Below, piece by piece: positions 1 to 64,000 of a DNA stretch of 64,000 nt. The position numbers and the translations under genes were made by a program. Where the stretch lies: positions 131,664-195,663 of the forward strand of contig JBGSXW010000005.1 in NCBI GenBank assembly GCA_041751215.1. The letters run 5' to 3'. The stretch's first letter is position 1. Each line of letters opens with the position of its first letter. Source of the stretch: Candidatus Saccharimonadales bacterium (lineage in GTDB: Bacteria > Patescibacteriota > Saccharimonadia > Saccharimonadales > JBGSXW01). The notes under the pieces were generated by a model. The model was not told the DNA's origin. It was given only the letters and a program-made list of their open reading frames with translations, and did no database searches.

Positions 1-1
1 C

Positions 2-778
2 TCCTTAACACCAGAAGAAGCCGGCAAGTTGGTGGCGTCATATAAATCAGGTGCGTATTCTGTTTGGTTCACCGGAGCTGCTGATTTTAACCTACACGCC
101 TACGCCTGGGCTGGTTTTGACACCACCCCGGAGCACATATTGCCGATGGCCTGGGGTCCAGGCAGCCCGTTTGGCGACGAGGTAGCCGGAACCAGAGTGT
201 CCAAGCCCGGTGCGGCGACTGTGTTTGTGTTGCTCAAAGGCGGTAGCTACGCACCAACCAACACCTGTACCGAGGACGGTGAACTTATAAGCGGCGGCAC
301 AACTCTAACTCCCATTACCGGATCCCGAGAGGAGCTGGTAGAGCGAGCATTGAGTAGCCCCAACCTTAATCTTGGAAACTACGGTCCGGCCTCTACCCAG
401 ACGTCTGATATTGAGAGCGTTATCTCCGAGAAGCTACTTATTGCAATCGTCGCCATGGTTGAACAAAGCGGATCGCCGGTACCTGTAAATGCCATAAAAT
501 CTGATCACGGAGCTGGAACACTTCACGAGCTAGGACGGGCAATTGACATTGGCTATTACGGCCACGGCAACCCGGCCTACAGTGCAGAGGGTGAGCGCTT
601 GTTTAAATTCTTGCATGACAACTATACCGCGCTAGGTGGCGAAGAGCTTATATGGCAAGAACCGCCTCCGGGCTATCAGTGCGGCGGGGCGTCCGGCCTG
701 GGTGACTGTTATTCTATTTATGGCACTAGCATTATGAACCAGCACTATCACCATATTCACTTTGCGGTAAAGGAGTAA
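2..778 (+). CDS. LAS/M15-like zinc peptidase-like protein (5' end probably outside window)
   Basis: The frame is open from nt 2, with no stop upstream of the TTG at 29. TLHELGRAIDIG fits the H-x-x-G-x-A-x-D motif of VanY/M15-type LAS peptidases, and the C-terminus has HYHHIHF (HxH). Motif-level call only. Confidence 0.4.
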   Translation, partial: SLTPEEAGKLVASYKSGAYSVWFTGAADFNLHAYAWAGFDTTPEHILPMAWGPGSPFGDEVAGTRVSKPGAATVFVLLKGGSYAPTNTCTEDGELISGGTTLTPITGSREELVERALSSPNLNLGNYGPASTQTSDIESVISEKLLIAIVAMVEQSGSPVPVNAIKSDHGAGTLHELGRAIDIGYYGHGNPAYSAEGERLFKFLHDNYTALGGEELIWQEPPPGYQCGGASGLGDCYSIYGTSIMNQHYHHIHFAVKE

Positions 779-782
779 TCAG

Positions 783-2069
783 ATGAACCAAAACCGAAAA
801 CCATATATCGCCGGCGCCCTAGCAGTTCTGGTGTTTTTATTTTTACTGTTTTTACTTTTTGGCGGCAGGCGCAGCAATCAACCGACTTACCTAGAGCAAC
901 TTCACTTGCCAGCCCCATTCTCGGCAGCCCAAGGAACTGAGGAAAACACAGCCATATTCTCAAACGGCCGAAGTTTTGTTCAGTACAACTATCGAAGCGG
1001 TGAGACAGAGTCTCTGAGTGCTGCCACTAACATGCCAACCGTAAACAATATTCAGCTTTCAAATAACAATCGCTACATAATATTTAGATCCTCTGGACAT
1101 TCCTTTAACAGTCCGTATGGAACAATCTTAAACAAAGAAGACCTACCGCTAGCATCGGCTTACTGGTGGGGTTATGATCGAACTTCCGGCAAGCTATATA
1201 TTCTAGGTGACGGCGGAAATCTAATTGTGACCAGTTCGAGCTCAGATGTTTATTACCGAGCAGTTAATGGCGATGACACTGGCTTTCTAGAGATCAAATC
1301 AGTCGCCAACATTCCAATCGCGGAAACAGGTGAGTATGTACAGGGGCCGAGCGATTTAGCCGAGCCAATAGAAATTAGCGGCGGAATTAGACAGTTCTTT
1401 CCTTTTGAAGGTGGCTTTTTGGTCGAGAACAATCAAGGCAACGTAATTCGTGTCGATGAAGAGACTGGCTCAAGAGAATTAATTACCAGTGACGTCAGAA
1501 ACTTAGTGGCGTCGCCAAGTGGTCGCTACGCAACTGTTAATAACTTAGTGACCGAAAGCGATCAAACCATCGATCTTAAGATGCTTGAAGTAGAGAAGGA
1601 GAAGCTGCACAATTTAGGTGAGTTCGATGAAAGCTTTAGTGTTTGGCTAAGCGATAGCGACACCGTGCTTTACCGCGTCAACAATGACCGAGCGATTACT
1701 AAATCAGGAATAGGTGGGCGAGCGGTAAATCTGGTTGCTAGCGAAGAGGAACTCGAGGACGCATTTGCGCTGCTCGTAATATCTAACGTGGTTGGTCCAG
1801 ACACCTATACCGGAAGTGCGGAATTCAAAGACTTTTATATCCTAAGCGAGCAGGAACTCTTTGACATACCATCGCCCGAAGACTACTCGGTTAGATTAGT
1901 GAGCAACACCATAATTGAATACTCGCAGGAATATAACCGGTTTGTTGCCAGCATAGTAGGGGAGGCGACGGTTCAAAAAAGGCAGGCGGTTTATAGTCGG
2001 CTATCCCAAGATGGCTTCAACCCAGATCTTTATCAAATTGAGTTCGTCGGAACATCTTACCAGCTTTAA
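783..2069 (+). CDS. hypothetical protein with N-terminal membrane anchor
   Basis: 428-aa ORF starting 5 nt after the upstream stop. It has an N-terminal hydrophobic helix (IAGALAVLVFLFLLFLLF). No family motif recognised. Confidence 0.5.
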   Translation: MNQNRKPYIAGALAVLVFLFLLFLLFGGRRSNQPTYLEQLHLPAPFSAAQGTEENTAIFSNGRSFVQYNYRSGETESLSAATNMPTVNNIQLSNNNRYIIFRSSGHSFNSPYGTILNKEDLPLASAYWWGYDRTSGKLYILGDGGNLIVTSSSSDVYYRAVNGDDTGFLEIKSVANIPIAETGEYVQGPSDLAEPIEISGGIRQFFPFEGGFLVENNQGNVIRVDEETGSRELITSDVRNLVASPSGRYATVNNLVTESDQTIDLKMLEVEKEKLHNLGEFDESFSVWLSDSDTVLYRVNNDRAITKSGIGGRAVNLVASEEELEDAFALLVISNVVGPDTYTGSAEFKDFYILSEQELFDIPSPEDYSVRLVSNTIIEYSQEYNRFVASIVGEATVQKRQAVYSRLSQDGFNPDLYQIEFVGTSYQL

Positions 2070-3133
2070 GAGGGTTTAGTTGGGATAACATTATAATCAC
2101 CTAAGAAGTGGTGAATTATTGAGTCAGCATCGGTGGTGGTGATAATGGTTTGATAGTCTTTGAGGTAATCGGTTAGGGCGCGGCGGCGATCAGAATCTAG
2201 CTCGCTGAATACATCATCTAACAGTAGTACCGGTCGGGTGTCTCTGGCTTTTTCAACCGCTTCTATCTCTACCAGTTTACACATTATGACTAGAGTTCTG
2301 AGTTCTCCGCGCGAGGCCGTATTGCTAGCAGTCTTGTTATTAAGGTGAAACAACACGTCTTCACGGTGAGGACCAACACTGGTGTAGCCGAGTTGGCGAT
2401 CGCGTTCAACTTTTGACTCTAGTTGGCGCAGCATGGCAGAAGCGTAATCGCCGGAATCAATTGATTTTAGGTAATCTAGCTTAACTTGCGATTTTTTGTT
2501 ACCACTAAGAGTCCGGTACAGGCTATTGGCTAGTCGGTTGATTTCTTCTATGAGCTGTTGGCGACCGGTCATTATTTGCGCACCGTACTCACTTAGCCTC
2601 ACGTCCCACACAAACAGCTGGTCGGGCGCAACACGCGGCTGTTTGAGTAGTTGGTTGCGTTGAGCCAGCGCGCGCTTATAGCGTCGTCTGACGTCCTTAA
2701 AACCCGGCAGAGTTTGTTCTAGAATCGTGTCGAGGTACTCACGTCGTCGCTCGGGTGAGCCATGAATCATTCTTAGGTGTTCTGGTTCAAACAACACAAT
2801 AGGGGAGAGCTCGTGGTAGGCTAGTCGCTTTTTTACTACTCCATCGAGTTCAAATTCTTTAAGGCTTCGGCCATTATCTGAGTGTTTAATCTTTACGGTC
2901 CGATTGTGTTTTTCACTCATCGTATCGACTCTGGCCCAAGGGGAGTCAAATCTTATTAGGTCGTAGTCTCTAGCTCGATACGATGATCCTTGTGAGGCGA
3001 CAATAACTGCTTCTAAGAGATTAGTTTTTCCGGTAGCGTTTGGTCCAACCACAATATTTACAGTTGGCGATAAATCAACAGATAGACTTTTATAAGAACG
3101 AAAGTTCTTTAGCTCAAGCCCCGTGTAATACAT
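2066..3133 (-). CDS. recF: DNA replication/repair protein RecF
   Basis: N-terminus MYYTGLELKNFRSYKS, Walker A GPNATGKTNLLEA, Walker B LLLDDVFSELD. Sits in conserved dnaA-dnaN-recF synteny. Confidence 0.9.
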   Translation of the reverse strand: MYYTGLELKNFRSYKSLSVDLSPTVNIVVGPNATGKTNLLEAVIVASQGSSYRARDYDLIRFDSPWARVDTMSEKHNRTVKIKHSDNGRSLKEFELDGVVKKRLAYHELSPIVLFEPEHLRMIHGSPERRREYLDTILEQTLPGFKDVRRRYKRALAQRNQLLKQPRVAPDQLFVWDVRLSEYGAQIMTGRQQLIEEINRLANSLYRTLSGNKKSQVKLDYLKSIDSGDYASAMLRQLESKVERDRQLGYTSVGPHREDVLFHLNNKTASNTASRGELRTLVIMCKLVEIEAVEKARDTRPVLLLDDVFSELDSDRRRALTDYLKDYQTIITTTDADSIIHHFLGDYNVIPTKPS

Positions 3134-3142
3134 GTTTCTATT

Positions 3143-4240
3143 CTAGCTCTTGAGCGGCATGATGATGTGAAGATAGTCGTCAGAACCTTTGTTGGTAGAG
3201 GTTAATACGCAAGGATTAAGTTTGCCACTAAACGAGAATTTAACACTCTCAGCCTCAGTAACATTTAAGGCATCGAGTAAATAGCGAGAGTTGAGAGTTA
3301 CATCCCCACTACCGGTGACCTTCGCGCTAGCTTTAGAGGTGTTTTCTCCAACCTGAGAAGCCACTGAATGGATTTGAATCTCTTGATCTTCTTCGGATAC
3401 GTTTAGGGTGATGCTGCCGGCGCTTTCCTTAGCAAACAGGCTAGAAATTTTAGCAATGTTTAGCAGGTCTTTCTTAGGCACAACAAACTCGGTTTCACCC
3501 GACTTTGGAATAAGCTGACGATAGTCTGGATAGTTTCCTTCAATCAGGCGTGATACTAGTTCGACCTCATCAACCTTAAACGCCGCCTGGCCTTCGTCGA
3601 ACGAAATTTCTACATTCTCGGTGTTATCATCCATTACTCTGAGAACTTCAGAAAGAGCGCTGGCGGGTACCAAAACCGAGATGTCGTCGTTGGTTTGAAT
3701 TAGCCGCTTCTCAGCCAATCGGTAGCTATCGGTTGCAACTAGGTAAAGGTGTTTGTCGATGGTGTGAATGTAAACTCCAGTTAGGACCTGCCTGGCCTCA
3801 TCGTTTGAGGCTGCAACAACCGTTTGAGCGATGGCGGTTTTAAGATTTTTAGCTGATATTGAGTATTTTTTCTTTCCTTCAACTTGAGGTAGGGAAGGGA
3901 ACTCATCGGCTGAGACGCCGTTGATGGTGGACTCGTACTTATCTGCCTTGATTCTTAGGGTGTTTTCATCTGTTGAGAGCTCGATATTTGTGCTGGGCAA
4001 GTTAGCAATAAAATCGTTGAGCAACCGAGCAGGAACGGTTATGGATCCTTCTTGTTCGACCTTTCCACCAATGTTTTTACTGATAGCAATTTCTAGGTTG
4101 GTGGCGGCTAAAACCAGTCGATTTCCATCTGTTTTTAGCAGAATGTTAGATAAAATTGGAAGCGTTGCTCTAGTTGCTGCCACTCGGGATACAACGGCCA
4201 GTGCGCTCTTTAAGTTTTCTTGTGTGACCTTAAGTTTCAT
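3143..4240 (-). CDS. dnaN: DNA polymerase III beta sliding clamp
   Basis: 365 aa with a typical N-terminus (MKLKVTQENL...ATRATLPILSNILLKTDGNRLVLAATNLEIAI). Located immediately downstream of dnaA. Confidence 0.95.
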   Translation of the reverse strand: MKLKVTQENLKSALAVVSRVAATRATLPILSNILLKTDGNRLVLAATNLEIAISKNIGGKVEQEGSITVPARLLNDFIANLPSTNIELSTDENTLRIKADKYESTINGVSADEFPSLPQVEGKKKYSISAKNLKTAIAQTVVAASNDEARQVLTGVYIHTIDKHLYLVATDSYRLAEKRLIQTNDDISVLVPASALSEVLRVMDDNTENVEISFDEGQAAFKVDEVELVSRLIEGNYPDYRQLIPKSGETEFVVPKKDLLNIAKISSLFAKESAGSITLNVSEEDQEIQIHSVASQVGENTSKASAKVTGSGDVTLNSRYLLDALNVTEAESVKFSFSGKLNPCVLTSTNKGSDDYLHIIMPLKS

Positions 4241-4300
4241 AAATTCTCCTGACCTACTGTTATTAGTTGTTTAAAGAATAACAGTCGTAGTAATAAGCCT

Positions 4301-4478
4301 TGTGGATTGTGTGTAGAACTTTGATTTAACTTCTTAGGTTTTAAGTTTAGGCCTGCGGAAAGTTGTGTGCAGAAACCCAGGCAATATACACAAATGTCGT
4401 GGATGGTTTTGTGTATAAACACACTAAGGCTCAAAAATTCACTAAAGCTTCCACTATTTGTACGGCTGGTCGTCCACA
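4301..4478. promoter_or_regulatory. weak DnaA-box-like cluster in the dnaA-dnaN spacer
   Basis: TGTGGATTG (4301-4309, 7/9 to the TGTGGATAA complement), TGTGTATAA (4410-4418, 8/9) and TCGTCCACA (4470-4478, 7/9). An AT-rich stretch with the inverted repeat CTGTTATT/AATAACAG (4257-4264 / 4277-4284) lies just upstream of dnaN. Confidence 0.35.
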
Positions 4479-4483
4479 GCTTA

Positions 4484-5821
4484 TCAACCATAAAGTCGCT
4501 CCCGGATTTCATTAACTGACTGTCTCATTATGTGATCTAGACTCATGCCTTTTTCGATTTTATCGACAGAATGAATAGCTGTTGTGTGATCTTTGCGTCC
4601 TAATTCATGAGCAACTTTAGGGAAACTAAGGTGAAGTTCGTTCCTTAGTAGATACATAGCGATTTGGCGCGGAACCACAATGTCTTTGTCGCGCTTTGGG
4701 CCCAATAACTCCTCCATATCAACCTGAAAGTACTTAGCGGTGCGCTCAACCACCTGCTTGGCAGTTAAACGACGCGGACGGCTCCGACTAGCGGTCAGGA
4801 GGCTAGATGCCACCTCTTTGTCTGGTTCAAGTCCATGCATTTCGCAGTAAGCAAGTAAACGATTTAGCGCCCCCTCGAGCTCACGAATATTAGTCTGGAA
4901 GTGAGTAGCTAGATATTCTACGACATCTGGTGTAAGTGGCCTTCCCAGGCTAACTGCCTTTGCCTGAAGGATAGCCGAACGCGTCTCAAAATCAGGCGGT
5001 TGAATGTCGATTGTCATGCCACCCTCGAAGCGTGAGCGGAGGCGATCCTCTAGGGTTGGTATCGAGTTGGGCGGTTGATCACTAGAGATAATCACCTGTT
5101 TATTGGCCTGGTGCAAAGCATTAAAGGTGTGAAAAAACTCTTCTTGAGTCTTCTCTTTGCCGGCAATAAATTGAATATCATCAACAATTAAAACGTCGGT
5201 TTTACGGTATTTGTCCGAAAACCCCTTCTTCTTAAATCGAATACTGTCTAAGAACTCATTAACAAATGTTTCACAGGTTATATAAAGAACCTTAGACCCG
5301 GGCTTCTTGTTGGTTATCTCGTTTCCAACTGCCTGGATAAGGTGAGTTTTTCCTAAACCAACGCCACCATAAACAAACAATGGATTATATTTATGCCCTG
5401 GATTATCAACGATCGCGTGACAAGCAGCGTGGGCCAGTTCGTTACCACCGCCAACAATAAAACTCTCGAAGGTGTATTTTGAGTTTAGAATTTCGGATTT
5501 GGTGGCCGCGTTTGGTTTGCGAGCTCCAGAACTGGTGATCTTGACTGTTTCTTTTTCAGACTGGGGGCGAGCTTTAATGACGGAGCTAATTTTGTAGCTG
5601 ATTTCTTTAACCTGGACACCACTGTTTGAGAGAGCTTCATGGACTAGGCTATTAAACTTGGTTTCTAGCTGCTGTTTAGCAAAAATGTTAGGAACGCCAA
5701 CAACTATTACGCCGTCATCAGCAGAGATAAGCGCGGTATTTTTAAACCACGTAACGAAACTGCCTCTTGATACAGCAAGTTCGATCTCACCCAGCACAGA
5801 CTGCCATAGCTGTTCGTTCAT
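4484..5821 (-). CDS. dnaA: chromosomal replication initiator DnaA
   Basis: AAA+ motifs GGVGLGKTHL and LIVDDIQF, plus a C-terminal DNA-binding helix region (KDHTTAIHSVDKI). The ATG at 5821 (MNEQLW...) is preferred over the GTG at 5845 because AAAGGGG sits 4 nt upstream of it. Confidence 0.95.
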   Translation of the reverse strand: MNEQLWQSVLGEIELAVSRGSFVTWFKNTALISADDGVIVVGVPNIFAKQQLETKFNSLVHEALSNSGVQVKEISYKISSVIKARPQSEKETVKITSSGARKPNAATKSEILNSKYTFESFIVGGGNELAHAACHAIVDNPGHKYNPLFVYGGVGLGKTHLIQAVGNEITNKKPGSKVLYITCETFVNEFLDSIRFKKKGFSDKYRKTDVLIVDDIQFIAGKEKTQEEFFHTFNALHQANKQVIISSDQPPNSIPTLEDRLRSRFEGGMTIDIQPPDFETRSAILQAKAVSLGRPLTPDVVEYLATHFQTNIRELEGALNRLLAYCEMHGLEPDKEVASSLLTASRSRPRRLTAKQVVERTAKYFQVDMEELLGPKRDKDIVVPRQIAMYLLRNELHLSFPKVAHELGRKDHTTAIHSVDKIEKGMSLDHIMRQSVNEIRERLYG

Positions 5822-5987
5822 AAACCCCTTTACGTAAACCACCACTCACTTAACTCAAGCTTGCTGCCTAAATCTATGCCAATTTGCTTAAAAGCAAATG
5901 CCGTGAAGACTTTCTTCCGGGCAGGCTCCGATTTACACACCAAGCACACCATTTAGTAGGTTCCCTAAGCATACACAAAAATGGTAC

Positions 5988-6101
5988 TTTTCCACAATCT
6001 AACTTCTGAGAATCAAAGATCGACCCAAACAGGGGTGACTTATCCACAGATGCAAGTCACCCCTGTGCTTCTGTGGATGATTGGGTTGCCTGTGTGGATA
6101 A
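5988..6101. promoter_or_regulatory. oriC-type DnaA-box cluster
   Basis: TTTTCCACA (5988-5996, 8/9), TTATCCACA (6040-6048, perfect), TGTGGATGA (6072-6080, 8/9 on the complement) and TGTGGATAA (6093-6101, perfect complement). It lies between dnaA and rpmH, and flanking genes diverge from here. Confidence 0.7.
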
Positions 6102-6131
6102 AAGATTATGAGGCTTCTCGAGAAGCTACAG

Positions 6132-6160
6132 TTGACGTGAACTGTTTTTACCCCTAAACT
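6132..6160 (+). promoter_or_regulatory. sigma70-like promoter for rpmH
   Basis: TTGACG (6132-6137), a 17-nt spacer, then TAAACT (6155-6160). The ATG is at 6170, which implies a very short leader with no visible SD. Confidence 0.4.
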
Positions 6161-6169
6161 TCATGAGAT

Positions 6170-6307
6170 ATGCCAAAAAGAACTTATCAACCAAAAGTTA
6201 GACACCGCAAGCGCGTTCATGGTTTTAGAGCTCGATTACGCACTAAAGCTGGCCGTGCAGTTGTTAAGGCTAGACGACTTAAGGGTCGCAAGCGTTTAAC
6301 GCACTAA
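6170..6307 (+). CDS. rpmH: 50S ribosomal protein L34
   Basis: My own translation, since the ORF is below the track cutoff: [45 protein letters not shown]. This is the canonical L34 sequence pattern. Confidence 0.9.
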
Positions 6308-6308
6308 G

Positions 6309-6653
6309 CTAGCTAATATCTGCCTGTTTGAGCAGCTGTTTCAGCTGCTCTTTTAGTGTTTCTGAGGGCATAGTTGCCACGCTCTCGTCAAATACCAAGA
6401 CTATTAAATCGGCGTCACCAGGGATTGGCGGATCCCAGGTTCTAAGGACTTCGTAAATTCGGCGACGGATGCGGTTTCTTTTAGGTGACGATTTGCAGAC
6501 CTTGCGGCTAACAACTACCCCTGCTCGCCAGTTTGCGTGGCGCTGCTTGCGAACATATTTTAGAGTTAGACTACTACCTCTGGCCGTTTGGCCACGACGC
6601 AAAACATACCGGACACTTCCTTGGCCATGAAAACGATTTTCTTTTGAAACCAT
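6309..6653 (-). CDS. rnpA: ribonuclease P protein component
   Basis: RNR motif KSSPKRNRIRRRI and N-terminal region VSKENRFHG...VRYVLRRGQ. Start set at the internal ATG (MVSKENRF); the upstream 17 codons look non-native. Confidence 0.8.
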   Translation of the reverse strand: MVSKENRFHGQGSVRYVLRRGQTARGSSLTLKYVRKQRHANWRAGVVVSRKVCKSSPKRNRIRRRIYEVLRTWDPPIPGDADLIVLVFDESVATMPSETLKEQLKQLLKQADIS

Positions 6654-6763
6654 ATGTACAGAATACAGTATATGGAATGCGCAACAGCAGCCGTAAATCC
6701 GCATCTACTAAAACCTCTGAACTTGTAAGGACAGAACCTGGCGTGGTGAGGATGAGTCCTGTT

Positions 6764-6935
6764 TACTGCTGGACCTCTTTTCAGGAATGAAAGACAAGGA
6801 AGCGCCGAGCAACGGACGGAAGCGTACTTTATGTACGGTGGAAGGAGTAGCGGAGGAGCTGACGCCGCATCAGCGGTGTGGGCTGCTCCGCAGCTCAGCA
6901 GGCTGATGTTCGTTCGTCCTGAAAAGGGTTCAGTA
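6764..6935 (+). ncRNA. candidate structured RNA or palindromic element of unknown class
   Basis: GC-rich island in an unusually long 293-nt spacer. A 12-bp closing helix pairs 6775-6786 (CTCTTTTCAGGA) with 6917-6928 (TCCTGAAAAGGG), including one G-U that only pairs on the + strand. A 5-bp outer helix pairs 6764-6768 with 6931-6935. Internal hairpins are at 6823-6837 and 6858-6874. No known RNA family motif recognised. Confidence 0.25.
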
Positions 6936-6946
6936 CATGTTATTAT

Positions 6947-7855
6947 ATGTCGAGTATGTTTGACACATTAATTGTTCAGCCGATCTTCAACTTGCTAGTT
7001 TTTATCTACGCGATACTTCCTGCGCACGACTTTGGCGTTTCGATTATTCTGTTTACAGTTGTAGTGCGTTTGTTGATGTGGCCGTTGCTGCGCAAGCAGT
7101 TACATCAGGCTCGTTTAATGCGCCAGCTGCAGCCAAAAATCAAGCAGATCAAGGCTAAGTCTAAGGGCGACAAGCAAAAGGAAGCTCAGGCTTTAATGGA
7201 GCTTTATAAAGAGCACGGGGTCAGTCCGTTTACTTCTTTAGGTTTGCTGTTTGTTCAGTTGCCAATCTTTATTGGCCTGTTCAGCGCTTTGAACAAACTT
7301 ATCAACCAGCCGCAAACCATTATCGACTTTTCTTACGGCTTTATTAAGCAACTGCCCCAGATGCAAGAAGTTGTGGCTGATCTAAATAACTTTCAACCTG
7401 ACTTTATTGGTCTATTTAGTGTTACCGAGCGTGGTCTTTCCGGCGGACAAATCATCTGGTCAATCGCGGCCGTTGCAGCAGTTGCTGGTATCTTTCAGTT
7501 CTTACAAACTCGCCAACTTACCTCCAGTCAAAGCAAGCGCAAAAAACTTCGCGATATTCTAAAAGATAGCGCCAAAGGCAAACAAGCCGAGCAATCAGAT
7601 ATTAATGCCGCCGTGGGTGGCAGTATGGGCATCATCTTTGCCCCTTTGATTTTTTACATATCATTAATTTCTCCGGCTGGCCTAGCTCTTTACTTTGCAA
7701 CCAGTGGTGTCGTTGGTTACCTACAGCAGCGCTTCGTTCTAGGTCGTGATGTCGAAGAGATGGAAGAAATTGCCGATAAACCAGCACCAGCCAAAACTAC
7801 TAAACCCCGTAAAACCAAACAGACTCGAGCAACTAGAACCAAAAAGAAGGCTTAA
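6947..7855 (+). CDS. yidC: membrane protein insertase YidC/Oxa1 family (short form)
   Basis: LLMWPLLRKQ...MRQLQPKIKQIKAK...ELYKEHGVSPF, several TM segments and a basic C-terminal tail. Synteny with rnpA and jag. Confidence 0.85.
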   Translation: MSSMFDTLIVQPIFNLLVFIYAILPAHDFGVSIILFTVVVRLLMWPLLRKQLHQARLMRQLQPKIKQIKAKSKGDKQKEAQALMELYKEHGVSPFTSLGLLFVQLPIFIGLFSALNKLINQPQTIIDFSYGFIKQLPQMQEVVADLNNFQPDFIGLFSVTERGLSGGQIIWSIAAVAAVAGIFQFLQTRQLTSSQSKRKKLRDILKDSAKGKQAEQSDINAAVGGSMGIIFAPLIFYISLISPAGLALYFATSGVVGYLQQRFVLGRDVEEMEEIADKPAPAKTTKPRKTKQTRATRTKKKA

Positions 7856-7858
7856 TTT

Positions 7859-8377
7859 ATGAACGACTCGATCACCTTTGCTAAAAAGTACCTCGAGGAT
7901 CTGCTTTCATTCTTTGGACTTAATACCGACATCAAAGCTCAAATGGACGAAGAAGTTATAGAACTCTCGGTTCCATCAACGCACCTTAACGGCTTTTTAA
8001 TCGGTCAACGCGGAGAGACTCTGCGAGCGCTGCAGTTTATGGTTAGCACCGCGCTTAGAAATAATGGATTTGATACCAACCGCGTTAACGTCGATGTTGC
8101 TGACTACAAACGACATCGTCGAGATCGCCTAGCCGCTTCGGTCCAAGAGTGGATTGATAATGTAAAAACTAGCCAAAAAGACATGAGCTTACAGCCAATG
8201 AATGCGGCTGATCGCCGAGTTGTACATAAAGTTGTTGGCGATAACGCCGGCGTTAGTTCTACCAGCGAGGGCGAGGGACGAGATCGACACGTAATAATTG
8301 TGCCCGAAAAAACTAGCGAATCAGAACCTGACTCAGATTCAGACGCAGAAACAGACTCTAGCGACGATAAAGAATAA
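7859..8377 (+). CDS. jag: Jag/KhpB-type KH + R3H RNA-binding protein
   Basis: R3H motif MNAADRRVVHKVV with a KH-like region upstream, directly downstream of yidC. Has an acidic C-terminal tail. Confidence 0.8.
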   Translation: MNDSITFAKKYLEDLLSFFGLNTDIKAQMDEEVIELSVPSTHLNGFLIGQRGETLRALQFMVSTALRNNGFDTNRVNVDVADYKRHRRDRLAASVQEWIDNVKTSQKDMSLQPMNAADRRVVHKVVGDNAGVSSTSEGEGRDRHVIIVPEKTSESEPDSDSDAETDSSDDKE

Positions 8378-8388
8378 GTTCTAAAGTC

Positions 8389-8985
8389 ATGACAAAATAC
8401 GTACTAAATTCTGGCGGCATCAGAAACAATCCAGAACTAAAGAAAAAGTTTCACCAAGAATTAGTTAAGGGCCTAAACAGTGGTCCAAGATTTGTTCTTT
8501 GTAACTTCGCCCAGGGCAGAGAGTACTGGGAAGAAAAATTCCAAGGATATTGCGACGCTATCCAGATCGACATGCCCGGAGGGGTTAATCCCTTGTTTGA
8601 ACTGGCAACCCCAGATACGTTTGTTGAGCAGTGTCAAAGTGCCGACGTTATATACATGCACGGCGGCGATAGTCATTTGTTGCAGTTTTGGATGAAGCAG
8701 TTTGACCTAAATGAGCTTTTTAAAGACAAGGTAGTGGCCGGAAACTCAGCCAGTTCAATGATGATAGCCGATTCATTCTGGACCTGCGATTGGCGAACCT
8801 GCGATAAGGGCTTCGGAATTTTACCGATAAAGTTCATCCCCCATTACAAATCAGTTTTTGGCGAAGATGATCCCCGTGGTCCTATCGATTGGGACAAAGC
8901 CTATCAAGAACTTCAAAACTACAGCGACAAGAGTCTGCCGATTTATGCCCTCAAAGAAGGCGACTTCGCTGTTTTTGAAACTTAA
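8389..8985 (+). CDS. peptidase S51 (dipeptidase E)-like / class I glutamine amidotransferase-like protein
   Basis: ADVIYMHGGDSHLL...VVAGNSASSMMIA resembles the S51 GGGNT...G-SAG arrangement. Motif-level only. Confidence 0.45.
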   Translation: MTKYVLNSGGIRNNPELKKKFHQELVKGLNSGPRFVLCNFAQGREYWEEKFQGYCDAIQIDMPGGVNPLFELATPDTFVEQCQSADVIYMHGGDSHLLQFWMKQFDLNELFKDKVVAGNSASSMMIADSFWTCDWRTCDKGFGILPIKFIPHYKSVFGEDDPRGPIDWDKAYQELQNYSDKSLPIYALKEGDFAVFET

Positions 8986-10079
8986 CTAAGTGCTTGCTTG
9001 TAAACTTCAAGGGTTTCTTTTACCATTTTCGACCAAGAATACTTTGATAGCTGTTTTTTGCCGTTCTTGATGAGTCGATCTCTAAGGGTTGTATCCTCTA
9101 GCACTTCACGAATCGAATTAGCGGTGTCGGCAACATTAGTTGGATCAAAGTAGTGAGCGGCCTCGCCATAGACTTCTGGGAGGCAGGTAGCGTGGCTGGA
9201 GACGACTGGCAAGCTGTGCTGCATGGCTTCGAGGCCGGGTAATCCAAAACCTTCGGACAGTGACGGAAACACATAAGCCTGTGCGTTTTTATACATCCAC
9301 TCTAGCTGAGCGTCACTTACAAAGCCAAGCAGCTCCACATTATCTAGACCTTCTGACTTAATGTGAGCTTCTAGTTGTTCGTAAAAAAAGTCCGGCTTGC
9401 CGGCCAATGCTAGCTTCAGATTAGGGGTAGTCTCTTTGAGAATGCGCATTGCCTCTGTTAGGTGTTTAAGGTTTTTGTAAGGAAAGGCGTTTCCAACATA
9501 CATAATGAAGCTCTGACCGTTAAGCTCATCAATAGGTTCATCTTTTTGCTTTGGATTAAGCTCGGCTGCCGCTTCGTAAGTTACGGTTACCTTGCTGTCT
9601 TTGACGCCCGTAAACCTCATTAGGTCTTTTTTAGAATACTGAGAGGGTGTAATTAAGTGCTTTGCGTGATGAGCAGTTAGCCAAAGCATCAATTTAAAAA
9701 ATGTTTGCCGGATAAAGTAGATGGCAGGATTGATATCAAGGTTTTTAAAATGAACCAAAGTTAGGTCGTGAACAGTGGTTACGCGTCGCCTCAAGTAGAG
9801 TATTGGCTGTTGTGGCATCGTAAAGTGCACGAGATCTGCTTTTTGCCGGTATAAAAACCAAGCAAACCCAAGCTGTTCGCTCGATCGGTATGGCTTATAT
9901 TTTACAGAGATACGCTTAAAGTTTGGCTGACTAGGCTCCCAGGAGGACTCATCACTGGGATTTACCACTACCGTATATTCAGTGTCTTTATCGGCTACCT
10001 CTAGCCCTTTTAAAAGTTCACGCATGTAGCGTCCTGTAGAGCCGCTAAGCGCCCGCGCATCAATAACAATTTTTGACAT
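8982..10079 (-). CDS. glycosyltransferase family 4 (GT-B, GT1 clan)
   Basis: C-terminal EGFGLPGLEAMQHSLPVVSS (the E-x7-E region typical of GT4). Confidence 0.8.
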   Translation of the reverse strand: MSKIVIDARALSGSTGRYMRELLKGLEVADKDTEYTVVVNPSDESSWEPSQPNFKRISVKYKPYRSSEQLGFAWFLYRQKADLVHFTMPQQPILYLRRRVTTVHDLTLVHFKNLDINPAIYFIRQTFFKLMLWLTAHHAKHLITPSQYSKKDLMRFTGVKDSKVTVTYEAAAELNPKQKDEPIDELNGQSFIMYVGNAFPYKNLKHLTEAMRILKETTPNLKLALAGKPDFFYEQLEAHIKSEGLDNVELLGFVSDAQLEWMYKNAQAYVFPSLSEGFGLPGLEAMQHSLPVVSSHATCLPEVYGEAAHYFDPTNVADTANSIREVLEDTTLRDRLIKNGKKQLSKYSWSKMVKETLEVYKQALS

Positions 10080-10109
10080 GAGCTTACTTTACAGTCTTTT
10101 CCCCTGTAT

Positions 10110-11180
10110 TTAAACTCGTTCGACTGCCGATATGGCTGCCTCAATCAGGCGCTTAGCCTTGTTCTGGTCGTTTGGATGGCTAAAATTATGCACTCCATAC
10201 ATAGCAATCCGATAGATTAAAATGATCTGAAATAACTTTTCGTGCTGTTTGTTTGGCTTAAACGCCGGTTGAGATTTGTAAAAATGATTAAGGTGGGGCC
10301 GAGCAGCTTCTAATATGTTTACGGAACGGTTAATAAAGGGAATAAGCGTCCTAGTTTGTTCTCGGCGCTGATGGACCTGCCAAAACAGCACCAAGGTTAA
10401 GATGTCGATTTCCGGAAACAAATACTCTGAGCGGTCGCCGTCGATAAACACATAGTTCCCGTCACTTTGTTCTATAACATTGCGATGAACTAAATCGCCG
10501 TGAATGGTCGACCAAATAAGCGATTGGCCGCTCCAGTGCTCAAGACGCTTACTCACCAGGGCGTCTAGCTTATTTGTGTACGGTCGGGCAGTTTCGGAGA
10601 TTTCTAACTCAGAAAAACGCTTGATAATTGCTTTTGGCGCAAACACGCGCTTCCTGCACTCGGCAGTGTAGAGGGGTGATATGGCGTCAATAATTTCATT
10701 GATGTGGCTGCCGCTAATGCCAGTTGCACGCAAAACTCCGCCCTCTATTAGGGTTTCGGTGCTGTAGTAAAAGGGTGGGCGAGCAACAAAGCGATGCGAA
10801 AACGGTCGTTGGATACTATGAGATTGACGAAGAAAGTCAGTGTTATTAGCTATTCTTTGGTTGCCGATATGATCAAGGCTTAAACGGTGAACTCGCTGGC
10901 GTTTTCGGTCAAAGACTATGACAATGTGGTCACTGACGTAAGGTGCTAGTCCCCGAAGCTGGCTAAAGCGCAAAAAGTAATTTCGCCAAGCTCTGGGCAC
11001 ATACCAGTAGCCATCGATCTGGTTGCCCATCAACACCACTTCTTTGTGGCTTCTCCAGATATGAAAGCGCCGCCTAAAGGTCGCCAATCGTCCTTCTGGC
11101 GGCAGCTCGGCTGCTAAAAAATCGTATTTAGTAAAATTCACGAAGACATTAATTCCTCCGCGGCGAGCACCTTGTGGCAC
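10110..11180 (-). CDS. protein-kinase-fold phosphotransferase (APH/choline-kinase-like)
   Basis: Brenner-type catalytic loop IHGDLVHRNV followed by FIDGDRS (metal-binding D). The GTG start is uncertain. Confidence 0.55.
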   Translation of the reverse strand: MPQGARRGGINVFVNFTKYDFLAAELPPEGRLATFRRRFHIWRSHKEVVLMGNQIDGYWYVPRAWRNYFLRFSQLRGLAPYVSDHIVIVFDRKRQRVHRLSLDHIGNQRIANNTDFLRQSHSIQRPFSHRFVARPPFYYSTETLIEGGVLRATGISGSHINEIIDAISPLYTAECRKRVFAPKAIIKRFSELEISETARPYTNKLDALVSKRLEHWSGQSLIWSTIHGDLVHRNVIEQSDGNYVFIDGDRSEYLFPEIDILTLVLFWQVHQRREQTRTLIPFINRSVNILEAARPHLNHFYKSQPAFKPNKQHEKLFQIILIYRIAMYGVHNFSHPNDQNKAKRLIEAAISAVERV

Positions 11181-11217
11181 CCACTGATTAATTATACCAA
11201 AATAAGGTAGCTTGGAC

Positions 11218-12381
11218 CTATTCGAAGCTTTTAATCAATGACAGCATCTTTTTAGCCGACTTTTCCCAGGTCCACCGCTTAACGTTGGCTTGACCAGCTT
11301 TAATAAGGTCGTTTCGTTTGGATTCATGGGTCAGAAGATCGCGCATGGCTTCTTCTATGGCCAGAGGGTTATAAGGATTGACCAGCCTTGCGGCGTCTCC
11401 AGCCGTTGCAGGCATAGCGGTTGTGTTTGCTGTAATCACTGGTACTCCGGCGGACATGGCCTCTAGGATTGGCAGGCCAAAACCTTCGTAAATCGAAGGA
11501 AAAACAAAAACTGTTGCCCCAGCAAACAAGGCCGGTAAATCATCGTTAGCTACAAAGCCAGTCTTTATAACAGGGCTTCCGTTATCTTCGAGCAGTTTGA
11601 TTTGGCGGTTTATGTCTTCGTCTTTCCAGCCGGCGGCACCAGCCAAGACTAGTGGATATTGGCTTTTGAGACGGGCTGGCAGACGGCTATACGCTGCTAG
11701 CACTCCACCAATGTTTTTTCTGGGCTGCAGCGAACCAACAAATAAAATGTATCCCGGAGGTAGGTTATATTTACCGCGCACGGTTTTGATTTTTGCTGGC
11801 GCAATTTTTCCGTAATTTTGATCGACACCAAGTGGCACATGAGTAGCTTTGGTAACAATATTTCCATAGTGTTTAAGTATCGAGCTTGCGACAAACTCAG
11901 AGATCGTTAACGTCTGAGCGCCGGGTCGGCCTATCGAGTAAGGAACAAAGCGGGCAAGGTAGCGACGGTTTCGCTTTTCTACAACCTCTGGCATATCTTC
12001 GTGAACCAAATCACAGACCACCACAAGAGAAGGCGCGTTATTAATCAGCGGATAACTAACAAAATTAGGATAAATAACTAAATCTGGTTGCTGAGAGAGC
12101 CAACGATTAACGGCCAGAGGCCGAATCTTAAAGGCTAAGCTATAAAGCTTACGCGGAATAGGCAAAAATTCGTAGCTGACTCGTGCGCCTTTTAGTTCTT
12201 GACCGTGTTGTTTATCGCCCTTAAATCCTAGTATTACGTAATGATTAGACTTATCGGCTTTAATCGTCGCTTTAAGCAGTTCGTAGGTGTACTGCCCAAC
12301 ACCGTCTTTGGGGCGAAACAGCGGGGTTCCATCAACAAATATGCGCATACTTAGACCTGATCTTAACTTAGCTTGTTCCAC
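11218..12381 (-). CDS. glycosyltransferase family 4
   Basis: EGFGLPILEAMSAGVPVI. The start is either the GTG at 12381 (overlapping the upstream gene) or the ATG at 12348 (MRIFVDG). Confidence 0.8.
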   Translation of the reverse strand: MEQAKLRSGLSMRIFVDGTPLFRPKDGVGQYTYELLKATIKADKSNHYVILGFKGDKQHGQELKGARVSYEFLPIPRKLYSLAFKIRPLAVNRWLSQQPDLVIYPNFVSYPLINNAPSLVVVCDLVHEDMPEVVEKRNRRYLARFVPYSIGRPGAQTLTISEFVASSILKHYGNIVTKATHVPLGVDQNYGKIAPAKIKTVRGKYNLPPGYILFVGSLQPRKNIGGVLAAYSRLPARLKSQYPLVLAGAAGWKDEDINRQIKLLEDNGSPVIKTGFVANDDLPALFAGATVFVFPSIYEGFGLPILEAMSAGVPVITANTTAMPATAGDAARLVNPYNPLAIEEAMRDLLTHESKRNDLIKAGQANVKRWTWEKSAKKMLSLIKSFE

Positions 12382-13619
12382 TCAAGGCGTGGCTTAACAA
12401 TGGCTTCTCGTTTTGGGTCCCATTTTGGAGCACTTTCCGGCTCAGTGAGATTAAAGGCAACTTTGGCGGGAGTGTTTATTGGGTTTATTGTCCAGGTGTC
12501 TTTATAAATGTCGCAGTCCATGGCCAAGGTATAACGTCCAGCTTTGAGCATGTCGGTTGGCAGACTGACCCCGAGTTTGTTGACTCCAGGTACTAGCTTT
12601 GGCTGATGGTCCTTGCCCTTGTCGGTGTGAGAAGTCCTTAGGATGCGGCGATCTTGCTCGTCAAACAAACTAAGCCCAACAGACATAGCGTCAAACGGGC
12701 TCTCAATTTGTACTTCTAGCTCAGCTTTAACTTCATCGCCGAGTTTAATAGAAACAGCCTCGTTGGATTTTGATGAAGCCCCTTCGACTTTAAGTAGTTT
12801 TGGAATAATTCGATCATCTACTACAACTAAACTTTTATCAGCTTTCCAGAACGATCCTGCGACGCGCCCGCTCTCGCCCAGGTAAGTTTCTACTACCTTT
12901 TCGATGCCCTCAAACATCAGTTGCTTGCCGTCTTTGAGGTAGATTCCGGTATCGCATAGTTCGATTGCTGAGCCCATTGAGTGAGTAACAAAAAGTACTG
13001 AGCGCCCCTCAAAAGCGGCAGCCTTCATTTTTTCGGTAGCCTTTTTTCTAAATTTTACATCGCCGGCTGCTAGAGCCTCATCGATAATCATAATTTCCGC
13101 GTCAAGGTGAGCAGCGACGGAAAAGGCCAAGCGGCTACGCATACCAGAAGAATAATGTTTTACCGGATTGTCGATAAAGCCACCAACTTCAGAGAACTCT
13201 ACAATCTCGGTAAACTTGCGAGCAATTTCCGCCTTGCTCATACCCAGCAGCGCTCCGTTAAAAAAGACATTCTCGCGGCCAGTTAGTTCTTGGTGGAACC
13301 CGGTCCCAACTTCTAATAGACTGGCGGTCTTGCCTCTAATTATTGCTTGTCCGGTGGTTGGAGCAACAATGTGGGAGAGAATTTTGAGCAATGTTGATTT
13401 GCCGGCTCCGTTGCGACCGACTACTCCTAGTGTTTCGCCTTCGTGCACCTTAAAGTTGATGTCCTTGAGTGCCCAAAATTCTTCTTTGTGAGTAGCGGGC
13501 TCTCCGCGGCCAAGCAACGGGTTGCTCTTGAGAATATCTTTTAAGCTATCGGGCTTATTTTGACGCTTAACGATGTAGCGCTTACTAAGATTTTTAACTT
13601 CTATAACAGGCTTGCTCAT
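12363..13619 (-). CDS. polysaccharide ABC exporter ATP-binding protein (Wzt/TagH-like) with C-terminal extension
   Basis: Walker A GRNGAGKSTLLK, signature YSSGMRSRLAF, Walker B IIDEALAAGD. About 170 extra C-terminal residues follow the NBD. ATGA overlap with the permease gene. Confidence 0.8.
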   Translation of the reverse strand: MSKPVIEVKNLSKRYIVKRQNKPDSLKDILKSNPLLGRGEPATHKEEFWALKDINFKVHEGETLGVVGRNGAGKSTLLKILSHIVAPTTGQAIIRGKTASLLEVGTGFHQELTGRENVFFNGALLGMSKAEIARKFTEIVEFSEVGGFIDNPVKHYSSGMRSRLAFSVAAHLDAEIMIIDEALAAGDVKFRKKATEKMKAAAFEGRSVLFVTHSMGSAIELCDTGIYLKDGKQLMFEGIEKVVETYLGESGRVAGSFWKADKSLVVVDDRIIPKLLKVEGASSKSNEAVSIKLGDEVKAELEVQIESPFDAMSVGLSLFDEQDRRILRTSHTDKGKDHQPKLVPGVNKLGVSLPTDMLKAGRYTLAMDCDIYKDTWTINPINTPAKVAFNLTEPESAPKWDPKREAIVKPRLEWNKLS

Positions 13620-14452
13620 GCTAGATCAACAATGTCCCTTTCTACCCGTTTGTACAAAAGGGTTCCAACAACTAGCGATACAATCATGGTAATAAACGGT
13701 AGAATCAACCAATTCCAATGGATTGCAGATGGATCAAACCAGCTTTGTCGCATCGTCTCGATAACTGCCGCCGCCGGATTTAAGAAGAAAAACGGCTGCC
13801 AACTTTCTGGGACAACATCAAGCGGCCAAATAACGGGCGTGCCGAAAAACAACAAGCGCATTATAAAAGGCACCAACTGCTTGATGTCGCGGAACCACAT
13901 GTTTAGTGAGCCAAGAATCAAACCAACTCCGTAGCCGGTTAACATGAGCATCAAAAGCGCGGGTAGCAGTAAGGCATAAGTTAGCATTGGCAGCGGATGA
14001 CCGAATATAAAACCCATCAACATCAACAGAGCAAAGGCAATAAAAAAGTCTACAAGTCGTGAGATTATCGAGGCGATAGCCGGGATTATTCGTGGAAAGT
14101 ACAGCTTCTTAAAAAGCCCCTGATTGTTTAGAAAGCTATTAATGGTTCCAGATAATGCGGGCTCAAATAGCTGCCACAATATGAAGCCTAAAAAGATCAA
14201 AAGGCCTGACGGAATGCTACCATCACCAAAGGATCTGCCCAGTCTTTGAACGATAATAAAGTTAACCAACGCCATGTAGAGCAGCGGCTGCAAAATAACC
14301 CAGAGCACTCCGAGCGTAGCTTCTTTGTAGCGAATCTTAAATTCGCGCCAAGTAAAGAAATATATCAATTCCTTATACTTAATTAGCTCAGGGATAACTG
14401 GTTCGCGCCGGTTAGGGCCGATAACTACTTCGTGTTTCATTTCTGCCGCCAT
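13616..14452 (-). CDS. ABC-2 type polysaccharide exporter permease (Wzm/TagG-like)
   Basis: Six predicted TM segments and an N-terminal ELIYFFTWREFKIRYKEATLGVLW motif typical of ABC-2 permeases. Translationally coupled to the ATPase. Confidence 0.8.
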   Translation of the reverse strand: MAAEMKHEVVIGPNRREPVIPELIKYKELIYFFTWREFKIRYKEATLGVLWVILQPLLYMALVNFIIVQRLGRSFGDGSIPSGLLIFLGFILWQLFEPALSGTINSFLNNQGLFKKLYFPRIIPAIASIISRLVDFFIAFALLMLMGFIFGHPLPMLTYALLLPALLMLMLTGYGVGLILGSLNMWFRDIKQLVPFIMRLLFFGTPVIWPLDVVPESWQPFFFLNPAAAVIETMRQSWFDPSAIHWNWLILPFITMIVSLVVGTLLYKRVERDIVDLA

Positions 14453-14476
14453 TATATCAACAATGCAGGGGCAACC

Positions 14477-15454
14477 CTACGAACCCTTTGTAAGCAGTAA
14501 CATTGCCCAACGGTCGTATGAAGCAGCTTCAAGTTCAGCAAAATTAGCGACACCGATTAGATTGCCAGTTCCGTGCTCAATTACTTGAACCGAGCTAAAT
14601 GCGTCTTGTAGTTCTTTAAAGAAACCCTTGGCATCTTCGTAAGCATCGATTGTAAATTCTAGGAATAGACGCAGGTTAGGGCTGTTCTTTAGGACTTGCT
14701 CCATACCAGCAAACGCTTTGTCTTCAAAGCCTTCGACGTCGAGCTTCATTAGACCAACTTCTTTGATGTTTTGCTCCTTAGCGTACTGATCGATGGTTTT
14801 AACTTTGGCTTTAATTGTTTCCTCGACTTCGTATTCAATTCCGGTGTACTCGGCGAGGCGCTTCGAGTCGTTGATGCTCGAGCTGCACCACTGATCTTTG
14901 AGCAGGTTAAAAGTAATCGATCCTGGCTTATCACTGATTGCGGCTTGTTCAACGTGGTAGTGGTTAAACAATCCACTGACTTTAGCTGACTTATCGATTA
15001 GCGGAGTTAGATGCGGGTTTGGTTCAATAAAATGTACGGCGGCCTTAGTTTTTAAATCTAAGTCCGGAGCAGCGATTAATCCGTAATAGCCAAAGTTTGC
15101 ACCAACGTCCAGGACGACATCGTCTGGTCTGATTTGAGTTCGCCAAACTCCGGTAATCTCTTTTTCCCAGATACCCTCAAACATGATGTGAGGGCTAAAA
15201 GACGTGTCGCGGGTGTCTACGTACATTTTTTGACCAGTGAACAGACGCGTTAAAGCTTCGGTTTGACCAGTGTTAACGGTCATGCCGTTCTTAATCATGT
15301 CAACGTAAAAAGCTAGACTGTCTAACTTATCAACAACGTTTTGCAAGGCGCCACTATCGCTTCCAGCTCCTAAAGCGCTTAAGCGTTCTTCCGGTGTTAG
15401 TTCGATCTCGCCGTATTTCTTTTGAGCTTTTTTGTCGGACTTCTTAATATTCAC
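14477..15454 (-). CDS. FkbM-family SAM-dependent methyltransferase
   Basis: LDVGANFGYYG (SAM-binding loop) and MKLDVEGFE (FkbM signature). Confidence 0.7.
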   Translation of the reverse strand: MNIKKSDKKAQKKYGEIELTPEERLSALGAGSDSGALQNVVDKLDSLAFYVDMIKNGMTVNTGQTEALTRLFTGQKMYVDTRDTSFSPHIMFEGIWEKEITGVWRTQIRPDDVVLDVGANFGYYGLIAAPDLDLKTKAAVHFIEPNPHLTPLIDKSAKVSGLFNHYHVEQAAISDKPGSITFNLLKDQWCSSSINDSKRLAEYTGIEYEVEETIKAKVKTIDQYAKEQNIKEVGLMKLDVEGFEDKAFAGMEQVLKNSPNLRLFLEFTIDAYEDAKGFFKELQDAFSSVQVIEHGTGNLIGVANFAELEAASYDRWAMLLLTKGS

Positions 15455-15456
15455 GG

Positions 15457-16776
15457 CTACTTACCTATGCTTTCTAGGGCTTTGTTAAAGCGGGCCTCAA
15501 ATTTTTCTAGAGTAAATTTACTGACAACTTTATGACCCTTGGCTACCATGTCTTCTCGGAGCTTGGCGTCGTTTGCAACCTTAACAATTGCATCAGCGAT
15601 CTCCTTAGGATTGTAGGGGTCCTCAACATAGAAGGCAGCGTCGCCGCCAGCTTCGGGCAAGGCACCGCGGTTAGATGTAATTACCGGTAGGTCGTTGAGC
15701 ATGGCCTCGAATATCACCAAACCGATGCCTTCGTAAACCGAAGGAAAGACAAACATCATCGCGTTTTTAAACAGGGTGTACTTATCGGCTTCAGACACGT
15801 AACCAGTAAAACGAACATTGTTGCGAACCTCTGGACTCAGCGAACGAAACTTAGCTTCGATATCCTCAAAGCCGTAGCCCGGTCCACCAACTAACACGAG
15901 CGGCATGTTGATTTTGCTGGCAATCATCGAGTAGCCATCAAGCAAATTCTCGATGTTTTTACGCTTTTCTAAAGTAGAGGTAAAGAGCAAGTATCGCTTG
16001 GACCTTAGGTCCATATTCTGCAAAATTGAAGTTTGCGGTACATCCTTTGGCGGACTAGACGCGGTTCCATACAAAACGTGAACGTTAGCTTCTGGGTTAA
16101 CCTCTTTAATTTTGCCAGCAGTATCCTCGGAGTTTGCCATTAAGAGGTCAGAGTTTGTGACGGAAGAGTAAAATTGATGAGCGTAGCGGTTAGGCGTGTC
16201 GTTGTCTGGTGGTGCTTCAATTAATTCAAACGGCATAACGTCATGTACGAAGTGTGCCAGTTTGGCGCTGCCAACATCGCTCGATCTAATAACTGTTGGC
16301 GATGCACAAATTACCAAATCTATCTTGTGCTTTTTAACTAAGCGCTTAATTAGCATTCGAGAAGTTCGAACGTAGTTACGAACCAAGAACTGATAAAAGA
16401 ATGGAGAGCGAATGAAGAAGTTTAGCTGTTTCTCTAGGCCTGAACTTCCGGATAGATAGTCAGTGTTAACTTTAACCTCCTTAGTTTTAAAGAAATCAGT
16501 TCTTAAAATGGTCTTAGCGATGTTGCGACGGCTGTATCCGCCAGGAATGATGTAGCGGAAGCTGCTGCGACCCTCTCGCAAATAATGCTGTAAGTAGATG
16601 TGCTCGACTTTGTTGTTGATTTGAGCGGATTTTTCAAACGCTTGGCCATCAGGATAACCAACAAGGAGTCCGACTTCGTGACCTTCGGCCTCGGCAGCTT
16701 TTACTAAGCTTTTGAGAATAAAATTAATCCCGCGGGCTTTTTCTTCAATATCTGGCGAAACGAACAGTATTTTCAT
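15457..16776 (-). CDS. glycosyltransferase family 4
   Basis: EGIGLVIFEAMLNDLPVITS. Confidence 0.8.
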   Translation of the reverse strand: MKILFVSPDIEEKARGINFILKSLVKAAEAEGHEVGLLVGYPDGQAFEKSAQINNKVEHIYLQHYLREGRSSFRYIIPGGYSRRNIAKTILRTDFFKTKEVKVNTDYLSGSSGLEKQLNFFIRSPFFYQFLVRNYVRTSRMLIKRLVKKHKIDLVICASPTVIRSSDVGSAKLAHFVHDVMPFELIEAPPDNDTPNRYAHQFYSSVTNSDLLMANSEDTAGKIKEVNPEANVHVLYGTASSPPKDVPQTSILQNMDLRSKRYLLFTSTLEKRKNIENLLDGYSMIASKINMPLVLVGGPGYGFEDIEAKFRSLSPEVRNNVRFTGYVSEADKYTLFKNAMMFVFPSVYEGIGLVIFEAMLNDLPVITSNRGALPEAGGDAAFYVEDPYNPKEIADAIVKVANDAKLREDMVAKGHKVVSKFTLEKFEARFNKALESIGK

Positions 16777-16868
16777 TTAATCTCCGATTTGTAGCATTAG
16801 AGACATTATATATGATAGAAACCTGTTTACTAAGCTCCGAAGCTCTCATTTACTGCTAAAATTGAGAT

Positions 16869-17987
16869 ATGAAATATTTGATTGCGTCTGCAAACGGCTA
16901 CGGAAATGTTGGTGATGATTTGATTGCTCAAGCATTGAAATCGATGTTGAGTGAAATTGACAGTCAGGCTGAGGTTAAGCTCACCAGACCTCAATGTGAT
17001 CCCAAGGAGGTTGCGTGGGCCGATGCGGTGATTATCGGCGGCGGGGGCTTGCTTTACGATTACGACAAAGTACGAAGCAACGTTAGTAACTATTTATCTT
17101 ACGTAAAAGTTGCAAGAAAACTCAAAAAACCCGTCTACTTAATTGGAATCGCCGAACAAGGAATCTTCACCGAAGCCGGCAAGGCCGCGTATCGACGCGA
17201 GTTAAGCACGGTAAACCTAATAACAGTTCGAAGCAAAACCGACCGAGATGTGCTGCGCTCGATTGGGGTTGAAGCTCCAATCTTAGCTCTGCAAGATTTA
17301 GTTTTTTCGATGTCTTACGGCGATGGCAACAATCGTGCGCGTAAAGCCAGGCGCAAACTCCCAGGACGTAAACCCCGATTGGCACTGAGTTTACCGCAGC
17401 TCACCAGCCAAGGTTTGGAGCTCGAAGCCATGGGCAAGGATTTAGCCCGACAGCTAAAGCTTTACGAAGCCTACTTAAAAACTAACTCGATCGATAAGTT
17501 GTTTAAGGACTTTAAAGTTACTTTAGTTTGCCAAAGCCGAGATGACCTTGCTTACTGCCAGGTACTTAGCAAGCGGCACCAAGTTAAACTGGTTTACCCA
17601 GAGGACATTGCACACTCAGCAGCTGTTATTAAGGCCTACAGCAAAGCCGACATTGTTTTAACCGGAAGGCTTCACGGTTTGATTCTGGCCGCCATGCTCG
17701 GCAAACCAATTGCAGCTTTTGGATTAAAGTCGCAGAAGCTCGACAAGCTAATCGAAGAGCGACTGCCCTCACTTCAGCCATCGTTCTTTAGCCTTGATGA
17801 TTTAGTTAAGGGCAAGTTGTTCGAGAGTCTTGGCAAACACTATAAAACCGGAAAAATTAAGCGCCCCGATCCGGTTGAAGTTGATCTTTGTCGCCGACTA
17901 GCAAAGCTAAATAAACCTGTTTTAGAAGCAGCCCTGCTTAATGATTTTGGCGCCAAGATAAGCTCGTCCAAAACCCGAGTAAAATGA
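16869..17987 (+). CDS. polysaccharide pyruvyl transferase family protein (CsaB/WcaK-like)
   Basis: GYGNVGDDLIA near the N-terminus, IIGGGGLLYD, and GRLHGLILAAMLGKP near the C-terminus. Confidence 0.65.
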   Translation: MKYLIASANGYGNVGDDLIAQALKSMLSEIDSQAEVKLTRPQCDPKEVAWADAVIIGGGGLLYDYDKVRSNVSNYLSYVKVARKLKKPVYLIGIAEQGIFTEAGKAAYRRELSTVNLITVRSKTDRDVLRSIGVEAPILALQDLVFSMSYGDGNNRARKARRKLPGRKPRLALSLPQLTSQGLELEAMGKDLARQLKLYEAYLKTNSIDKLFKDFKVTLVCQSRDDLAYCQVLSKRHQVKLVYPEDIAHSAAVIKAYSKADIVLTGRLHGLILAAMLGKPIAAFGLKSQKLDKLIEERLPSLQPSFFSLDDLVKGKLFESLGKHYKTGKIKRPDPVEVDLCRRLAKLNKPVLEAALLNDFGAKISSSKTRVK

Positions 17988-19024
17988 AAACCTTCTTAAT
18001 TATTTCACCTAATAATTACGGAAATGTTGGTGATGATATTTGTGCCTACTCGGGACAGTACCTAGTTAACAGCATACTTCCAAAAGCTCGGACCATAATT
18101 ACTAGCCCCCCCTTCAACGAGTCCGAAGCGTCGAGCGCCGATGGCTTTATTCTTAGCGGGGGCGGCCCAATTTATGATCGCTCTGAGCCAAATGTTGAAA
18201 ACTACATGCAGTACTTAGACTACGGACAAGCAAAGGACAAGCTAACGGCTGCAATTGGAGTTGGGGAGCAGGGAATCGTTCACGAGTGGGGTAAAAAACG
18301 CTACAGAACTGTTTTAAACCGAGCCGACTTAGTTACTACTCGCAGCCAAGCTGATAAAAGCGCGCTACAAGACATTGGTGTTAAAAACGTAGTTGCCACA
18401 CAAGACCTAGGGTTTCTAGCGGACCAATGGGTTAAGCGTCCTTGGCTTAAGCCGCGATTAAAAAAATCAGCTAAACCCCGACTTGGGTTGGTGTTGATGG
18501 ATGTTCGGTTTCTTCAGGACTATAAAAACGGCGATAAGCATCTGCGCGACTACATAGCTACAGTCGAAGATAATCTGGAATACTTAAAACAAAACTTTGA
18601 CGTTTATTTATTTGCTCACTCCAAAGATGATGAAGATTGGCGCAACTCGATGGCTAGTAAATACGACTTTAAAATCGTTGTATACAAAAACATTGAGGAC
18701 TTTCCGAAATTCTTTGCTACCTATAAGCAAATGGATTTAGTACTAGGTGCAAGGTTTCACGCGGTGATATTAGGATTGCTCGCACACAAGCCGGTGATCG
18801 GACTGGGACTACCCGACGCCAAGCTGTTTAAGTTGGCTAAGTCAGCGCCAACACTACGAAGACAGAGTTGCTCAATCAATGACGGTAAAGAGCTTTCAAA
18901 GTTACTTAGCAGCCTAAGAACAGACTACGATCAAAATAAGTTCAAGGTCTTGGGTTCAAACGAGCTAGATAAGCTCAAGAGCGCTGCGGCATTGAATCAA
19001 AATCTGCTGAGAAGAATAATTTAG
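17984..19024 (+). CDS. polysaccharide pyruvyl transferase family protein (paralog)
   Basis: NYGNVGDDICA, LSGGGPIYD, ARFHAVILGLLAHKPVIG. ATGA overlap with the upstream paralog. Confidence 0.65.
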   Translation: MKTFLIISPNNYGNVGDDICAYSGQYLVNSILPKARTIITSPPFNESEASSADGFILSGGGPIYDRSEPNVENYMQYLDYGQAKDKLTAAIGVGEQGIVHEWGKKRYRTVLNRADLVTTRSQADKSALQDIGVKNVVATQDLGFLADQWVKRPWLKPRLKKSAKPRLGLVLMDVRFLQDYKNGDKHLRDYIATVEDNLEYLKQNFDVYLFAHSKDDEDWRNSMASKYDFKIVVYKNIEDFPKFFATYKQMDLVLGARFHAVILGLLAHKPVIGLGLPDAKLFKLAKSAPTLRRQSCSINDGKELSKLLSSLRTDYDQNKFKVLGSNELDKLKSAAALNQNLLRRII

Positions 19025-19186
19025 CTACTTGGAGCAAGGTTTGATGATGTGACCGGAACATACACTGCGAATACAATGAGTGTATCCGGACTCGACACGC
19101 CTCACTAAGTGCCCTGTGTAAACAATAATAAGGGGCTGTACATACCAGATATATTGGCTAGCTTGTTAACGTATTTTTAATAGAGC

Positions 19187-20062
19187 CTATAAGGGGTGTC
19201 CTTGGCTAAAGCACTCAACTCCTTTGGGATCAAGTTTAACCAGATCGGCGGCCTGCCAGCCCTTAATGAGACACCTTAGAAAACGGCGGTTAAGAAAAAT
19301 CCTTCGGGGGCGGTAGCCGTGTTTAGCCTCGCTTTTCCAATCGAGATTACGACGAATGTAGAGTGCATCAAAAAGATTAATTCCAGCATACTGACGGGGC
19401 TTGTAGTTACTAAAACCAAACTTATCTTCTACTACTGGTTTAAACTTTGCGGCTAGCTTAAGTTGGTAGCTATCAGCAACAACTGCAAGCACCGCTTCTG
19501 GATCAGCGATTACGTCCTCGTAGCGCAAATAGCAAACGTACCTAACGCGCTTTGGAAAGCCAGCAAACAAAGCCTGTTTTTTGCTGCGTAGTTCAAAGAT
19601 CGATTTGTAGTCCTCGAACTTATTTTCGGGCTTTATGGTAGCAAGACGAACGTTTTCATCCTGACTGGCGTCCTCCCCAATTTTTGAATAATAAGATCGC
19701 CACGGACTCCGTATGAACTTACTAAAACTTAAATTTTGCAGCTCTGGAGCGTGATGCGGGCTAAGGTGAGTTGATTGCAGCCAGCTAATTGGATTACGAT
19801 CAACAACTACAAATAAAGTCTCACCAGACTCAGTTTTATAATCACGAATGGTTTGAAATTCCAGTTCACCGTCGCTATTAATCAACCCCCAAGGCTCGTC
19901 AAGATCCCCGTGCTTCCATCCAAACGGACTAGTGTTACTTAGATAACCAATGGGCTTAACCGCCGGGAGATTGTTTGCAAACAAGCGCTTTATAAAATTT
20001 GTACCGCAGTTGCGCTCGCCGTTAACCTGACACTGAGTGATTGTCGGGTCGGCTTTTACCAT
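19187..20062 (-). CDS. sulfotransferase-like protein, paralog 1
   Basis: NGERNCGTNFIKRLF (5'-PSB-like loop), FGWKHGD, and VDRNPISWLQSTH (3'-PB-like R-x-P...S). Context is PAPS synthesis plus cysQ. Confidence 0.5.
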   Translation of the reverse strand: MVKADPTITQCQVNGERNCGTNFIKRLFANNLPAVKPIGYLSNTSPFGWKHGDLDEPWGLINSDGELEFQTIRDYKTESGETLFVVVDRNPISWLQSTHLSPHHAPELQNLSFSKFIRSPWRSYYSKIGEDASQDENVRLATIKPENKFEDYKSIFELRSKKQALFAGFPKRVRYVCYLRYEDVIADPEAVLAVVADSYQLKLAAKFKPVVEDKFGFSNYKPRQYAGINLFDALYIRRNLDWKSEAKHGYRPRRIFLNRRFLRCLIKGWQAADLVKLDPKGVECFSQGHPL

Positions 20063-20076
20063 TTGACTAAAAACTC

Positions 20077-21033
20077 CTAGGTTAGCTTTTTCTGAGAGGC
20101 CATTAACATTACAAAGCCACCACGAAAGTGCGGATTAATGTCAGTGTACTTTTTCACTAAGACTAGCTTTGGGTTGCCTTTAGAAATGGCGTAGAGATAT
20201 TTAAAATCCTTTTGCATTTGAGATAAAAATTTCTTTGGGTCATCGTAGGCAAAAGCCGTAAATTCGAGCATGAGCTTTAGATTCGGGCTATTTTTGATTG
20301 TCTTTTTCATTCCCCGGTAGATCGCTTCTTCGTGACCTTCAACGTCCATCTTTATTACATCAACTCGGCCCTTAGTTTGCTCTTTAGTGTAGTTGTCTAG
20401 CGTCATAGCCTCTACTTTGTAGCGCTTATGAAAGCCCGAGCGCTTAGTCTTAACGCTTTTGTCGCTAACCCAAGATCCACCCCAGTGCATGTCGTGAATA
20501 TTTAACACCAGCTCGCCCGGTTTATCTGAGAGCGCTATGTTACTGACAACAGTTTTCTGACTAAAGTTATTTGAGCTGATGGTTTTTTCGATGTAGTGAG
20601 TAAGATCCTTGTTAGCCTCAATGAAGTGAACTCGACCACCCTTGGCTTGATCAACTAGCGGGCAGGCGACCACTCCAAAGTAGCCAAAGTTAGCACCGAT
20701 ATCTAAAACTACACTGTCCTCGTCGATTACCGAACGCCAAACATCAGTTACGTCTCGCTCCCAGACTCCGCGCAACATCAAAGATTGTGAAACTCCATGG
20801 TCACGAGTATCAACAAACATCTTTCGATCGTTAAACAATAGGGTCAGCGCTTCGTGGTCGCCGGTAAATACGGTAGTACTATTTTTTATGCGCTGTATTA
20901 AGGCGCTGTTACGGTTCGATTCTTGCCTAAGCTGCTCCACATTAGAGTTTAGGCGTCCGAGCGTAACGGGCATCATAACCCAGGCTCTAACCAGTTTAAG
21001 AAACCTTCTTATTATTGATTGATTTTGTGACAC
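20077..21033 (-). CDS. FkbM-family SAM-dependent methyltransferase (paralog)
   Basis: LDIGANFGYFG and IKMDVEGHE. Alignable along its length with 14477-15454. Confidence 0.7.
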   Translation of the reverse strand: MSQNQSIIRRFLKLVRAWVMMPVTLGRLNSNVEQLRQESNRNSALIQRIKNSTTVFTGDHEALTLLFNDRKMFVDTRDHGVSQSLMLRGVWERDVTDVWRSVIDEDSVVLDIGANFGYFGVVACPLVDQAKGGRVHFIEANKDLTHYIEKTISSNNFSQKTVVSNIALSDKPGELVLNIHDMHWGGSWVSDKSVKTKRSGFHKRYKVEAMTLDNYTKEQTKGRVDVIKMDVEGHEEAIYRGMKKTIKNSPNLKLMLEFTAFAYDDPKKFLSQMQKDFKYLYAISKGNPKLVLVKKYTDINPHFRGGFVMLMASQKKLT

Positions 21034-21095
21034 GTGGCTCCTTGTATCTTTTAAAGTCTTTTCAATACCATACCAGTAATTTTGCTAAGAGAGAA

Positions 21096-21968
21096 CTAAA
21101 ATTCCTTACCGTCAACCATAAATAGATCAACCGGCTCGTAGGCTACTAGCTTTTCTGGATTCTGAACCTGCAGTTCGCCCATTCTCATTAGAACGCGAAG
21201 TTTGTTGATGAACCTATGAACAAACAGGCGTCCAGTTTTAATAGAGTAACCAGCTGCCACTTCAGCTTCTTTATCAAGAGATTGCACGATATGAACTAAA
21301 TCTCCAATCGACATTGGCTGAGTTTTCTTGGCTTTGTACTCGCGGTTGCCAAACTTGTCTTCGTCGATGTTTTTAAAGCCGCTACTAAACTTAAGATGAT
21401 ACTTATCTGCAATGGTCGTCAGGGTTTTTTTAGGGTGCGCCTGCAGCTCTTCTAAAGACACATAGCAAACGTTTGGAACCCGCTCTTTAAAACTCTGGTG
21501 AAGTCTTAGCTTTTGAGATCGCAGACCGATGACTGACTCGTATTCTTCAAACAATAGTTCGGGTTTAACACAACCAAAGCGGATTTTTTCATCGCGGCGA
21601 CTTGGTTGGCCGGCCCAGCTGTAGTAAGCCTCCCAAGGCTTGCGCAAAAATTCGGAGAATTCGTTAAACCAATGTTTAGGCGCGTGGTGAGGGGAGCGAT
21701 GCATGGATTGCAGCCAAGTAATTGGATTCCGATAGATTACGATTATTAAAGTATGATCGGCATTTTCATTGACGTCATGAATTTTCTTGGTTGTTAGTTG
21801 CTTTGATTCGGGGGTTTTGTACCATTTCATCGGCTGTCCGAGATCGCCGTGCTTCCAGCCGTAATTGTCGGTGACAGTAATGTCAGAAACATTTTGACGC
21901 AATAGCTTAGCTAGATAGTTAGTCCCCGAGCAGCGCTCGCCAAAGATCTGAATTTCCCTAATTGTCAT
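21096..21968 (-). CDS. sulfotransferase-like protein, paralog 2
   Basis: FGERCSGTNYLAKLL, YGWKHGD, IYRNPITWLQSMHRSPHHAP. Confidence 0.5.
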   Translation of the reverse strand: MTIREIQIFGERCSGTNYLAKLLRQNVSDITVTDNYGWKHGDLGQPMKWYKTPESKQLTTKKIHDVNENADHTLIIVIYRNPITWLQSMHRSPHHAPKHWFNEFSEFLRKPWEAYYSWAGQPSRRDEKIRFGCVKPELLFEEYESVIGLRSQKLRLHQSFKERVPNVCYVSLEELQAHPKKTLTTIADKYHLKFSSGFKNIDEDKFGNREYKAKKTQPMSIGDLVHIVQSLDKEAEVAAGYSIKTGRLFVHRFINKLRVLMRMGELQVQNPEKLVAYEPVDLFMVDGKEF

Positions 21969-22002
21969 TGGCTCTAGTTTATCAGGAATATTTAGAGCTG
22001 TC

Positions 22003-24216
22003 TTATGGAGTGACGGTTATGTCAAAGAAAGAGCCCTTTGGCGGCAATCTATTTGGATAGCCTTCGAGCAATGGAGTGATGTGTTCGCGGTAAGTATTAG
22101 GATTAACTCCACTTGGCGCCTTGAAGTCAAATGCATAGGTTACGATTTGGCCAGGTAGCACAAGGTGTTGAGCGGCAGCAAGCGTTACACCATCGGCCTC
22201 GTAAACTGAGGCAAAAACTGTGGCTGGTCGAGACCGTTTTGGACCCCAAAGCGCACCAAAGTCACTGCTTCTACCTAACGGATTACTGGTAGCTAAACGA
22301 GTTGGGCGAATGTGATACGGAGCAGTCGGATGGATACGGCTGACATCATCAAACCAAACTATATTACCGGTATTTTTGTAGCTAATTTCAACAGTGGTGT
22401 CGTCGCCCTGACCAAGAGTTGGGTAGGCCGATGAGCTGACGTACGCTGCGCGGTAAACCGCTTCCGAGACTCTGATGTCAAACCACGAGCCCAGGACATT
22501 CATTTTGCCAGGCGCTCCTTCAACTATCGGCGTAAACCGTTCGCGGTAAGTCTTAGCGCTCAGGTTCAGCGGAGTAGCGGCCGTAAATTCAAACTCGGCA
22601 ATTTGCCCAGGTTCAACTGTGTCTTGGTCTTCGGCTAGAGTTGTGCCGTCGGCTTCGTAAACTGCGCTAAAGTCTCCGGCCGCTCGGTTGTTGGTTCCCC
22701 ACGAGTCACCAAACTTACTTAAACGACCAACGGGTCCAGAAGTCGCTAGGCGCACTGGACTGGCGCCGACTTCTCTAAAGCTATCGACGTCGTGCCAATC
22801 CATGTTCCCGACATTTTTGTATTGCAGCATTATGGTTCGTTCTCTTCCCTGGCTAACGCTAAGTGAGTTGCTTGAAGATTTATAGAACTGAGCTTTGTAA
22901 ACACTAGGCGTTACTCTGATTACAAAATGCGAAGCTAGGCTGTTCATGCTTTGTGGCCCTTCTATTATCGGCTGCACAAACTCTCTGTACAGGCCAGGCG
23001 CAAGGTTTGGCGGAGCTTTGAGCGTAAAGGTAAACTTAGCAATTTGACCGGTCGTGGCTCGGTTTTGGTCGCTAGCTAATGTCACACCATCGGCCTCGTA
23101 AACCGCATCAAATACTCCGGTGGGGCGAGTCTTCTTTTTGCCGATCCATAGCTCGCCGAATTGGCTATTGCGTCCAAACGGGTTGCTGGTTCCGAGTCGA
23201 ACAGCGTTTGCGTTATTTTCAGCCGCGCCGATATTGTCGTACCAAGTACTTGAGCCGGTGTTCTTAAAACTAATCGAAACCTCAGTGGATTCACCTTGTT
23301 TTATGGTTGGGTAGTCTGAGAGAGAATGGAATGCTGTTCGGTAGTTTCCAGCTACTACTGGTCCAAACCACTGTTTGTAGTAGTTAACGAAGTTATAGTT
23401 ACCAAAAAACCCGGGGTAGGTGTGAGGTGTGTAGTAGTAAAGCGAGGCGGTTGCTCGGTTTCCCATATATAAGGGCGAACCATCAATTGGATAATAGCCA
23501 TCAAAATAGGTGTTGGTGCATCCAGCACAGCGCTTTCTAAAGCCTTTGGTCATTGGCCCGCTGTAGACCCAAGTACCAACCACGTTGTCTCCTGGGTAAG
23601 TGTCCCAGCTGGTGTTTCCGCCGCTGCGTTCAAAGTTAAATCTTAGCTGCCAGGCGGCGTAATTAATCTGGTTATAAAAACCTTTTTTAGAATGATCTTT
23701 GCCGCCAGTGTCAGGTACTCCATAACCCATGGCCCAGGCTAACTTGTAGGCCATGCCACAACACGATGGGTTTACATAGGCGTTCTTGGTCTTAGGATAG
23801 GTTCCACCGGTTGTGATTAGGCTTTGCTCTTTTTGCAGAGTAACTAAGAGCACCTTAGGGCTAACCGTCTTTAGATTATTGTCATCGTAGTACCGAACTT
23901 GGCTACAGTTTTGAATGTACTGAGCCTTCCAGTCGTTGGCAGCTTCCCAAATAATTCGGGCGGCAGTCTTGCCAGTAGCCTTATGGACCAAGCAGCCGTT
24001 CCCCTTAACCATGTCGACATCGTCTTTCCAGTTAGCCAACACGCTACCCTGGTTTTGTAGGAACTTTTGAATGGCGCTAACACTCATCGATCCAGTAGCT
24101 GTAAATAGCTGGTCATCAATTAGTCGATTCTTATTAAAGGACGCCGAAGCTTGATCGAGTTGGAGGCTCGCTACTCCGATAATTGCAACCAGTAAGAAGA
24201 TTAAAAAACGTTTCAT
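22003..24216 (-). CDS. secreted protein: N-terminal putative wall/glycan-hydrolase-like domain plus three tandem ~147-aa repeats
   Basis: Start set at MKRFLIFLLVAIIGVASLQLDQASA (a signal peptide), which removes the overlap with 24218-24751. The N-terminal domain contains VLLVTLQKEQSLI. The C-terminal two thirds is three repeats. Confidence 0.6.
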   Translation of the reverse strand: MKRFLIFLLVAIIGVASLQLDQASASFNKNRLIDDQLFTATGSMSVSAIQKFLQNQGSVLANWKDDVDMVKGNGCLVHKATGKTAARIIWEAANDWKAQYIQNCSQVRYYDDNNLKTVSPKVLLVTLQKEQSLITTGGTYPKTKNAYVNPSCCGMAYKLAWAMGYGVPDTGGKDHSKKGFYNQINYAAWQLRFNFERSGGNTSWDTYPGDNVVGTWVYSGPMTKGFRKRCAGCTNTYFDGYYPIDGSPLYMGNRATASLYYYTPHTYPGFFGNYNFVNYYKQWFGPVVAGNYRTAFHSLSDYPTIKQGESTEVSISFKNTGSSTWYDNIGAAENNANAVRLGTSNPFGRNSQFGELWIGKKKTRPTGVFDAVYEADGVTLASDQNRATTGQIAKFTFTLKAPPNLAPGLYREFVQPIIEGPQSMNSLASHFVIRVTPSVYKAQFYKSSSNSLSVSQGRERTIMLQYKNVGNMDWHDVDSFREVGASPVRLATSGPVGRLSKFGDSWGTNNRAAGDFSAVYEADGTTLAEDQDTVEPGQIAEFEFTAATPLNLSAKTYRERFTPIVEGAPGKMNVLGSWFDIRVSEAVYRAAYVSSSAYPTLGQGDDTTVEISYKNTGNIVWFDDVSRIHPTAPYHIRPTRLATSNPLGRSSDFGALWGPKRSRPATVFASVYEADGVTLAAAQHLVLPGQIVTYAFDFKAPSGVNPNTYREHITPLLEGYPNRLPPKGSFFDITVTP
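22006..23343 (-). repeat. three tandem protein-level repeats (~147 aa each, aa ~306-451, 453-599, 601-751 of the track ORF)
   Basis: Shared signature (F/Y)KNTG..W, (V/T)RL(G/A)TS.P.GR.S.FG..W, (A/S)VYEADG.TLA, and GQI..(F/Y).F, each repeat ending in (I/F)(R/D)(V/I)(T/S). Related copies occur in the C-terminus of the amidase at 39833-41866. Confidence 0.7.
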
Positions 24217-24217
24217 G

Positions 24218-24751
24218 CTATTGGATATATATTGTCTCATTTTCTGACTTTTTTTCACCTACAACTGCTGCGACTTTCCATGTGCCAGAGGGCACATCAA
24301 CAGTTGGCTTCCAGGACCAAGTAGCTACACCTTGTTTATCGGTTATGATCTTGTCTAAGCTAATAACCCGGTTGGGGTCGGAATTACTCGTAAAAGTTAA
24401 ATGGCAGCTAACGCCGGGTTCGCTCGTACAAGTTGTGCTAACAATTTGACCAACTTTGAGCTTACTGGCTTGAGTGTGGCCGGCGGAAGTGTAGACCAAT
24501 GGTCGTTCCTTTACAAAATCTGGAGGACTTGAGATTTTACGAGTCTCGCGGTCCTCACCCTCGCCCTCGTCTATCAGAGGAGCGTCAGACGCAGGTGGTT
24601 GATCGTTATCTCTGGCAGTTTGCTGATTGTCTGCCTCAGCGGTTGATGTAGTTTCGGTCGAGACTTGATCATCTTTGAGCCACCAAAAAGTACCAGCACC
24701 AAGGGCCAGGGCGACAACGACTGCTACGATAATTAATTGTTTGCGTGACAT
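24218..24751 (-). CDS. hypothetical membrane-anchored protein
   Basis: N-terminal TM segment (LIIVAVVVALALGAGTFWWL), an acidic disordered linker and a small C-terminal beta-rich domain. Confidence 0.5.
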   Translation of the reverse strand: MSRKQLIIVAVVVALALGAGTFWWLKDDQVSTETTSTAEADNQQTARDNDQPPASDAPLIDEGEGEDRETRKISSPPDFVKERPLVYTSAGHTQASKLKVGQIVSTTCTSEPGVSCHLTFTSNSDPNRVISLDKIITDKQGVATWSWKPTVDVPSGTWKVAAVVGEKKSENETIYIQ

Positions 24752-24830
24752 ATGTTTATTTTAAAACTTAACCTCTTTGATCTTAACAATTAAAGCCAGA
24801 GCTTTCAAGAGAGCGGAGCTAAGAAACGTA

Positions 24831-25718
24831 TCAGCTAAGAAGCTTTCCTTGCTTGTAGCAGCGGACTTGGTTTTTAGTTTTTATGAGCTTGTTTGGAGAC
24901 TCAACTTCAATTGGTCGTCTAAAGAGCTTTGCGAGCATAGGCTGTGAGATATTCATTTTCTGATACGCAGTAGTATCAAATCTGTAGCCAATAGATGTTT
25001 CTTGATCCCAATCAAGGACATCAATAATATGATCAAGATCGACTTTGCTGATTGGCGGGTATTTTTTGGGTTTATACTTGCCGAACCCAAATTTATCTTC
25101 GGTGATGTTGGCAAAGTTTCCTTTAATCTTAAATTCGTATTTGTCTGCAATGGTTTGCAAAACTTCTTCGGGGGCGTCTTTTAGGTGCTCGTAATTAACG
25201 TAGGCAACATTATCAACGCGGTTTTTAAAGCTTTCGAAAATTTGGTTTTTTTGAACTCTTAAGTCAAGAACAGACTCGTATTCTTCGAATAGGTTTTCTG
25301 GTTTAACCATACTTAAGCGACGTTCTTTATCGGGGCTAGATTCTTGACCGGGAATTCCGTAGTAAGAAGTCCAGGGGTGCCGAATGTAATCAGAAAACGA
25401 TAGGCCGTAAAGCAGAGGTGCGTGGTGGGCGTGCTTGTGCATCGATTGCAGCCAGGTTATGGGGTTTCGATAGATAACTACAAACACTACGTTCTTACTG
25501 TCTTTTTTGTAATCACGCACGCTGTGGCAGTAGATTTCTTCCGGTCCGTTGCGGTAATCGCACCAAGGCTGTCCAAAATCAGTATGCTTCCAGCCAAAGC
25601 CGCGATCTCCACCTAGTGGCAAAATATCTTGATAGTTCTCGCGCATTAGTTTGCGCAAGTAATTGGTGCCAGAGTTGCGCTCACCGTAAACCTGGAATTC
25701 TTTTAGTGCTTTAGCCAT
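24831..25718 (-). CDS. sulfotransferase-like protein, paralog 3
   Basis: YGERNSGTNYLRKLM, FGWKHTD, IYRNPITWLQSMHKHAHHAP. Only 1 nt separates it from cysQ. Confidence 0.5.
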   Translation of the reverse strand: MAKALKEFQVYGERNSGTNYLRKLMRENYQDILPLGGDRGFGWKHTDFGQPWCDYRNGPEEIYCHSVRDYKKDSKNVVFVVIYRNPITWLQSMHKHAHHAPLLYGLSFSDYIRHPWTSYYGIPGQESSPDKERRLSMVKPENLFEEYESVLDLRVQKNQIFESFKNRVDNVAYVNYEHLKDAPEEVLQTIADKYEFKIKGNFANITEDKFGFGKYKPKKYPPISKVDLDHIIDVLDWDQETSIGYRFDTTAYQKMNISQPMLAKLFRRPIEVESPNKLIKTKNQVRCYKQGKLLS

Positions 25719-25719
25719 T

Positions 25720-26541
25720 TTATTTTTGTTGACCTTTTCTAAGAATTTCTTCGATGTTTATTTTTCCGTTATAGCAAACGAAGTGCGGATTGAGAAGCTC
25801 GAGTTTGTGGTATTTAAGAAGCTCACCGTCAATTGCTAGAATTTTGCCTCCAGCTGCTCGTACGAGGGCGTCTCCGGCGGCAATATCCCACTCCATGCTT
25901 CCACCTAGCCGTAGATACACATCGGCTGAGCCTTCGGCAACTAGACACAGCTTTAGAGCCGAGCCGGCACTAATAACTTTAGGTTTTGGATCGAGCTCGT
26001 TGATGATTGATTCCGAAACCGGATCAAGATGCGAGCGACTGACTGCAATTGAGGTCAACTCTTGATTATCTGAAACTTGAATATCCTGCCAAGGTCCGCC
26101 ACTTGTGCGTTTTCGAGCTCCTAGAGAATCTTCGCCGGCGTAGATTAAATCTTGAGCGGGCACTCCAACTACGCCTAGCACTGGACGCTCACCTTCGATC
26201 AGTGCGATGTTAACAGTGAATTCGCCATTGCGTTTAATAAACTCTTTTGTGCCATCCACCGGGTCAACCAGCCAGTAATAATTAGACTTCATGGCTTCTT
26301 GGTTGTCGGCTTCGGATGATTCCTCACTAACAATTGGCACATCGGGGGTTAGTTTTTTTAGTCCGGCTAAAATAACTTTTTGAGCAGCTAAATCCGCCAA
26401 GGTTAAGGGGGATTCATCTGACTTGGTTTGCACGCCGTGATCAGCCTGCTCGTAAATCTTCATAATCACAACCGCTGCTCGTTCGGCAATATCAGACACT
26501 TGGTCTAACAATTTGGCATCGACTACTAACCTAGAACTCAT
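25720..26541 (-). CDS. cysQ: 3'(2'),5'-bisphosphate nucleotidase (PAP phosphatase), inositol monophosphatase family
   Basis: WLVDPVDGTKEF and WDIAAGDALV motifs. Divergent from sat/cysC. Confidence 0.8.
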   Translation of the reverse strand: MSSRLVVDAKLLDQVSDIAERAAVVIMKIYEQADHGVQTKSDESPLTLADLAAQKVILAGLKKLTPDVPIVSEESSEADNQEAMKSNYYWLVDPVDGTKEFIKRNGEFTVNIALIEGERPVLGVVGVPAQDLIYAGEDSLGARKRTSGGPWQDIQVSDNQELTSIAVSRSHLDPVSESIINELDPKPKVISAGSALKLCLVAEGSADVYLRLGGSMEWDIAAGDALVRAAGGKILAIDGELLKYHKLELLNPHFVCYNGKINIEEILRKGQQK

Positions 26542-26565
26542 CCCGAAATTGTACTATAGTGATCG

Positions 26566-28326
26566 ATGCAACAACAGGAGGTATCTTTGAGTCACTTAAA
26601 TGAACCGCACGGTGGGAAGCTAGTTAACTTAGTCGTTAACGACGACAAAGCCAAGGAGCTTAAGAAGTCAGCTGTTAAATTCAAATCCTGGGATTTAACC
26701 CCACGACAAATTTGTGACGCTGAGATGATAATGTCCGGAGCTTTCTCTCCACTAACCGGTTTTTTAAACCAAGCCGAATACGACAGCGTCTGCAAAGACA
26801 TGCGACTGAGCGACAAAACCCTGTGGCCAATGCCAATAACCCTAGACGTAAACGAAGACTTTGCTAAGTCGATTAAAACCGGCGAAAAAATTGCTCTACG
26901 CGACCAAGAAGGCGTGATCTTAGCAATCCTAGAAGTTGGCGACATTTGGCAGCCAGATAAATCAAAGGAAGCCGAGTTAGTTTTTGGCGACGATGACGAT
27001 GCTCACCCGGCCGTCTCATATCTAAAAAATACGGCCGGAGATTGGTATGTTGGCGGTAAGCTAACTGGCCTAGAACTGCCAACTCACTACGACTTTAACG
27101 AACTTCGTCACACACCAGCTGAACTCCGCGCCCAGTTTGAAAAGATGGGCTGGACTAAAGTTGTGGCTTTTCAGACTCGCAATCCAATGCACCGCGCCCA
27201 CGTTGAACTTACTCAGCGCGCCGCTAAAGCCGTACAGGCTAACCTCGTAATCAACCCAGTTGTCGGAATGACCAAGCCGGGCGATGTCGATCACTTTACG
27301 CGAGTTCGTATTTATCAGAAGTTGCAAAAGCGCTACCCACAATCAACCGCGATGATTTCGTTGTTGCCGTTGGCAATGCGCATGGGCGGTCCACGCGAAG
27401 CAGTCTGGCACGCGATAATTCGCAAAAACCATGGTATTAGCCACTTTATTGTTGGTCGTGATCACGCCGGACCTGGCAAGAACTCAAAAGGCGATGATTT
27501 TTACGGAGCCTACGATGCTCAAGAACTACTAGAGAGCTTTAAAGACGAAATCGGCATTGATGTCGTGCCATTTGAGATGATGGTTTATCTTGAGGATCAA
27601 GACAAATACGTAGCAGAAAGTGAAGTTCCAGCCGGCAAAGAATTTATGTCGATTTCTGGAACCGAGCTTCGAGCTCGCTTAGCCGATGGACGAGAGCTGC
27701 CTGAATGGTTTACCTATCCTGAGGTGGCCGAAGAACTACAAAAAACCCACACCCCACGTTACAAGCGCGGATTTACAGTCTTTTTCACTGGCTTGTCTGG
27801 CTCGGGTAAATCAACGGTTGCCAACGCTTTGATGGTTAAGTTGCTCGAACAAGGCGGCCGTTCAGTAACCATGCTCGACGGTGACCTAGTGCGCAAGCAC
27901 CTCTCAAGTGAGCTCGGATTTTCTAAAGAGCACCGAGCTCTAAACATTCAAAGAATTGGTTACGTTGCTTCTGAAATCGCCAAGCACGGCGGAATTGCGA
28001 TCTGCGCACCGATTGCGCCTTATGACAACATCCGCAAAGAAGTCCGAAATATGGTTAACGAAAACGGTGGCGGATTCATCTTAGCTCACGTTACAACTCC
28101 AATCGAAGAATGCGAAAAGCGCGACCGCAAGGGCCTTTACGCGGCAGCCCGCGCTGGCAAAATCAAAGAGTTTACCGGTGTTTCTGATCCTTACGAAGAG
28201 CCAGCTGACGCCGAAATTAAGCTCGACACCCTCGAATATTCACCAGATGAACTAGCCCAGCAGATTCTTCTCTTTCTTGAAAAAGAAGGCTACTTAAAAG
28301 CTGTCTCCTGGGACGGAGAAGGATAA
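26566..28326 (+). CDS. sat/cysC: bifunctional sulfate adenylyltransferase (ATP sulfurylase) / adenylylsulfate kinase
   Basis: Sulfurylase motifs QTRNPMHRAHVELT and VGRDHAGPG. C-terminal APS kinase with an intact P-loop FFTGLSGSGKSTVANAL. Confidence 0.9.
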   Translation: MQQQEVSLSHLNEPHGGKLVNLVVNDDKAKELKKSAVKFKSWDLTPRQICDAEMIMSGAFSPLTGFLNQAEYDSVCKDMRLSDKTLWPMPITLDVNEDFAKSIKTGEKIALRDQEGVILAILEVGDIWQPDKSKEAELVFGDDDDAHPAVSYLKNTAGDWYVGGKLTGLELPTHYDFNELRHTPAELRAQFEKMGWTKVVAFQTRNPMHRAHVELTQRAAKAVQANLVINPVVGMTKPGDVDHFTRVRIYQKLQKRYPQSTAMISLLPLAMRMGGPREAVWHAIIRKNHGISHFIVGRDHAGPGKNSKGDDFYGAYDAQELLESFKDEIGIDVVPFEMMVYLEDQDKYVAESEVPAGKEFMSISGTELRARLADGRELPEWFTYPEVAEELQKTHTPRYKRGFTVFFTGLSGSGKSTVANALMVKLLEQGGRSVTMLDGDLVRKHLSSELGFSKEHRALNIQRIGYVASEIAKHGGIAICAPIAPYDNIRKEVRNMVNENGGGFILAHVTTPIEECEKRDRKGLYAAARAGKIKEFTGVSDPYEEPADAEIKLDTLEYSPDELAQQILLFLEKEGYLKAVSWDGEG

Positions 28327-28344
28327 GCAAAGGGGACGCCTAGT

Positions 28345-29379
28345 ATGATCGCTGTAATAAACGCGGGCGGATCAGGGTCGCGGCTGTGGCCACTATCAAC
28401 CCCGGAGTATCCAAAGCATCTTCTAAAGATTGGCAATAACGGGCACACGCTGATGCAAATGGCGTACGAGCGGGTTAAGGACTTTGCTGACGATGTCTAT
28501 GTTATTACCGAGCAAGGTCACGCCCATCACGTTACCGACCAGCTGCCGGACTTAGACAAAGATCACGTGATCATTGAGCCGGCTCGTCGCGGTACGGCTT
28601 CTTGCCTGTTAATCGCTCTCGACCATATAGGGGAGCGACACGCTGACGATGAGCCACTGGTGTTCATGCACGCCGATCACGTTATTCACGATGTCGATGG
28701 TTTTTGCAGCACGGTCTCTCATGCGGCTGATGTATCGGTTAGCGAATCCAGCATCGTTTTACTTGGAGTTGAACCGACCTACCCATCAATTGGCTTCGGC
28801 TACATTAAAAAGGGCGAACGAGTTAGTAAGAAAGATGAGCGCGAAGTTTTTGCGGTAAGTCAGTTTAAAGAAAAGCCTGATCGCACCGTGGCAGAAAAGT
28901 ATATTCGAGACGGACGTTATTTATGGAACATGGGCTATTTTGCCGCTCCACTTAAGGTTTTTGTCGACACAATGGAAAGCGATGCGCCCAGTCTTCATAA
29001 GGGTTACCACGCGCTTAAGAACTCTAGCGATAAAAAGGCGGCTTATTTAGGTCTCGACGATGACGCCATCGACTATGCACTGATTGAAAAGGCTCAAAAA
29101 TTATTGGTGGTGCCCGGAACCTTTGACTGGATGGACGTTGGAAACTTTCAGGATCTTCACACCGTGGCCAAGCATGACGACGACGGCAATGCAGTTAGTG
29201 GAAAGTTCGCAACCGAACAAGTCACCAACAGTTACTTGCACAATGATACCGATCAAAACGTAGCCGTAATTGGCCTAGACAACGTAGCCGTCGTTATGAC
29301 CGAACATGGTTTAGTCGTTACAAACCGAAACCATGCTCATAAAGTTGGCGACGTTAGCAAAAAACTCGGCAAGACTTAG
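28345..29379 (+). CDS. manC: mannose-1-phosphate guanylyltransferase
   Basis: N-terminal INAGGSGSRLWPLS nucleotidyltransferase motif. 344 aa with no cupin/PMI domain. Confidence 0.75.
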   Translation: MIAVINAGGSGSRLWPLSTPEYPKHLLKIGNNGHTLMQMAYERVKDFADDVYVITEQGHAHHVTDQLPDLDKDHVIIEPARRGTASCLLIALDHIGERHADDEPLVFMHADHVIHDVDGFCSTVSHAADVSVSESSIVLLGVEPTYPSIGFGYIKKGERVSKKDEREVFAVSQFKEKPDRTVAEKYIRDGRYLWNMGYFAAPLKVFVDTMESDAPSLHKGYHALKNSSDKKAAYLGLDDDAIDYALIEKAQKLLVVPGTFDWMDVGNFQDLHTVAKHDDDGNAVSGKFATEQVTNSYLHNDTDQNVAVIGLDNVAVVMTEHGLVVTNRNHAHKVGDVSKKLGKT

Positions 29380-29505
29380 AGTGTAGTTGCTGCAAACTAA
29401 TTTCTCAGAATGTTCTAATTAAAAATCGACTATTATCGTCCTTGGGGGCATAAATCCCCTGGGAGGATGGGGTCTGGCCAAAGGCCTAAGATAGTAGGCC
29501 TCCAA

Positions 29506-30231
29506 TTACTGTCTAATTATTGCAAGTGGCTTATTGCGGATAACGTCGTTACCGGGGCCACCAATCATAACGTCGTAAGCACCGTAGTTACCACCATAAC
29601 TCCTGTTTGTATCTCCGCCCTTTAGTATGTCGTTACCGACGTTGCCGGCTATAATGTCGGAACCGTAACCACCGGTTAGCCTATCATTTCCGCGACCGCC
29701 ATGAATTGTTAAAGGGGACCAAGATTGCGAACCGTTAATTACGTCATCTCCTGGCCCACCATAGGCGTACGTGTGGTGTCCTCTGACCCCCCACTCTCCG
29801 GGCTTGATGTTGTCGTCTCCACTGCCACCCGACAAAACATCGTTTCCTCCTTGCCCGTGTATTACGTCATCACCGCTTCCACCGTAGATTTTGTCGTTAT
29901 CGTAAGAATGGTAAGTACCGCCCCAAGGTTCGAGTTGGCCATAGATCCTATCGTTTCCTCCTCGCCCATAAACAATGTCATCGTCACCTCGAGCAACGAT
30001 TAGGTTGTCGCCGTGTCCCGCACAAATGAAGTCACGTCCGGCAGTGCCGTTTATGCGCGAAGCATTACTAACTATTACGTTGTAACCACTTGGAGCTGTC
30101 CCGCATTCTGTTGCTATGCCAGCTTCAGCTTTCGGCAATCTACCTGCTACAGCAAGTGTAATTAGAGAACACACAACCGCTGTAAACACTATAGTAACTT
30201 TACCATTCACACTACTCGAAGAGCTGTTCAT
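29506..30231 (-). CDS. secreted protein with hemolysin-type (RTX-like) calcium-binding GGxGxD repeats
   Basis: N-terminal hydrophobic signal (VTIVFTAVVCSLITLAVAG...AEA), then repeated GGSGDDVIHGQGGNDVLSGGSGDD / GGPGDDVINGS / GGRGNDRLTGGYGSD. Confidence 0.6.
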   Translation of the reverse strand: MNSSSSSVNGKVTIVFTAVVCSLITLAVAGRLPKAEAGIATECGTAPSGYNVIVSNASRINGTAGRDFICAGHGDNLIVARGDDDIVYGRGGNDRIYGQLEPWGGTYHSYDNDKIYGGSGDDVIHGQGGNDVLSGGSGDDNIKPGEWGVRGHHTYAYGGPGDDVINGSQSWSPLTIHGGRGNDRLTGGYGSDIIAGNVGNDILKGGDTNRSYGGNYGAYDVMIGGPGNDVIRNKPLAIIRQ

Positions 30232-30256
30232 TATAAATCTCTATTAGGATGTAGAA

Positions 30257-30285
30257 ATAATGTGCTTATGGCAACCTAATGTCAA
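30257..30285 (-). promoter_or_regulatory. sigma70-like promoter for the RTX-like gene
   Basis: On the minus strand: TTGACA (30285-30280), a 17-nt spacer, then CATTAT (30262-30257), about 25 nt upstream of the ATG at 30231. Confidence 0.35.
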
Positions 30286-30293
30286 CATAACTT

Positions 30294-31721
30294 TTAGTCA
30301 AACGCCTCGACATTAACGCTAATATCAGACTTAAAGTCGATTTCTGAGTACTCATGAAGCAAGTCCGAGATGTAGTGCTTAAGTGAGTCGTACGCCTCTT
30401 GAGTCTTGGCTTCAAACTTAATAGTTAAGTACGGTCCATTCTGCGAGTAGCGAACCACAAACATTGCCGAAGGTAATTCTAGGCGAAGTCCGTCGCCCGC
30501 TCGCTCATCGTCAATAACTTCAGCGTCGGGATATTCGGCTCGCAGTTTTGGTGCCAGCTTCTCGATTATTGCGACTTTTTCGTCATCGGCACAAAAAACT
30601 TTAATTTCCGGGCTCGAAATGTATTGCGGCAAGGCAGCCACAGCTTCCGAAAGCGTTTGATCGGTGCGCGATAAGTACTGCAATAAACGGAGCGTAGAGT
30701 AGAGACCGTCGTCGTGATTATGAAAATCTTTTGAAAAGAAGAAGTGACCAGATAACTCGCCGATGAATGCACCTTTGACTTCTTGGTTCTTCTTTTTTAA
30801 GAAAGAGTGGCCGGTTCGCCACATAAATGGCTTGCCGCCTTCTTTATCGATGGTTTCGGGCACAGCTTTTGAACACAGAGTGTTGTACATAATTGTTGCG
30901 CCGGGATGATCCTTAAGAACATCACTAGCAAACATAGCAACCAACACATCGTTCCAAATGATACCGCCCTTTTCGTCTACCACACCAATGCGGTCGCCGT
31001 CGGCATCGTAGGTAAAGCCCAAGTCGGCCTTAGCTTCTAGAACCTCGTTGGCCACGCGCTGTGCGACCTTAGACTCGGTAGGATCGGCAGTGCCCAGAGG
31101 AAAGGTCGGATCAATTTCGGTATTGTATTCAACCACGTCGCAACCAGCGGCGCGCAGAAGATCAGGCGCTAGAGCGCCAGCAGTTGCACAGCTTGGGTCA
31201 ACCACAACTCTAAACTTTTTTGTTACCTTTAGGCGGCCAAGCAAGTCGTCAAAGTAAACCTGGCGGATGTCTTCTTCTTTGATGTTGCCGGGTTTTTCGC
31301 CTTGTTCGTAGTCTTCTTCTTCGACTAGACGACGCAACTCAACCATTCCGTCGGTTACCATGGTTTCAGAATATCCGTTGGCAAACTTGAAGCCGTTGTA
31401 CTGAGGCGGATTGTGCGAGGCACTAACATAAGCTCCACCTGGTCGCTTTAAGTGATACTGTGACCAATAAAAAGTCCCGACTAGCGTCATGCCAATATCA
31501 ACCACGTCGATTCCAGCCCAACTGAGGCCTTGAATTAAGTGCTTAGAGTACTCTGGGCCAGTGGCGCGAGAGTCGCGGCCAACCACAGCTTCAGTTATGC
31601 CGTTTCGTTTTAGATAAGTTCCAAAGGCTTTGCCCAAATGCTCAGCCAGTTCAGGGCTAAGCTCTTTGTCGACTAGGCCACGCAGGTCGTAACCGCGAAA
31701 TATGTGAGGGCTGACTTTCAT
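30294..31721 (-). CDS. manB: phosphomannomutase/phosphoglucomutase
   Basis: Active-site loop SASHNPPQYNGFK and metal loop TYDADGDRIG. Confidence 0.85.
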   Translation of the reverse strand: MKVSPHIFRGYDLRGLVDKELSPELAEHLGKAFGTYLKRNGITEAVVGRDSRATGPEYSKHLIQGLSWAGIDVVDIGMTLVGTFYWSQYHLKRPGGAYVSASHNPPQYNGFKFANGYSETMVTDGMVELRRLVEEEDYEQGEKPGNIKEEDIRQVYFDDLLGRLKVTKKFRVVVDPSCATAGALAPDLLRAAGCDVVEYNTEIDPTFPLGTADPTESKVAQRVANEVLEAKADLGFTYDADGDRIGVVDEKGGIIWNDVLVAMFASDVLKDHPGATIMYNTLCSKAVPETIDKEGGKPFMWRTGHSFLKKKNQEVKGAFIGELSGHFFFSKDFHNHDDGLYSTLRLLQYLSRTDQTLSEAVAALPQYISSPEIKVFCADDEKVAIIEKLAPKLRAEYPDAEVIDDERAGDGLRLELPSAMFVVRYSQNGPYLTIKFEAKTQEAYDSLKHYISDLLHEYSEIDFKSDISVNVEAFD

Positions 31722-32860
31722 TATTTCTCCTTGATTTTTACTTCTTTAACTTCGGCACCTAGGCGTTTTAGGAAGAGGGATAATTCATTAGCAAATCGCT
31801 CGTACCTAAAACCTTGAGCGTGCTCTACTAAGGTATCGGTATCAAAATCGTTATGATCAAAGTGCTTCAGTACCTCCATGAGTGATTCGGGAGATTGTTC
31901 ACTAAAGAACTGACCGGTTCGATCTTCTACTACCGTATCACGTGCTCCGCCCTGTCCGTAGGCAATGACCGGGCAGCCACCCGCCATAGCTTCAACTGGA
32001 ATGATGCCAAAATCTTCTTCCGATGGAAATATTAAGGCTTCGGCGCGGTGGATGTAGGCGGGTAGTTCTTTATCGCTGGCTTTTGCAAAAGTTATGGTTG
32101 GACCCGCCATTGCCTTGAGGTTTTCGTGCTCGCTGCCATCGCCAATTACAGTTAACTTAAGTCCTAGTTCAGAGCAGGCCTTAACGGCGAGATCAATTTT
32201 TTTATAAGGAACCTGCCTGCCAACTACAATAAAACCTTCGCGTTCTGGCGCTTTGGCCGGAAGCTTAAAACGCTCAACATCGACCGGCGGATGGATGACG
32301 GTTGACTCTCGCTTGTAGTACTTCTTGATTCTTTCCTCAACTACGCTTGAATTGGCAATAAAATGTCCAACTTTTTGAGCCTCTCGGAAATCAACTCGTT
32401 TTAAAACCCCAACTACCAGTGGTAACACTAAGCGCACCAGAGGATTTAAAAACCCAAACCCTGGATCGCGTTTGTACTGATCGTAATGGCTCCAGTAGTA
32501 ACGAATTGGCGTGTTGCAGTAGCAAACATGCAGTGCGCCTTGTCGAACACGAATATCTTTAGCCTCGGCCGTGGTCGAGCTGATAACTAAGTCGAAGTCT
32601 TTTAGGTCTAAGCTCCTAAACGCTAGCGGCCGCAATAGCGCAAACAACTGATGACGGTTTTTAAAAGGAAAGTATTGCAACCAGGTGGTTTTGACATCTA
32701 AACCTTTAAATTCTGGCATAGTTTCTGGCGTATGAACCGACGTATAAATGGGTGCGTCTGGAAACATTTTGTGCAGATCCAGCACAACCCGCTCAGCCCC
32801 TCCCATATTGGTCAGCCAATCATGAACGATTGCAACGCGCACGATAGGTTTACTCTGCAC
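31721..32860 (-). CDS. glycosyltransferase family 4
   Basis: GT-B architecture with C-terminal PSEEDFGIIPVEAMAGGCPVIA. Confidence 0.75.
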   Translation of the reverse strand: MQSKPIVRVAIVHDWLTNMGGAERVVLDLHKMFPDAPIYTSVHTPETMPEFKGLDVKTTWLQYFPFKNRHQLFALLRPLAFRSLDLKDFDLVISSTTAEAKDIRVRQGALHVCYCNTPIRYYWSHYDQYKRDPGFGFLNPLVRLVLPLVVGVLKRVDFREAQKVGHFIANSSVVEERIKKYYKRESTVIHPPVDVERFKLPAKAPEREGFIVVGRQVPYKKIDLAVKACSELGLKLTVIGDGSEHENLKAMAGPTITFAKASDKELPAYIHRAEALIFPSEEDFGIIPVEAMAGGCPVIAYGQGGARDTVVEDRTGQFFSEQSPESLMEVLKHFDHNDFDTDTLVEHAQGFRYERFANELSLFLKRLGAEVKEVKIKEK

Positions 32861-34322
32861 CTTTCTTGAACAAGACCACCGTAATAGTTCTGAGCACGAT
32901 TCTAATGTCTAGCCAAAAGCTCCAGTTCTGGACGTAGTAAAGATCGAGCCGAACTCGTTCTTCGTAGCTAAGGTCGCTGCGGCCAGACACTTGCCATAAT
33001 CCAGTCAGTCCGGACTTAACGCTTAGCACTAGGTTTGCACCGCCCTGTTCTTTGTAGTGGGCAAGTTCTTCCTCGACAACTGGCCTTGGCCCGACAACAC
33101 TTAAATCTCCGTGCAAAATATTAACGAGCTGGGGCAACTCATCTAAGCTAGTTGCACGCATAAACTTACCAATTGGCATAATGCGCGGATCGTTTTTTAC
33201 TTTTTGAGTGCGTTTAAATTCGTCAATTAGATCCTCGCGGCCCATTGCCCTAAATACATCTTCATCACTTTGTCCGCTGGCTTTGCTGCCGGTTGAGTAC
33301 TTCCAGTACATGCTACGCATCTTAACCGCGTAAAACGGCGTCCCAAAGCGAGTTAGGCGCTTGTGTCGGTAGAATACCGGTCCCTTAGGGTCGGTGATTT
33401 TAATAATCAGGCCAAAGATTGCAATGATTGGAACCGCCACAATAAGACCCAAAAAGGATCCAACTACATCAAATAAGCGCTTAACGATTCGGCCCCAGCC
33501 AATTAGCGGCGTTTCGTGCACCGAGATGATTGGGAAGCCATGAAACAGCTCGATGGTATTTTTGCCGGCGTAAAACTCATCTTGACCAGGTATAAATTTG
33601 TAAGCTAAATGTCCGGTTCGAGCAGCGCTCAAGACTCGTTCGTTTTTGCTCTGAACTTCGTAAAGACTAGTCTGAATAATAGTGTCGACTCCGAGTTTAG
33701 GTATGGCGGCCAGGGCTTCGGTTAAATCAGAATAGTGTTTGCCGGCAAAGTTTGCTGGCACGTTATCTTTGCTGGCTACGATTGCGGCAATGTTGTAGCC
33801 GCTGGTCCGAGTTTCAGACAAAGTACTAGCCAGGCTGCGCGTAGCATGAGTGCTACCAACGAGCATTACGGTCCTTACGCCGCGCCCGTATCTAAACATT
33901 CGCTTTCGTATTAGCCACATGGTGTTGCGCTCGAGCGCTAACAGCAAGAAGCTACCGACTAAGGCATATACCGCAACCAATCTAGCCGGAAAGATCTCGT
34001 CACCCCTAACAAAATCAACTCCGATTACCAGCAAGATTCCAATTAATGACCCAGCCGCTAAACGAGCTAGTTCTGAGAGGCGTTTCTCGAAAACTTCTTG
34101 TTTGTAGAGTCCGAGCATGGCGTGTACGAGCAGCCAAACCGGAACGATCCAAAGAATCATTTCAATGAACTCAACAGCAGGCACTTGGTTTATAAGCGGG
34201 CGGTTGTCGAATTTAACGCGCAGCGTATAGGCAACGGTGAATGCTGCGAGTAAAGCCACGAAGTCCGCGACGATGAGAAAAAATGCATAAAACATAAACA
34301 AATTTCGTATGTTAGTTATCAA
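32850..34322 (-). CDS. polyprenyl-phosphate sugar-phosphate transferase (WbaP-like initiating enzyme)
   Basis: N-terminal TM bundle plus the C-terminal bacterial sugar transferase domain (LDELPQLVNILHGDLSVVGPRP). Confidence 0.85.
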   Translation of the reverse strand: MITNIRNLFMFYAFFLIVADFVALLAAFTVAYTLRVKFDNRPLINQVPAVEFIEMILWIVPVWLLVHAMLGLYKQEVFEKRLSELARLAAGSLIGILLVIGVDFVRGDEIFPARLVAVYALVGSFLLLALERNTMWLIRKRMFRYGRGVRTVMLVGSTHATRSLASTLSETRTSGYNIAAIVASKDNVPANFAGKHYSDLTEALAAIPKLGVDTIIQTSLYEVQSKNERVLSAARTGHLAYKFIPGQDEFYAGKNTIELFHGFPIISVHETPLIGWGRIVKRLFDVVGSFLGLIVAVPIIAIFGLIIKITDPKGPVFYRHKRLTRFGTPFYAVKMRSMYWKYSTGSKASGQSDEDVFRAMGREDLIDEFKRTQKVKNDPRIMPIGKFMRATSLDELPQLVNILHGDLSVVGPRPVVEEELAHYKEQGGANLVLSVKSGLTGLWQVSGRSDLSYEERVRLDLYYVQNWSFWLDIRIVLRTITVVLFKKGAE

Positions 34323-34363
34323 ATTAGATCACTAACATCTGGAAAGTATTGTACCATTGAGAC

Positions 34364-35695
34364 ATGCAAATTCTCAGTCAGAAACGGCGATCAGACATAA
34401 GGCAAAGGCCTCTAGATTACGTTTTACTGGGAGCTTTCTTGTTTATTTTAGCCGTGCTGCCTTTTCATGCAGTTTTAACTAACTGGGCAGCTAGCAATTT
34501 TGGCGCCGAGCTACTGATTAAAGCCTGGAAAGAGTTAATACTTTTAATTAGCTTGCCATTACTGGTCATTGTTTTAGTGCGAGACAAGCCCTTAACTCGC
34601 AAACTGGTTAGTCGCGCAGTTAACAAGCTGATTATTGCCTTTGTGTTTCTGCACCTTGTTATCTACTTTTGGCAGACTCCCGATCCCGAAGCGGCCTTAG
34701 CCGGCTTTGCGTTTAACCTAAGATTCTTAGCTATGTTTTGCTTAGCACAGGTGTTAATAGAGAAGTTTAGGCCGGCCCGCCTACGCGCTACATCGCTGGC
34801 TACAGTGTTGATCTGCGCTTCGGTTGTCGCCGTATTTGGAGCGTTGCAAGTGTTTGTGCTGCCAAACGATATTCTTACTCACGTTGGCTACGGTTTTGAG
34901 CGCGGTGAGGTCAGGCCGTACATGACTATCGATGAAAACCCGGACTACGTTCGAATTAACTCGACACTTCGCGGGCCAAACCCGCTAGGAGCCTACATGG
35001 CGGCCATGCTTCTATTGGGCGCTGGATATCTTTTAGCGCGCAAGCAAAAAGTCGAGTGGTGGCACGTGGCTTTAGCTGCTGCTGGGTTTATTACGCTCTG
35101 GGCAAGTTACTCCAGAAGTGCGGCGGTTGGGCTGATTATAGGTGGATTTTTCTGTTTTACGGCCTGGGGCTTGGGGCGGGCAAGTTGGCGTCCTTGGGTG
35201 ATTCGGGGCTTCATTCTTGGCATATTGTTGATGCCAGTCGCATTTTTGGCTATCAAAGACACCAGCTTTTATGATCATGTAATACTTCATAACAATCGAC
35301 AGGACGGTCGGCCGAAAGATTCCAACTCGGTTCGGATTGATGCTTACACAACCAATCTAACCATCTTAAGAGACCGGCCATTTGGCCAGGGTCCGGGCAC
35401 TGCCGGCACAGCCTCGTTTCATAACAAACAGCAAACCCAGATTGCTGAAAATCACTACATTCAGATTGCACAAGAAGTTGGACTATTTGGGTTGGCAGTT
35501 TTTCTAGGAATTATTTCAGTTGTTGGCTGGATGCTGTGGCAAGGTCGCAGTGACCCAGTTCAACTCGGGCTACTAGGAGGATTGATCGCTACCTCAGTTG
35601 TGAGTCTATTCTTACATGGCTGGCAAGACGAGACACTAGCTATGACTTGGTGGGCCCTGGCTGGACTCTATGTTAAGGACTCGTTCCGTGACTGA
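34364..35695 (+). CDS. O-antigen ligase/polymerase-like (Wzy_C) polytopic membrane protein
   Basis: At least 10 predicted TM segments and a WASYSRSA motif in the loop region typical of the O-antigen ligase family. Confidence 0.6.
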   Translation: MQILSQKRRSDIRQRPLDYVLLGAFLFILAVLPFHAVLTNWAASNFGAELLIKAWKELILLISLPLLVIVLVRDKPLTRKLVSRAVNKLIIAFVFLHLVIYFWQTPDPEAALAGFAFNLRFLAMFCLAQVLIEKFRPARLRATSLATVLICASVVAVFGALQVFVLPNDILTHVGYGFERGEVRPYMTIDENPDYVRINSTLRGPNPLGAYMAAMLLLGAGYLLARKQKVEWWHVALAAAGFITLWASYSRSAAVGLIIGGFFCFTAWGLGRASWRPWVIRGFILGILLMPVAFLAIKDTSFYDHVILHNNRQDGRPKDSNSVRIDAYTTNLTILRDRPFGQGPGTAGTASFHNKQQTQIAENHYIQIAQEVGLFGLAVFLGIISVVGWMLWQGRSDPVQLGLLGGLIATSVVSLFLHGWQDETLAMTWWALAGLYVKDSFRD

Positions 35696-36128
35696 TCGAC
35701 CAACCAAGAAACAGCGCGAGCTTCTAACATTCATCGACAACTTTATTACTGGTCACGGCTACGGGCCTAGCTACCGCGAGATTATGTCGGGGCTAGGTTA
35801 CAAATCGGTTGCTACAGTTGCGCTGCATGTCGACGGATTAATTTCCAAAGGGCAACTGCGCAAAAAAACGCGTTCGGCGCGCTCGCTTGAAGTAGTCGAT
35901 TCTGCCAAGAGTGAGTTTAAAGCACCAAAAGTCAAAGACAGTGAAGAAAAATGGTTGGTTGCCCAAATCGAGCAACGCTTTAAGTCGCTTGAAACAGCGC
36001 CACAAGTTTCAAAATCGGCACTCGATGAACTGTACGTGCTAACCGGTGCGCTCAAAGTACTGGGCTTTGATTCCGCAGCCGAATCTTTTGCGGGCAGAAT
36101 CTCTAAATTAAAAAAACAAGTCTCTTAA
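35670..36128 (+). CDS. LexA-N-terminal-domain-like winged-helix DNA-binding protein lacking the S24 peptidase domain
   Basis: TKKQRELLTFIDNFITGHGYGPSYREIMSGLGYKSVATVALHVDGLISKGQLRK matches the LexA DNA-binding domain pattern. The C-terminal ~70 aa is helical, with no Ser/Lys peptidase motifs. Confidence 0.55.
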   Translation: MLRTRSVTDRPTKKQRELLTFIDNFITGHGYGPSYREIMSGLGYKSVATVALHVDGLISKGQLRKKTRSARSLEVVDSAKSEFKAPKVKDSEEKWLVAQIEQRFKSLETAPQVSKSALDELYVLTGALKVLGFDSAAESFAGRISKLKKQVS

Positions 36129-36133
36129 ACTAA

Positions 36134-37897
36134 CTAAATTTGCCAGACTCTAGGAGCCAAGTAAATTATTACTGCAATTGCTAAGACGGTCATGACTGAT
36201 CCGAGGCGCAGGTAGTCTGTAAAGCGGTAGCCACCCGGTCCGTAAACCATGGTATTGGTCTGGTAACCAACTGGTGTTAAGAATGACAAAGAAGCCGATA
36301 TGGCAACAATGATGGCGAAGGCCCGCGGGTCACTTCCGGCGGCGTTAGCTGTTGCAATAGCAATCGGGAACATAAGGGTGGCCGCGGCCGCGTTGGTGAT
36401 AAGTTCGGTTAAAACAATGGTTGCTAACATCACACCGAGCAGTAAGCCAATGTTTCCAAAGGCGTCAAACCAGCCTACGATTAAGTTGGCACTATCGCTA
36501 GCCAGCCCTGAGTTCCCAACGGCTGAGGCCAGGCCAAATGCAGCACCAATCATTATCAGTAGCTCAAAGTCGATGGCTCTCATGGCTTCGTTGGTGGACA
36601 TAATGTTAAATACAACCGTCATCAAGGCCCCTAATATCAGTGCGGCTTCTAGTGGGGCGCCGAGAAGGTGCATTCCGACTGTTGCAGCGGCGATAGCAGC
36701 CATAAGCAGGCCGTGGTGAGCGACGTTCTTAGGGTGTGATCCAATTTTATTAACCAGCAAAAAGTCACCACGATCAGTCCAGCGCTTTGCAAAATGATCG
36801 TCTGAAGCAAGAAGCAAACTGTCGCCGACACGCAACCGGACGCTTCCAGGCTTGGCATCTAGACGCTCGCCCGATCGATGCACAGATAAAACCGCAGCTT
36901 GGTACAGGCCTCTAAAGCCTAGCTGCCGAGGAGTCTTGCCGACTAGTGGAGATCGCTGACCAATTACGGCTTCGTAATAGGCAGTGTGTTCGTTGCTAAG
37001 CTTAAGAACGTGTTTGTGCTCGATTGGTAGTAGGTCACGGCGCTTAGTAAGATCGATGATGTCCTCGATGTTTCCGGCAAACTGCAGCACGTCACCGTTT
37101 TGAATAAGCGTACTCGGTTCGGCCGGTGAGATTACATCGCCGCTTACGCGCTCGATCGAGATCAAGAAAACACCCGATAAGTGTCTTAGCTTAGCTTCGC
37201 CAACTGTTTTGCCCGATAGCTTGTCGGTTGCCGCCATCTCAAGTACAAATTCGCGCAGTCGTTTTTCTGAGCTTTCAGAGGGGTCTTTGCGTTTTGGTAA
37301 CAGTTTTGGACCCAGAAGAACAATCGCGCTAACACCTACGATCGCCACCGGTAAGCCAATTTTAGTAATTTCAAAGAAGCCAATAGGCGAGTAGCCAGAT
37401 TGTTGTAATAGCCCAGAAACTACCAAGTTGGTAGAAGTTCCAATGACCGTAATTACGCCGCCAAAGATTGTGGCATAGGAAAGTGGAATAAGCAGCGAAG
37501 ATGCCGAGATGTTATGGCGCTCGCCCCACCGCGACAAAGGCGATATTAACATCGCTACAATTGGCGTGTTGTTCATAAAAGCCGACAGGGCGGCTACTGG
37601 AGTCAGTAAAGTAGCCAAAGCTCGCCTGGTGTGGTCGTTTTTGCCGAGCAGCTTCTCGGCTAGCCGGTCGGTGTTAACAGTTTTTTCAACGGCCTTAGCC
37701 AGTACAAACAAAGAAGCAATGCTAAAAAGAGTTGAGTTGCTGAATCCGGCAAATGCTTCTTCGGTTGATATTATGCCAAGGATTAGCATGGAGGTTGTAG
37801 CCAGCAAAAAAACCACAGACGGAGCTAGTAGGTTTTTCACTAACAAAGCAACAACTGCTACCAAGGTTAGTACTACTACTGATAACTCCCAGCTCAC
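36134..37897 (-). CDS. SLC13/DASS-family anion permease with two central TrkA-C (RCK_C) domains
   Basis: Polytopic N- and C-terminal halves flank two soluble ~70-aa segments (..KLSGKTVGEAKLRH..GDVLQFAG.. and ..SPLVGKTPRQLGFR..GDSLLLAS..). Confidence 0.65.
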   Translation of the reverse strand: MSWELSVVVLTLVAVVALLVKNLLAPSVVFLLATTSMLILGIISTEEAFAGFSNSTLFSIASLFVLAKAVEKTVNTDRLAEKLLGKNDHTRRALATLLTPVAALSAFMNNTPIVAMLISPLSRWGERHNISASSLLIPLSYATIFGGVITVIGTSTNLVVSGLLQQSGYSPIGFFEITKIGLPVAIVGVSAIVLLGPKLLPKRKDPSESSEKRLREFVLEMAATDKLSGKTVGEAKLRHLSGVFLISIERVSGDVISPAEPSTLIQNGDVLQFAGNIEDIIDLTKRRDLLPIEHKHVLKLSNEHTAYYEAVIGQRSPLVGKTPRQLGFRGLYQAAVLSVHRSGERLDAKPGSVRLRVGDSLLLASDDHFAKRWTDRGDFLLVNKIGSHPKNVAHHGLLMAAIAAATVGMHLLGAPLEAALILGALMTVVFNIMSTNEAMRAIDFELLIMIGAAFGLASAVGNSGLASDSANLIVGWFDAFGNIGLLLGVMLATIVLTELITNAAAATLMFPIAIATANAAGSDPRAFAIIVAISASLSFLTPVGYQTNTMVYGPGGYRFTDYLRLGSVMTVLAIAVIIYLAPRVWQI

Positions 37898-38460
37898 TTC
37901 TGAACGATTTCGATAATAATCATGATAAGAGCCATTGCGCCCATCACACCATTTTCGTAAAGCGTCAGCTTGCTCAGAGGTAGTTTGATCAGCGAGCCTA
38001 AGCAGGCACAGCGAATTTTAGCTCCTCGACCGAGTGTTTGTTTAACGCCAATGAGTCCGATCGTAGCAAAGACAAGGGTTGCGAAGTTGCGACCGATTGG
38101 CCACAAGCCAAAAATGTAAGAAATTCCTAAGAAGAGCTCGATAAACGGATAGATCCAGCCGTACCAGTTAAAGCGCTTTGCGACTAAGTCGTATTCTCGG
38201 AGTCCGTAAGCAACGTTTTCTATGTCAAAAAACTTAGCGGTAGCAAATACTAAGAAAGTAATACCCATAAAGTATTCAATCCAGCCAGAAATCGTAAAGT
38301 GCCCAAGCGTCAAAAGCGTGGTAAGGACAACTACGCCCGAGGCAAGTAAAGCAAATTTACGATACTCCCGAGCTTCGTCAACGTGCTCAGAGTGATCTGG
38401 TTCCTCATCAAAAGGAACTTCATTAAGTTCTGGTTCCATGGACACTATTTTAGCAGTCAA
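37894..38460 (-). CDS. MauE/DoxX-like membrane protein
   Basis: Four TM helices with a CACLGS motif resembling the MauE C-x-C-(F/L)-G motif. GTGA overlap with the permease gene. Confidence 0.4.
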   Translation of the reverse strand: MTAKIVSMEPELNEVPFDEEPDHSEHVDEAREYRKFALLASGVVVLTTLLTLGHFTISGWIEYFMGITFLVFATAKFFDIENVAYGLREYDLVAKRFNWYGWIYPFIELFLGISYIFGLWPIGRNFATLVFATIGLIGVKQTLGRGAKIRCACLGSLIKLPLSKLTLYENGVMGAMALIMIIIEIVQK

Positions 38461-38530
38461 TTAGTAATCTAACGAATTGAAAACCCCTCCTATTTTTAGG
38501 AGGGGTCTCTCTAGCTATTTGCTAAGGTTT

Positions 38531-39073
38531 TTAGTTGTTCTTAGCGTCATAGGCGAGCACCACCCAAAGCGGGCCAGTGATCAAGGCGTAAAGGCCTAGT
38601 ACCCAGACAAAGGCTAGTGTGCCTTCGACAGGATAGCGCCAGATTACAATACCAGCGAGCAGACCAAGAGATCCGGCTAGCGCTAGTAGTGCTTTGTGGC
38701 TGCTATCGAGCGAGCGATCAAACGCAACTACCAAGTCGATGACTCCGCGTACTATCAAGAATAGTGCCACAAAGACCACGAACGAGGCTAGGGCTAGTCC
38801 TGGACGCTGGAATAGGTAAACACCTACACCAAGCTCAAACAGACCAACTAACAGCTTGAGCCACCACATGTCGTCGCTGTCGCGAGCCATAACGCTCGAC
38901 ACCATGTCGAGTGTTCCACTAATCACCAAGAAAAGCGCAAAGAAAAAGCTAAGCGCAACCAAAGTGATTGCCGGCTGTGTAATTGCTACCAATCCAAATA
39001 GGATGCCAACAATACCTTTAATTAATAGTAGCCACCAATTCTGACTGTCTACAAGTACAGCAGATTTTGCCAT
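38531..39073 (-). CDS. HdeD/DUF308-like membrane protein
   Basis: Repeated short TM units (GIVGILFGLVAI..P, LFELGVGVYLF..P). Confidence 0.45.
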   Translation of the reverse strand: MAKSAVLVDSQNWWLLLIKGIVGILFGLVAITQPAITLVALSFFFALFLVISGTLDMVSSVMARDSDDMWWLKLLVGLFELGVGVYLFQRPGLALASFVVFVALFLIVRGVIDLVVAFDRSLDSSHKALLALAGSLGLLAGIVIWRYPVEGTLAFVWVLGLYALITGPLWVVLAYDAKNN

Positions 39074-39131
39074 GGATTCCCCTCCATTTATTGATACTCT
39101 TAGTAAACCACTTTAGTGACAGAATCACAAG

Positions 39132-39809
39132 TTATAGGGAGAAGTGTTCTTCCATGGTTTGGCCGCTACTGTAAAGCAGGTCAGAAAGGTCTTTACCGAC
39201 GTAGCGCAGGTGCCAAGGCTCGTAGTTATAGCCAGTAATTTTAGCCTTGTCCTCTAGGTAGCGGACAATAAATCCAAAGTCATGAGCGTTGCTGGCGACC
39301 CACTTACCGGCAGGAAGATCGCCAAAACAGGTTTCTAAAAAACACTTCCAGTCAGCCGGAGCTACGTCAACCGCCCAGCCAGTTTGATGCTCACTGGTGC
39401 CAGGTTTAGCGCTGACTTTGTTTGCCTCTTTAGCGCCGAGAGTCGTTACGTACGCCTGGTAGGTAGCGGATTGGGTCTTATATGACCTATAAGCGCTGCC
39501 AACCATTAGCTCATGCCCATCCCCAGATGCAGCTTCAAATAGATCTTCTAGGGCCGATGCTGCCTCTGAGCGAAGCTGCATGTTCGGGTTACTGGCGGGG
39601 TGGCGCAGCTTAACTTCTGGCGCTTGCAAATCAGAAGGGGAGTAGGACTTACTTATTGGCCGGTTCTTATTAACTACCACCCACATACTCTCTGGGTCAG
39701 AAATCGAGAACTGCGGCTCGGTGGGGCCTATCGCTTGTCTTTTGTCTAACCAATGATTGGCTCCGACCAAAATAAGTATCGCTAAAGCTGCCAATAAAAG
39801 TTTACTCAT
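39132..39809 (-). CDS. D-alanyl-D-alanine carboxypeptidase, peptidase M15B (VanY-like)
   Basis: GTSEHQTGWAVDV and EPWHLRYVG motifs, plus an N-terminal signal/anchor. Confidence 0.8.
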   Translation of the reverse strand: MSKLLLAALAILILVGANHWLDKRQAIGPTEPQFSISDPESMWVVVNKNRPISKSYSPSDLQAPEVKLRHPASNPNMQLRSEAASALEDLFEAASGDGHELMVGSAYRSYKTQSATYQAYVTTLGAKEANKVSAKPGTSEHQTGWAVDVAPADWKCFLETCFGDLPAGKWVASNAHDFGFIVRYLEDKAKITGYNYEPWHLRYVGKDLSDLLYSSGQTMEEHFSL

Positions 39810-39832
39810 TGCATTGATAGTATACTGTCGAG

Positions 39833-41866
39833 GTGGACTTAAACATAAGAACCATCTGGAAATCTTTACTCTTGCCGCTAGTTTTTATAAGCCTTGGCTT
39901 TGTGGCTGTAGCTCTGTTGCCGAGGCATTTTGTTGGCAACAATGAAAATTCGCCGAGTAGCTCCGATATAAAAAGCGGAGTAATTGTTCCCGCCGAGCAA
40001 GAATCGGTTCCGGAGCGCATTGTTATTGAAGGCTCAAAGCAGCAGCAAATTTTTACTTCGCCAACCTTTGAAACCGACTTCGATTTTAACGCGGTTGCCC
40101 CAGAGTGGACTCAGCAATATACGCCCACTGAAGGACTCGCTGAAGTAGCTTTTAGGGTGTCTTCTGATAACAAAAACTGGTCAGACTGGCTAGAAGTTCA
40201 CGCAGTGACAGAGCAAAGGGACGCGCTGTTAAACGGCAGCGAACAGGCTCGAGTTTTTGCCGAGGTGCCCTTTATTGTTGCCGGCAAGTATATTCAGTAC
40301 AAAGTTGAACTAAATCGATCTAAAAAACTAAAACAAACCCCAGTCGTTAGTGACATTAGGCTTAATTATTTAGATTCGTTAGAGAAACCGGAGTCGGTTT
40401 CTCTAATAGAGCAGATTTTACCAAGTGCTAGTGCCAAGCTGCAAGGCAAAGGGGTAATAAGTCGAGCGCAGTGGGGAAGCCCCGATCCGTATGGCGACAA
40501 GTTTAAGGGCAATAAGTCTAAGTTTTGGTCGCCACTTTACCACGACACCAAGCAGGTTTTTATTCATCACACCGTCAACTCAAATATTCAGGCAAATCCT
40601 AAACAGGTTGTGCGAGCGATCTGGCACTATCACGCCATCACACGAGGGTATGGTGACATCGGGTATAACTATCTGGTTGATAGCAGTGGCCTAGTTTACG
40701 AAGGACGCTTTGGCGGCGAAAACGTGCGCGCCGGGCATACACTTCATTACAACTCCGGGTCAATCGGAGTGGCTTTGCTTGGGTGCTTTGATAATTCATC
40801 GACTTGTAGCTACTTTAACGGAGGTGGAGTTGGCGGACCGACGCCGGCTGCTCTAAGCGGCTTAACAGATTTACTAGCCTGGAAGCTTAAATCGAATAAG
40901 ATGAGTCCGCGCGGTAAACATCGATTCTGCGGAGACCACGGTTGCTTGCGACTAAATCGCATTGCTGGTCATCGCCATGCATACGGGACAAGCTGCCCAG
41001 GGAGCTTACTGGTTAATCGCCTTGGGCTTATTCGAGATCAGGTGGCACGCAAAATTAAAAATCGTAACTTTCCTTATGCGGCTGAGCGGTTAAGTCACGG
41101 AGCATTATTTTTGGGTGGATCAAGCGAGACCAAAGACTTTACGCTGAAGTTTAGAAACACCGGCACACGTAATTGGTACCGCCGACCTGGCGGGGGGCGA
41201 GCCACCTTAGTAACTACTTATCCAGACGGGCGCAGTAGCCGATTTATTAATTCTGAATGGATTGGACCAAGGCGACCAGCAGCTCTTAACCAAGCCGTAG
41301 TTCGACCGGGTGAGATCGGCACCTTCACCCTCTCGATAAAGCGCGCTCGCTTGCTGCGCGGTGACTTTCTTGAGGGCTTTAAGATTCATATTCAAGACCG
41401 GGGTCCGATAGCTAATACTTACGTGTATAAGGTTTCGGCGCTGCCGTACTCTCAGCTTTACTCTTGGGATGTAAACAGCCTGAGTGTTTACACAGATGAG
41501 ACTAAAACCTCGCCCGTAAACACCGATGAACTAGTTCAAGGGGTGCCGTATTTTGTTAGCGCTTCACTTCGTAATAACGGCTGGGCTAGCTGGCTAAGAC
41601 AAACAAAGCTAAATCATGTACTACTCGCGACCACCGATCCTAAAAACCGTATCAGCAACCTTTGTCACGATAGCTGGATCAGCTGTAACCGAGTATCTGG
41701 GTTTACCGGCGACATTTCATCTGGATCTACTACGGCTTTGGAGTTTTGGATTCAGCCACAAGAATCCGGGGAATTCTCGGAGACCTTTACGCTGCTTGCA
41801 ACTGGCGTTTACTGGCTGCCCGAAGCCGAATTTACGCTAAACGGCGAAGTTGGACCACCTCCCTAA
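39833..41866 (+). CDS. N-acetylmuramoyl-L-alanine amidase (Amidase_2/PGRP fold) with C-terminal repeat domains
   Basis: IHHTVNSN, GYGDIGYNYLVDSSGLVYEGRFGG, HRHAYGTSCPG. The C-terminus carries two copies of the repeat family seen at 22006-23343 (FRNTGTRNW..., GEIGTFTLSI). GTG start. Confidence 0.8.
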   Translation: MDLNIRTIWKSLLLPLVFISLGFVAVALLPRHFVGNNENSPSSSDIKSGVIVPAEQESVPERIVIEGSKQQQIFTSPTFETDFDFNAVAPEWTQQYTPTEGLAEVAFRVSSDNKNWSDWLEVHAVTEQRDALLNGSEQARVFAEVPFIVAGKYIQYKVELNRSKKLKQTPVVSDIRLNYLDSLEKPESVSLIEQILPSASAKLQGKGVISRAQWGSPDPYGDKFKGNKSKFWSPLYHDTKQVFIHHTVNSNIQANPKQVVRAIWHYHAITRGYGDIGYNYLVDSSGLVYEGRFGGENVRAGHTLHYNSGSIGVALLGCFDNSSTCSYFNGGGVGGPTPAALSGLTDLLAWKLKSNKMSPRGKHRFCGDHGCLRLNRIAGHRHAYGTSCPGSLLVNRLGLIRDQVARKIKNRNFPYAAERLSHGALFLGGSSETKDFTLKFRNTGTRNWYRRPGGGRATLVTTYPDGRSSRFINSEWIGPRRPAALNQAVVRPGEIGTFTLSIKRARLLRGDFLEGFKIHIQDRGPIANTYVYKVSALPYSQLYSWDVNSLSVYTDETKTSPVNTDELVQGVPYFVSASLRNNGWASWLRQTKLNHVLLATTDPKNRISNLCHDSWISCNRVSGFTGDISSGSTTALEFWIQPQESGEFSETFTLLATGVYWLPEAEFTLNGEVGPPP

Positions 41867-41878
41867 TCACAGTTTTAG

Positions 41879-42490
41879 CTAGAACTTAACGCTTAGCTCA
41901 GCTTGATCGCTGTGTTTTGGCATACCCGAAGGGTTACTCTTTTCAATAAATAAGATGCCAGTTTGTGTGGTTGGCTGCTTGAATTTTAAGTTAGCACTGA
42001 ACTTGACCATGTCGCTGGTCATCCAGTCGCCCTCTAGGGCAGCTGGAGCTCGCCCTAAAATTTTGCCGTTGGCATCTTTTAATACAATCGGGAAGCTAGC
42101 CTCAAAAGACCACGAACCCGGTACTTTGCCAGTTATTTTAAGTGGACTCGTTACGACTGCTGAGCTAAGCGGTGCGGTAACAATTATCTCTACGCCTTTA
42201 GAAGAGGTTAGAGTCAAAGGACTTGGTTCTTCAGCAGGAGGTGATATGGGCTCATCAATTTCTTCAACAAAGTGTTGACCTTCCGGCGTGTAGCACTGGC
42301 GAGGATAGCTCTCAGCTACGGGGTAGCCCGCGTTCACGCAGTCTTCAAAGCTATTTATGGTTGAATCTTCGGGTGTTTCTGGGTCGGGGCGACTAATGGC
42401 CAGCCAAATTGTCGCACCAACCACTGCAAACATTGCAATTACAATTAATAGTTCGACAAGTCCGTAGCCGTGATTATTAAGCTTTTTCAT
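41879..42490 (-). CDS. type IV pilin-like protein (prepilin N-terminus) with C-terminal Ig-like (Gmad2-like) domain
   Basis: MKKLNNHG/YGLVELLIVIAMFAVVG has Glu at +5 after the putative cleavage Gly. The C-terminus has SPLKITGKVPGSWSFEASFPIVLKDANGKILG. Confidence 0.6.
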   Translation of the reverse strand: MKKLNNHGYGLVELLIVIAMFAVVGATIWLAISRPDPETPEDSTINSFEDCVNAGYPVAESYPRQCYTPEGQHFVEEIDEPISPPAEEPSPLTLTSSKGVEIIVTAPLSSAVVTSPLKITGKVPGSWSFEASFPIVLKDANGKILGRAPAALEGDWMTSDMVKFSANLKFKQPTTQTGILFIEKSNPSGMPKHSDQAELSVKF

Positions 42491-42528
42491 AACTAAATAG
42501 TAAGCCCACAGTCGATTGTAAGCAATGC

Positions 42529-42957
42529 CTACAGTTTGCGGCTATCGTAGCCCCAATGGAGCAGAGCTTGGCGCTGAACTCTTCGACAGCTGAGGTCGCC
42601 GGCCGTACAGTTGCGTTGTAACTGAGCGACGTGTCGCCGCATTGCTTTCCAGCGAGCAATTTGGCGCGCATCCTCATCCTTTAATCTTCGACCTTGAGCG
42701 TAGCGACAGTACCATTGAAACCAGCCTTTTGGGTCGATTGGATTAATCCAGCCCTTGGCTTGCCAAACTTGTAGTGGCTGGCTGGCTTTAACTTGAAAGA
42801 AGTTCAAGTCTTTGTCGTAACCGTGATCGCTTAACTTAGCCTTAGCAAGCCAGCTGCTGGGTATTTCTGTGTAGTCATTCTCAAAATAATTTCCGCCAAA
42901 AACGCCCAGTTCTAGCATCTGTTTTGGGGTTAAGTCAGGCTTGAATTCCGTTTCCAT
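42529..42957 (-). CDS. conserved hypothetical protein
   Basis: 142-aa ORF with a distinctive GWFQWYCRYAQGRR...ARQIARW segment. Family not recognised. Confidence 0.5.
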   Translation of the reverse strand: METEFKPDLTPKQMLELGVFGGNYFENDYTEIPSSWLAKAKLSDHGYDKDLNFFQVKASQPLQVWQAKGWINPIDPKGWFQWYCRYAQGRRLKDEDARQIARWKAMRRHVAQLQRNCTAGDLSCRRVQRQALLHWGYDSRKL

Positions 42958-43013
42958 AAACTAAGCATAACAAAAAGGCTCCCGAGGGAGCCTTTTACTA
43001 AGCGACAAAAAGC

Positions 43014-43199
43014 CTAAGCTTTGTTGTCCGTATCATCCTTGCTCGACTTCTTGTGGTCGTCATCGTCGTTTAGACCTTTGCGCAATTCACGCGCAGACTC
43101 GCCCAGGCTTTTTGAAAGCTTTGGCAAACGATTTGCTCCGAACAAAAGAAGCAAGATCAGTAAGATGACTAATAGTTCTGGAACACCTAAACCAAACAT
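43014..43199 (-). CDS. tatA: twin-arginine translocase subunit TatA/E
   Basis: MFGLGVPELLVILLILLLLFGANRLPKLSKSLGESARELRKG: canonical TM helix, FG hinge and amphipathic helix. Confidence 0.85.
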   Translation of the reverse strand: MFGLGVPELLVILLILLLLFGANRLPKLSKSLGESARELRKGLNDDDDHKKSSKDDTDNKA

Positions 43200-43299
43200 T
43201 TTATACTCCCTTTACTCATTAGATGATAACTAAAAACATCGATGCTAGCAACTAAAGTAAGCTTGCACTAAGCATTACAGAGCCAGCAATCGAGCAATA

Positions 43300-43491
43300 C
43301 TAGAAGTTCCGCTTTTTTACTCCGCCGTAAACGCTGGCTCCGTAGCCTGCGTCCTGCGCGATCTGCTTAGGCTTAGAATTGCCGAGTGTTTTAAGAAAGC
43401 CAGCTAGTCCGATCAATGATAATAGCGTTGCGCCGGCATACTGCAAAAACTCGCGCCGTGATAATTCTTCTTTTAAAATCTTTTCTAGCAT
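43300..43491 (-). CDS. 63-aa protein consisting essentially of a twin-arginine signal peptide plus ~25 residues
   Basis: SRREFLQ twin-arginine motif followed by the h-region YAGATLLSLIGLAGF. Encoded between tatC and tatA. Confidence 0.55.
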   Translation of the reverse strand: MLEKILKEELSRREFLQYAGATLLSLIGLAGFLKTLGNSKPKQIAQDAGYGASVYGGVKKRNF

Positions 43492-43546
43492 GTTTGTTCC
43501 CTATCTGTTACCAAGATTATATAACATCGAAGCATAACCGTAAATA

Positions 43547-44476
43547 CTAAATTCCCATTGCTAGTGGCTGAGAACGTCGCAGCTCTTTATATTCTCGTCT
43601 CTTTGCAGATTTGTTATTTTGCCAAACCACGCCGATCGAAGTCTGATATAACGCCACAATTGGAGCGGCCATGAGAGCCTGGTTAATTGGATCGGGTGTG
43701 GGTGTAATAATGGCTGCGGCTATAAAGCTTCCGAGTATTACCACTCGTTGTTTCTCCATGAGCTTAGATGGGGTTAGGGGAGTGACCTTATTAATGAAGA
43801 AGATTATTAGTGGCATCTGAAACAGTGCAGCAAAGCCAGCCACATAAATCATTACAAAGTTAAAGTATTCGTTGGCGGTAATAAGAGAGGTAACCGGTCC
43901 GGTTGAGAAGTTGTTTAAAAAGTGGAGAGCTGCTGGCAGGCTAACAAAGTAGGCGAATGACGCACCAAGTATGGCCAGGATGCTAGAAGTAATTAAGATT
44001 TGGCTGGTTCTATACTTAACGCTGTTGGGAATCGCCGGAGCAACGTACTTGAGTAGATTGTAAACCAAGAACGGTAGAGCCAGCATAAACCCAAAGAAGA
44101 TACAGGTCTTAATCAAGAACTCAAAACCACCAGCCGGACTGGTGTAGTAGAGCTGCTGCCCAAGGGGCTTGATCAAAATCTCTAGAATCTGATCGTGGTA
44201 CACGTAGCCAAGCGTTCCGCCTAAAAACAGAGCTATCAAAGACTTAAGGAGACGTCCCCGCAATTCCTGTAAGTGGTCGGCCACAGTCATTTTATGGTCA
44301 TGTCTTGGCTGATTGCGCTTTTTTATTGCCTTTGGAGTGATAGGGGTGGGGTCAGGTTGCCTTATGGTCGTTTTTGTAACGGTGTGATTTATCGGCACAG
44401 GCTTAATAGTGTCCACTCGCCGTCGACGCGGGGGAGAAATGTCGTGAATGACTCGTCTTGGTGTCTGATTCGTCAT
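43547..44476 (-). CDS. tatC: twin-arginine translocase subunit TatC
   Basis: HLQELRGRLLKSLIALFLG and six TM segments. The 62-aa basic/Pro-rich N-terminal extension may be real, or the start may be the ATG at 44290. Confidence 0.85.
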   Translation of the reverse strand: MTNQTPRRVIHDISPPRRRRVDTIKPVPINHTVTKTTIRQPDPTPITPKAIKKRNQPRHDHKMTVADHLQELRGRLLKSLIALFLGGTLGYVYHDQILEILIKPLGQQLYYTSPAGGFEFLIKTCIFFGFMLALPFLVYNLLKYVAPAIPNSVKYRTSQILITSSILAILGASFAYFVSLPAALHFLNNFSTGPVTSLITANEYFNFVMIYVAGFAALFQMPLIIFFINKVTPLTPSKLMEKQRVVILGSFIAAAIITPTPDPINQALMAAPIVALYQTSIGVVWQNNKSAKRREYKELRRSQPLAMGI

Positions 44477-44563
44477 GTTTATTTAACTCTCACTTGATGC
44501 AACATCACTTAAAGTATACACCTCTAGCATAAACGTTATGGAGATTAAGGTAAATGCTTAAGA

Positions 44564-46050
44564 TTAAGAACCAAATGTTGCATCTGGGTTTGTAAACGGC
44601 TTAGCACAGTAGCGCACTGATGCCTCTAGGGTTTGCCCAGCGGTAAACGCACCTGTTGCTGGTGACCCTGATTCAATTTCTGGGTATATCTTATCTAGTG
44701 TTGATACGTTTCTGTCCTGGAACCAAAGTTTGGTAGTCTGACCGGCGTTTTTAACCCAGTGCCCCACAACCCATTGTCCCACAAAATCGTACCCTGTCTG
44801 CCAGAGCGCATGGGCAGAGGTAGTAGTTGGTGCGTCATGCGAAGCGCCGGCATTTAAGCCAACATTAAAATCGATCTCTTCGTCCCACCGAGCTCGCTCA
44901 GTTGTATCTTGGGTTGGCCAACTAGACGCAAGATTATCGCGACGGAAATGCTCCCACGTTGCCATGCCTAGGTACCCAGTTATGAACGTGCCAGCTCGAA
45001 GCCACTCGATATAAATATCAAGGTCGAGGCCAGCCGAGTTAAGCGTATAAGTCGCAATGAAGTCAGCTAGTGGGCTGGCATCAAACGAGTGGTGTAGTTG
45101 GTTTGACTTTACGACGACCAATTCTGTGCCCATAATAATCTCCCCATCGCTAGGGGTGACAGGAGAGCCATCCATGGTAAAGCTTATGGATACTTCATTT
45201 TCGTATCCATGAGATTTACCACCCAAATAGCCAGTGTTCGAACCGCCAGACGGATAGGCAGTGATCGCCACTTCGGCCGAAGAAGTCTCGTTCATTAACC
45301 AGTGAATGAGTTTCGTCCGCACATTTACTGTGTCTTCTAGGTCTTCGTCACCCGTTCCCCACCATATTGTATCGCCCGTGCTACCCACGAACGAAAGTCT
45401 ATCGTTTGTAGCAAGAACATTGGCGTATCCAGTATTTGTAATTCTTACGGTGTGCGACGTATCAGTTAAACCACGGGCCATCATGGTTTGTATGGCTGCA
45501 GACGACGATCGGTAGGTATCAATAATACGGTCGGTTGGGTTCAACGTCCCACCATTAGCAACTAGTGCAGTTGAGGCCAGTTTACCTAAATCAACCCACG
45601 CTTGAGCCGTGGGTAACGTGTTGGCTGCTGTATTATCACCATCGATAGTTACAAGATGGATGCCCCCAGCCCAGACATATTAAAAGTAAAAGCTAAAGAT
45701 TGGCCAGTGCCAGTGAATTCTAGATACGAATCTGTCGTAGTGCAAGTCGCTGTGGTTGCAGCAGAACCTGACCAGGTGCCAGTAAGGGTGATGCCTGAGC
45801 CACCTACTGTTGCAGACGCAAGTACAAGGTCACAGGCGGCAATGGTTCGAGCGGTGTAGCCGGTAAGTGTGAATTGTTCTAGCTTCCAGCGAATCCACTC
45901 TCCACCACCATGATCCTGCCACATGTAATAATCATTGCCAGTGCGACTGATGGCTGCCCTTCCTGCCCCCTCCATCTCTGAGACCGGAAATGGCGTAAAG
46001 GGTACGATCGGTGTTTGAGCCGCCGCGAAACCAATCTTCATTGTGCTCAT
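44564..46050 (-). pseudogene. frameshifted paralog of 46111-47613 (split into 133-aa and 326-aa ORFs)
   Basis: The 133-aa ORF aligns with the N-terminus of the 509-aa paralog (MSTMKIGFAAAQ vs MSPRIGFFAAQ). The 326-aa frame stays open upstream to 45679 and reads GGIHLVTIDGDNTAANTLPTAQAWVDLGKLASTALVANGGTLNPTDRII, against the paralog's GGIVKVEIDGETSAANLLQTAQQWVDAGKLVNTALVANGGTLNPTDRIL. The frames switch at the C5 run 45663-45667. Confidence 0.65.
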
Positions 46051-46110
46051 AGTTCTACCCGCAATAAGCTTATTAGTTTATTCATATGTCCCATATCTTG
46101 TTCGTTATCC

Positions 46111-47613
46111 CTAGGATCCGAACGTTGCATCAGGGTTTGTAAAAGGTGCCAGACACCACTTAATTGTTGCTTCCCAGACAGTGTTGTCATAGACGGGGCC
46201 TGCATATCCAACCTCTGGGTAAGCACGGTCAATACTGATCGTCCCATCCGAAGGATCCTGAAAAAAGACATTATCGAGTGGTCCAGCAACGACCTGATGG
46301 CCCATGGCCCAAGAAGAGGCCCAGTCATCACTTGAAGACCAAAAAACGAGCTCTGAATTTACGGTTGGTGCATCGTATGTGCTGTTATTGTCCAGACTAG
46401 CAGTTATTGGGGCGTTGTCATCATAACGGAAGTACTCGTCAAAATGTCCATGATGAGATGGCCAGTTGAACATGTCTCTTCGCATGTGTTGACTTGAAAA
46501 TTTACCAATGTAGGCCTGTACAAATGAAGCAGTTTGCACACCTGACCCCAAGACCTCAGGGTCACCGTTGGCCGAAAAGTCCACGGTTATGTCTGCTATA
46601 AGACCTTCAGCGTTTAGCGCGTAATGACAGTAACCATCATACAAATAGTCGGGGTCGACTATGTCTGGGTGGTGAATTGCATTATGTTTATACACGCCTA
46701 CAGAGCCGGTGCTGGCTATGATGTCGCCATCAGCCATCACCACATCTACCCCGTCAACCTGTGGGCTAAAAGAAACTTCCTCTTCGTATCCGTGCGCCGA
46801 TCCAGACACGTAACCTATGTCTGTACCACCCACCGGCGTAACGCGGGTTGGGTACTCAAGTGTTGAACCATTCTGAACCATCCACCGCACAAGGCTAATT
46901 ACTGCTGCCGGGTCGGTAATGTCGGTATTACTATTCCCCCAGCGCACAAGATCTGTTGCCGCCGTTACGTAAGAGAAGATGTTACTGCTTGAGGTAGAGT
47001 TTTGGTACCCAGTGACAGTTAGGCGCGCAGTATGACTACCGGGTCCTAGTTGGCGTGCAACTTGTGTGAACAGGTTGTTAATGGCACCCGACCTGTAGGT
47101 ATCTAGTATTCGGTCAGTTGGGTTTAGTGTGCCACCGTTTGCAACTAGAGCTGTATTAACAAGCTTGCCGGCGTCGACCCACTGCTGAGCTGTTTGTAGT
47201 AGATTTGCTGCTGAGGTCTCGCCGTCTATTTCAACCTTCACGATACCGCCATTGGCGTAAAAACGTGGAGCGACACCCAGCGCACCACCTTCACCGGTAA
47301 ACTCGATGTAGTCTCCTGGAGTTGAGCTGAACGTGGTTGCACCTACAGTCCAACCGGACCCAACTCTCGTAACCGTTGAGGCGGCTTCTGGTATGGATAC
47401 AAACATCAAATCTTGAGCGTCAAGGGCACGAAATGTATACGTTGAGGAGACTTGGTTGAATGAAAAACGTCCCCACTCGCCATCACCGTGAGATTGGAAC
47501 AGGTGGTAGCTTGTGCCTGATCGTTGTATTGCGACTTGTCCGTCACCCTCCAAGGCACTGAGCAGTGAAGTTTCTTGCGCCTGCGCAGCAAAAAAGCCAA
47601 TACGAGGGCTCAT
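46111..47613 (-). CDS. hypothetical ~500-aa protein, fibre-locus paralog (intact copy)
   Basis: Start placed at the ATG at 47613 by alignment with the paralog, forming an ATGA overlap with the upstream stop. Shares the C-terminal ...PFTNPDATFGS with 44564-45544. No signal peptide. Confidence 0.6.
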   Translation of the reverse strand: MSPRIGFFAAQAQETSLLSALEGDGQVAIQRSGTSYHLFQSHGDGEWGRFSFNQVSSTYTFRALDAQDLMFVSIPEAASTVTRVGSGWTVGATTFSSTPGDYIEFTGEGGALGVAPRFYANGGIVKVEIDGETSAANLLQTAQQWVDAGKLVNTALVANGGTLNPTDRILDTYRSGAINNLFTQVARQLGPGSHTARLTVTGYQNSTSSSNIFSYVTAATDLVRWGNSNTDITDPAAVISLVRWMVQNGSTLEYPTRVTPVGGTDIGYVSGSAHGYEEEVSFSPQVDGVDVVMADGDIIASTGSVGVYKHNAIHHPDIVDPDYLYDGYCHYALNAEGLIADITVDFSANGDPEVLGSGVQTASFVQAYIGKFSSQHMRRDMFNWPSHHGHFDEYFRYDDNAPITASLDNNSTYDAPTVNSELVFWSSSDDWASSWAMGHQVVAGPLDNVFFQDPSDGTISIDRAYPEVGYAGPVYDNTVWEATIKWCLAPFTNPDATFGS

Positions 47614-50279
47614 GCAGTAAGGGCTCCGATTGCCACCCATTCATTTGTGGCGCGCTTGTAAAGCGTTGCGCCCGAATATCGAGCAGAGACAGCCAGGTTA
47701 CCAGACTCAGAGTTTACAGTGACGCCAGTGCCTCCAACAATCGTAGTTTGGCCTACGCCGTACTGTACGATGTCAATTCGGGTACCAATCGGGAATGCAA
47801 CGTCAGTATTTGGCGGTACTTCTACAGTATTTGGGTCGGCGTGGTTCATCTCGACCGTTTTCCCTTGATCGGCCAGCGCCAAGGTGTAGTCGGTTGTGGC
47901 TTGGGTATTGATTACCGCTGGACCACCAGCTGCCAGCCAGCCAGTATTGCCGGTGCCAACCGTTTTTACGTAGAAGATGCCGTTAGTGGTATCTTTGTAG
48001 GTTGCGCCTACTGGAGCAGTCACGCTACCTTCCGGGGATCCAGCACCTTGCCGCAACAGGTTTGTCACAATATTTCCCAGAACTGAACCGCTGTTGCGAA
48101 TAGTTAGTTCCCCGACCCCACCGCGCGTAATGAAGGTGTCCATGCCGCTAGCCCCACCAGCTCCAAGGGCAATAACAGGGCTATTTATGCCAAGCAATGC
48201 GTTAGATAATGTGGAGTTGGCAATGAGGACTTGTGACTGCGCGTCGGTTGAAGCAGCATGCAGCGAGAGCACCGGATATCCAAATAGGTTGGAAATCTGC
48301 AAACGTCCATTGGTGGTTAGGTTTAAATCAAGCGTACCGGTCAGTGTCCCCACAAAACTCGCTCCACCAAGGGTGTTGAGCAGCATCAGTGTGCCTAAGG
48401 GGTTGGCGGTATAGGCCATCAGGAACTGGATAGCCATAAATGTCACTGTTGGTGTGTTAGGATGCACCCCATCGTAAGATAGGTCATAAGGGTCGTTGGT
48501 GCTGGCTACGCTGCCGAAGCTGCCTCGAGCGTCAACAACTGCGCAGCCCAGCGAGCGAGCACTGCTTCGTACGGCCAGTGCTTTAGCCGCTGGATTATTG
48601 CCACCGCCACCTATCCAAGGCACCCAAACACTAATTGACCCTACGCCAATAGTGTTAAGGCTGCCAACTAATGAAGTTAGTGCTGCAGCATAACTGGCCA
48701 CGGACTGGTTATAGCCAGCTTGAACTATAACGTGCGGATCACGGCCAGTGTAGGCGGCTAGCTTTTCTATGAAGTCTAAGCCGCGGGCGGGGTTGTCGTT
48801 GAAGGTATCGAGCGTGTAGCCAGTGTGAGCACAACGCCACACCCGGACGCCCTTAGTGGCATTGCCTACTGTCGGCAATACACCTTCAAGGATGGTATTG
48901 CCGGTTGAGCCAATCCAAACGTCGTGGCTGGCGTAAGTAGTAAGATCCACGAAGGTTATGTTGCTGGCCCCATTGCCAGTTGAAGTATCGATGGTAGCGA
49001 CAACAGAGCCACCGGCGCCGCCATCTCTGACCGTGAGAGTTCCAGTCCCTTCGCTCCACAGCACAAATACACCATCACAGATGGCGGTGTTTGAGGCAGA
49101 TTGCCCGTTGGTCATAGAACCCGAGTAACCAGCAAAACCAGTCGCAGTCGTAGTGCCGCCTAGCGAGGTCATACGATTACCGCCAAGCTCTAAGGAGGTG
49201 GCGTTGTGCTTGTAGCCCACGACAGGGTTGGTGGTCAATGTGAGGTCGGTGTTGTGAAGCGCAGCTAGTTGTTTATAGAACATTAGCGACCAGCCGAATT
49301 CCGAAATAGAATCGCCCAAGATGACGATGTCAACGGGCTCAGTCTCAACATTGGCTAAATCAGTAAACCAACCAGCAAGATCAGGGTCACGCATTAGCAC
49401 GCCGCCAGCCTCAGGAACCGTCTGTGCCTCTAGAGCGGTTATGTCATCGCCGATTCCAGACAGTGTTGAGTCAACATACGCCTTAGTGCTTTGCTGCGTC
49501 GGTACCATGGTCGCTGAATCTGAGACCATGTCATCCTCATCAACCACAAAGTCCATATCAGCCGTTGAGGTGTCAGTCTCAAGTACTGCGCCTGCGCTTG
49601 CTACTGCGGCGCTAAAGTCGGTGACGTTCGCAGCTGTATGGGTGTGGCCGGTGTCGCTTTTTCCGTCTAGTGCAGTTTGAGTTGCGCTAGAAACTGGCTT
49701 GTCGGCGTCGGCAGTGTTGTCAACATTGCCAAGCCCAACATCGCCAGCAGTCAAAGACAGGTCAGTCTTAACTTGGGCTGGGGTTCGGTTTGTCCAGGCA
49801 CCGGCTTTGCGTTGCAAGATATCATCGTTGCTAGGAGACAGACCAGAGATTGCAGTTAAATCAGCGTCGCTGTCCTGCTTACCAGACAAGTCTGTAGTCA
49901 AATCTGCAATCTTGCTTTGCTCGATGGCCGCTCCGCCTGAGATGTCGGCATTAACAATGGTTCCGTTAGCAATCTTGGCACTTGTTATGGCGCTGTTAGC
50001 AACTGTTGGGCTATCTGAAGTCCCGCTCAGATCCCCTGTAAGTCGCAACACACCCTTGGTTCCGGCATCAGCATCCGGCACACCACCACTATTGAGCTTG
50101 GTTTGAACCGCATCAGCTAAGTGAGACTCCGGAATACCGGCAGCTGGCCGCACATACTTATCTGCAATTACTCCGGTGTTCTTTAGTGAACCGTTGTTAT
50201 TGTGGGCAACCTTCAAGAAGGTATTGAGAATATCCCCCCAATTACCGTCATCTCCTCCAGGCTTTGGTAGTCTTGCCAT
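47610..50279 (-). CDS. phage tail-fibre-like protein with central SGNH/GDSL hydrolase domain
   Basis: The N-terminal third has fibre-type motifs (TKGVLRLTGDLSGTSDSPTV, GLGNVDNTADADKPVSSATQTALDGK). The centre has VILGDSISEFGW (SGNH block I) and YDGVHPN (block V). The C-terminus has GSPEGSVTAPVGATYKDTTNGIFYVKTVGTGNTGW plus a terminal beta domain. No signal peptide. Confidence 0.7.
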   Translation of the reverse strand: MARLPKPGGDDGNWGDILNTFLKVAHNNNGSLKNTGVIADKYVRPAAGIPESHLADAVQTKLNSGGVPDADAGTKGVLRLTGDLSGTSDSPTVANSAITSAKIANGTIVNADISGGAAIEQSKIADLTTDLSGKQDSDADLTAISGLSPSNDDILQRKAGAWTNRTPAQVKTDLSLTAGDVGLGNVDNTADADKPVSSATQTALDGKSDTGHTHTAANVTDFSAAVASAGAVLETDTSTADMDFVVDEDDMVSDSATMVPTQQSTKAYVDSTLSGIGDDITALEAQTVPEAGGVLMRDPDLAGWFTDLANVETEPVDIVILGDSISEFGWSLMFYKQLAALHNTDLTLTTNPVVGYKHNATSLELGGNRMTSLGGTTTATGFAGYSGSMTNGQSASNTAICDGVFVLWSEGTGTLTVRDGGAGGSVVATIDTSTGNGASNITFVDLTTYASHDVWIGSTGNTILEGVLPTVGNATKGVRVWRCAHTGYTLDTFNDNPARGLDFIEKLAAYTGRDPHVIVQAGYNQSVASYAAALTSLVGSLNTIGVGSISVWVPWIGGGGNNPAAKALAVRSSARSLGCAVVDARGSFGSVASTNDPYDLSYDGVHPNTPTVTFMAIQFLMAYTANPLGTLMLLNTLGGASFVGTLTGTLDLNLTTNGRLQISNLFGYPVLSLHAASTDAQSQVLIANSTLSNALLGINSPVIALGAGGASGMDTFITRGGVGELTIRNSGSVLGNIVTNLLRQGAGSPEGSVTAPVGATYKDTTNGIFYVKTVGTGNTGWLAAGGPAVINTQATTDYTLALADQGKTVEMNHADPNTVEVPPNTDVAFPIGTRIDIVQYGVGQTTIVGGTGVTVNSESGNLAVSARYSGATLYKRATNEWVAIGALTA

Positions 50280-50457
50280 CTAGATCAACCCTTGTATCTG
50301 TTTCTCAAGAGCACTCCGCTCCATAACACTTATGATTGATAGTATCGCAGAGTTTGTAACGGTAGTAAATAGATTCATCGAACTTATTTGGGGATTATTA
50401 ATCCTTCTCTAAGCTAACTTGGGCTATTCTTTGCGGCATAAAGCTAAGGAGGAGAAG

Positions 50458-51795
50458 ATGAAAAAACTAACCAGTAAAATCGCTGTCCTGTCACTTTTTG
50501 GGATTCTTGGCGGTGTTGTAGCATTTGCTTTTGCTAAGCCAGTTATCGCGGCTGAGCCCGGGCAAGTTTTAATAACGGAATTCATGGCAGATCCAAGCCA
50601 AGTAACCGACAGCCGCGGAGAGTGGGTAGAGATTAAGAACATATCTCACGAAGAGATTGATTTAACTGGTTGGGATATCGATGGCAGCACTATCAGCGGC
50701 AACTTAGTAATGCCGAGCCAATCAAGTGCCGTGATATGTCGCAACCTTGATACGGCTCAAAACGGGGGAGTTGTTTGCAACGCTAGTAGTGGGTTCTCAC
50801 TTACAAATAGCGGCGACACCATTAACCTTAGAGATCAAAACAATCAGGTAGTCGATACAGTGATTTACTCCTCAGAGCAAGTCAGCGCTGGGCACAGCAC
50901 TGAGCTCAAAGACTCCGATTTAGTAGTTAATCAGACACACCAGTACGGAGATGGGGATTTCGGTACGCCTGCCAACAACCCATTCGGGGGAGTGTTGGTG
51001 CATAGTGTGCTAGAAAAGAACGGCAATAAGCATCCTGATTTGCTCGGCGGTGAACAGTATTCCTCTGACTGGCAGGTCAACTTATATAAAGTTACGGATA
51101 GTGGCTGGGAGTATCGTAATAATACAACCACAACAGGCATGAACTGGCCTAATTCCGCTGGATTTGCAACTAGCCCGGGGGAGTACGCAGCGTGTTTAGT
51201 TGTACCAGATAATCACTACGAAACTTTTGCTAAACAAGTTAGTGGTTGGTTCTCGTACAGCAACACAGAAACCGAAAATCTTAGTGATGCTGAAATAATC
51301 AATGACCCTCTATGCAGCTTAGTAACGGTTGAAGCAGACCAAATTAGTCAGCACATCTTTGGAGCACGCAAAAAATTTGCAGAAAATTCGATACTTCGGA
51401 TTCATGTACTCAATGATTTAAATGGTAATGGGCAAGTTGACTATGGACAGGAAGGCGAACTATTGGCCGGCTGGGAGGTGCGTTTGTACAAGCTGCAAGA
51501 CTGGCAGAATGGACTGTCTTTAGATCCACAAAGTGCGACTGTCACAACAGGGCTGTCTTACGGCGATTCAGCCAGCTTTACGCTTGATGATTCAACGCCA
51601 AATTGGATAGTTTGCTTAGAGCAGCAGTTAGGATTCAGTCAAACGTTTGAACGAATCATTACTTCATATGTAAGCACCAAGGACGCAGGGACCCAGAATT
51701 TAAGCAATACTAGCGATGAAGGAGAAAAGTGCATAGAAGTAAGTATAAAGAACGGAGAGCTCCAGTCGTTACTGTTTGGAGTAAGTGCAGGATAG
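50458..51795 (+). CDS. lamin-tail-domain (LTD) protein with two SdrD-B/Cna-B-like repeats
   Basis: Start at MKKLTSKIAV, preceded by AAGGAGGAG (50447-50455), with a signal/anchor. LTD motif VLITEFMADPSQVTDSRGEWVEIKNIS..IDLTGWDIDG. Later repeats contain ..GGEQYSSDWQVNLYK.. and ..GELLAGWEVRLYK.. Confidence 0.65.
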   Translation: MKKLTSKIAVLSLFGILGGVVAFAFAKPVIAAEPGQVLITEFMADPSQVTDSRGEWVEIKNISHEEIDLTGWDIDGSTISGNLVMPSQSSAVICRNLDTAQNGGVVCNASSGFSLTNSGDTINLRDQNNQVVDTVIYSSEQVSAGHSTELKDSDLVVNQTHQYGDGDFGTPANNPFGGVLVHSVLEKNGNKHPDLLGGEQYSSDWQVNLYKVTDSGWEYRNNTTTTGMNWPNSAGFATSPGEYAACLVVPDNHYETFAKQVSGWFSYSNTETENLSDAEIINDPLCSLVTVEADQISQHIFGARKKFAENSILRIHVLNDLNGNGQVDYGQEGELLAGWEVRLYKLQDWQNGLSLDPQSATVTTGLSYGDSASFTLDDSTPNWIVCLEQQLGFSQTFERIITSYVSTKDAGTQNLSNTSDEGEKCIEVSIKNGELQSLLFGVSAG

Positions 51796-51837
51796 TTGAG
51801 GTGCCCCATTAATCAACTTGTAGTATCATAACGGTAA

Positions 51838-52326
51838 ATGCTAAAGCTACTGTCTAAACTACAGATTCTACTTTTGGTCTTTGTTGCTGCCATCGTTCTC
51901 AGCACCAGTCCTACAGTTGCTACTCCTTACGGTTGCGGTGAGTACGGGGAAGGGGATTTTAACGAAGACCCTGCTTGCATCGAAGGAACTGATGGTACCG
52001 GCGGAACAGGTGGAACTGGCGGCGGAGAAGGTGACCCAGACGGCCCAGTTGACAATGATCCAGACGACGACCGTGATCCTGACACTGAACCTGGTGATGA
52101 TGACGAAGAAGAGCCCGATCCACTCCTACCAGAAGAGAGCGGCTCGGACGACGATGATCAAAGCGAGTCCGAAGCCGGAGCGCTAGAGAGCTTCTTGAAA
52201 GACTGGGGAGTAAAGGCTCTGTTTGGCATCATTTTCTTGGCCGGTCTTTGGTTCTTCATCATCTTGCTTAGACGCAGACGAGACGAGCCAGAAGACGAAC
52301 CGCCAACCTACTTTCCGCAAGGTTAA
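51838..52326 (+). CDS. signal-peptide protein with highly acidic G/D/E/P low-complexity region and C-terminal TM anchor
   Basis: N-terminal LLLVFVAAIVLS, then GTDGTGGTGGTGGGEGDPDGPVDNDPDDDRDPDTEPGDDDEEEPD, then the TM segment ALFGIIFLAGLWFFIILL followed by RRRRD. Confidence 0.5.
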   Translation: MLKLLSKLQILLLVFVAAIVLSTSPTVATPYGCGEYGEGDFNEDPACIEGTDGTGGTGGTGGGEGDPDGPVDNDPDDDRDPDTEPGDDDEEEPDPLLPEESGSDDDDQSESEAGALESFLKDWGVKALFGIIFLAGLWFFIILLRRRRDEPEDEPPTYFPQG

Positions 52327-52335
52327 CCTCGAACT

Positions 52336-55050
52336 TTAAGTGGATACTCTACGGAAGAGTTTTCTTAGCCCTCGCACAAACAGATTTCTAAGACCCTCGA
52401 TAGTTATGTAGTAGTAAGGGAAGGCGGTAATGACTAGTAAGGTGCTGGCGGCCAACCCAAAGATAATGGTAAAGGCCAGTCCTTCCCAGAACGGATCACT
52501 AAGCGCTAGCGGCAACAAGCCAAAGATGGTGGTTAGTGATGTAACAAGCAATGGCCGGAGTCTTTCATGCAGGGCATGTCCCATGGCATCGGCGGGAGTC
52601 ATGCCGGCGCGCCGCTTTTGGTTCGCGACATCTACAAGCAAGATTGTGTTGTTAACTACAATTCCAACCAAACCGGTCATACCAATCATGATAAAGAACG
52701 AAAAGCTTTGATCGGTTAGATACAACCCCGGAAATACCCCCGGTATGCTAAACGGAATAGCTAGCAGTATCAAAAGCGGCTGAATGATTGATTTAAACTG
52801 CGTGACCAGCAACACAAAAATAATCAAAATTGCAGCTAAGAAGGCGATGCCTGCCGATGCAAAACTCTCTTGGTTTTCGGTTTCCTGACCAGAGTCTGTA
52901 GTAATGGCATCGACCGATAGACCAAGGGCGTTTAGGCGTTCTTCGGTGAACTCATCTTCAATTAAAGTTTGGGCTTGGGCAACGTAACCGCTGACGTTAG
53001 ATTGCTCAGCAAATTTAGCACTTACCTCAACGTAGCGTTTGCCGTCAACCCTAGTGATTAGGACTGGCGGGGCGACCTTTACTTCGCTAATAGTTGTAGC
53101 TGAGCTACCCGCCGGATCTACTGTTCGATCGTCTAAGAAGTTAACAACTGCTTGTGCTCCGGCTTGCAAAGTTTTGATGTCCTCACTAAATACTTGAACT
53201 TTAAACGGAAACTCAGCAGCTGGCGGCCCGGCACTAATTGGTGATAGTTGCACACTGGCGCCCTCAATTTTGTTAATAGCAACTTCAGCTTTATCAATTA
53301 GCTCAAGGTAGGTTAGATCTCGTTCTTCAAAAGGGGTTAGGTCGATGTAAGCAAAAGCCGGCTGCGCGTCACCAGAAAAGTAGCTGGTTCTGGTTATGTA
53401 GCTGCCAATAGATTCATCGAGGGCGTCGTTAACTTGATCGGTTATAGCCTCGGCTTGATTAATCGTTAGTCCCGGCGCAAAGCTAATCTGAGTTTGAATT
53501 GTGCTTCCGTCTTTAGCGGGGGGAAAGATGTCGAAGCCAATTTTTGCTCCAAAGCTTGAGCCCCAAATTATTAAACCAAGACTGACAATAATTACTGCTG
53601 CTGCTAACGGTCGGCCAACTTTAGGCTTTTTACTTACCAGTTCAAGCCGGCTTTCTAAGAAGCCGCCAACCGACTCCTCGACCTTAGCTGGAATGCGAAA
53701 GAGTGTTGTTAGGGCTGTGTTTTTTGATTTGGAGGCTTTTTTGCTAAATAAAAGACTAGACGCTAAGACTGGCATCAGGGTCAAGGAAACCAGCAAGGAA
53801 ATTATCAGAGCAACAATTACTGTTATCGGGAAGATTCTAATAAAGTCCCCAAGAATTCCAGTGATAAAGGCCATCGGCGCAAATACTAAAACGGTTGTGG
53901 CGGTTCCGATTGTCGAGGCGCGGCCGATGTTGGTTAGGGCTTCGCCGATTACTTTAAGTCGATCTTTGTATTTGCGTTTGCGAGCATCGATAGCTTCTAG
54001 AACTACCGTCGCGTCATCTACGAAGAGTCCAACAATCAAAACCAGTGCAAATAACGAGATGGTATTAAGCGAGTAGCCAATCAGGTGCAACACCAAGAAA
54101 GTTATAGACAGGGTAATAATCATAAAGGCTGCAGTCAGCAAGCCAACTCGCCAGGTTACTAGAACCAAAGCCAGAATTGTGACAATCGTTAGGCCGGCCA
54201 GCAAATTGTTTTGCAGTGAACCAATTTGGTCGCGGATACTTACAGCAAAATCCGCGGAGGCGGTTGCCTCAAAGTCAGAAAACTCGTCCTGGGCGAGAAC
54301 TTCTTGCATTTTGTCTTTTACGGCATCAGACAAAGCTAGGTCGTCAATGTTACCCTCGCGTGATATTCCAATGACAATCGATGGGTAAAAAGCTAACTCG
54401 TCTTCGGTGACTACACCGATTCGGTTAAAACCAACTTGAGCTTGATTGTTAGTTCCCGGAACATCGGCTAAAAGTTCTGTAACTTCAGCACTAGAAATTG
54501 CTGGCGATTCTTCAAGTAGAGCTGCAAATTTTTGCGCGTTGGTCTGCAAAGTAGATAGCTCGGTAGGCGCAGGCGCGTAAAAGGTTACTAAGATATCGTT
54601 AACACCGTCTACTTTGCTGGCAGCGACTGATTGAAAATCGATACTAGCACCATCTGGTAGCTCAAGTTCTTGCTCGAGTCTTTCCTTAACTAATTGAGTT
54701 CCGGATTCAGATGACTGATCGGTATCAAACTCAACAAAGGCATTAAAAAAGTTATCACCGGCGGTGGTGGTGACACCCGTAATACCATCGATGTAATTGT
54801 CGCCCTCACGTAGGGCTCGGTCTAGAGGCTGAAGAATCTGCTTGTCGACTTGGTTAGGATCGTCTGCAAAGTAACGGCCACTAACAACCGAAACCGGGAC
54901 GTCAATGGGAGGAAAGCCCTCTCGTTTTAAGAAAGTGGTGTAGCTTGCTATGCCCAAAATAACCAGCAGGACGTAAATTAAAACGGTGGGCTTGCGGTGA
55001 CCTACAAAAAAGAGCGCTAGGCGACCAAAACGATTAAAGTTCTTTTTCAT
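52336..55050 (-). CDS. RND-superfamily transporter permease (AcrB/HAE-like)
   Basis: Two TM bundles, with VGLFVDDATVVLEAI resembling the AcrB TM4 proton-relay motif (GLLVDDAIVVVEN), and large extracytoplasmic loops. No adaptor or outer-membrane partner genes are adjacent. Confidence 0.7.
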   Translation of the reverse strand: MKKNFNRFGRLALFFVGHRKPTVLIYVLLVILGIASYTTFLKREGFPPIDVPVSVVSGRYFADDPNQVDKQILQPLDRALREGDNYIDGITGVTTTAGDNFFNAFVEFDTDQSSESGTQLVKERLEQELELPDGASIDFQSVAASKVDGVNDILVTFYAPAPTELSTLQTNAQKFAALLEESPAISSAEVTELLADVPGTNNQAQVGFNRIGVVTEDELAFYPSIVIGISREGNIDDLALSDAVKDKMQEVLAQDEFSDFEATASADFAVSIRDQIGSLQNNLLAGLTIVTILALVLVTWRVGLLTAAFMIITLSITFLVLHLIGYSLNTISLFALVLIVGLFVDDATVVLEAIDARKRKYKDRLKVIGEALTNIGRASTIGTATTVLVFAPMAFITGILGDFIRIFPITVIVALIISLLVSLTLMPVLASSLLFSKKASKSKNTALTTLFRIPAKVEESVGGFLESRLELVSKKPKVGRPLAAAVIIVSLGLIIWGSSFGAKIGFDIFPPAKDGSTIQTQISFAPGLTINQAEAITDQVNDALDESIGSYITRTSYFSGDAQPAFAYIDLTPFEERDLTYLELIDKAEVAINKIEGASVQLSPISAGPPAAEFPFKVQVFSEDIKTLQAGAQAVVNFLDDRTVDPAGSSATTISEVKVAPPVLITRVDGKRYVEVSAKFAEQSNVSGYVAQAQTLIEDEFTEERLNALGLSVDAITTDSGQETENQESFASAGIAFLAAILIIFVLLVTQFKSIIQPLLILLAIPFSIPGVFPGLYLTDQSFSFFIMIGMTGLVGIVVNNTILLVDVANQKRRAGMTPADAMGHALHERLRPLLVTSLTTIFGLLPLALSDPFWEGLAFTIIFGLAASTLLVITAFPYYYITIEGLRNLFVRGLRKLFRRVST

Positions 55051-55084
55051 TATTGGAATTGTAGCACTGATAACTTCTTTAGAT

Positions 55085-55669
55085 CTACTCTAATGTTTGG
55101 CCTGCAAATTCTGGCAACTTGGTAAGTTCGTCGACGGAACTGACTTTGGACAGTATCTCTTTTGGCAAGTATCTACTAGCGGGATCATCAGCTAGCGCAA
55201 TGGTTTCGGCTAGAGTTTTTAAGTGCGTAGTTATTTTTTCGCCCGAGTCTGGGGTTGGCTCAATTTGCGTCTCAAAATCAGTTGCTAAAAACACGTAAAC
55301 GAAAGATTCAATCTTAGTAAAAGGTTGAGCTGCCTCTAGAAGTCGCCAAGTTTTAAAAGACATTCCGGTTTCTTCGAGTAGCTCGCGTTTAGCGGCATCA
55401 AGTTCGGTTTCGGACTCAACATCGTGGCGTCCGCCAGGAATGTCGAAAAAATGACCTAGCCGAGGCTGTTCTTGCTCCAGGATTACTAGCTTGTCGTCTT
55501 TGACTGCGATGACTTTAACAGTGTCGGGGCGCTTGAGCATTTCAAAAACCTCTCGGCTGCCGTCAAACATGGCTTGATCCCACTGGTAAACTTCATAAAT
55601 TATGCCCTTAAAAACTCGCTTTGCTTCTGGCGGCAAAAGTTTAGCGTCGGGCGGGAGGACTTGTCGCAT
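55085..55669 (-). CDS. NUDIX hydrolase
   Basis: Nudix box GGRHDVESETELDAAKRELLEETG. Confidence 0.8.
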   Translation of the reverse strand: MRQVLPPDAKLLPPEAKRVFKGIIYEVYQWDQAMFDGSREVFEMLKRPDTVKVIAVKDDKLVILEQEQPRLGHFFDIPGGRHDVESETELDAAKRELLEETGMSFKTWRLLEAAQPFTKIESFVYVFLATDFETQIEPTPDSGEKITTHLKTLAETIALADDPASRYLPKEILSKVSSVDELTKLPEFAGQTLE

Positions 55670-55840
55670 TTAGGTCTCCTTTTCTTGATCCGAACTTAGG
55701 CTACTTGATATACCTTTGTAACAATTTTGGCAAAGATGGTTCTTTTTTACTTGATTTTCTTTGTTTGGCGGACCGAGCAAGATTCCTCCGAACTCAGTTA
55801 GTTCCTGGTTGCATCGGTCACATTTTGGTTTAATCGCCAT
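55670..55840 (-). CDS. small zinc-ribbon-like protein (56 aa; below ORF-track cutoff)
   Basis: My own translation: MAIKPKCDRCNQELTEFGGILLGPPNKENQVKKNHLCQNCYKGISSSLSSDQEKET (CxxC...CxxC). Its stop abuts the NUDIX ATG, and its 3' end supplies AGGAGA as that gene's SD. Confidence 0.4.
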   Translation of the reverse strand: MAIKPKCDRCNQELTEFGGILLGPPNKENQVKKNHLCQNCYKGISSSLSSDQEKET

Positions 55841-55854
55841 AATAATAGTTTAAC

Positions 55855-56385
55855 TCAGTAGTGATCCGGATGCTCTAAATGTATTAAAGCCATCGCAACT
55901 GCAAGTTCGTTGGTTTGCGTACGGTTGTACTTTCCGTCGGTAAAGATGTCGATGGTGCCGTTAGCTGTTCCAAGCTTTGGGTGATCGGTAAGACCGGCTT
56001 CACGAATAGCCTGGCTACCGTCGCGGCCACTTAAGATTAGCTTTAAAACCTCTTTTGGCCACTCAAAACTTGGACCTAGCCCAAGATGGATGGTTTTACC
56101 ATCATAAATTGCACAAGCAATTACTTCCATATAGCCGCTTTTACTGTGAGGCACCTGGCCTAAACCGCCTTCAATGCCAACGCTTAAGTCGCAGTCCTTG
56201 TAGGCTTGTTTGGCTCTATCGATCGCCCCCTCAATAGTGCTCTCAAGAGTTTTGGGGTGACCGAACTCCTCAATATCTACGTCTACTCCCTGAACTTCTG
56301 CGCTCGAAAACTTTTCGCTGCGGCCAAAAATGTTTTTAACAGCATTAATCTTAGTTTGGTTGTGTGAGCCGACGTTAACTTTCAT
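55855..56385 (-). CDS. inosine/xanthosine triphosphatase (YjjX/DUF84-type non-canonical NTPase)
   Basis: N-terminal MKVNVGSHNQTKINAVKNIF pattern and a size of ~175 aa. Confidence 0.6.
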   Translation of the reverse strand: MKVNVGSHNQTKINAVKNIFGRSEKFSSAEVQGVDVDIEEFGHPKTLESTIEGAIDRAKQAYKDCDLSVGIEGGLGQVPHSKSGYMEVIACAIYDGKTIHLGLGPSFEWPKEVLKLILSGRDGSQAIREAGLTDHPKLGTANGTIDIFTDGKYNRTQTNELAVAMALIHLEHPDHY

Positions 56386-56500
56386 GGTCTAATTCTAGCA
56401 ACCGCTATTGATTTTTAATAAATATCATTTCACTCCTTGGACAAATAGCGGGAATTATTGTATTGATTATTTATGCTACATCTGTTAGAGTATTGCCGAT

Positions 56501-57058
56501 ATGAAAGGTAAGCGTAATCCACAAATTGGTGTCCTTGGCTCAGTTGTTGACCTAGATTTTGCGAAAGAACTAGAACAAGCTGCCAAGGAAGTTGGAGCCG
56601 AGCTCGCTAAAGCTGGGGCTACTGTTATGTTTGGGGCTGAAAAGGACTTCGATTCCCTCTCAACTATGGCCGCCCGGGGTGCGCGAGAGGCTGGCGGAAT
56701 GACAGTTGGCGTTACCTATGGAAAAGGTCTAGAGATTTTTGACCAAGCAGACGTTGTAATTGCAACTGGCTTAGAGCGTGGAGGTGGTCGTGAGTTTTCA
56801 CTAGTCTTAAGTTGTGACGCAGTGATTGCTATCAACGGCGGCTCTGGCACTCTCAATGAATTAGCAGTTGCTTACCAAGCAGGAATTCCAATGTTTGTTC
56901 TCGAAAATTCAGGCGGCTGGAGCGAGAAGCTGCAAGGAACATTTTTTGACGGTCGCAACCGACTTAAAGTTGAATCAGCAAAAACTCCCAAAGAGCTAGT
57001 TGAACTAGCCCTACGAACTCACGCACCTGTATCTACCGAGCGTATAGCGCCAGCTTAA
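56501..57058 (+). CDS. LOG/TIGR00725-family (SLOG) protein
   Basis: IGVLGS..., AINGGSGTLNELAVAYQAGIPMFVL. Confidence 0.6.
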   Translation: MKGKRNPQIGVLGSVVDLDFAKELEQAAKEVGAELAKAGATVMFGAEKDFDSLSTMAARGAREAGGMTVGVTYGKGLEIFDQADVVIATGLERGGGREFSLVLSCDAVIAINGGSGTLNELAVAYQAGIPMFVLENSGGWSEKLQGTFFDGRNRLKVESAKTPKELVELALRTHAPVSTERIAPA

Positions 57059-57122
57059 GCGTGCCTTGGCACGAAGCTTAAGTTGGCGAACTTCCGAGTC
57101 AACCTAATTTAGAATCAATTAC

Positions 57123-57845
57123 ATGAATACAAGCAAGCAAATCATAACCGTTCTTTCGTCTTTTTCAACCGACAAAGTTGTAAATGACGAGGGGCAAACC
57201 ATAACCATCCAAGAGGGCGGACCCGCTCGATTTATTACAAATGCGCTTAAAGATGTGGGCGTGAACTTTGAGCTGATCGCTGGCGAAAAAATCGAGGTTG
57301 AGATTCTGGCTAACCAAGAGGGTGAATTTGGGCGTGTTGTTTTAGAGCCAAAGGCCAATTTACTAGATAAAACCCTAAACGATTGGACTATAGTTTCAAC
57401 TGTGCTCGACGAGTGGGATCTCACCGATATGGAGCTTCCAGATCGACTGTGTGTCGACCTTCAAGGATATGTTAGAGAGGGTCACGACTTTGGCCGCAAA
57501 CGAGTCTGGGAAAACGTAAATAAACTAGCCGACAAGATCTATTGCCTAAAAGGCACGGCAGAAGAGATGAGATACATCGATTCTGATTTTCGCGAATCCC
57601 AAAAACAGCGCTTGCTGATAATGACAAACGGCGAGCACGCAACTGACGTTTACTATAAAGGCGAACACACCCGCGTTCCGGTGCAGGCAGTAACTGGACT
57701 CACTTTAACGATAGGCGCAGGAGACACCTTTTTGGGTTATCTAGTAAGCCAGCTGTCTAGCGGCCATGAACCAATAGATGCCGTTAAATTCGCCAGTCAA
57801 AAAACTGCCGAGTTTCTAAAAGCTTCTTATACAAAACAGTCGTAA
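57123..57845 (+). CDS. short PfkB-family (ribokinase-like) kinase
   Basis: EGGPARFITNAL (GG motif region) and TIGAGDTFLGYLVS (PfkB signature 2). Confidence 0.6.
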   Translation: MNTSKQIITVLSSFSTDKVVNDEGQTITIQEGGPARFITNALKDVGVNFELIAGEKIEVEILANQEGEFGRVVLEPKANLLDKTLNDWTIVSTVLDEWDLTDMELPDRLCVDLQGYVREGHDFGRKRVWENVNKLADKIYCLKGTAEEMRYIDSDFRESQKQRLLIMTNGEHATDVYYKGEHTRVPVQAVTGLTLTIGAGDTFLGYLVSQLSSGHEPIDAVKFASQKTAEFLKASYTKQS

Positions 57846-57867
57846 GTATGTGATGGAAGCATCGGAG

Positions 57868-58278
57868 TTATTTTGACTTTGTAACGTAAGAATCGATTAG
57901 CTCGATGTCCTTTAAGTCTTTGGGGCGGCCGGAGCTTTGTTTCCATTTTCTAACTTCTGCTAATGAAGCAAACGGCACCCCGTCAATGATATCTGCGGTT
58001 GCTAAAAGCTGAGACAGAGTTGGTTTATAAGAAGTAAAGCTCCATTGATCGTGAGCTTCAAAGTCGCCAAACGTTAGAGGAGCGTCGTTTTCGGCCTTAA
58101 CTAATCGCTTCCATCCGGCTTGCTCGAGATCTTTAAGAACTTTTGAAGTCACCAGCAAATCAATGTCGCTTGATTCCCTGATTCCGGCTGCGGCCATCGG
58201 ACAACTGCCAAAAACGATGAACTCACCTTCTGGAAGGTCGAGTTTTTTAACCGCAGAAATAATTTCGTCTTTTGTCAT
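57868..58278 (-). CDS. minimal nucleotidyltransferase-fold protein
   Basis: FGSCPMAAAGIRESSDIDLLV (G-S...D-x-D NTase core) and C-terminal GRPKDLKDIELI. Confidence 0.5.
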   Translation of the reverse strand: MTKDEIISAVKKLDLPEGEFIVFGSCPMAAAGIRESSDIDLLVTSKVLKDLEQAGWKRLVKAENDAPLTFGDFEAHDQWSFTSYKPTLSQLLATADIIDGVPFASLAEVRKWKQSSGRPKDLKDIELIDSYVTKSK

Positions 58279-58319
58279 AGGTGCAATTTTAACATCCCAG
58301 CTGGCTAATAAATTTGAGT

Positions 58320-60230
58320 TTAAATTCGATCAGGGGCCGGAATGTTTAAGAGCTTTAAGCCATTCTTTAGAACCTGACTTGCAGCTGCAGTCAACAGAAG
58401 TCTACTGCGACGGTCATCCTCTGAAGTATCAGGACTTAGTATCGGATAGTCACGGTAAAAGCTATTAAAGTTGTGAGCCAGTTTATACAAGTGCTCTGCC
58501 ACCAAGGTTGGGTTGTGGGTTGTGCCGGCGCGTCTAACAACAACCGGAAACTCAGCCATCAGCATTGTAAGATCACCAACCACTCCGCTGGTATCTTCCT
58601 TGAAGTATGAAGCATCAGTCGAGGAAGTAACGGCCTCTACTTCGGCATCACCAGCTTTTTCTAGCAGGGCATTAATGCGGGCGTTAGTGTACTGAAGGAA
58701 CGGACCGGAATTACCCTGGAAATTGAGAGCTTCATCCCAATCGAATACTATTTTGCGGCCAGCTGGTTGTTTTAGGTCGTAGTAGATAATCGCACCAACG
58801 GCAATATCCCAAGCCACCTGGTCGATATGCTCGTCATCGATCTCAATTCCACGTCTTTCCATGTTGCTGGTTACTCTATCTAGTGCCTGTGAGTGAGCTT
58901 CGTCTAACACCTCGCTTAAGAAAACGACGCGACCTTTGCGAGTTGACATCTTGCCGTCGGGCAGTTCGATTGGCCCAAATGCCAAGTGAGTAAGTTCTGG
59001 CGTTTCGTCACCGGCAAACTGAGAGAACCCGTCAAAGACCTGCTTGAAGTAGTCGGTCTGTTCAGCACCTACAGCATAGATTACTTCGTTAGGATCAAAC
59101 CAATGTAGTCTCGATGCCAGGCAAGCTAAGTCCCGGGTTCCGTAAAGCGAGCTGCCATCTGACTTTCTGATGGTTAAGGCGTGCATTTTTTCGTCTGAAG
59201 GAACCAACTTAAGACGACCCTTGTCGTCTTCGGCTGCTAGTCCGCGATCAACAAAGGCCCGAAAAACCTCACTGTTGATGTGCGAATATAACGATTCGCC
59301 GAGTGTGTACTCAAACTCAACGCCAAGTCTTTGGTAAACTTCTTCAAACTCTGCACGGCTCAGGTTGTAAGTCCATTGCCAAAGTCGTTTTGCGGCTGGA
59401 TCACCTTCTTCTAGCCTGGTGAACCAAGCTCTTCCAGCATCTTCAAGAGGGGATTCTCCGTCTGCGGAGCTCTCTTTTTCTGCCAAAACTTCTTGGTTAA
59501 TTTTTACGTAAAGTTTTAGTAGACCCGTAACCTGGGTTGATGGATTCTTAAGTTCTGGGATTTCGTCTCCCCAAAGTTCAAAGGCGTGACCGAGCATACC
59601 AAACTGCGTTCCCCAGTCGCCCAAGTGATTGTCTCGAATGGCGTTGACTCCGTTGGCTCGTAGAATTCTGGTCATGGCTTCGCCAATAACGGTGGAGCGC
59701 AGGTGGCCGAGGTGCATTTGCTTGGCAATGTTGGGAGATGATACATCTAGTACGACTGTTCGGCCCAAATCGGCGCCGTTCTTACCGTAGTTGTCGCCCT
59801 CAGCTAGCACTTCTTCGATCACCCAAGGGGCGATTACATCACGCTTTATCTTGATATTTATAAAAGGTCCTTCGGCTACAACTTCAAAACATCCCTGTTC
59901 ATCGTCAGCTTCTGATATTGACTCCAAAAGGTGGTTAAAGGCTTCTGGATCGGCGGCCAATAAACGATGTGCCGGAACGGCATAATCTGCATCAATCTCA
60001 CTTTTGGCTGGAAGTAGAGGGAGGTTGGGGCCAGCACTGCTTACTACTGCTTCTAGATCTTGCTGGAGTGATGGCAAAAGGTATCGATTGTACGGCGCAA
60101 GTTGCTCAAGCTCGTGCAAGTCTACCGCGATATCTGCCTCTGGCAGTGCCGGCACTTTCATTCCGAGCTCTGTATCTACTAGCTCAATTTCGTCTACTGG
60201 ATCAATACCGTCATGGTCAATCATTGTCAT
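58320..60230 (-). CDS. argS: arginine--tRNA ligase
   Basis: SSPNIAKQMHLGHLRSTVIGEA (HIGH region), a class I Rossmann core and a DALR-type C-terminus. The acidic N-terminal ~60 aa leave the start uncertain. Confidence 0.9.
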   Translation of the reverse strand: MTMIDHDGIDPVDEIELVDTELGMKVPALPEADIAVDLHELEQLAPYNRYLLPSLQQDLEAVVSSAGPNLPLLPAKSEIDADYAVPAHRLLAADPEAFNHLLESISEADDEQGCFEVVAEGPFINIKIKRDVIAPWVIEEVLAEGDNYGKNGADLGRTVVLDVSSPNIAKQMHLGHLRSTVIGEAMTRILRANGVNAIRDNHLGDWGTQFGMLGHAFELWGDEIPELKNPSTQVTGLLKLYVKINQEVLAEKESSADGESPLEDAGRAWFTRLEEGDPAAKRLWQWTYNLSRAEFEEVYQRLGVEFEYTLGESLYSHINSEVFRAFVDRGLAAEDDKGRLKLVPSDEKMHALTIRKSDGSSLYGTRDLACLASRLHWFDPNEVIYAVGAEQTDYFKQVFDGFSQFAGDETPELTHLAFGPIELPDGKMSTRKGRVVFLSEVLDEAHSQALDRVTSNMERRGIEIDDEHIDQVAWDIAVGAIIYYDLKQPAGRKIVFDWDEALNFQGNSGPFLQYTNARINALLEKAGDAEVEAVTSSTDASYFKEDTSGVVGDLTMLMAEFPVVVRRAGTTHNPTLVAEHLYKLAHNFNSFYRDYPILSPDTSEDDRRSRLLLTAAASQVLKNGLKLLNIPAPDRI

Positions 60231-60705
60231 TTCCCTCGTTAGATTCTAAAAATTCTAAAACTTCTTCACACGCAGCTTGATACGAGTCGACTTTAGAATC
60301 ATCAATGCCGCCATCTGGAACGCAAATAACTTGACCATGAACCAGAGACACAGAACCTAGAGAAGCGCGCTGAATGCGCGCGTCTAATTCAAGAACCAAT
60401 TCATCAGTACCGGCATCTGGGCCAGGTACTAAAAGTCGCTTTTTCCAAGCGCCGTTTCGGATTGCTTCTAGGTTTTGGCCAGTAGAAACCGAGACGCCAC
60501 CAATTGAATCTCCAATTCCTCTAGCAACAATGCTAATTGCACCGTCCTCATCTTCATCCTCTATTTTAAGAGATGCACCATCTGCTACACCGCGCGCGAG
60601 CAGGGCTGATTGTAGCTGCCAATAAAAGCCATCAGGGCCGTACAAATATTCACCGAGTTTTTCGAATCGGGTACCTGGCTGTTCAGATTCTTTGGTTCTG
60701 ATCAT
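60217..60705 (-). CDS. hypothetical acidic protein
   Basis: 162-aa ORF, co-directional with argS and overlapping it by 14 nt. No family motif recognised. Confidence 0.45.
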   Translation of the reverse strand: MIRTKESEQPGTRFEKLGEYLYGPDGFYWQLQSALLARGVADGASLKIEDEDEDGAISIVARGIGDSIGGVSVSTGQNLEAIRNGAWKKRLLVPGPDAGTDELVLELDARIQRASLGSVSLVHGQVICVPDGGIDDSKVDSYQAACEEVLEFLESNEGNDND

Positions 60706-60761
60706 CGCGCCTCTCTTTGGATGGCATATTAATACAGAGGTGGGACTACTGCAAGCTTAAG

Positions 60762-61859
60762 CTAAAAGGCTTTTATGATTTTAGCGAGGTCGGCTGTGCA
60801 CTTTTTAATCTTCTTTTCGTCGCACCATTCGTTTGGACTATGCATTACCGATATCTCACCTGGGCCGTAGATCATTCCATCGATGCCCGCCGCCTTAAGG
60901 AAAGATAAGTCTGTTGCCCCAGGGAATGATTTCTGAGGAGTATTTGGCATAGTTTTATGCGTCACGCTAAGTATTTCACTTTTAGAATTGATGCTAGCTG
61001 ATGGCGAGGACTGGGCAATTTCCCGTACATCAATGTCATTTCGATTAAAGATTTTTTCTATTTCGGCTTTAAGAATTTTTTCAAGTCGGGGAGTGGTTCT
61101 GATGTCCAGTGCAAAGGTGCAGCTAGAGGGGAACTTGTTAGGAGACTTTGCGCTTCCCGCCTTCACTGCAGTAACAGCTAGGCTAGGTGAGCCTACAACT
61201 TCATCACTGTATTTTTTTGCCCATTGATTATTAAGTTTCTCGAACTTGCTAAAAAATTTGAAAGCATCAAATATTGCGTGCTTTTGAATTTCTTCAGGGC
61301 GCGAACCATGCCCCGAATCTCCGTGAATCGTTACTTCGTACATTGAGTTTCCTCGGTGTCCTACCCCAACAAACTCTAATCCGGTTGGCTCCAATATTAT
61401 CGAGCTAACATTCTGGTATTTTTTTTGAACCTGCTTTTTAAAGTAGCTTATAAAGGCGCGGGTACCTGACCCGTCAACTTCTTCGCCGCCTGCAAAAACA
61501 AACCATAGGTCACTAGGAGGTTGCGACTCACTAAATTTGTCTATCAACTCAATCATCGTCACTAATCCTGACTTCATGTCTGATACGCCAAGACCAGCAA
61601 CGCCTTTTTTTGTTGCCGTTAGGGTTAGGGGATTGTTATTCCAAAGTCTAGGGTCGCCCGGAGGCACAGTATCGACGTGGCCATTAATAATGAGCGCTTT
61701 TTGAGGCTTTTGCCCCTTAATGAAAAGAGACAAGCAAGTATCGTTAATTCGCTTAACATCACCCTTGGTGCTGATAATTTTCTCGATGTAGTCGAGAATT
61801 TCTTTCTCGTGACCAGAAACTGAGTAGATAGATACCAGCTCTTTTAACAAACTATTCAT
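60762..61859 (-). CDS. M20-family metallopeptidase/deacylase (ArgE/DapE-like), copy 1
   Basis: INGHVDTVPPG, GVSDMKSG, GGEEVDGSG. Confidence 0.7.
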   Translation of the reverse strand: MNSLLKELVSIYSVSGHEKEILDYIEKIISTKGDVKRINDTCLSLFIKGQKPQKALIINGHVDTVPPGDPRLWNNNPLTLTATKKGVAGLGVSDMKSGLVTMIELIDKFSESQPPSDLWFVFAGGEEVDGSGTRAFISYFKKQVQKKYQNVSSIILEPTGLEFVGVGHRGNSMYEVTIHGDSGHGSRPEEIQKHAIFDAFKFFSKFEKLNNQWAKKYSDEVVGSPSLAVTAVKAGSAKSPNKFPSSCTFALDIRTTPRLEKILKAEIEKIFNRNDIDVREIAQSSPSASINSKSEILSVTHKTMPNTPQKSFPGATDLSFLKAAGIDGMIYGPGEISVMHSPNEWCDEKKIKKCTADLAKIIKAF

Positions 61860-62391
61860 GATTAATATCCGTTATGTCGTAAACTCGACCGCAACAATTT
61901 TCCCCACCTTTAATTACCGCTTCTTCAAAAAAACGACAAGAGTGACAAACCTTCCATACTTCAGAAGGCAGAATCTCTGGGTTTGGCACTACGCGCCCCC
62001 CGAGCTTTCTGAAAATATTCGCGCTGTCCTGGTTAGAGAAAGCTAAGATCATATCTACTTCCATTTCTTGATGTGCTCGCTCAACCACGGAGTGTACGAG
62101 ACTTTGGGCAATCCCACGACCTCGCAGCTCAGGCGGGACTAACAAACCACCAAGCTCAACAGTGTGCTGTGAGTAAACGTGAGTTACGGCAGTGTAACCA
62201 GCAAACTCACCAGAGTCTCGGACTGCCACAACTCCGACATGGTGACGTCGCAATGAATCTTCAGTTATAGGCACCATACTTTCTTGAGCGGACAGAGCTA
62301 TGATGTCTTGAGCAATGTCGGGGTTTTCTCTTAAAAACTCTTCGGCGTTAACAAGTTGCGCTTGGTCTTCTTGGTGTGCGGACATAGGCAT
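61852..62391 (-). CDS. GNAT N-acetyltransferase with Cys-rich C-terminus, copy 1
   Basis: Acetyl-CoA loop LRGRGIAQSLV and C-terminal CHSC...CCG. 8-nt overlap with the downstream M20 gene. Confidence 0.6.
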   Translation of the reverse strand: MPMSAHQEDQAQLVNAEEFLRENPDIAQDIIALSAQESMVPITEDSLRRHHVGVVAVRDSGEFAGYTAVTHVYSQHTVELGGLLVPPELRGRGIAQSLVHSVVERAHQEMEVDMILAFSNQDSANIFRKLGGRVVPNPEILPSEVWKVCHSCRFFEEAVIKGGENCCGRVYDITDINHE

Positions 62392-62394
62392 CTC

Positions 62395-63507
62395 CTAAAC
62401 CTCTCCAAAAGCGCTGATTATCTTTTTAACTTGTTGCAAGTAGGGTTTCATTCGAGAGACTACAAAGTATTCGTCTGGTGCATGCATTCTGTCTCTCTGC
62501 CCCGGGCCAAAAATTACCGCTGGTATCCCGCGCTGACTAAAAAAGCACTGGTCGGCCGAGCCGTTCATCGTTTGCTGTCTGATTTGAGGCCATTCCTTAC
62601 TGAATAAAGATCTAAGAATAGAGTTTTCTGAACACCATCCAGCCGGTGAAGTTCCTATAAAATTGAAAAAAGAGTCATAGGGGAGCGAAGTTGTAAACTC
62701 ACGCATTAAAGAGTTGATTTTCTCGTGCAGTAAGGGAGTGGTTCTGATATCTATGGTTATGGTCGCTGTGCCCGGAATTTTGTTTGGCGCATCTATGCTA
62801 CCAGAGTGCATCGAAGTCAGGCCGAATGTTGGCACCCCAAGATAGTCGTGCTTGTACTCCTTTTGCCATTTTTTTTCTAGGCGCTGGAGTCTGGCAACAA
62901 CGTCAGTCATTTCAACAATTGCCTGATTCTTTATCTTGTTTGCAGCAGAAGAGTGTCCAGATTGACCCATGACCGTTAGTTCCACAAATGCATTGCCACG
63001 ATGTCCGATGCCAATAAACTCACTGTTTGTCGGTTCGGCTACGATGGCCTCGATTTCCTCGTAATCTTCGTGATGGTGCTCGTTGTAGAACCAGCTCAAA
63101 AATGATTGCGTGCCACGTCCATCAACTTCTTCTCCAACTACAAAACAAAACCATAAATCACATGGTGGTTGCTTGTCGGAGTAATCAATTGCTGTTTGCA
63201 TCAGGGCAGCAACTCCCGATTTCATGTCACTAACACCAAGCCCGTATAGTTTTCCGTCTTTGACCTTGGGCATAAGCGGACTAAATTTCCACGAATCTGC
63301 ATCGCCGGGGCCTACGGTATCTACATGCCCGTTTAGTATTAGGGCTTTCTTGCGATTTTTACCCTTTATAAATACGACTGCGTTTTCATCTTGTTTGTTG
63401 GCCTTGAGACCGTGCTGGTTTAATTCTTCGATAATAAAAGCAATAATCTGCGACTCGGATCCAGTTGGCGACGATATAGAAACTAGTTGTTCTAGGAGCT
63501 TAGTCAT
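62395..63507 (-). CDS. M20-family metallopeptidase/deacylase (ArgE/DapE-like), copy 2
   Basis: LNGHVDTVGPG, GVSDMKSG, VGEEVDGRG. Alignable end to end with 60762-61859. Confidence 0.7.
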   Translation of the reverse strand: MTKLLEQLVSISSPTGSESQIIAFIIEELNQHGLKANKQDENAVVFIKGKNRKKALILNGHVDTVGPGDADSWKFSPLMPKVKDGKLYGLGVSDMKSGVAALMQTAIDYSDKQPPCDLWFCFVVGEEVDGRGTQSFLSWFYNEHHHEDYEEIEAIVAEPTNSEFIGIGHRGNAFVELTVMGQSGHSSAANKIKNQAIVEMTDVVARLQRLEKKWQKEYKHDYLGVPTFGLTSMHSGSIDAPNKIPGTATITIDIRTTPLLHEKINSLMREFTTSLPYDSFFNFIGTSPAGWCSENSILRSLFSKEWPQIRQQTMNGSADQCFFSQRGIPAVIFGPGQRDRMHAPDEYFVVSRMKPYLQQVKKIISAFGEV

Positions 63508-63516
63508 ATGAACTCC

Positions 63517-63999
63517 TTAACGTCGACGCAATGCTAATGGTGTGTCGCAGCAGATTTTGCCGATATCTAACTCTGTCTTCGAGGGGCAAGCAGCACAAAG
63601 ATCCAAAGCGCCTGCTGGGACTTCTTCAAAACCAACTTCTTCAAAGCCGACTCTTTTGTTGACTGCATGGCTGTTCTCATTAACGAAGGTGATAATTTTT
63701 TCATCTGGATATACTTCGTTTAGTCGGCGCACAATCTCTTCTTTTATTGCCAGGGCGATTCCGCGCTTTCTAAGTTCTGGATTTACAATTAAACCACCAA
63801 CTTCTAGAGTTCCGTCTTCGTATTTGTGAACCACAGCGTTATATCCGGCAAAGACTCGTTCGTCTTCTGGGTCTTCACCTTCTCTTAAAAATGCAACTAA
63901 TCCCATGGGGTGGGCGCTCATTTCTTCTGGTCCGAGTGGAAGCATTCGCGGGTGTTCCGCTGCCTGCCATGCTTGGGCCAATTGAGCAGCCGCCTCATG
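63517..63999 (-). CDS. GNAT N-acetyltransferase with Cys-rich C-terminus, copy 2 (5' end may lie beyond the window)
   Basis: LRKRGIALAIK and C-terminal CAAC...CCD. The frame stays open to the window edge; candidate starts are the TTG at 63981 and the ATG at 63945. Confidence 0.6.
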   Translation of the reverse strand, partial: HEAAAQLAQAWQAAEHPRMLPLGPEEMSAHPMGLVAFLREGEDPEDERVFAGYNAVVHKYEDGTLEVGGLIVNPELRKRGIALAIKEEIVRRLNEVYPDEKIITFVNENSHAVNKRVGFEEVGFEEVPAGALDLCAACPSKTELDIGKICCDTPLALRRR

Positions 64000-64000
64000 G

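Follow-up and report, generated by a model that had tools for sequence, protein, structure and literature searches.

The window analysed here, 64 kb of DNA from the Candidatus Saccharimonadales lineage (TM7, CPR), carries a glycan island of ~29 kb adjoining the replication origin, which probably directs the formation of an ABC-transporter-dependent, sulfated, pyruvylated and methylated surface glycan that is moved en bloc by a Wzy_C enzyme. Alongside sulfate-activation genes of its own, the island encodes three members of a sulfotransferase-like family that lacks annotation, in an episymbiotic lineage of tiny genomes (Saccharibacteria/TM7). Genes were assigned by Pfam, NCBIfam and PDB searches, with curated cut-offs applied. 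Homology shows a WbaP-like initiator, four GT4 glycosyltransferases, a Wzm/Wzt exporter without Wzx and a complete PAPS module in the locus. Positions 8982-35695 are coding sequence without gaps, with 23 ORFs; the functional unit probably extends rightward to 37897, adding the last two of the following features.

8982-10079, minus strand: GT4_a glycosyltransferase (Glycos_transf_1, 121.9 bits)
10110-11180, minus: APH/choline-kinase-like kinase-fold protein, candidate glycan (terminal) kinase (APH E 0.006 alone, sub-threshold)
11218-12381, minus: GT4_b glycosyltransferase (Glycos_transf_1, 113.4 bits)
12363-13619, minus: Wzt, ATPase of the ABC exporter, with a C-terminal extension of ~170 aa (ABC_tran, 75.8 bits)
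13616-14452, minus: Wzm, ABC-2 permease with six hydrophobic segments (ABC2_membrane, 67.1 bits)
14477-15454, minus: FkbM methyltransferase (a) (Methyltransf_21, 55.5 bits; TIGR01444, 79.3 bits, cutoff 37.7)
15457-16776, minus: GT4_c glycosyltransferase (Glycos_transf_1, 103.7 bits)
16869-17987 and 17984-19024, plus: two tandem polysaccharide pyruvyl transferases (PS_pyruv_trans, 87.9 and 96.2 bits, cutoff 25.3)
19187-20062, minus: sulfotransferase-like paralog ST_a (42% identical to ST_c; all family motifs)
20077-21033, minus: FkbM methyltransferase (b) (Methyltransf_21, 63.6 bits; TIGR01444, 83.4 bits)
21096-21968, minus: sulfotransferase-like paralog ST_b (43% identical to ST_c)
22003-24258, minus: secreted 751-aa protein, N-terminal domain and three Ig-like repeats (AF2 pLDDT 90.2)
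24218-24751, minus: 177-aa protein (p177) with N-terminal membrane anchor (hydrophobic segment, residues 6-24), overlapping the start of the 751-aa gene
24831-25718, minus: sulfotransferase-like paralog ST_c, the modelled member (Sulfotransfer_1, 16.5 bits, below cutoff 22)
25720-26541, minus: CysQ 3'(2'),5'-bisphosphate nucleotidase, for PAP removal (TIGR01331, 265.8 bits, cutoff 228.8; Inositol_P, 180.6 bits)
26566-28326, plus: bifunctional ATP sulfurylase/APS kinase, i.e. PAPS synthase (NF004040, 923.5 bits, cutoff 669)
28345-29379, plus: ManC-type sugar-1-phosphate nucleotidyltransferase, probable GDP-mannose pyrophosphorylase without PMI domain (NTP_transferase, 130.3 bits)
29506-30231, minus: 241-aa RTX-repeat protein (HemolysinCabind, 87.5 bits; N-terminal hydrophobic segment, residues 12-30)
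30294-31721, minus: PGM/PMM-family phosphohexomutase (PGM_PMM domains I-IV)
31721-32860, minus: GT4_d glycosyltransferase, member of the conserved frame (Glycos_transf_1, 78.3 bits)
32850-34322, minus: WbaP-like polyprenyl-phosphate hexose-1-phosphate transferase (PGT), the initiator (Bac_transf, 204.8 bits; TIGR03025, 362.7 bits, cutoff 295.6)
34364-35695, plus: polytopic Wzy_C membrane protein, ligase/oligosaccharyltransferase candidate (Wzy_C, 52.3 bits, cutoff 31.7)
35670-36128, plus: LexA-type HTH protein, candidate regulator adjoining the PGT (LexA_DNA_bind, 50.9 bits)
36134-37897, minus: DASS/SLC13-type anion symporter with two TrkA_C domains, candidate sulfate importer (CitMHS, 208.6 bits; Na_sulph_symp, 49.2 bits)

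An earlier description of this locus from its letters and open reading frames (the sequence-only reading) had proposed a WbaP-like initiating transferase, and the PGT indeed found WbaP as its top PDB match (E 1.2e-47) besides the profile scores listed above. It had also counted five GT4 enzymes; four were found, and the 23 ORFs leave no space for another. GT4_a has orthologs in the syntenic loci L082 and L085 (51-56% identity), as does GT4_b (47-60%), and GT4_c has a counterpart in L082 (63%). The predicted exporter was likewise recovered: the top PDB match of Wzt was Aquifex Wzt (E 8.9e-57), followed by TagH/TarH and Mtb RfbE. The Wzt_C domain scored 19.4 bits, below the cutoff of 30.4; conservation of the C-terminus extends to L085 and L082 but not to L155. 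No Wzx flippase was present among the ORFs scanned at the locus, which together with Wzm/Wzt and the polyprenyl-phosphate initiator supports the ABC-transporter-dependent pathway already put forward in that reading. For the mannose supply, genes for both halves of the suggested ManB/ManC pair were found. ManC matched only the guanylyltransferase part of TIGR01479 (246 bits; positions 1-345 of the 467 in the model), and the mutase scored under the cutoffs of the PgmG, GlmM and PMM models, NCBIfam not discriminating between PGM, PMM and GlmM. The case for a mannose-containing polymer is thereby weaker than before.

Profile searches left the modifying enzymes in the functions first given to them. 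The two FkbM methyltransferases and the two pyruvyl transferases scored clearly (see above), and the kinase-fold protein, below threshold singly, was confirmed by its family profile (A5), in which HGDLxxxN is invariant (H227-G-D..N234, with D247 and D259 also invariant). Against the PDB this profile retrieved kinases exclusively, led by TP53RK (2.9e-4) and choline kinase (3e-4); Pfam APH was matched by 27 of 32 family members, and an ortholog with 53% identity occupies the equivalent position in L085. WbdD, the kinase/methyltransferase that caps the chain in the E. coli polymannan system (PMC3482155), was not retrieved from the PDB by the profile at E ≤ 1, so that the role of the kinase as terminator is one of analogy. 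Hydrophobic segments were found in none of the decorating enzymes of the locus; all are therefore predicted to be cytoplasmic, in line with the claimed completion of the polymer in the cytoplasm.

The three sulfotransferase-like proteins are true paralogs, each of ~290 aa, sharing 42-43% identity and forming a small family without a Pfam model. None passes any Pfam or NCBIfam cutoff: ST_a gave no match in either database, and ST_b fell into no credible family, with just a sub-threshold match to DUF1281_C (16.4 bits, E 0.0085). Weak matches across the family were to Sulfotransfer_3 (14 of 43 members) and Sulfotransfer_1 (10 of 43). The motifs GERxSGTNY, FGWKH and RNPxxWLxS are conserved, and the SGTNYL stretch aligns with the SGTNWL PAPS-binding loop of SULT2A1. 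When the AlphaFold (AF2) model of ST_c (pLDDT 95.3) was compared with the PDB by Foldseek, 48 of the top 50 matches were PAPS sulfotransferases, although the matches were marginal (best E 6.6e-4, TM about 0.3); the closest were small-molecule cytosolic SULTs and the natural-product enzymes Teg12, Teg14 and StaL. Model, motifs and weak profile matches together point to ST_a, ST_b and ST_c as putative PAPS sulfotransferases, an assignment backed by structure and motifs with no curated HMM cutoff reached.

The most informative genes of the locus had been overlooked in the first inventory, which was otherwise largely correct but also lacked the 177-aa protein: these are the PAPS synthase (PUA_2, ATP-sulfurylase and APS_kinase domains) and CysQ, both neighbours of ST_c, and the DASS symporter. 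The three are predicted to form a dedicated PAPS supply of the locus. The symporter scored 148.9 bits against TIGR00785, under the cutoff of 198.6, and is not found at the corresponding position in L154. Because the locus holds a PAPS synthase, a PAP phosphatase and a likely sulfate importer, the proposed decoration with anionic and methyl groups stands on firmer ground than in the first inventory. Sat/CysC and CysQ serve assimilation in many bacteria, and the two enzymes might accordingly do so here, the ST proteins being P-loop proteins of a different role and sulfation an artefact of adjacency; the sub-cutoff scores of the family and the low Foldseek TM-scores would fit this. We consider it very improbable, however, given that cysH, sir and cysK were absent from the 64-kb window (the part of the genome within our scope), that sulfotransferase-type PAPS-binding motifs are kept across the family and that structural and profile matches are nearly all to sulfotransferases. 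To our knowledge, moreover, Saccharibacteria mostly lack amino-acid biosynthesis. Finally, canonical sulfotransferase genes occur in the cassette of L082: there, tandem ST-family copies are flanked by two Sulfotransfer_2 proteins (24.5 and 23.2 bits, cutoff 22), and these genes sit in the same order as GT4-FkbM-Wzm-Wzt.

Gene context also bears on what the sulfotransferases act upon. Their targets might lie elsewhere, for instance in a lipid, a small molecule or the tyrosine residues of secreted proteins, which would leave the glycan only methylated and pyruvylated. The family also stands alone, apart from glycan genes (L083, L084), its best structural matches are cytosolic SULTs, Teg12, Teg14 and StaL, and the ST genes adjoin those of secreted proteins. 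On the other hand, in the window as well as in L082 and L085, ST genes are interspersed on one strand among those for GT4, FkbM and Wzm/Wzt; of 90 longer loci belonging to other phyla, 12 have a Wzt homolog ≤10 kb from an ST-family gene, though only 3 have PAPS-synthase homologs nearby; and the predicted location of the STs is the cytoplasm, away from the secreted neighbours that could be their protein substrates. Such other targets are thus unlikely, and sulfation of the glycan itself is preferred.

Comparison with other Saccharibacteria separates a conserved frame from a variable cassette. The frame, shared with L154 and L155, consists of the LexA-type HTH, PGT, GT4, PMM and ManC genes, p177 and the 751-aa Ig-repeat protein, and it surrounds the cassette; the sulfation genes and other modifiers are a lineage-specific addition to it. 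Counterparts in L154 include GT4_d (55% identity, adjoining the PGT), the mutase (79%), the LexA-type HTH protein (64%, equivalent position) and a 177-aa ortholog just upstream of the repeat protein (36%; L155 has a protein of similar size). The repeat protein, whose likely start at 24216 gives 737 aa, contains modelled Ig-like domains at residues 294-436, 442-584 and 590-736 (AF2), and Foldseek returned tandem Ig matches; its N-domain had no match in Pfam or PDB. Its taxon-named homologs (980 homologs in all) are nearly all from Saccharibacteria/Saccharimonadales. The sequence-only reading had rightly seen secreted proteins interleaved in the locus, but the 751-aa protein is no incidental neighbour: it lies inside the glycan island also in L082, L154 and L155, and together with its 177-aa partner, which matched no Pfam/NCBIfam family, in all four Saccharibacteria loci compared. 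The RTX-like protein, upheld by its HemolysinCabind score, is absent from L154 and L155.

A classical diderm LPS O-antigen cluster, or a chimeric or misbinned foreign cluster fused to a Saccharibacteria origin region, would resemble this locus in its gene set, which is like that of the E. coli O9a polymannan cluster (PMC3482155), and in its WaaL-like Wzy_C protein. Either is extremely unlikely. DnaA places the window in Candidatus Saccharimonadales (relatives 65-67% identical), and lipid A (Lpx) and Kdo genes were absent from the 64-kb window, both in support of the monoderm host assumed at the outset. The jag/yidC-adjacent gene order recurs in two other assemblies, the frame is common to L154 and L155, and an independent Logan contig matches the locus with 100% identity over 13,306 bp. 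The compositional shift that had been considered was not seen in GC, GC3 (0.465 within the island, 0.454 elsewhere) or codon usage (codon-frequency r 0.93).

The O-antigen-ligase-like protein was supported by its Wzy_C score; it shows ~10 hydrophobic segments, and residues 166-253 form a long loop. A Wzy_C domain alone cannot separate ligase, polymerase and oligosaccharyltransferase functions, and searches against PDB sequences gave no match. The 10-kb surroundings in L154 and L155 contain no homolog of Wzy_C, which leaves the association of the protein with the conserved frame tentative. The wall or lipid acceptor first suggested for this candidate transferase is possible; the closest monoderm precedent, the S-layer glycan clusters (PMC2943079), points by analogy to protein O-glycosylation instead. 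The same route could then end in a protein-linked O-glycan, Wzy_C acting as oligosaccharyl:protein transferase rather than making a wall or lipid polysaccharide, with the 751-aa Ig-repeat protein, an S-layer-like protein or type IV pilins as candidate acceptors. We hold this specific outcome, and these acceptors, as tentative. In its favor, the gene set matches that of Geobacillus/Paenibacillus S-layer clusters (WbaP-like, Wzm/Wzt, methyltransferase, Wzy_C; PMC2943079), an LCP-family ligase was not found in the 64-kb window, the Ig-repeat protein and its partner belong to the island in each of the four loci compared, and pilin O-glycosylation has been predicted, as a prediction only, for Saccharibacteria (PMC11623550). 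Against it, the acceptor protein is still hypothetical, the Wzy_C domain is ambiguous, and Wzy_C does not adjoin the repeat protein in L154 and L155.

For the ABC-dependent, sulfated glycan that we favor, the following route is proposed. The WbaP-like transferase would start the glycan on polyprenyl phosphate, and the four cytoplasmic GT4 enzymes would extend a presumably mannose-rich chain from GDP-mannose supplied by ManC and the mutase. The chain would be completed in the cytoplasm, the site of all four donors (PAPS, PEP, SAM and ATP): sulfate, presumably imported by the adjoining DASS symporter, would be added from PAPS by ST_a, ST_b and ST_c, pyruvate ketals from PEP by the two pyruvyl transferases, and methyl groups from SAM by the two FkbM enzymes, and the APH-like kinase may add phosphate from ATP. 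On the analogy of the O8/O9a glycans of E. coli and the S-layer glycans of Geobacillus, elongation probably stops when the chain receives a terminal methyl and/or phosphate cap, and recognition of this cap by the C-terminal extension of Wzt would license export. The finished polyanionic glycan would then be moved en bloc to its acceptor by the Wzy_C enzyme outside the membrane. With WsaB and PglL as models, we slightly prefer O-glycosylation of a secreted or surface protein to attachment to a lipid or the wall.

Among known systems, the E. coli O8/O9a cluster (manC-manB-wzm-wzt-wbdD-wbdA/B/C) shares GDP-mannose genes and GT4-type transferases (PMC3482155), a Wzm/Wzt exporter with a C-terminally extended ATPase, kinase and methyltransferases beside wzt, and cytoplasmic polymer completion. 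It differs in its WecA initiator (WbaP-like here); here, kinase and methyltransferases are separate proteins without detected WbdD similarity, Wzt_C is sub-threshold, sulfation and pyruvylation modules are extra, and the host is of monoderm CPR type without lipid A-core. The S-layer glycan (slg) clusters of Geobacillus stearothermophilus NRS 2004/3a and Paenibacillus alvei (WsaP/WsfP, Wzm/Wzt, WsaB/WsfB, WsaE methyl cap) provide the monoderm model, with the same unusual combination of WbaP-like initiator, ABC exporter and Wzy_C oligosaccharyltransferase in bacteria that lack an outer membrane, a proposed chain-terminating methyltransferase and nucleotide-sugar genes in the cluster (PMC2943079). 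They make a rhamnan with rml genes, in contrast to ManC/PMM and GT4 here, and are without sulfation, pyruvylation and PAPS supply; an S-layer protein gene was not identified in our locus. The Synechocystis xss (synechan) cluster likewise contains sulfotransferase genes with a priming transferase and several glycosyltransferases, and as described is without PAPS synthase and CysQ (PMC8205485). It is Wzx/Wzy-dependent, has Pfam-recognisable sulfotransferases and belongs to a cyanobacterial diderm, whereas the present island is ABC-dependent, carries an unannotated family and belongs to a CPR episymbiont lineage.

In rhizobia, NodPQ provides PAPS for NodH, and LpsS sulfates LPS in Sinorhizobium; the likeness is an extra, dedicated PAPS-synthesis copy coupled to a carbohydrate sulfotransferase acting on a surface or secreted glycoconjugate. 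Those sulfotransferases are of other families, act on lipochitooligosaccharide or LPS and are not part of one ABC-dependent glycan island. CsaB-type pyruvylation of Gram-positive secondary cell-wall polymers is alike in placing PS_pyruv_trans enzymes on a lipid-linked wall-glycan precursor in a monoderm cytoplasm. SLH-domain proteins, in contrast to CsaB systems, were not detected in the window; the two pyruvyl transferases scored 80 and 51 bits against the CsaB equivalog, well under its cutoff of 213, and the enzyme is present here in two copies.

Gene assignments across the locus were obtained from Pfam, NCBIfam and PDB-sequence searches. Twenty-three ORFs fill positions 8982-35695 of the window without gaps. 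The sequence-only reading, which had placed a surface-glycan locus with an ABC exporter here, gave an essentially correct gene list, but it left out three genes and counted five GT4 glycosyltransferases, while inspection of all ORFs in the interval together with Pfam revealed four and no fifth. The functional unit proposed here spans 8982-37897 (28.9 kb) and is composed as follows.

Genes of the glycan island (window positions; strand where it matters to the text)
8982-10079, 11218-12381, 15457-16776 and 31721-32860: four GT4 glycosyltransferases
10110-11180: kinase-fold protein
12363-13619: Wzt, exporter ATPase
13616-14452: Wzm, exporter permease
14477-15454 and 20077-21033: two FkbM methyltransferases
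16869-19024: two PS_pyruv_trans genes (pyruvyl transferases) in tandem
19187-20062, 21096-21968 and 24831-25718: sulfotransferase-like paralogs ST_a, ST_b and ST_c
22003-24258: 751-aa Ig-repeat protein
24218-24751: p177, a 177-aa membrane-anchored protein
25720-26541, minus strand: CysQ
26566-28326, plus strand: bifunctional ATP sulfurylase/APS kinase (PAPSS)
28345-29379: ManC-type nucleotidyltransferase
29506-30231: RTX-repeat protein, 241 aa
30294-31721: PGM/PMM-family mutase
32850-34322: WbaP-like initiating transferase
34364-35695: Wzy_C protein
35670-36128: LexA-type HTH gene, directly beyond the right border first drawn
36134-37897: DASS/SLC13 anion symporter with Na_sulph_symp similarity, also beyond that border

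The reading of the locus is changed by PAPSS and CysQ, both of which scored above curated cutoffs (NF004040, 923.5 bits versus 669, and TIGR01331, 265.8 bits versus 228.8, respectively). The two genes point away from each other and their start codons lie only 24 bp apart (26541-26566), so that their promoters must overlap or sit inside coding sequence, and a sulfotransferase-like gene comes directly after CysQ. Symporter, PAPSS, sulfotransferase-like genes and CysQ together would make up a full route comprising probable sulfate import, PAPS synthesis, sulfate transfer and PAP removal. Homologs of the DASS/TrkA_C symporter (approximately 25% identity, 164-168 bits) were also found some 8-10 kb from a sulfotransferase-like homolog in two Rhodobacteraceae genomes (Paramylibacter; L015 and L019), which hints that the pairing of transporter and sulfotransferase may recur.

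The three sulfotransferase-like proteins are 42-43% identical to one another. None of them reached a curated cutoff in Pfam or NCBIfam: ST_a had no Pfam match, the sole match of ST_b was to the unrelated DUF1281_C below threshold (16.4 bits), ST_c scored 16.5 bits against a Sulfotransfer_1 cutoff of 22, and NCBIfam returned nothing for the three paralogs. The assignment is carried instead by motifs and structure. Three motifs, GERxSGTNY, FGWKH and RNPxxWLxS, are found family-wide. The first hardly varies, and within it SGTNYL aligns to SGTNWL, the PAPS loop in SULT2A1. In R84-N-P-x-x-W-L-x-S92 the spacing from Arg to Ser equals that of the SULT sequence RNAKDVAVS, the classical 3'-phosphate-binding motif. 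Searched against the PDB, the family profile gave weak matches (E 0.06-2.6), almost all of them sulfotransferases (SULT2A1, the CurM sulfotransferase, StaL). The AlphaFold model of ST_c (pLDDT 95.3, pTM 0.92) retrieved PAPS sulfotransferases as 48 of its top 50 Foldseek matches in the PDB, with probabilities up to 1.0, a best E-value of only 6.6e-4 and TM-scores of only about 0.3. Weak Pfam matches among 43 family members were to Sulfotransfer_3 (14/43) and Sulfotransfer_1 (10/43). These data point to PAPS sulfotransferases, and weight is added by comparison locus L082, where two family copies lie between two proteins that exceed the Pfam Sulfotransfer_2 cutoff. We regard the family as an unannotated, divergent offshoot within the sulfotransferase fold, with predicted activity.

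A word-indexed search of 5.8 billion protein clusters revealed only 47 related clusters, none of which carried a Pfam domain; this family is missed by surveys based on Pfam. The 43-sequence alignment (A1) was too diverse for pattern scanning, for which a 9-sequence alignment (A2) was used. Scans of genomes and metagenomes detected more distant members (24-39% identity) in Saprospiraceae, Planctomycetota, Chlamydiota, Rhodobacteraceae and a Woesearchaeote. The 80 loci from the genome collection (24-39% identity) belonged to other phyla, with no Saccharibacteria among them, and the 68 metagenomic loci included no close relative, all being at most 36% identical over substantial matches. Lone family members, 43% identical, were observed far from glycan or PAPS genes at L083:7514-8395 and L084:2734-3615, the latter adjoined by a serine recombinase; the family thus occurs outside glycan loci as well, and could be mobile.

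By itself, the product of 10110-11180 gave only a sub-threshold match to APH (E 0.006). An exhaustive HMMER search for its relatives yielded 53 representatives. In 32 kinase-family sequences the catalytic-loop motif H227-G-D-L-x-x-x-N234 and two downstream Asp residues, D247 and D259, are invariant, and 27 of the 32 matched Pfam APH. The family profile retrieved only kinases from the PDB, headed by TP53RK/Bud32 (2.9e-4) and choline kinase (3e-4) and followed by RIO2 and APH. The kinase fold first ascribed to this protein is hence borne out. WbdD was not retrieved from the PDB by this profile at E ≤ 1, so that a role of the kinase as chain terminator is suggested by analogy only. Both pyruvyl transferases belong to the broader Pfam PS_pyruv_trans family and scored below the CsaB equivalog TIGR03609 (80.2 and 51.5 bits; cutoff 213.1). 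As to the candidate genes for GDP-mannose supply, the match of ManC to TIGR01479 was confined to the GMP part of that model (246 bits versus 373), and the mutase scored alike, and below cutoff, with the PgmG, archaeal GlmM and PMM/PGM models.

Initiation and export were assigned by homology. The initiating transferase exceeded the cutoff of TIGR03025 (362.7 bits) and matched WbaP in the PDB (E 1.2e-47). The proposed Wzm/Wzt exporter was recovered as an ABC-2 permease (ABC2_membrane, 67.1 bits) with a cognate ATPase of the Wzt/TagH clade (ABC_tran, 75.8 bits), whose best PDB matches were Aquifex Wzt (8.9e-57), then TagH/TarH and Mtb RfbE. No MOP or Polysacc_synt match indicative of a Wzx flippase was found in the 25 ORFs of 8982-37897. 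Polyprenyl-phosphate initiation, GT4 extension, ABC export and PAPS synthesis are the steps shown by homology, and all functional statements on the island are predictions. The glycosyltransferases, sulfotransferase-like proteins, pyruvyl transferases, FkbM enzymes and kinase all lack hydrophobic segments, and their presumed donors PAPS, PEP, SAM and ATP are cytoplasmic, which is consistent with a polymer that is completed before it is exported, the defining trait of the ABC route.

Elongation may be stopped by a terminal methyl and/or phosphate group, by analogy with WbdD of E. coli O9a, a precedent for terminal capping (PMC3482155), and with the 2-O-methyl group that caps the S-layer glycan of Geobacillus (PMC2943079). 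In WbdD kinase and methyltransferase are fused, whereas here kinase and FkbM are encoded by separate genes. The cap would be read by a 170-aa C-terminal extension of Wzt. This extension is shared with the loci L085 and L082 and not with L155; its conservation in only those relatives that carry sulfotransferase-like genes is as expected of a cap-specific module, with a Wzt_C score of only 19.4 bits (cutoff 30.4, E 0.0011).

The exported glycan would then be passed to an acceptor by the Wzy_C protein (Wzy_C, 52.3 bits versus 31.7), which has the domain, the polytopic build (approximately 10 hydrophobic segments) and the large loop (166-253) of the WaaL / PglL-WsaB class. Its sequence gave only chance matches in the PDB, and no sequence feature tells ligase from oligosaccharyltransferase activity in Wzy_C proteins. 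An acceptor in the wall or a lipid had been favored on the sequence alone, and no lipid A genes were found in the window. Protein O-glycosylation by the Wzy_C protein is at least as likely: the sole well-studied monoderm sets of WbaP-like initiator, Wzm/Wzt and Wzy_C protein are S-layer glycan clusters, where the Wzy_C protein is a predicted oligosaccharyl:protein transferase (PMC2943079); the window contains no LCP ligase; and pilin glycosylation has been predicted, and never tested, in Saccharibacteria (PMC11623550). At 41879-42490 the window encodes a 203-aa protein that combines a Gmad2 Ig-like domain with an N-terminal methylation motif of the prepilin type; this gene is adjoined by those for VanY (39132-39809) and a 677-aa Amidase_2 protein (39833-41866). 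The 203-aa protein may be a pseudopilin or a minor pilin, and might serve as a target of glycosylation.

The island is flanked on its left by recF-dnaN-dnaA-rnpA / yidC-jag and hence lies beside the replication origin. The named relatives of the DnaA encoded there (64-67% identity) are Candidatus Saccharimonadales, apart from one hydrothermal-vent metagenome entry. A chimeric assembly or a recent foreign origin of the locus was rejected on composition, independent assembly and synteny. The check for a compositional shift revealed none: GC/GC3 was 0.462/0.465 in the locus versus 0.471/0.454 in the flanks, with a codon-frequency correlation of r = 0.93. An independently assembled Logan contig was 100% identical over 13,306 bp (14831-28136), and tRNA and Rfam scans of the window were empty, with no signature of a tRNA-flanked island. 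Within the origin region (2066-8377), the minus strand carries recF, dnaN, dnaA and rnpA, and the plus strand carries yidC and jag; in L155, rpmH-rnpA-yidD-yidC-jag run together, divergent from dnaA, so that the rnpA segment appears inverted in the window.

Comparison with relatives, another check called for at the outset, was based on four loci obtained via exact-protein look-ups. Two of these assemblies (L085 and L082) carry the same jag-adjacent cassette. No sulfation genes were found in the other two (L154 and L155).

Gene order in the comparison loci (ST, sulfotransferase-like family; PGT, WbaP-like initiating transferase; PMM, mutase; identities in brackets)
L085: Jag ... GT4_a, kinase (53%), GT4_b, Wzt (71%), Wzm, ST
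L082: YidC, Jag, GT4_a, GT4_b, Wzt, Wzm, FkbM, GT4_c (63%), Sulfotransfer_2, ST, ST, Sulfotransfer_2, repeat-protein homolog
L154: LexA-HTH (64%), PGT (55%), GT4 (55%), one unrelated gene, PMM (79%), ManC, p186, repeat protein (44%), UGDH, GT2, GT4, pyruvyl transferase
L155: dnaA ... yidC, jag ... ManC (43%), p174, repeat protein (37%), RmlD, Wzm, Wzt (with Wzt_C), FkbM, methyltransferases, GTs

With L154 as reference, three insertions distinguish the window: Wzy_C separates LexA-HTH from PGT, the RTX gene stands between PMM and ManC, and the genes PAPSS, CysQ and ST_c have ManC on one side and p177 on the other. The island is a conserved frame of genes common to Saccharibacteria with a variable modifier cassette, sulfation being a lineage-specific variant of the cassette.

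In both L154 and L155 the repeat protein is encoded within the glycan island, directly after a protein of p177 size. The repeat protein of the window most likely starts at 24216, giving 737 aa with a signal-like segment MKRFLIFLLVAIIGVASLQL, and this start overlaps the p177 stop. Its 980 homologs are, where a taxon is named, nearly all from Saccharibacteria. The model (pLDDT 90.2) comprises an alpha/beta N-domain (approximately residues 28-290) and three Ig-like beta-sandwich domains. Foldseek with the whole model retrieved tandem-Ig proteins only, as the Ig repeats swamp the signal of the N-domain. By sequence the protein had no match in the PDB, and domain-wise Pfam searches at E ≤ 1 gave only sub-threshold hints of N_BRCA1_IG and NPCBM_assoc. 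The N-domain, approximately 260 aa and confidently folded, has invariant K-E (in LQKEQSL) and YxYTPH; it was without match in Pfam, PDB-sequence or PDB-profile searches apart from a chance profile match to MCM5 (E 1.5). The pair, an N-terminally anchored protein of about 175 aa and a translationally coupled secreted protein of about 740 aa, was present in all examined glycan islands of Saccharibacteria (window 22003-24751, L082:253-2031, L154:9444-12220, L155:9487-12142).

In a rather speculative joint reading, which we consider improbable as a whole, the glycan with its sulfate and pyruvate groups would serve Saccharibacteria as the functional equivalent of a teichoic acid or secondary cell-wall polymer, with p177 and the Ig-repeat protein as its dedicated extracellular partner. 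This pair could be an enzyme of a new kind that acts on glycans, or it could be an anchor in the wall that binds the polyanion through its Ig-like repeats. Lineage-specific exchange of the modifier cassette, sulfate being the form found here, would adjust attachment to the bacterial host or imitate sulfated glycans of the host.

Precedents exist for the pathway type, for the modifications and for PAPS-coupled glycan sulfation. New are their combination in one ABC-dependent island with self-contained PAPS supply, the unannotated sulfotransferase-like and kinase families, a CPR episymbiont lineage as bearer of a predicted sulfated glycan, and a conserved glycan island next to the origin, here recognized together with its variable cassette. 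Sulfated glycans are considered rare in bacteria and such loci are seldom described; sulfated polysaccharides have been called a cyanobacterial speciality, and according to the study of synechan no sulfotransferase genes had been reported from other bacterial extracellular-polysaccharide clusters (PMC8205485). Our literature search for sulfotransferases, sulfated polysaccharides or O-antigen ligases in Saccharibacteria or Patescibacteria revealed nothing relevant, and glycosylation in Saccharibacteria has explicitly been described as unexplored (PMC11623550). An ultrasmall, host-dependent member of this group here spends approximately 29 kb on a heavily decorated glycan. For sulfation the island would be self-contained: it encodes sulfate activation and the recycling of PAP as well as the probable sulfate importer. 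Saccharibacteria genomes are typically about 1 Mb in size, of which the island would make up roughly 3%. Frame and variable cassette near oriC provide a concrete locus for surface variation and host recognition in an episymbiont.

Further genes of note were observed elsewhere in the window. An 889-aa protein with DUF5907 and phage-tail-repeat (PTR) matches is encoded at 47610-50279, where alone in the window GC is raised (approximately 0.53), and is followed by a secreted lamin-tail-domain protein (50419-51795); the two may constitute a surface fibre or a phage-derived module. Finally, a 904-aa RND-superfamily transporter (52336-55050; ACR_tran, 334 bits, with MMPL and SecDF_C matches) was found in this lineage, which is presumed to be without an outer membrane.
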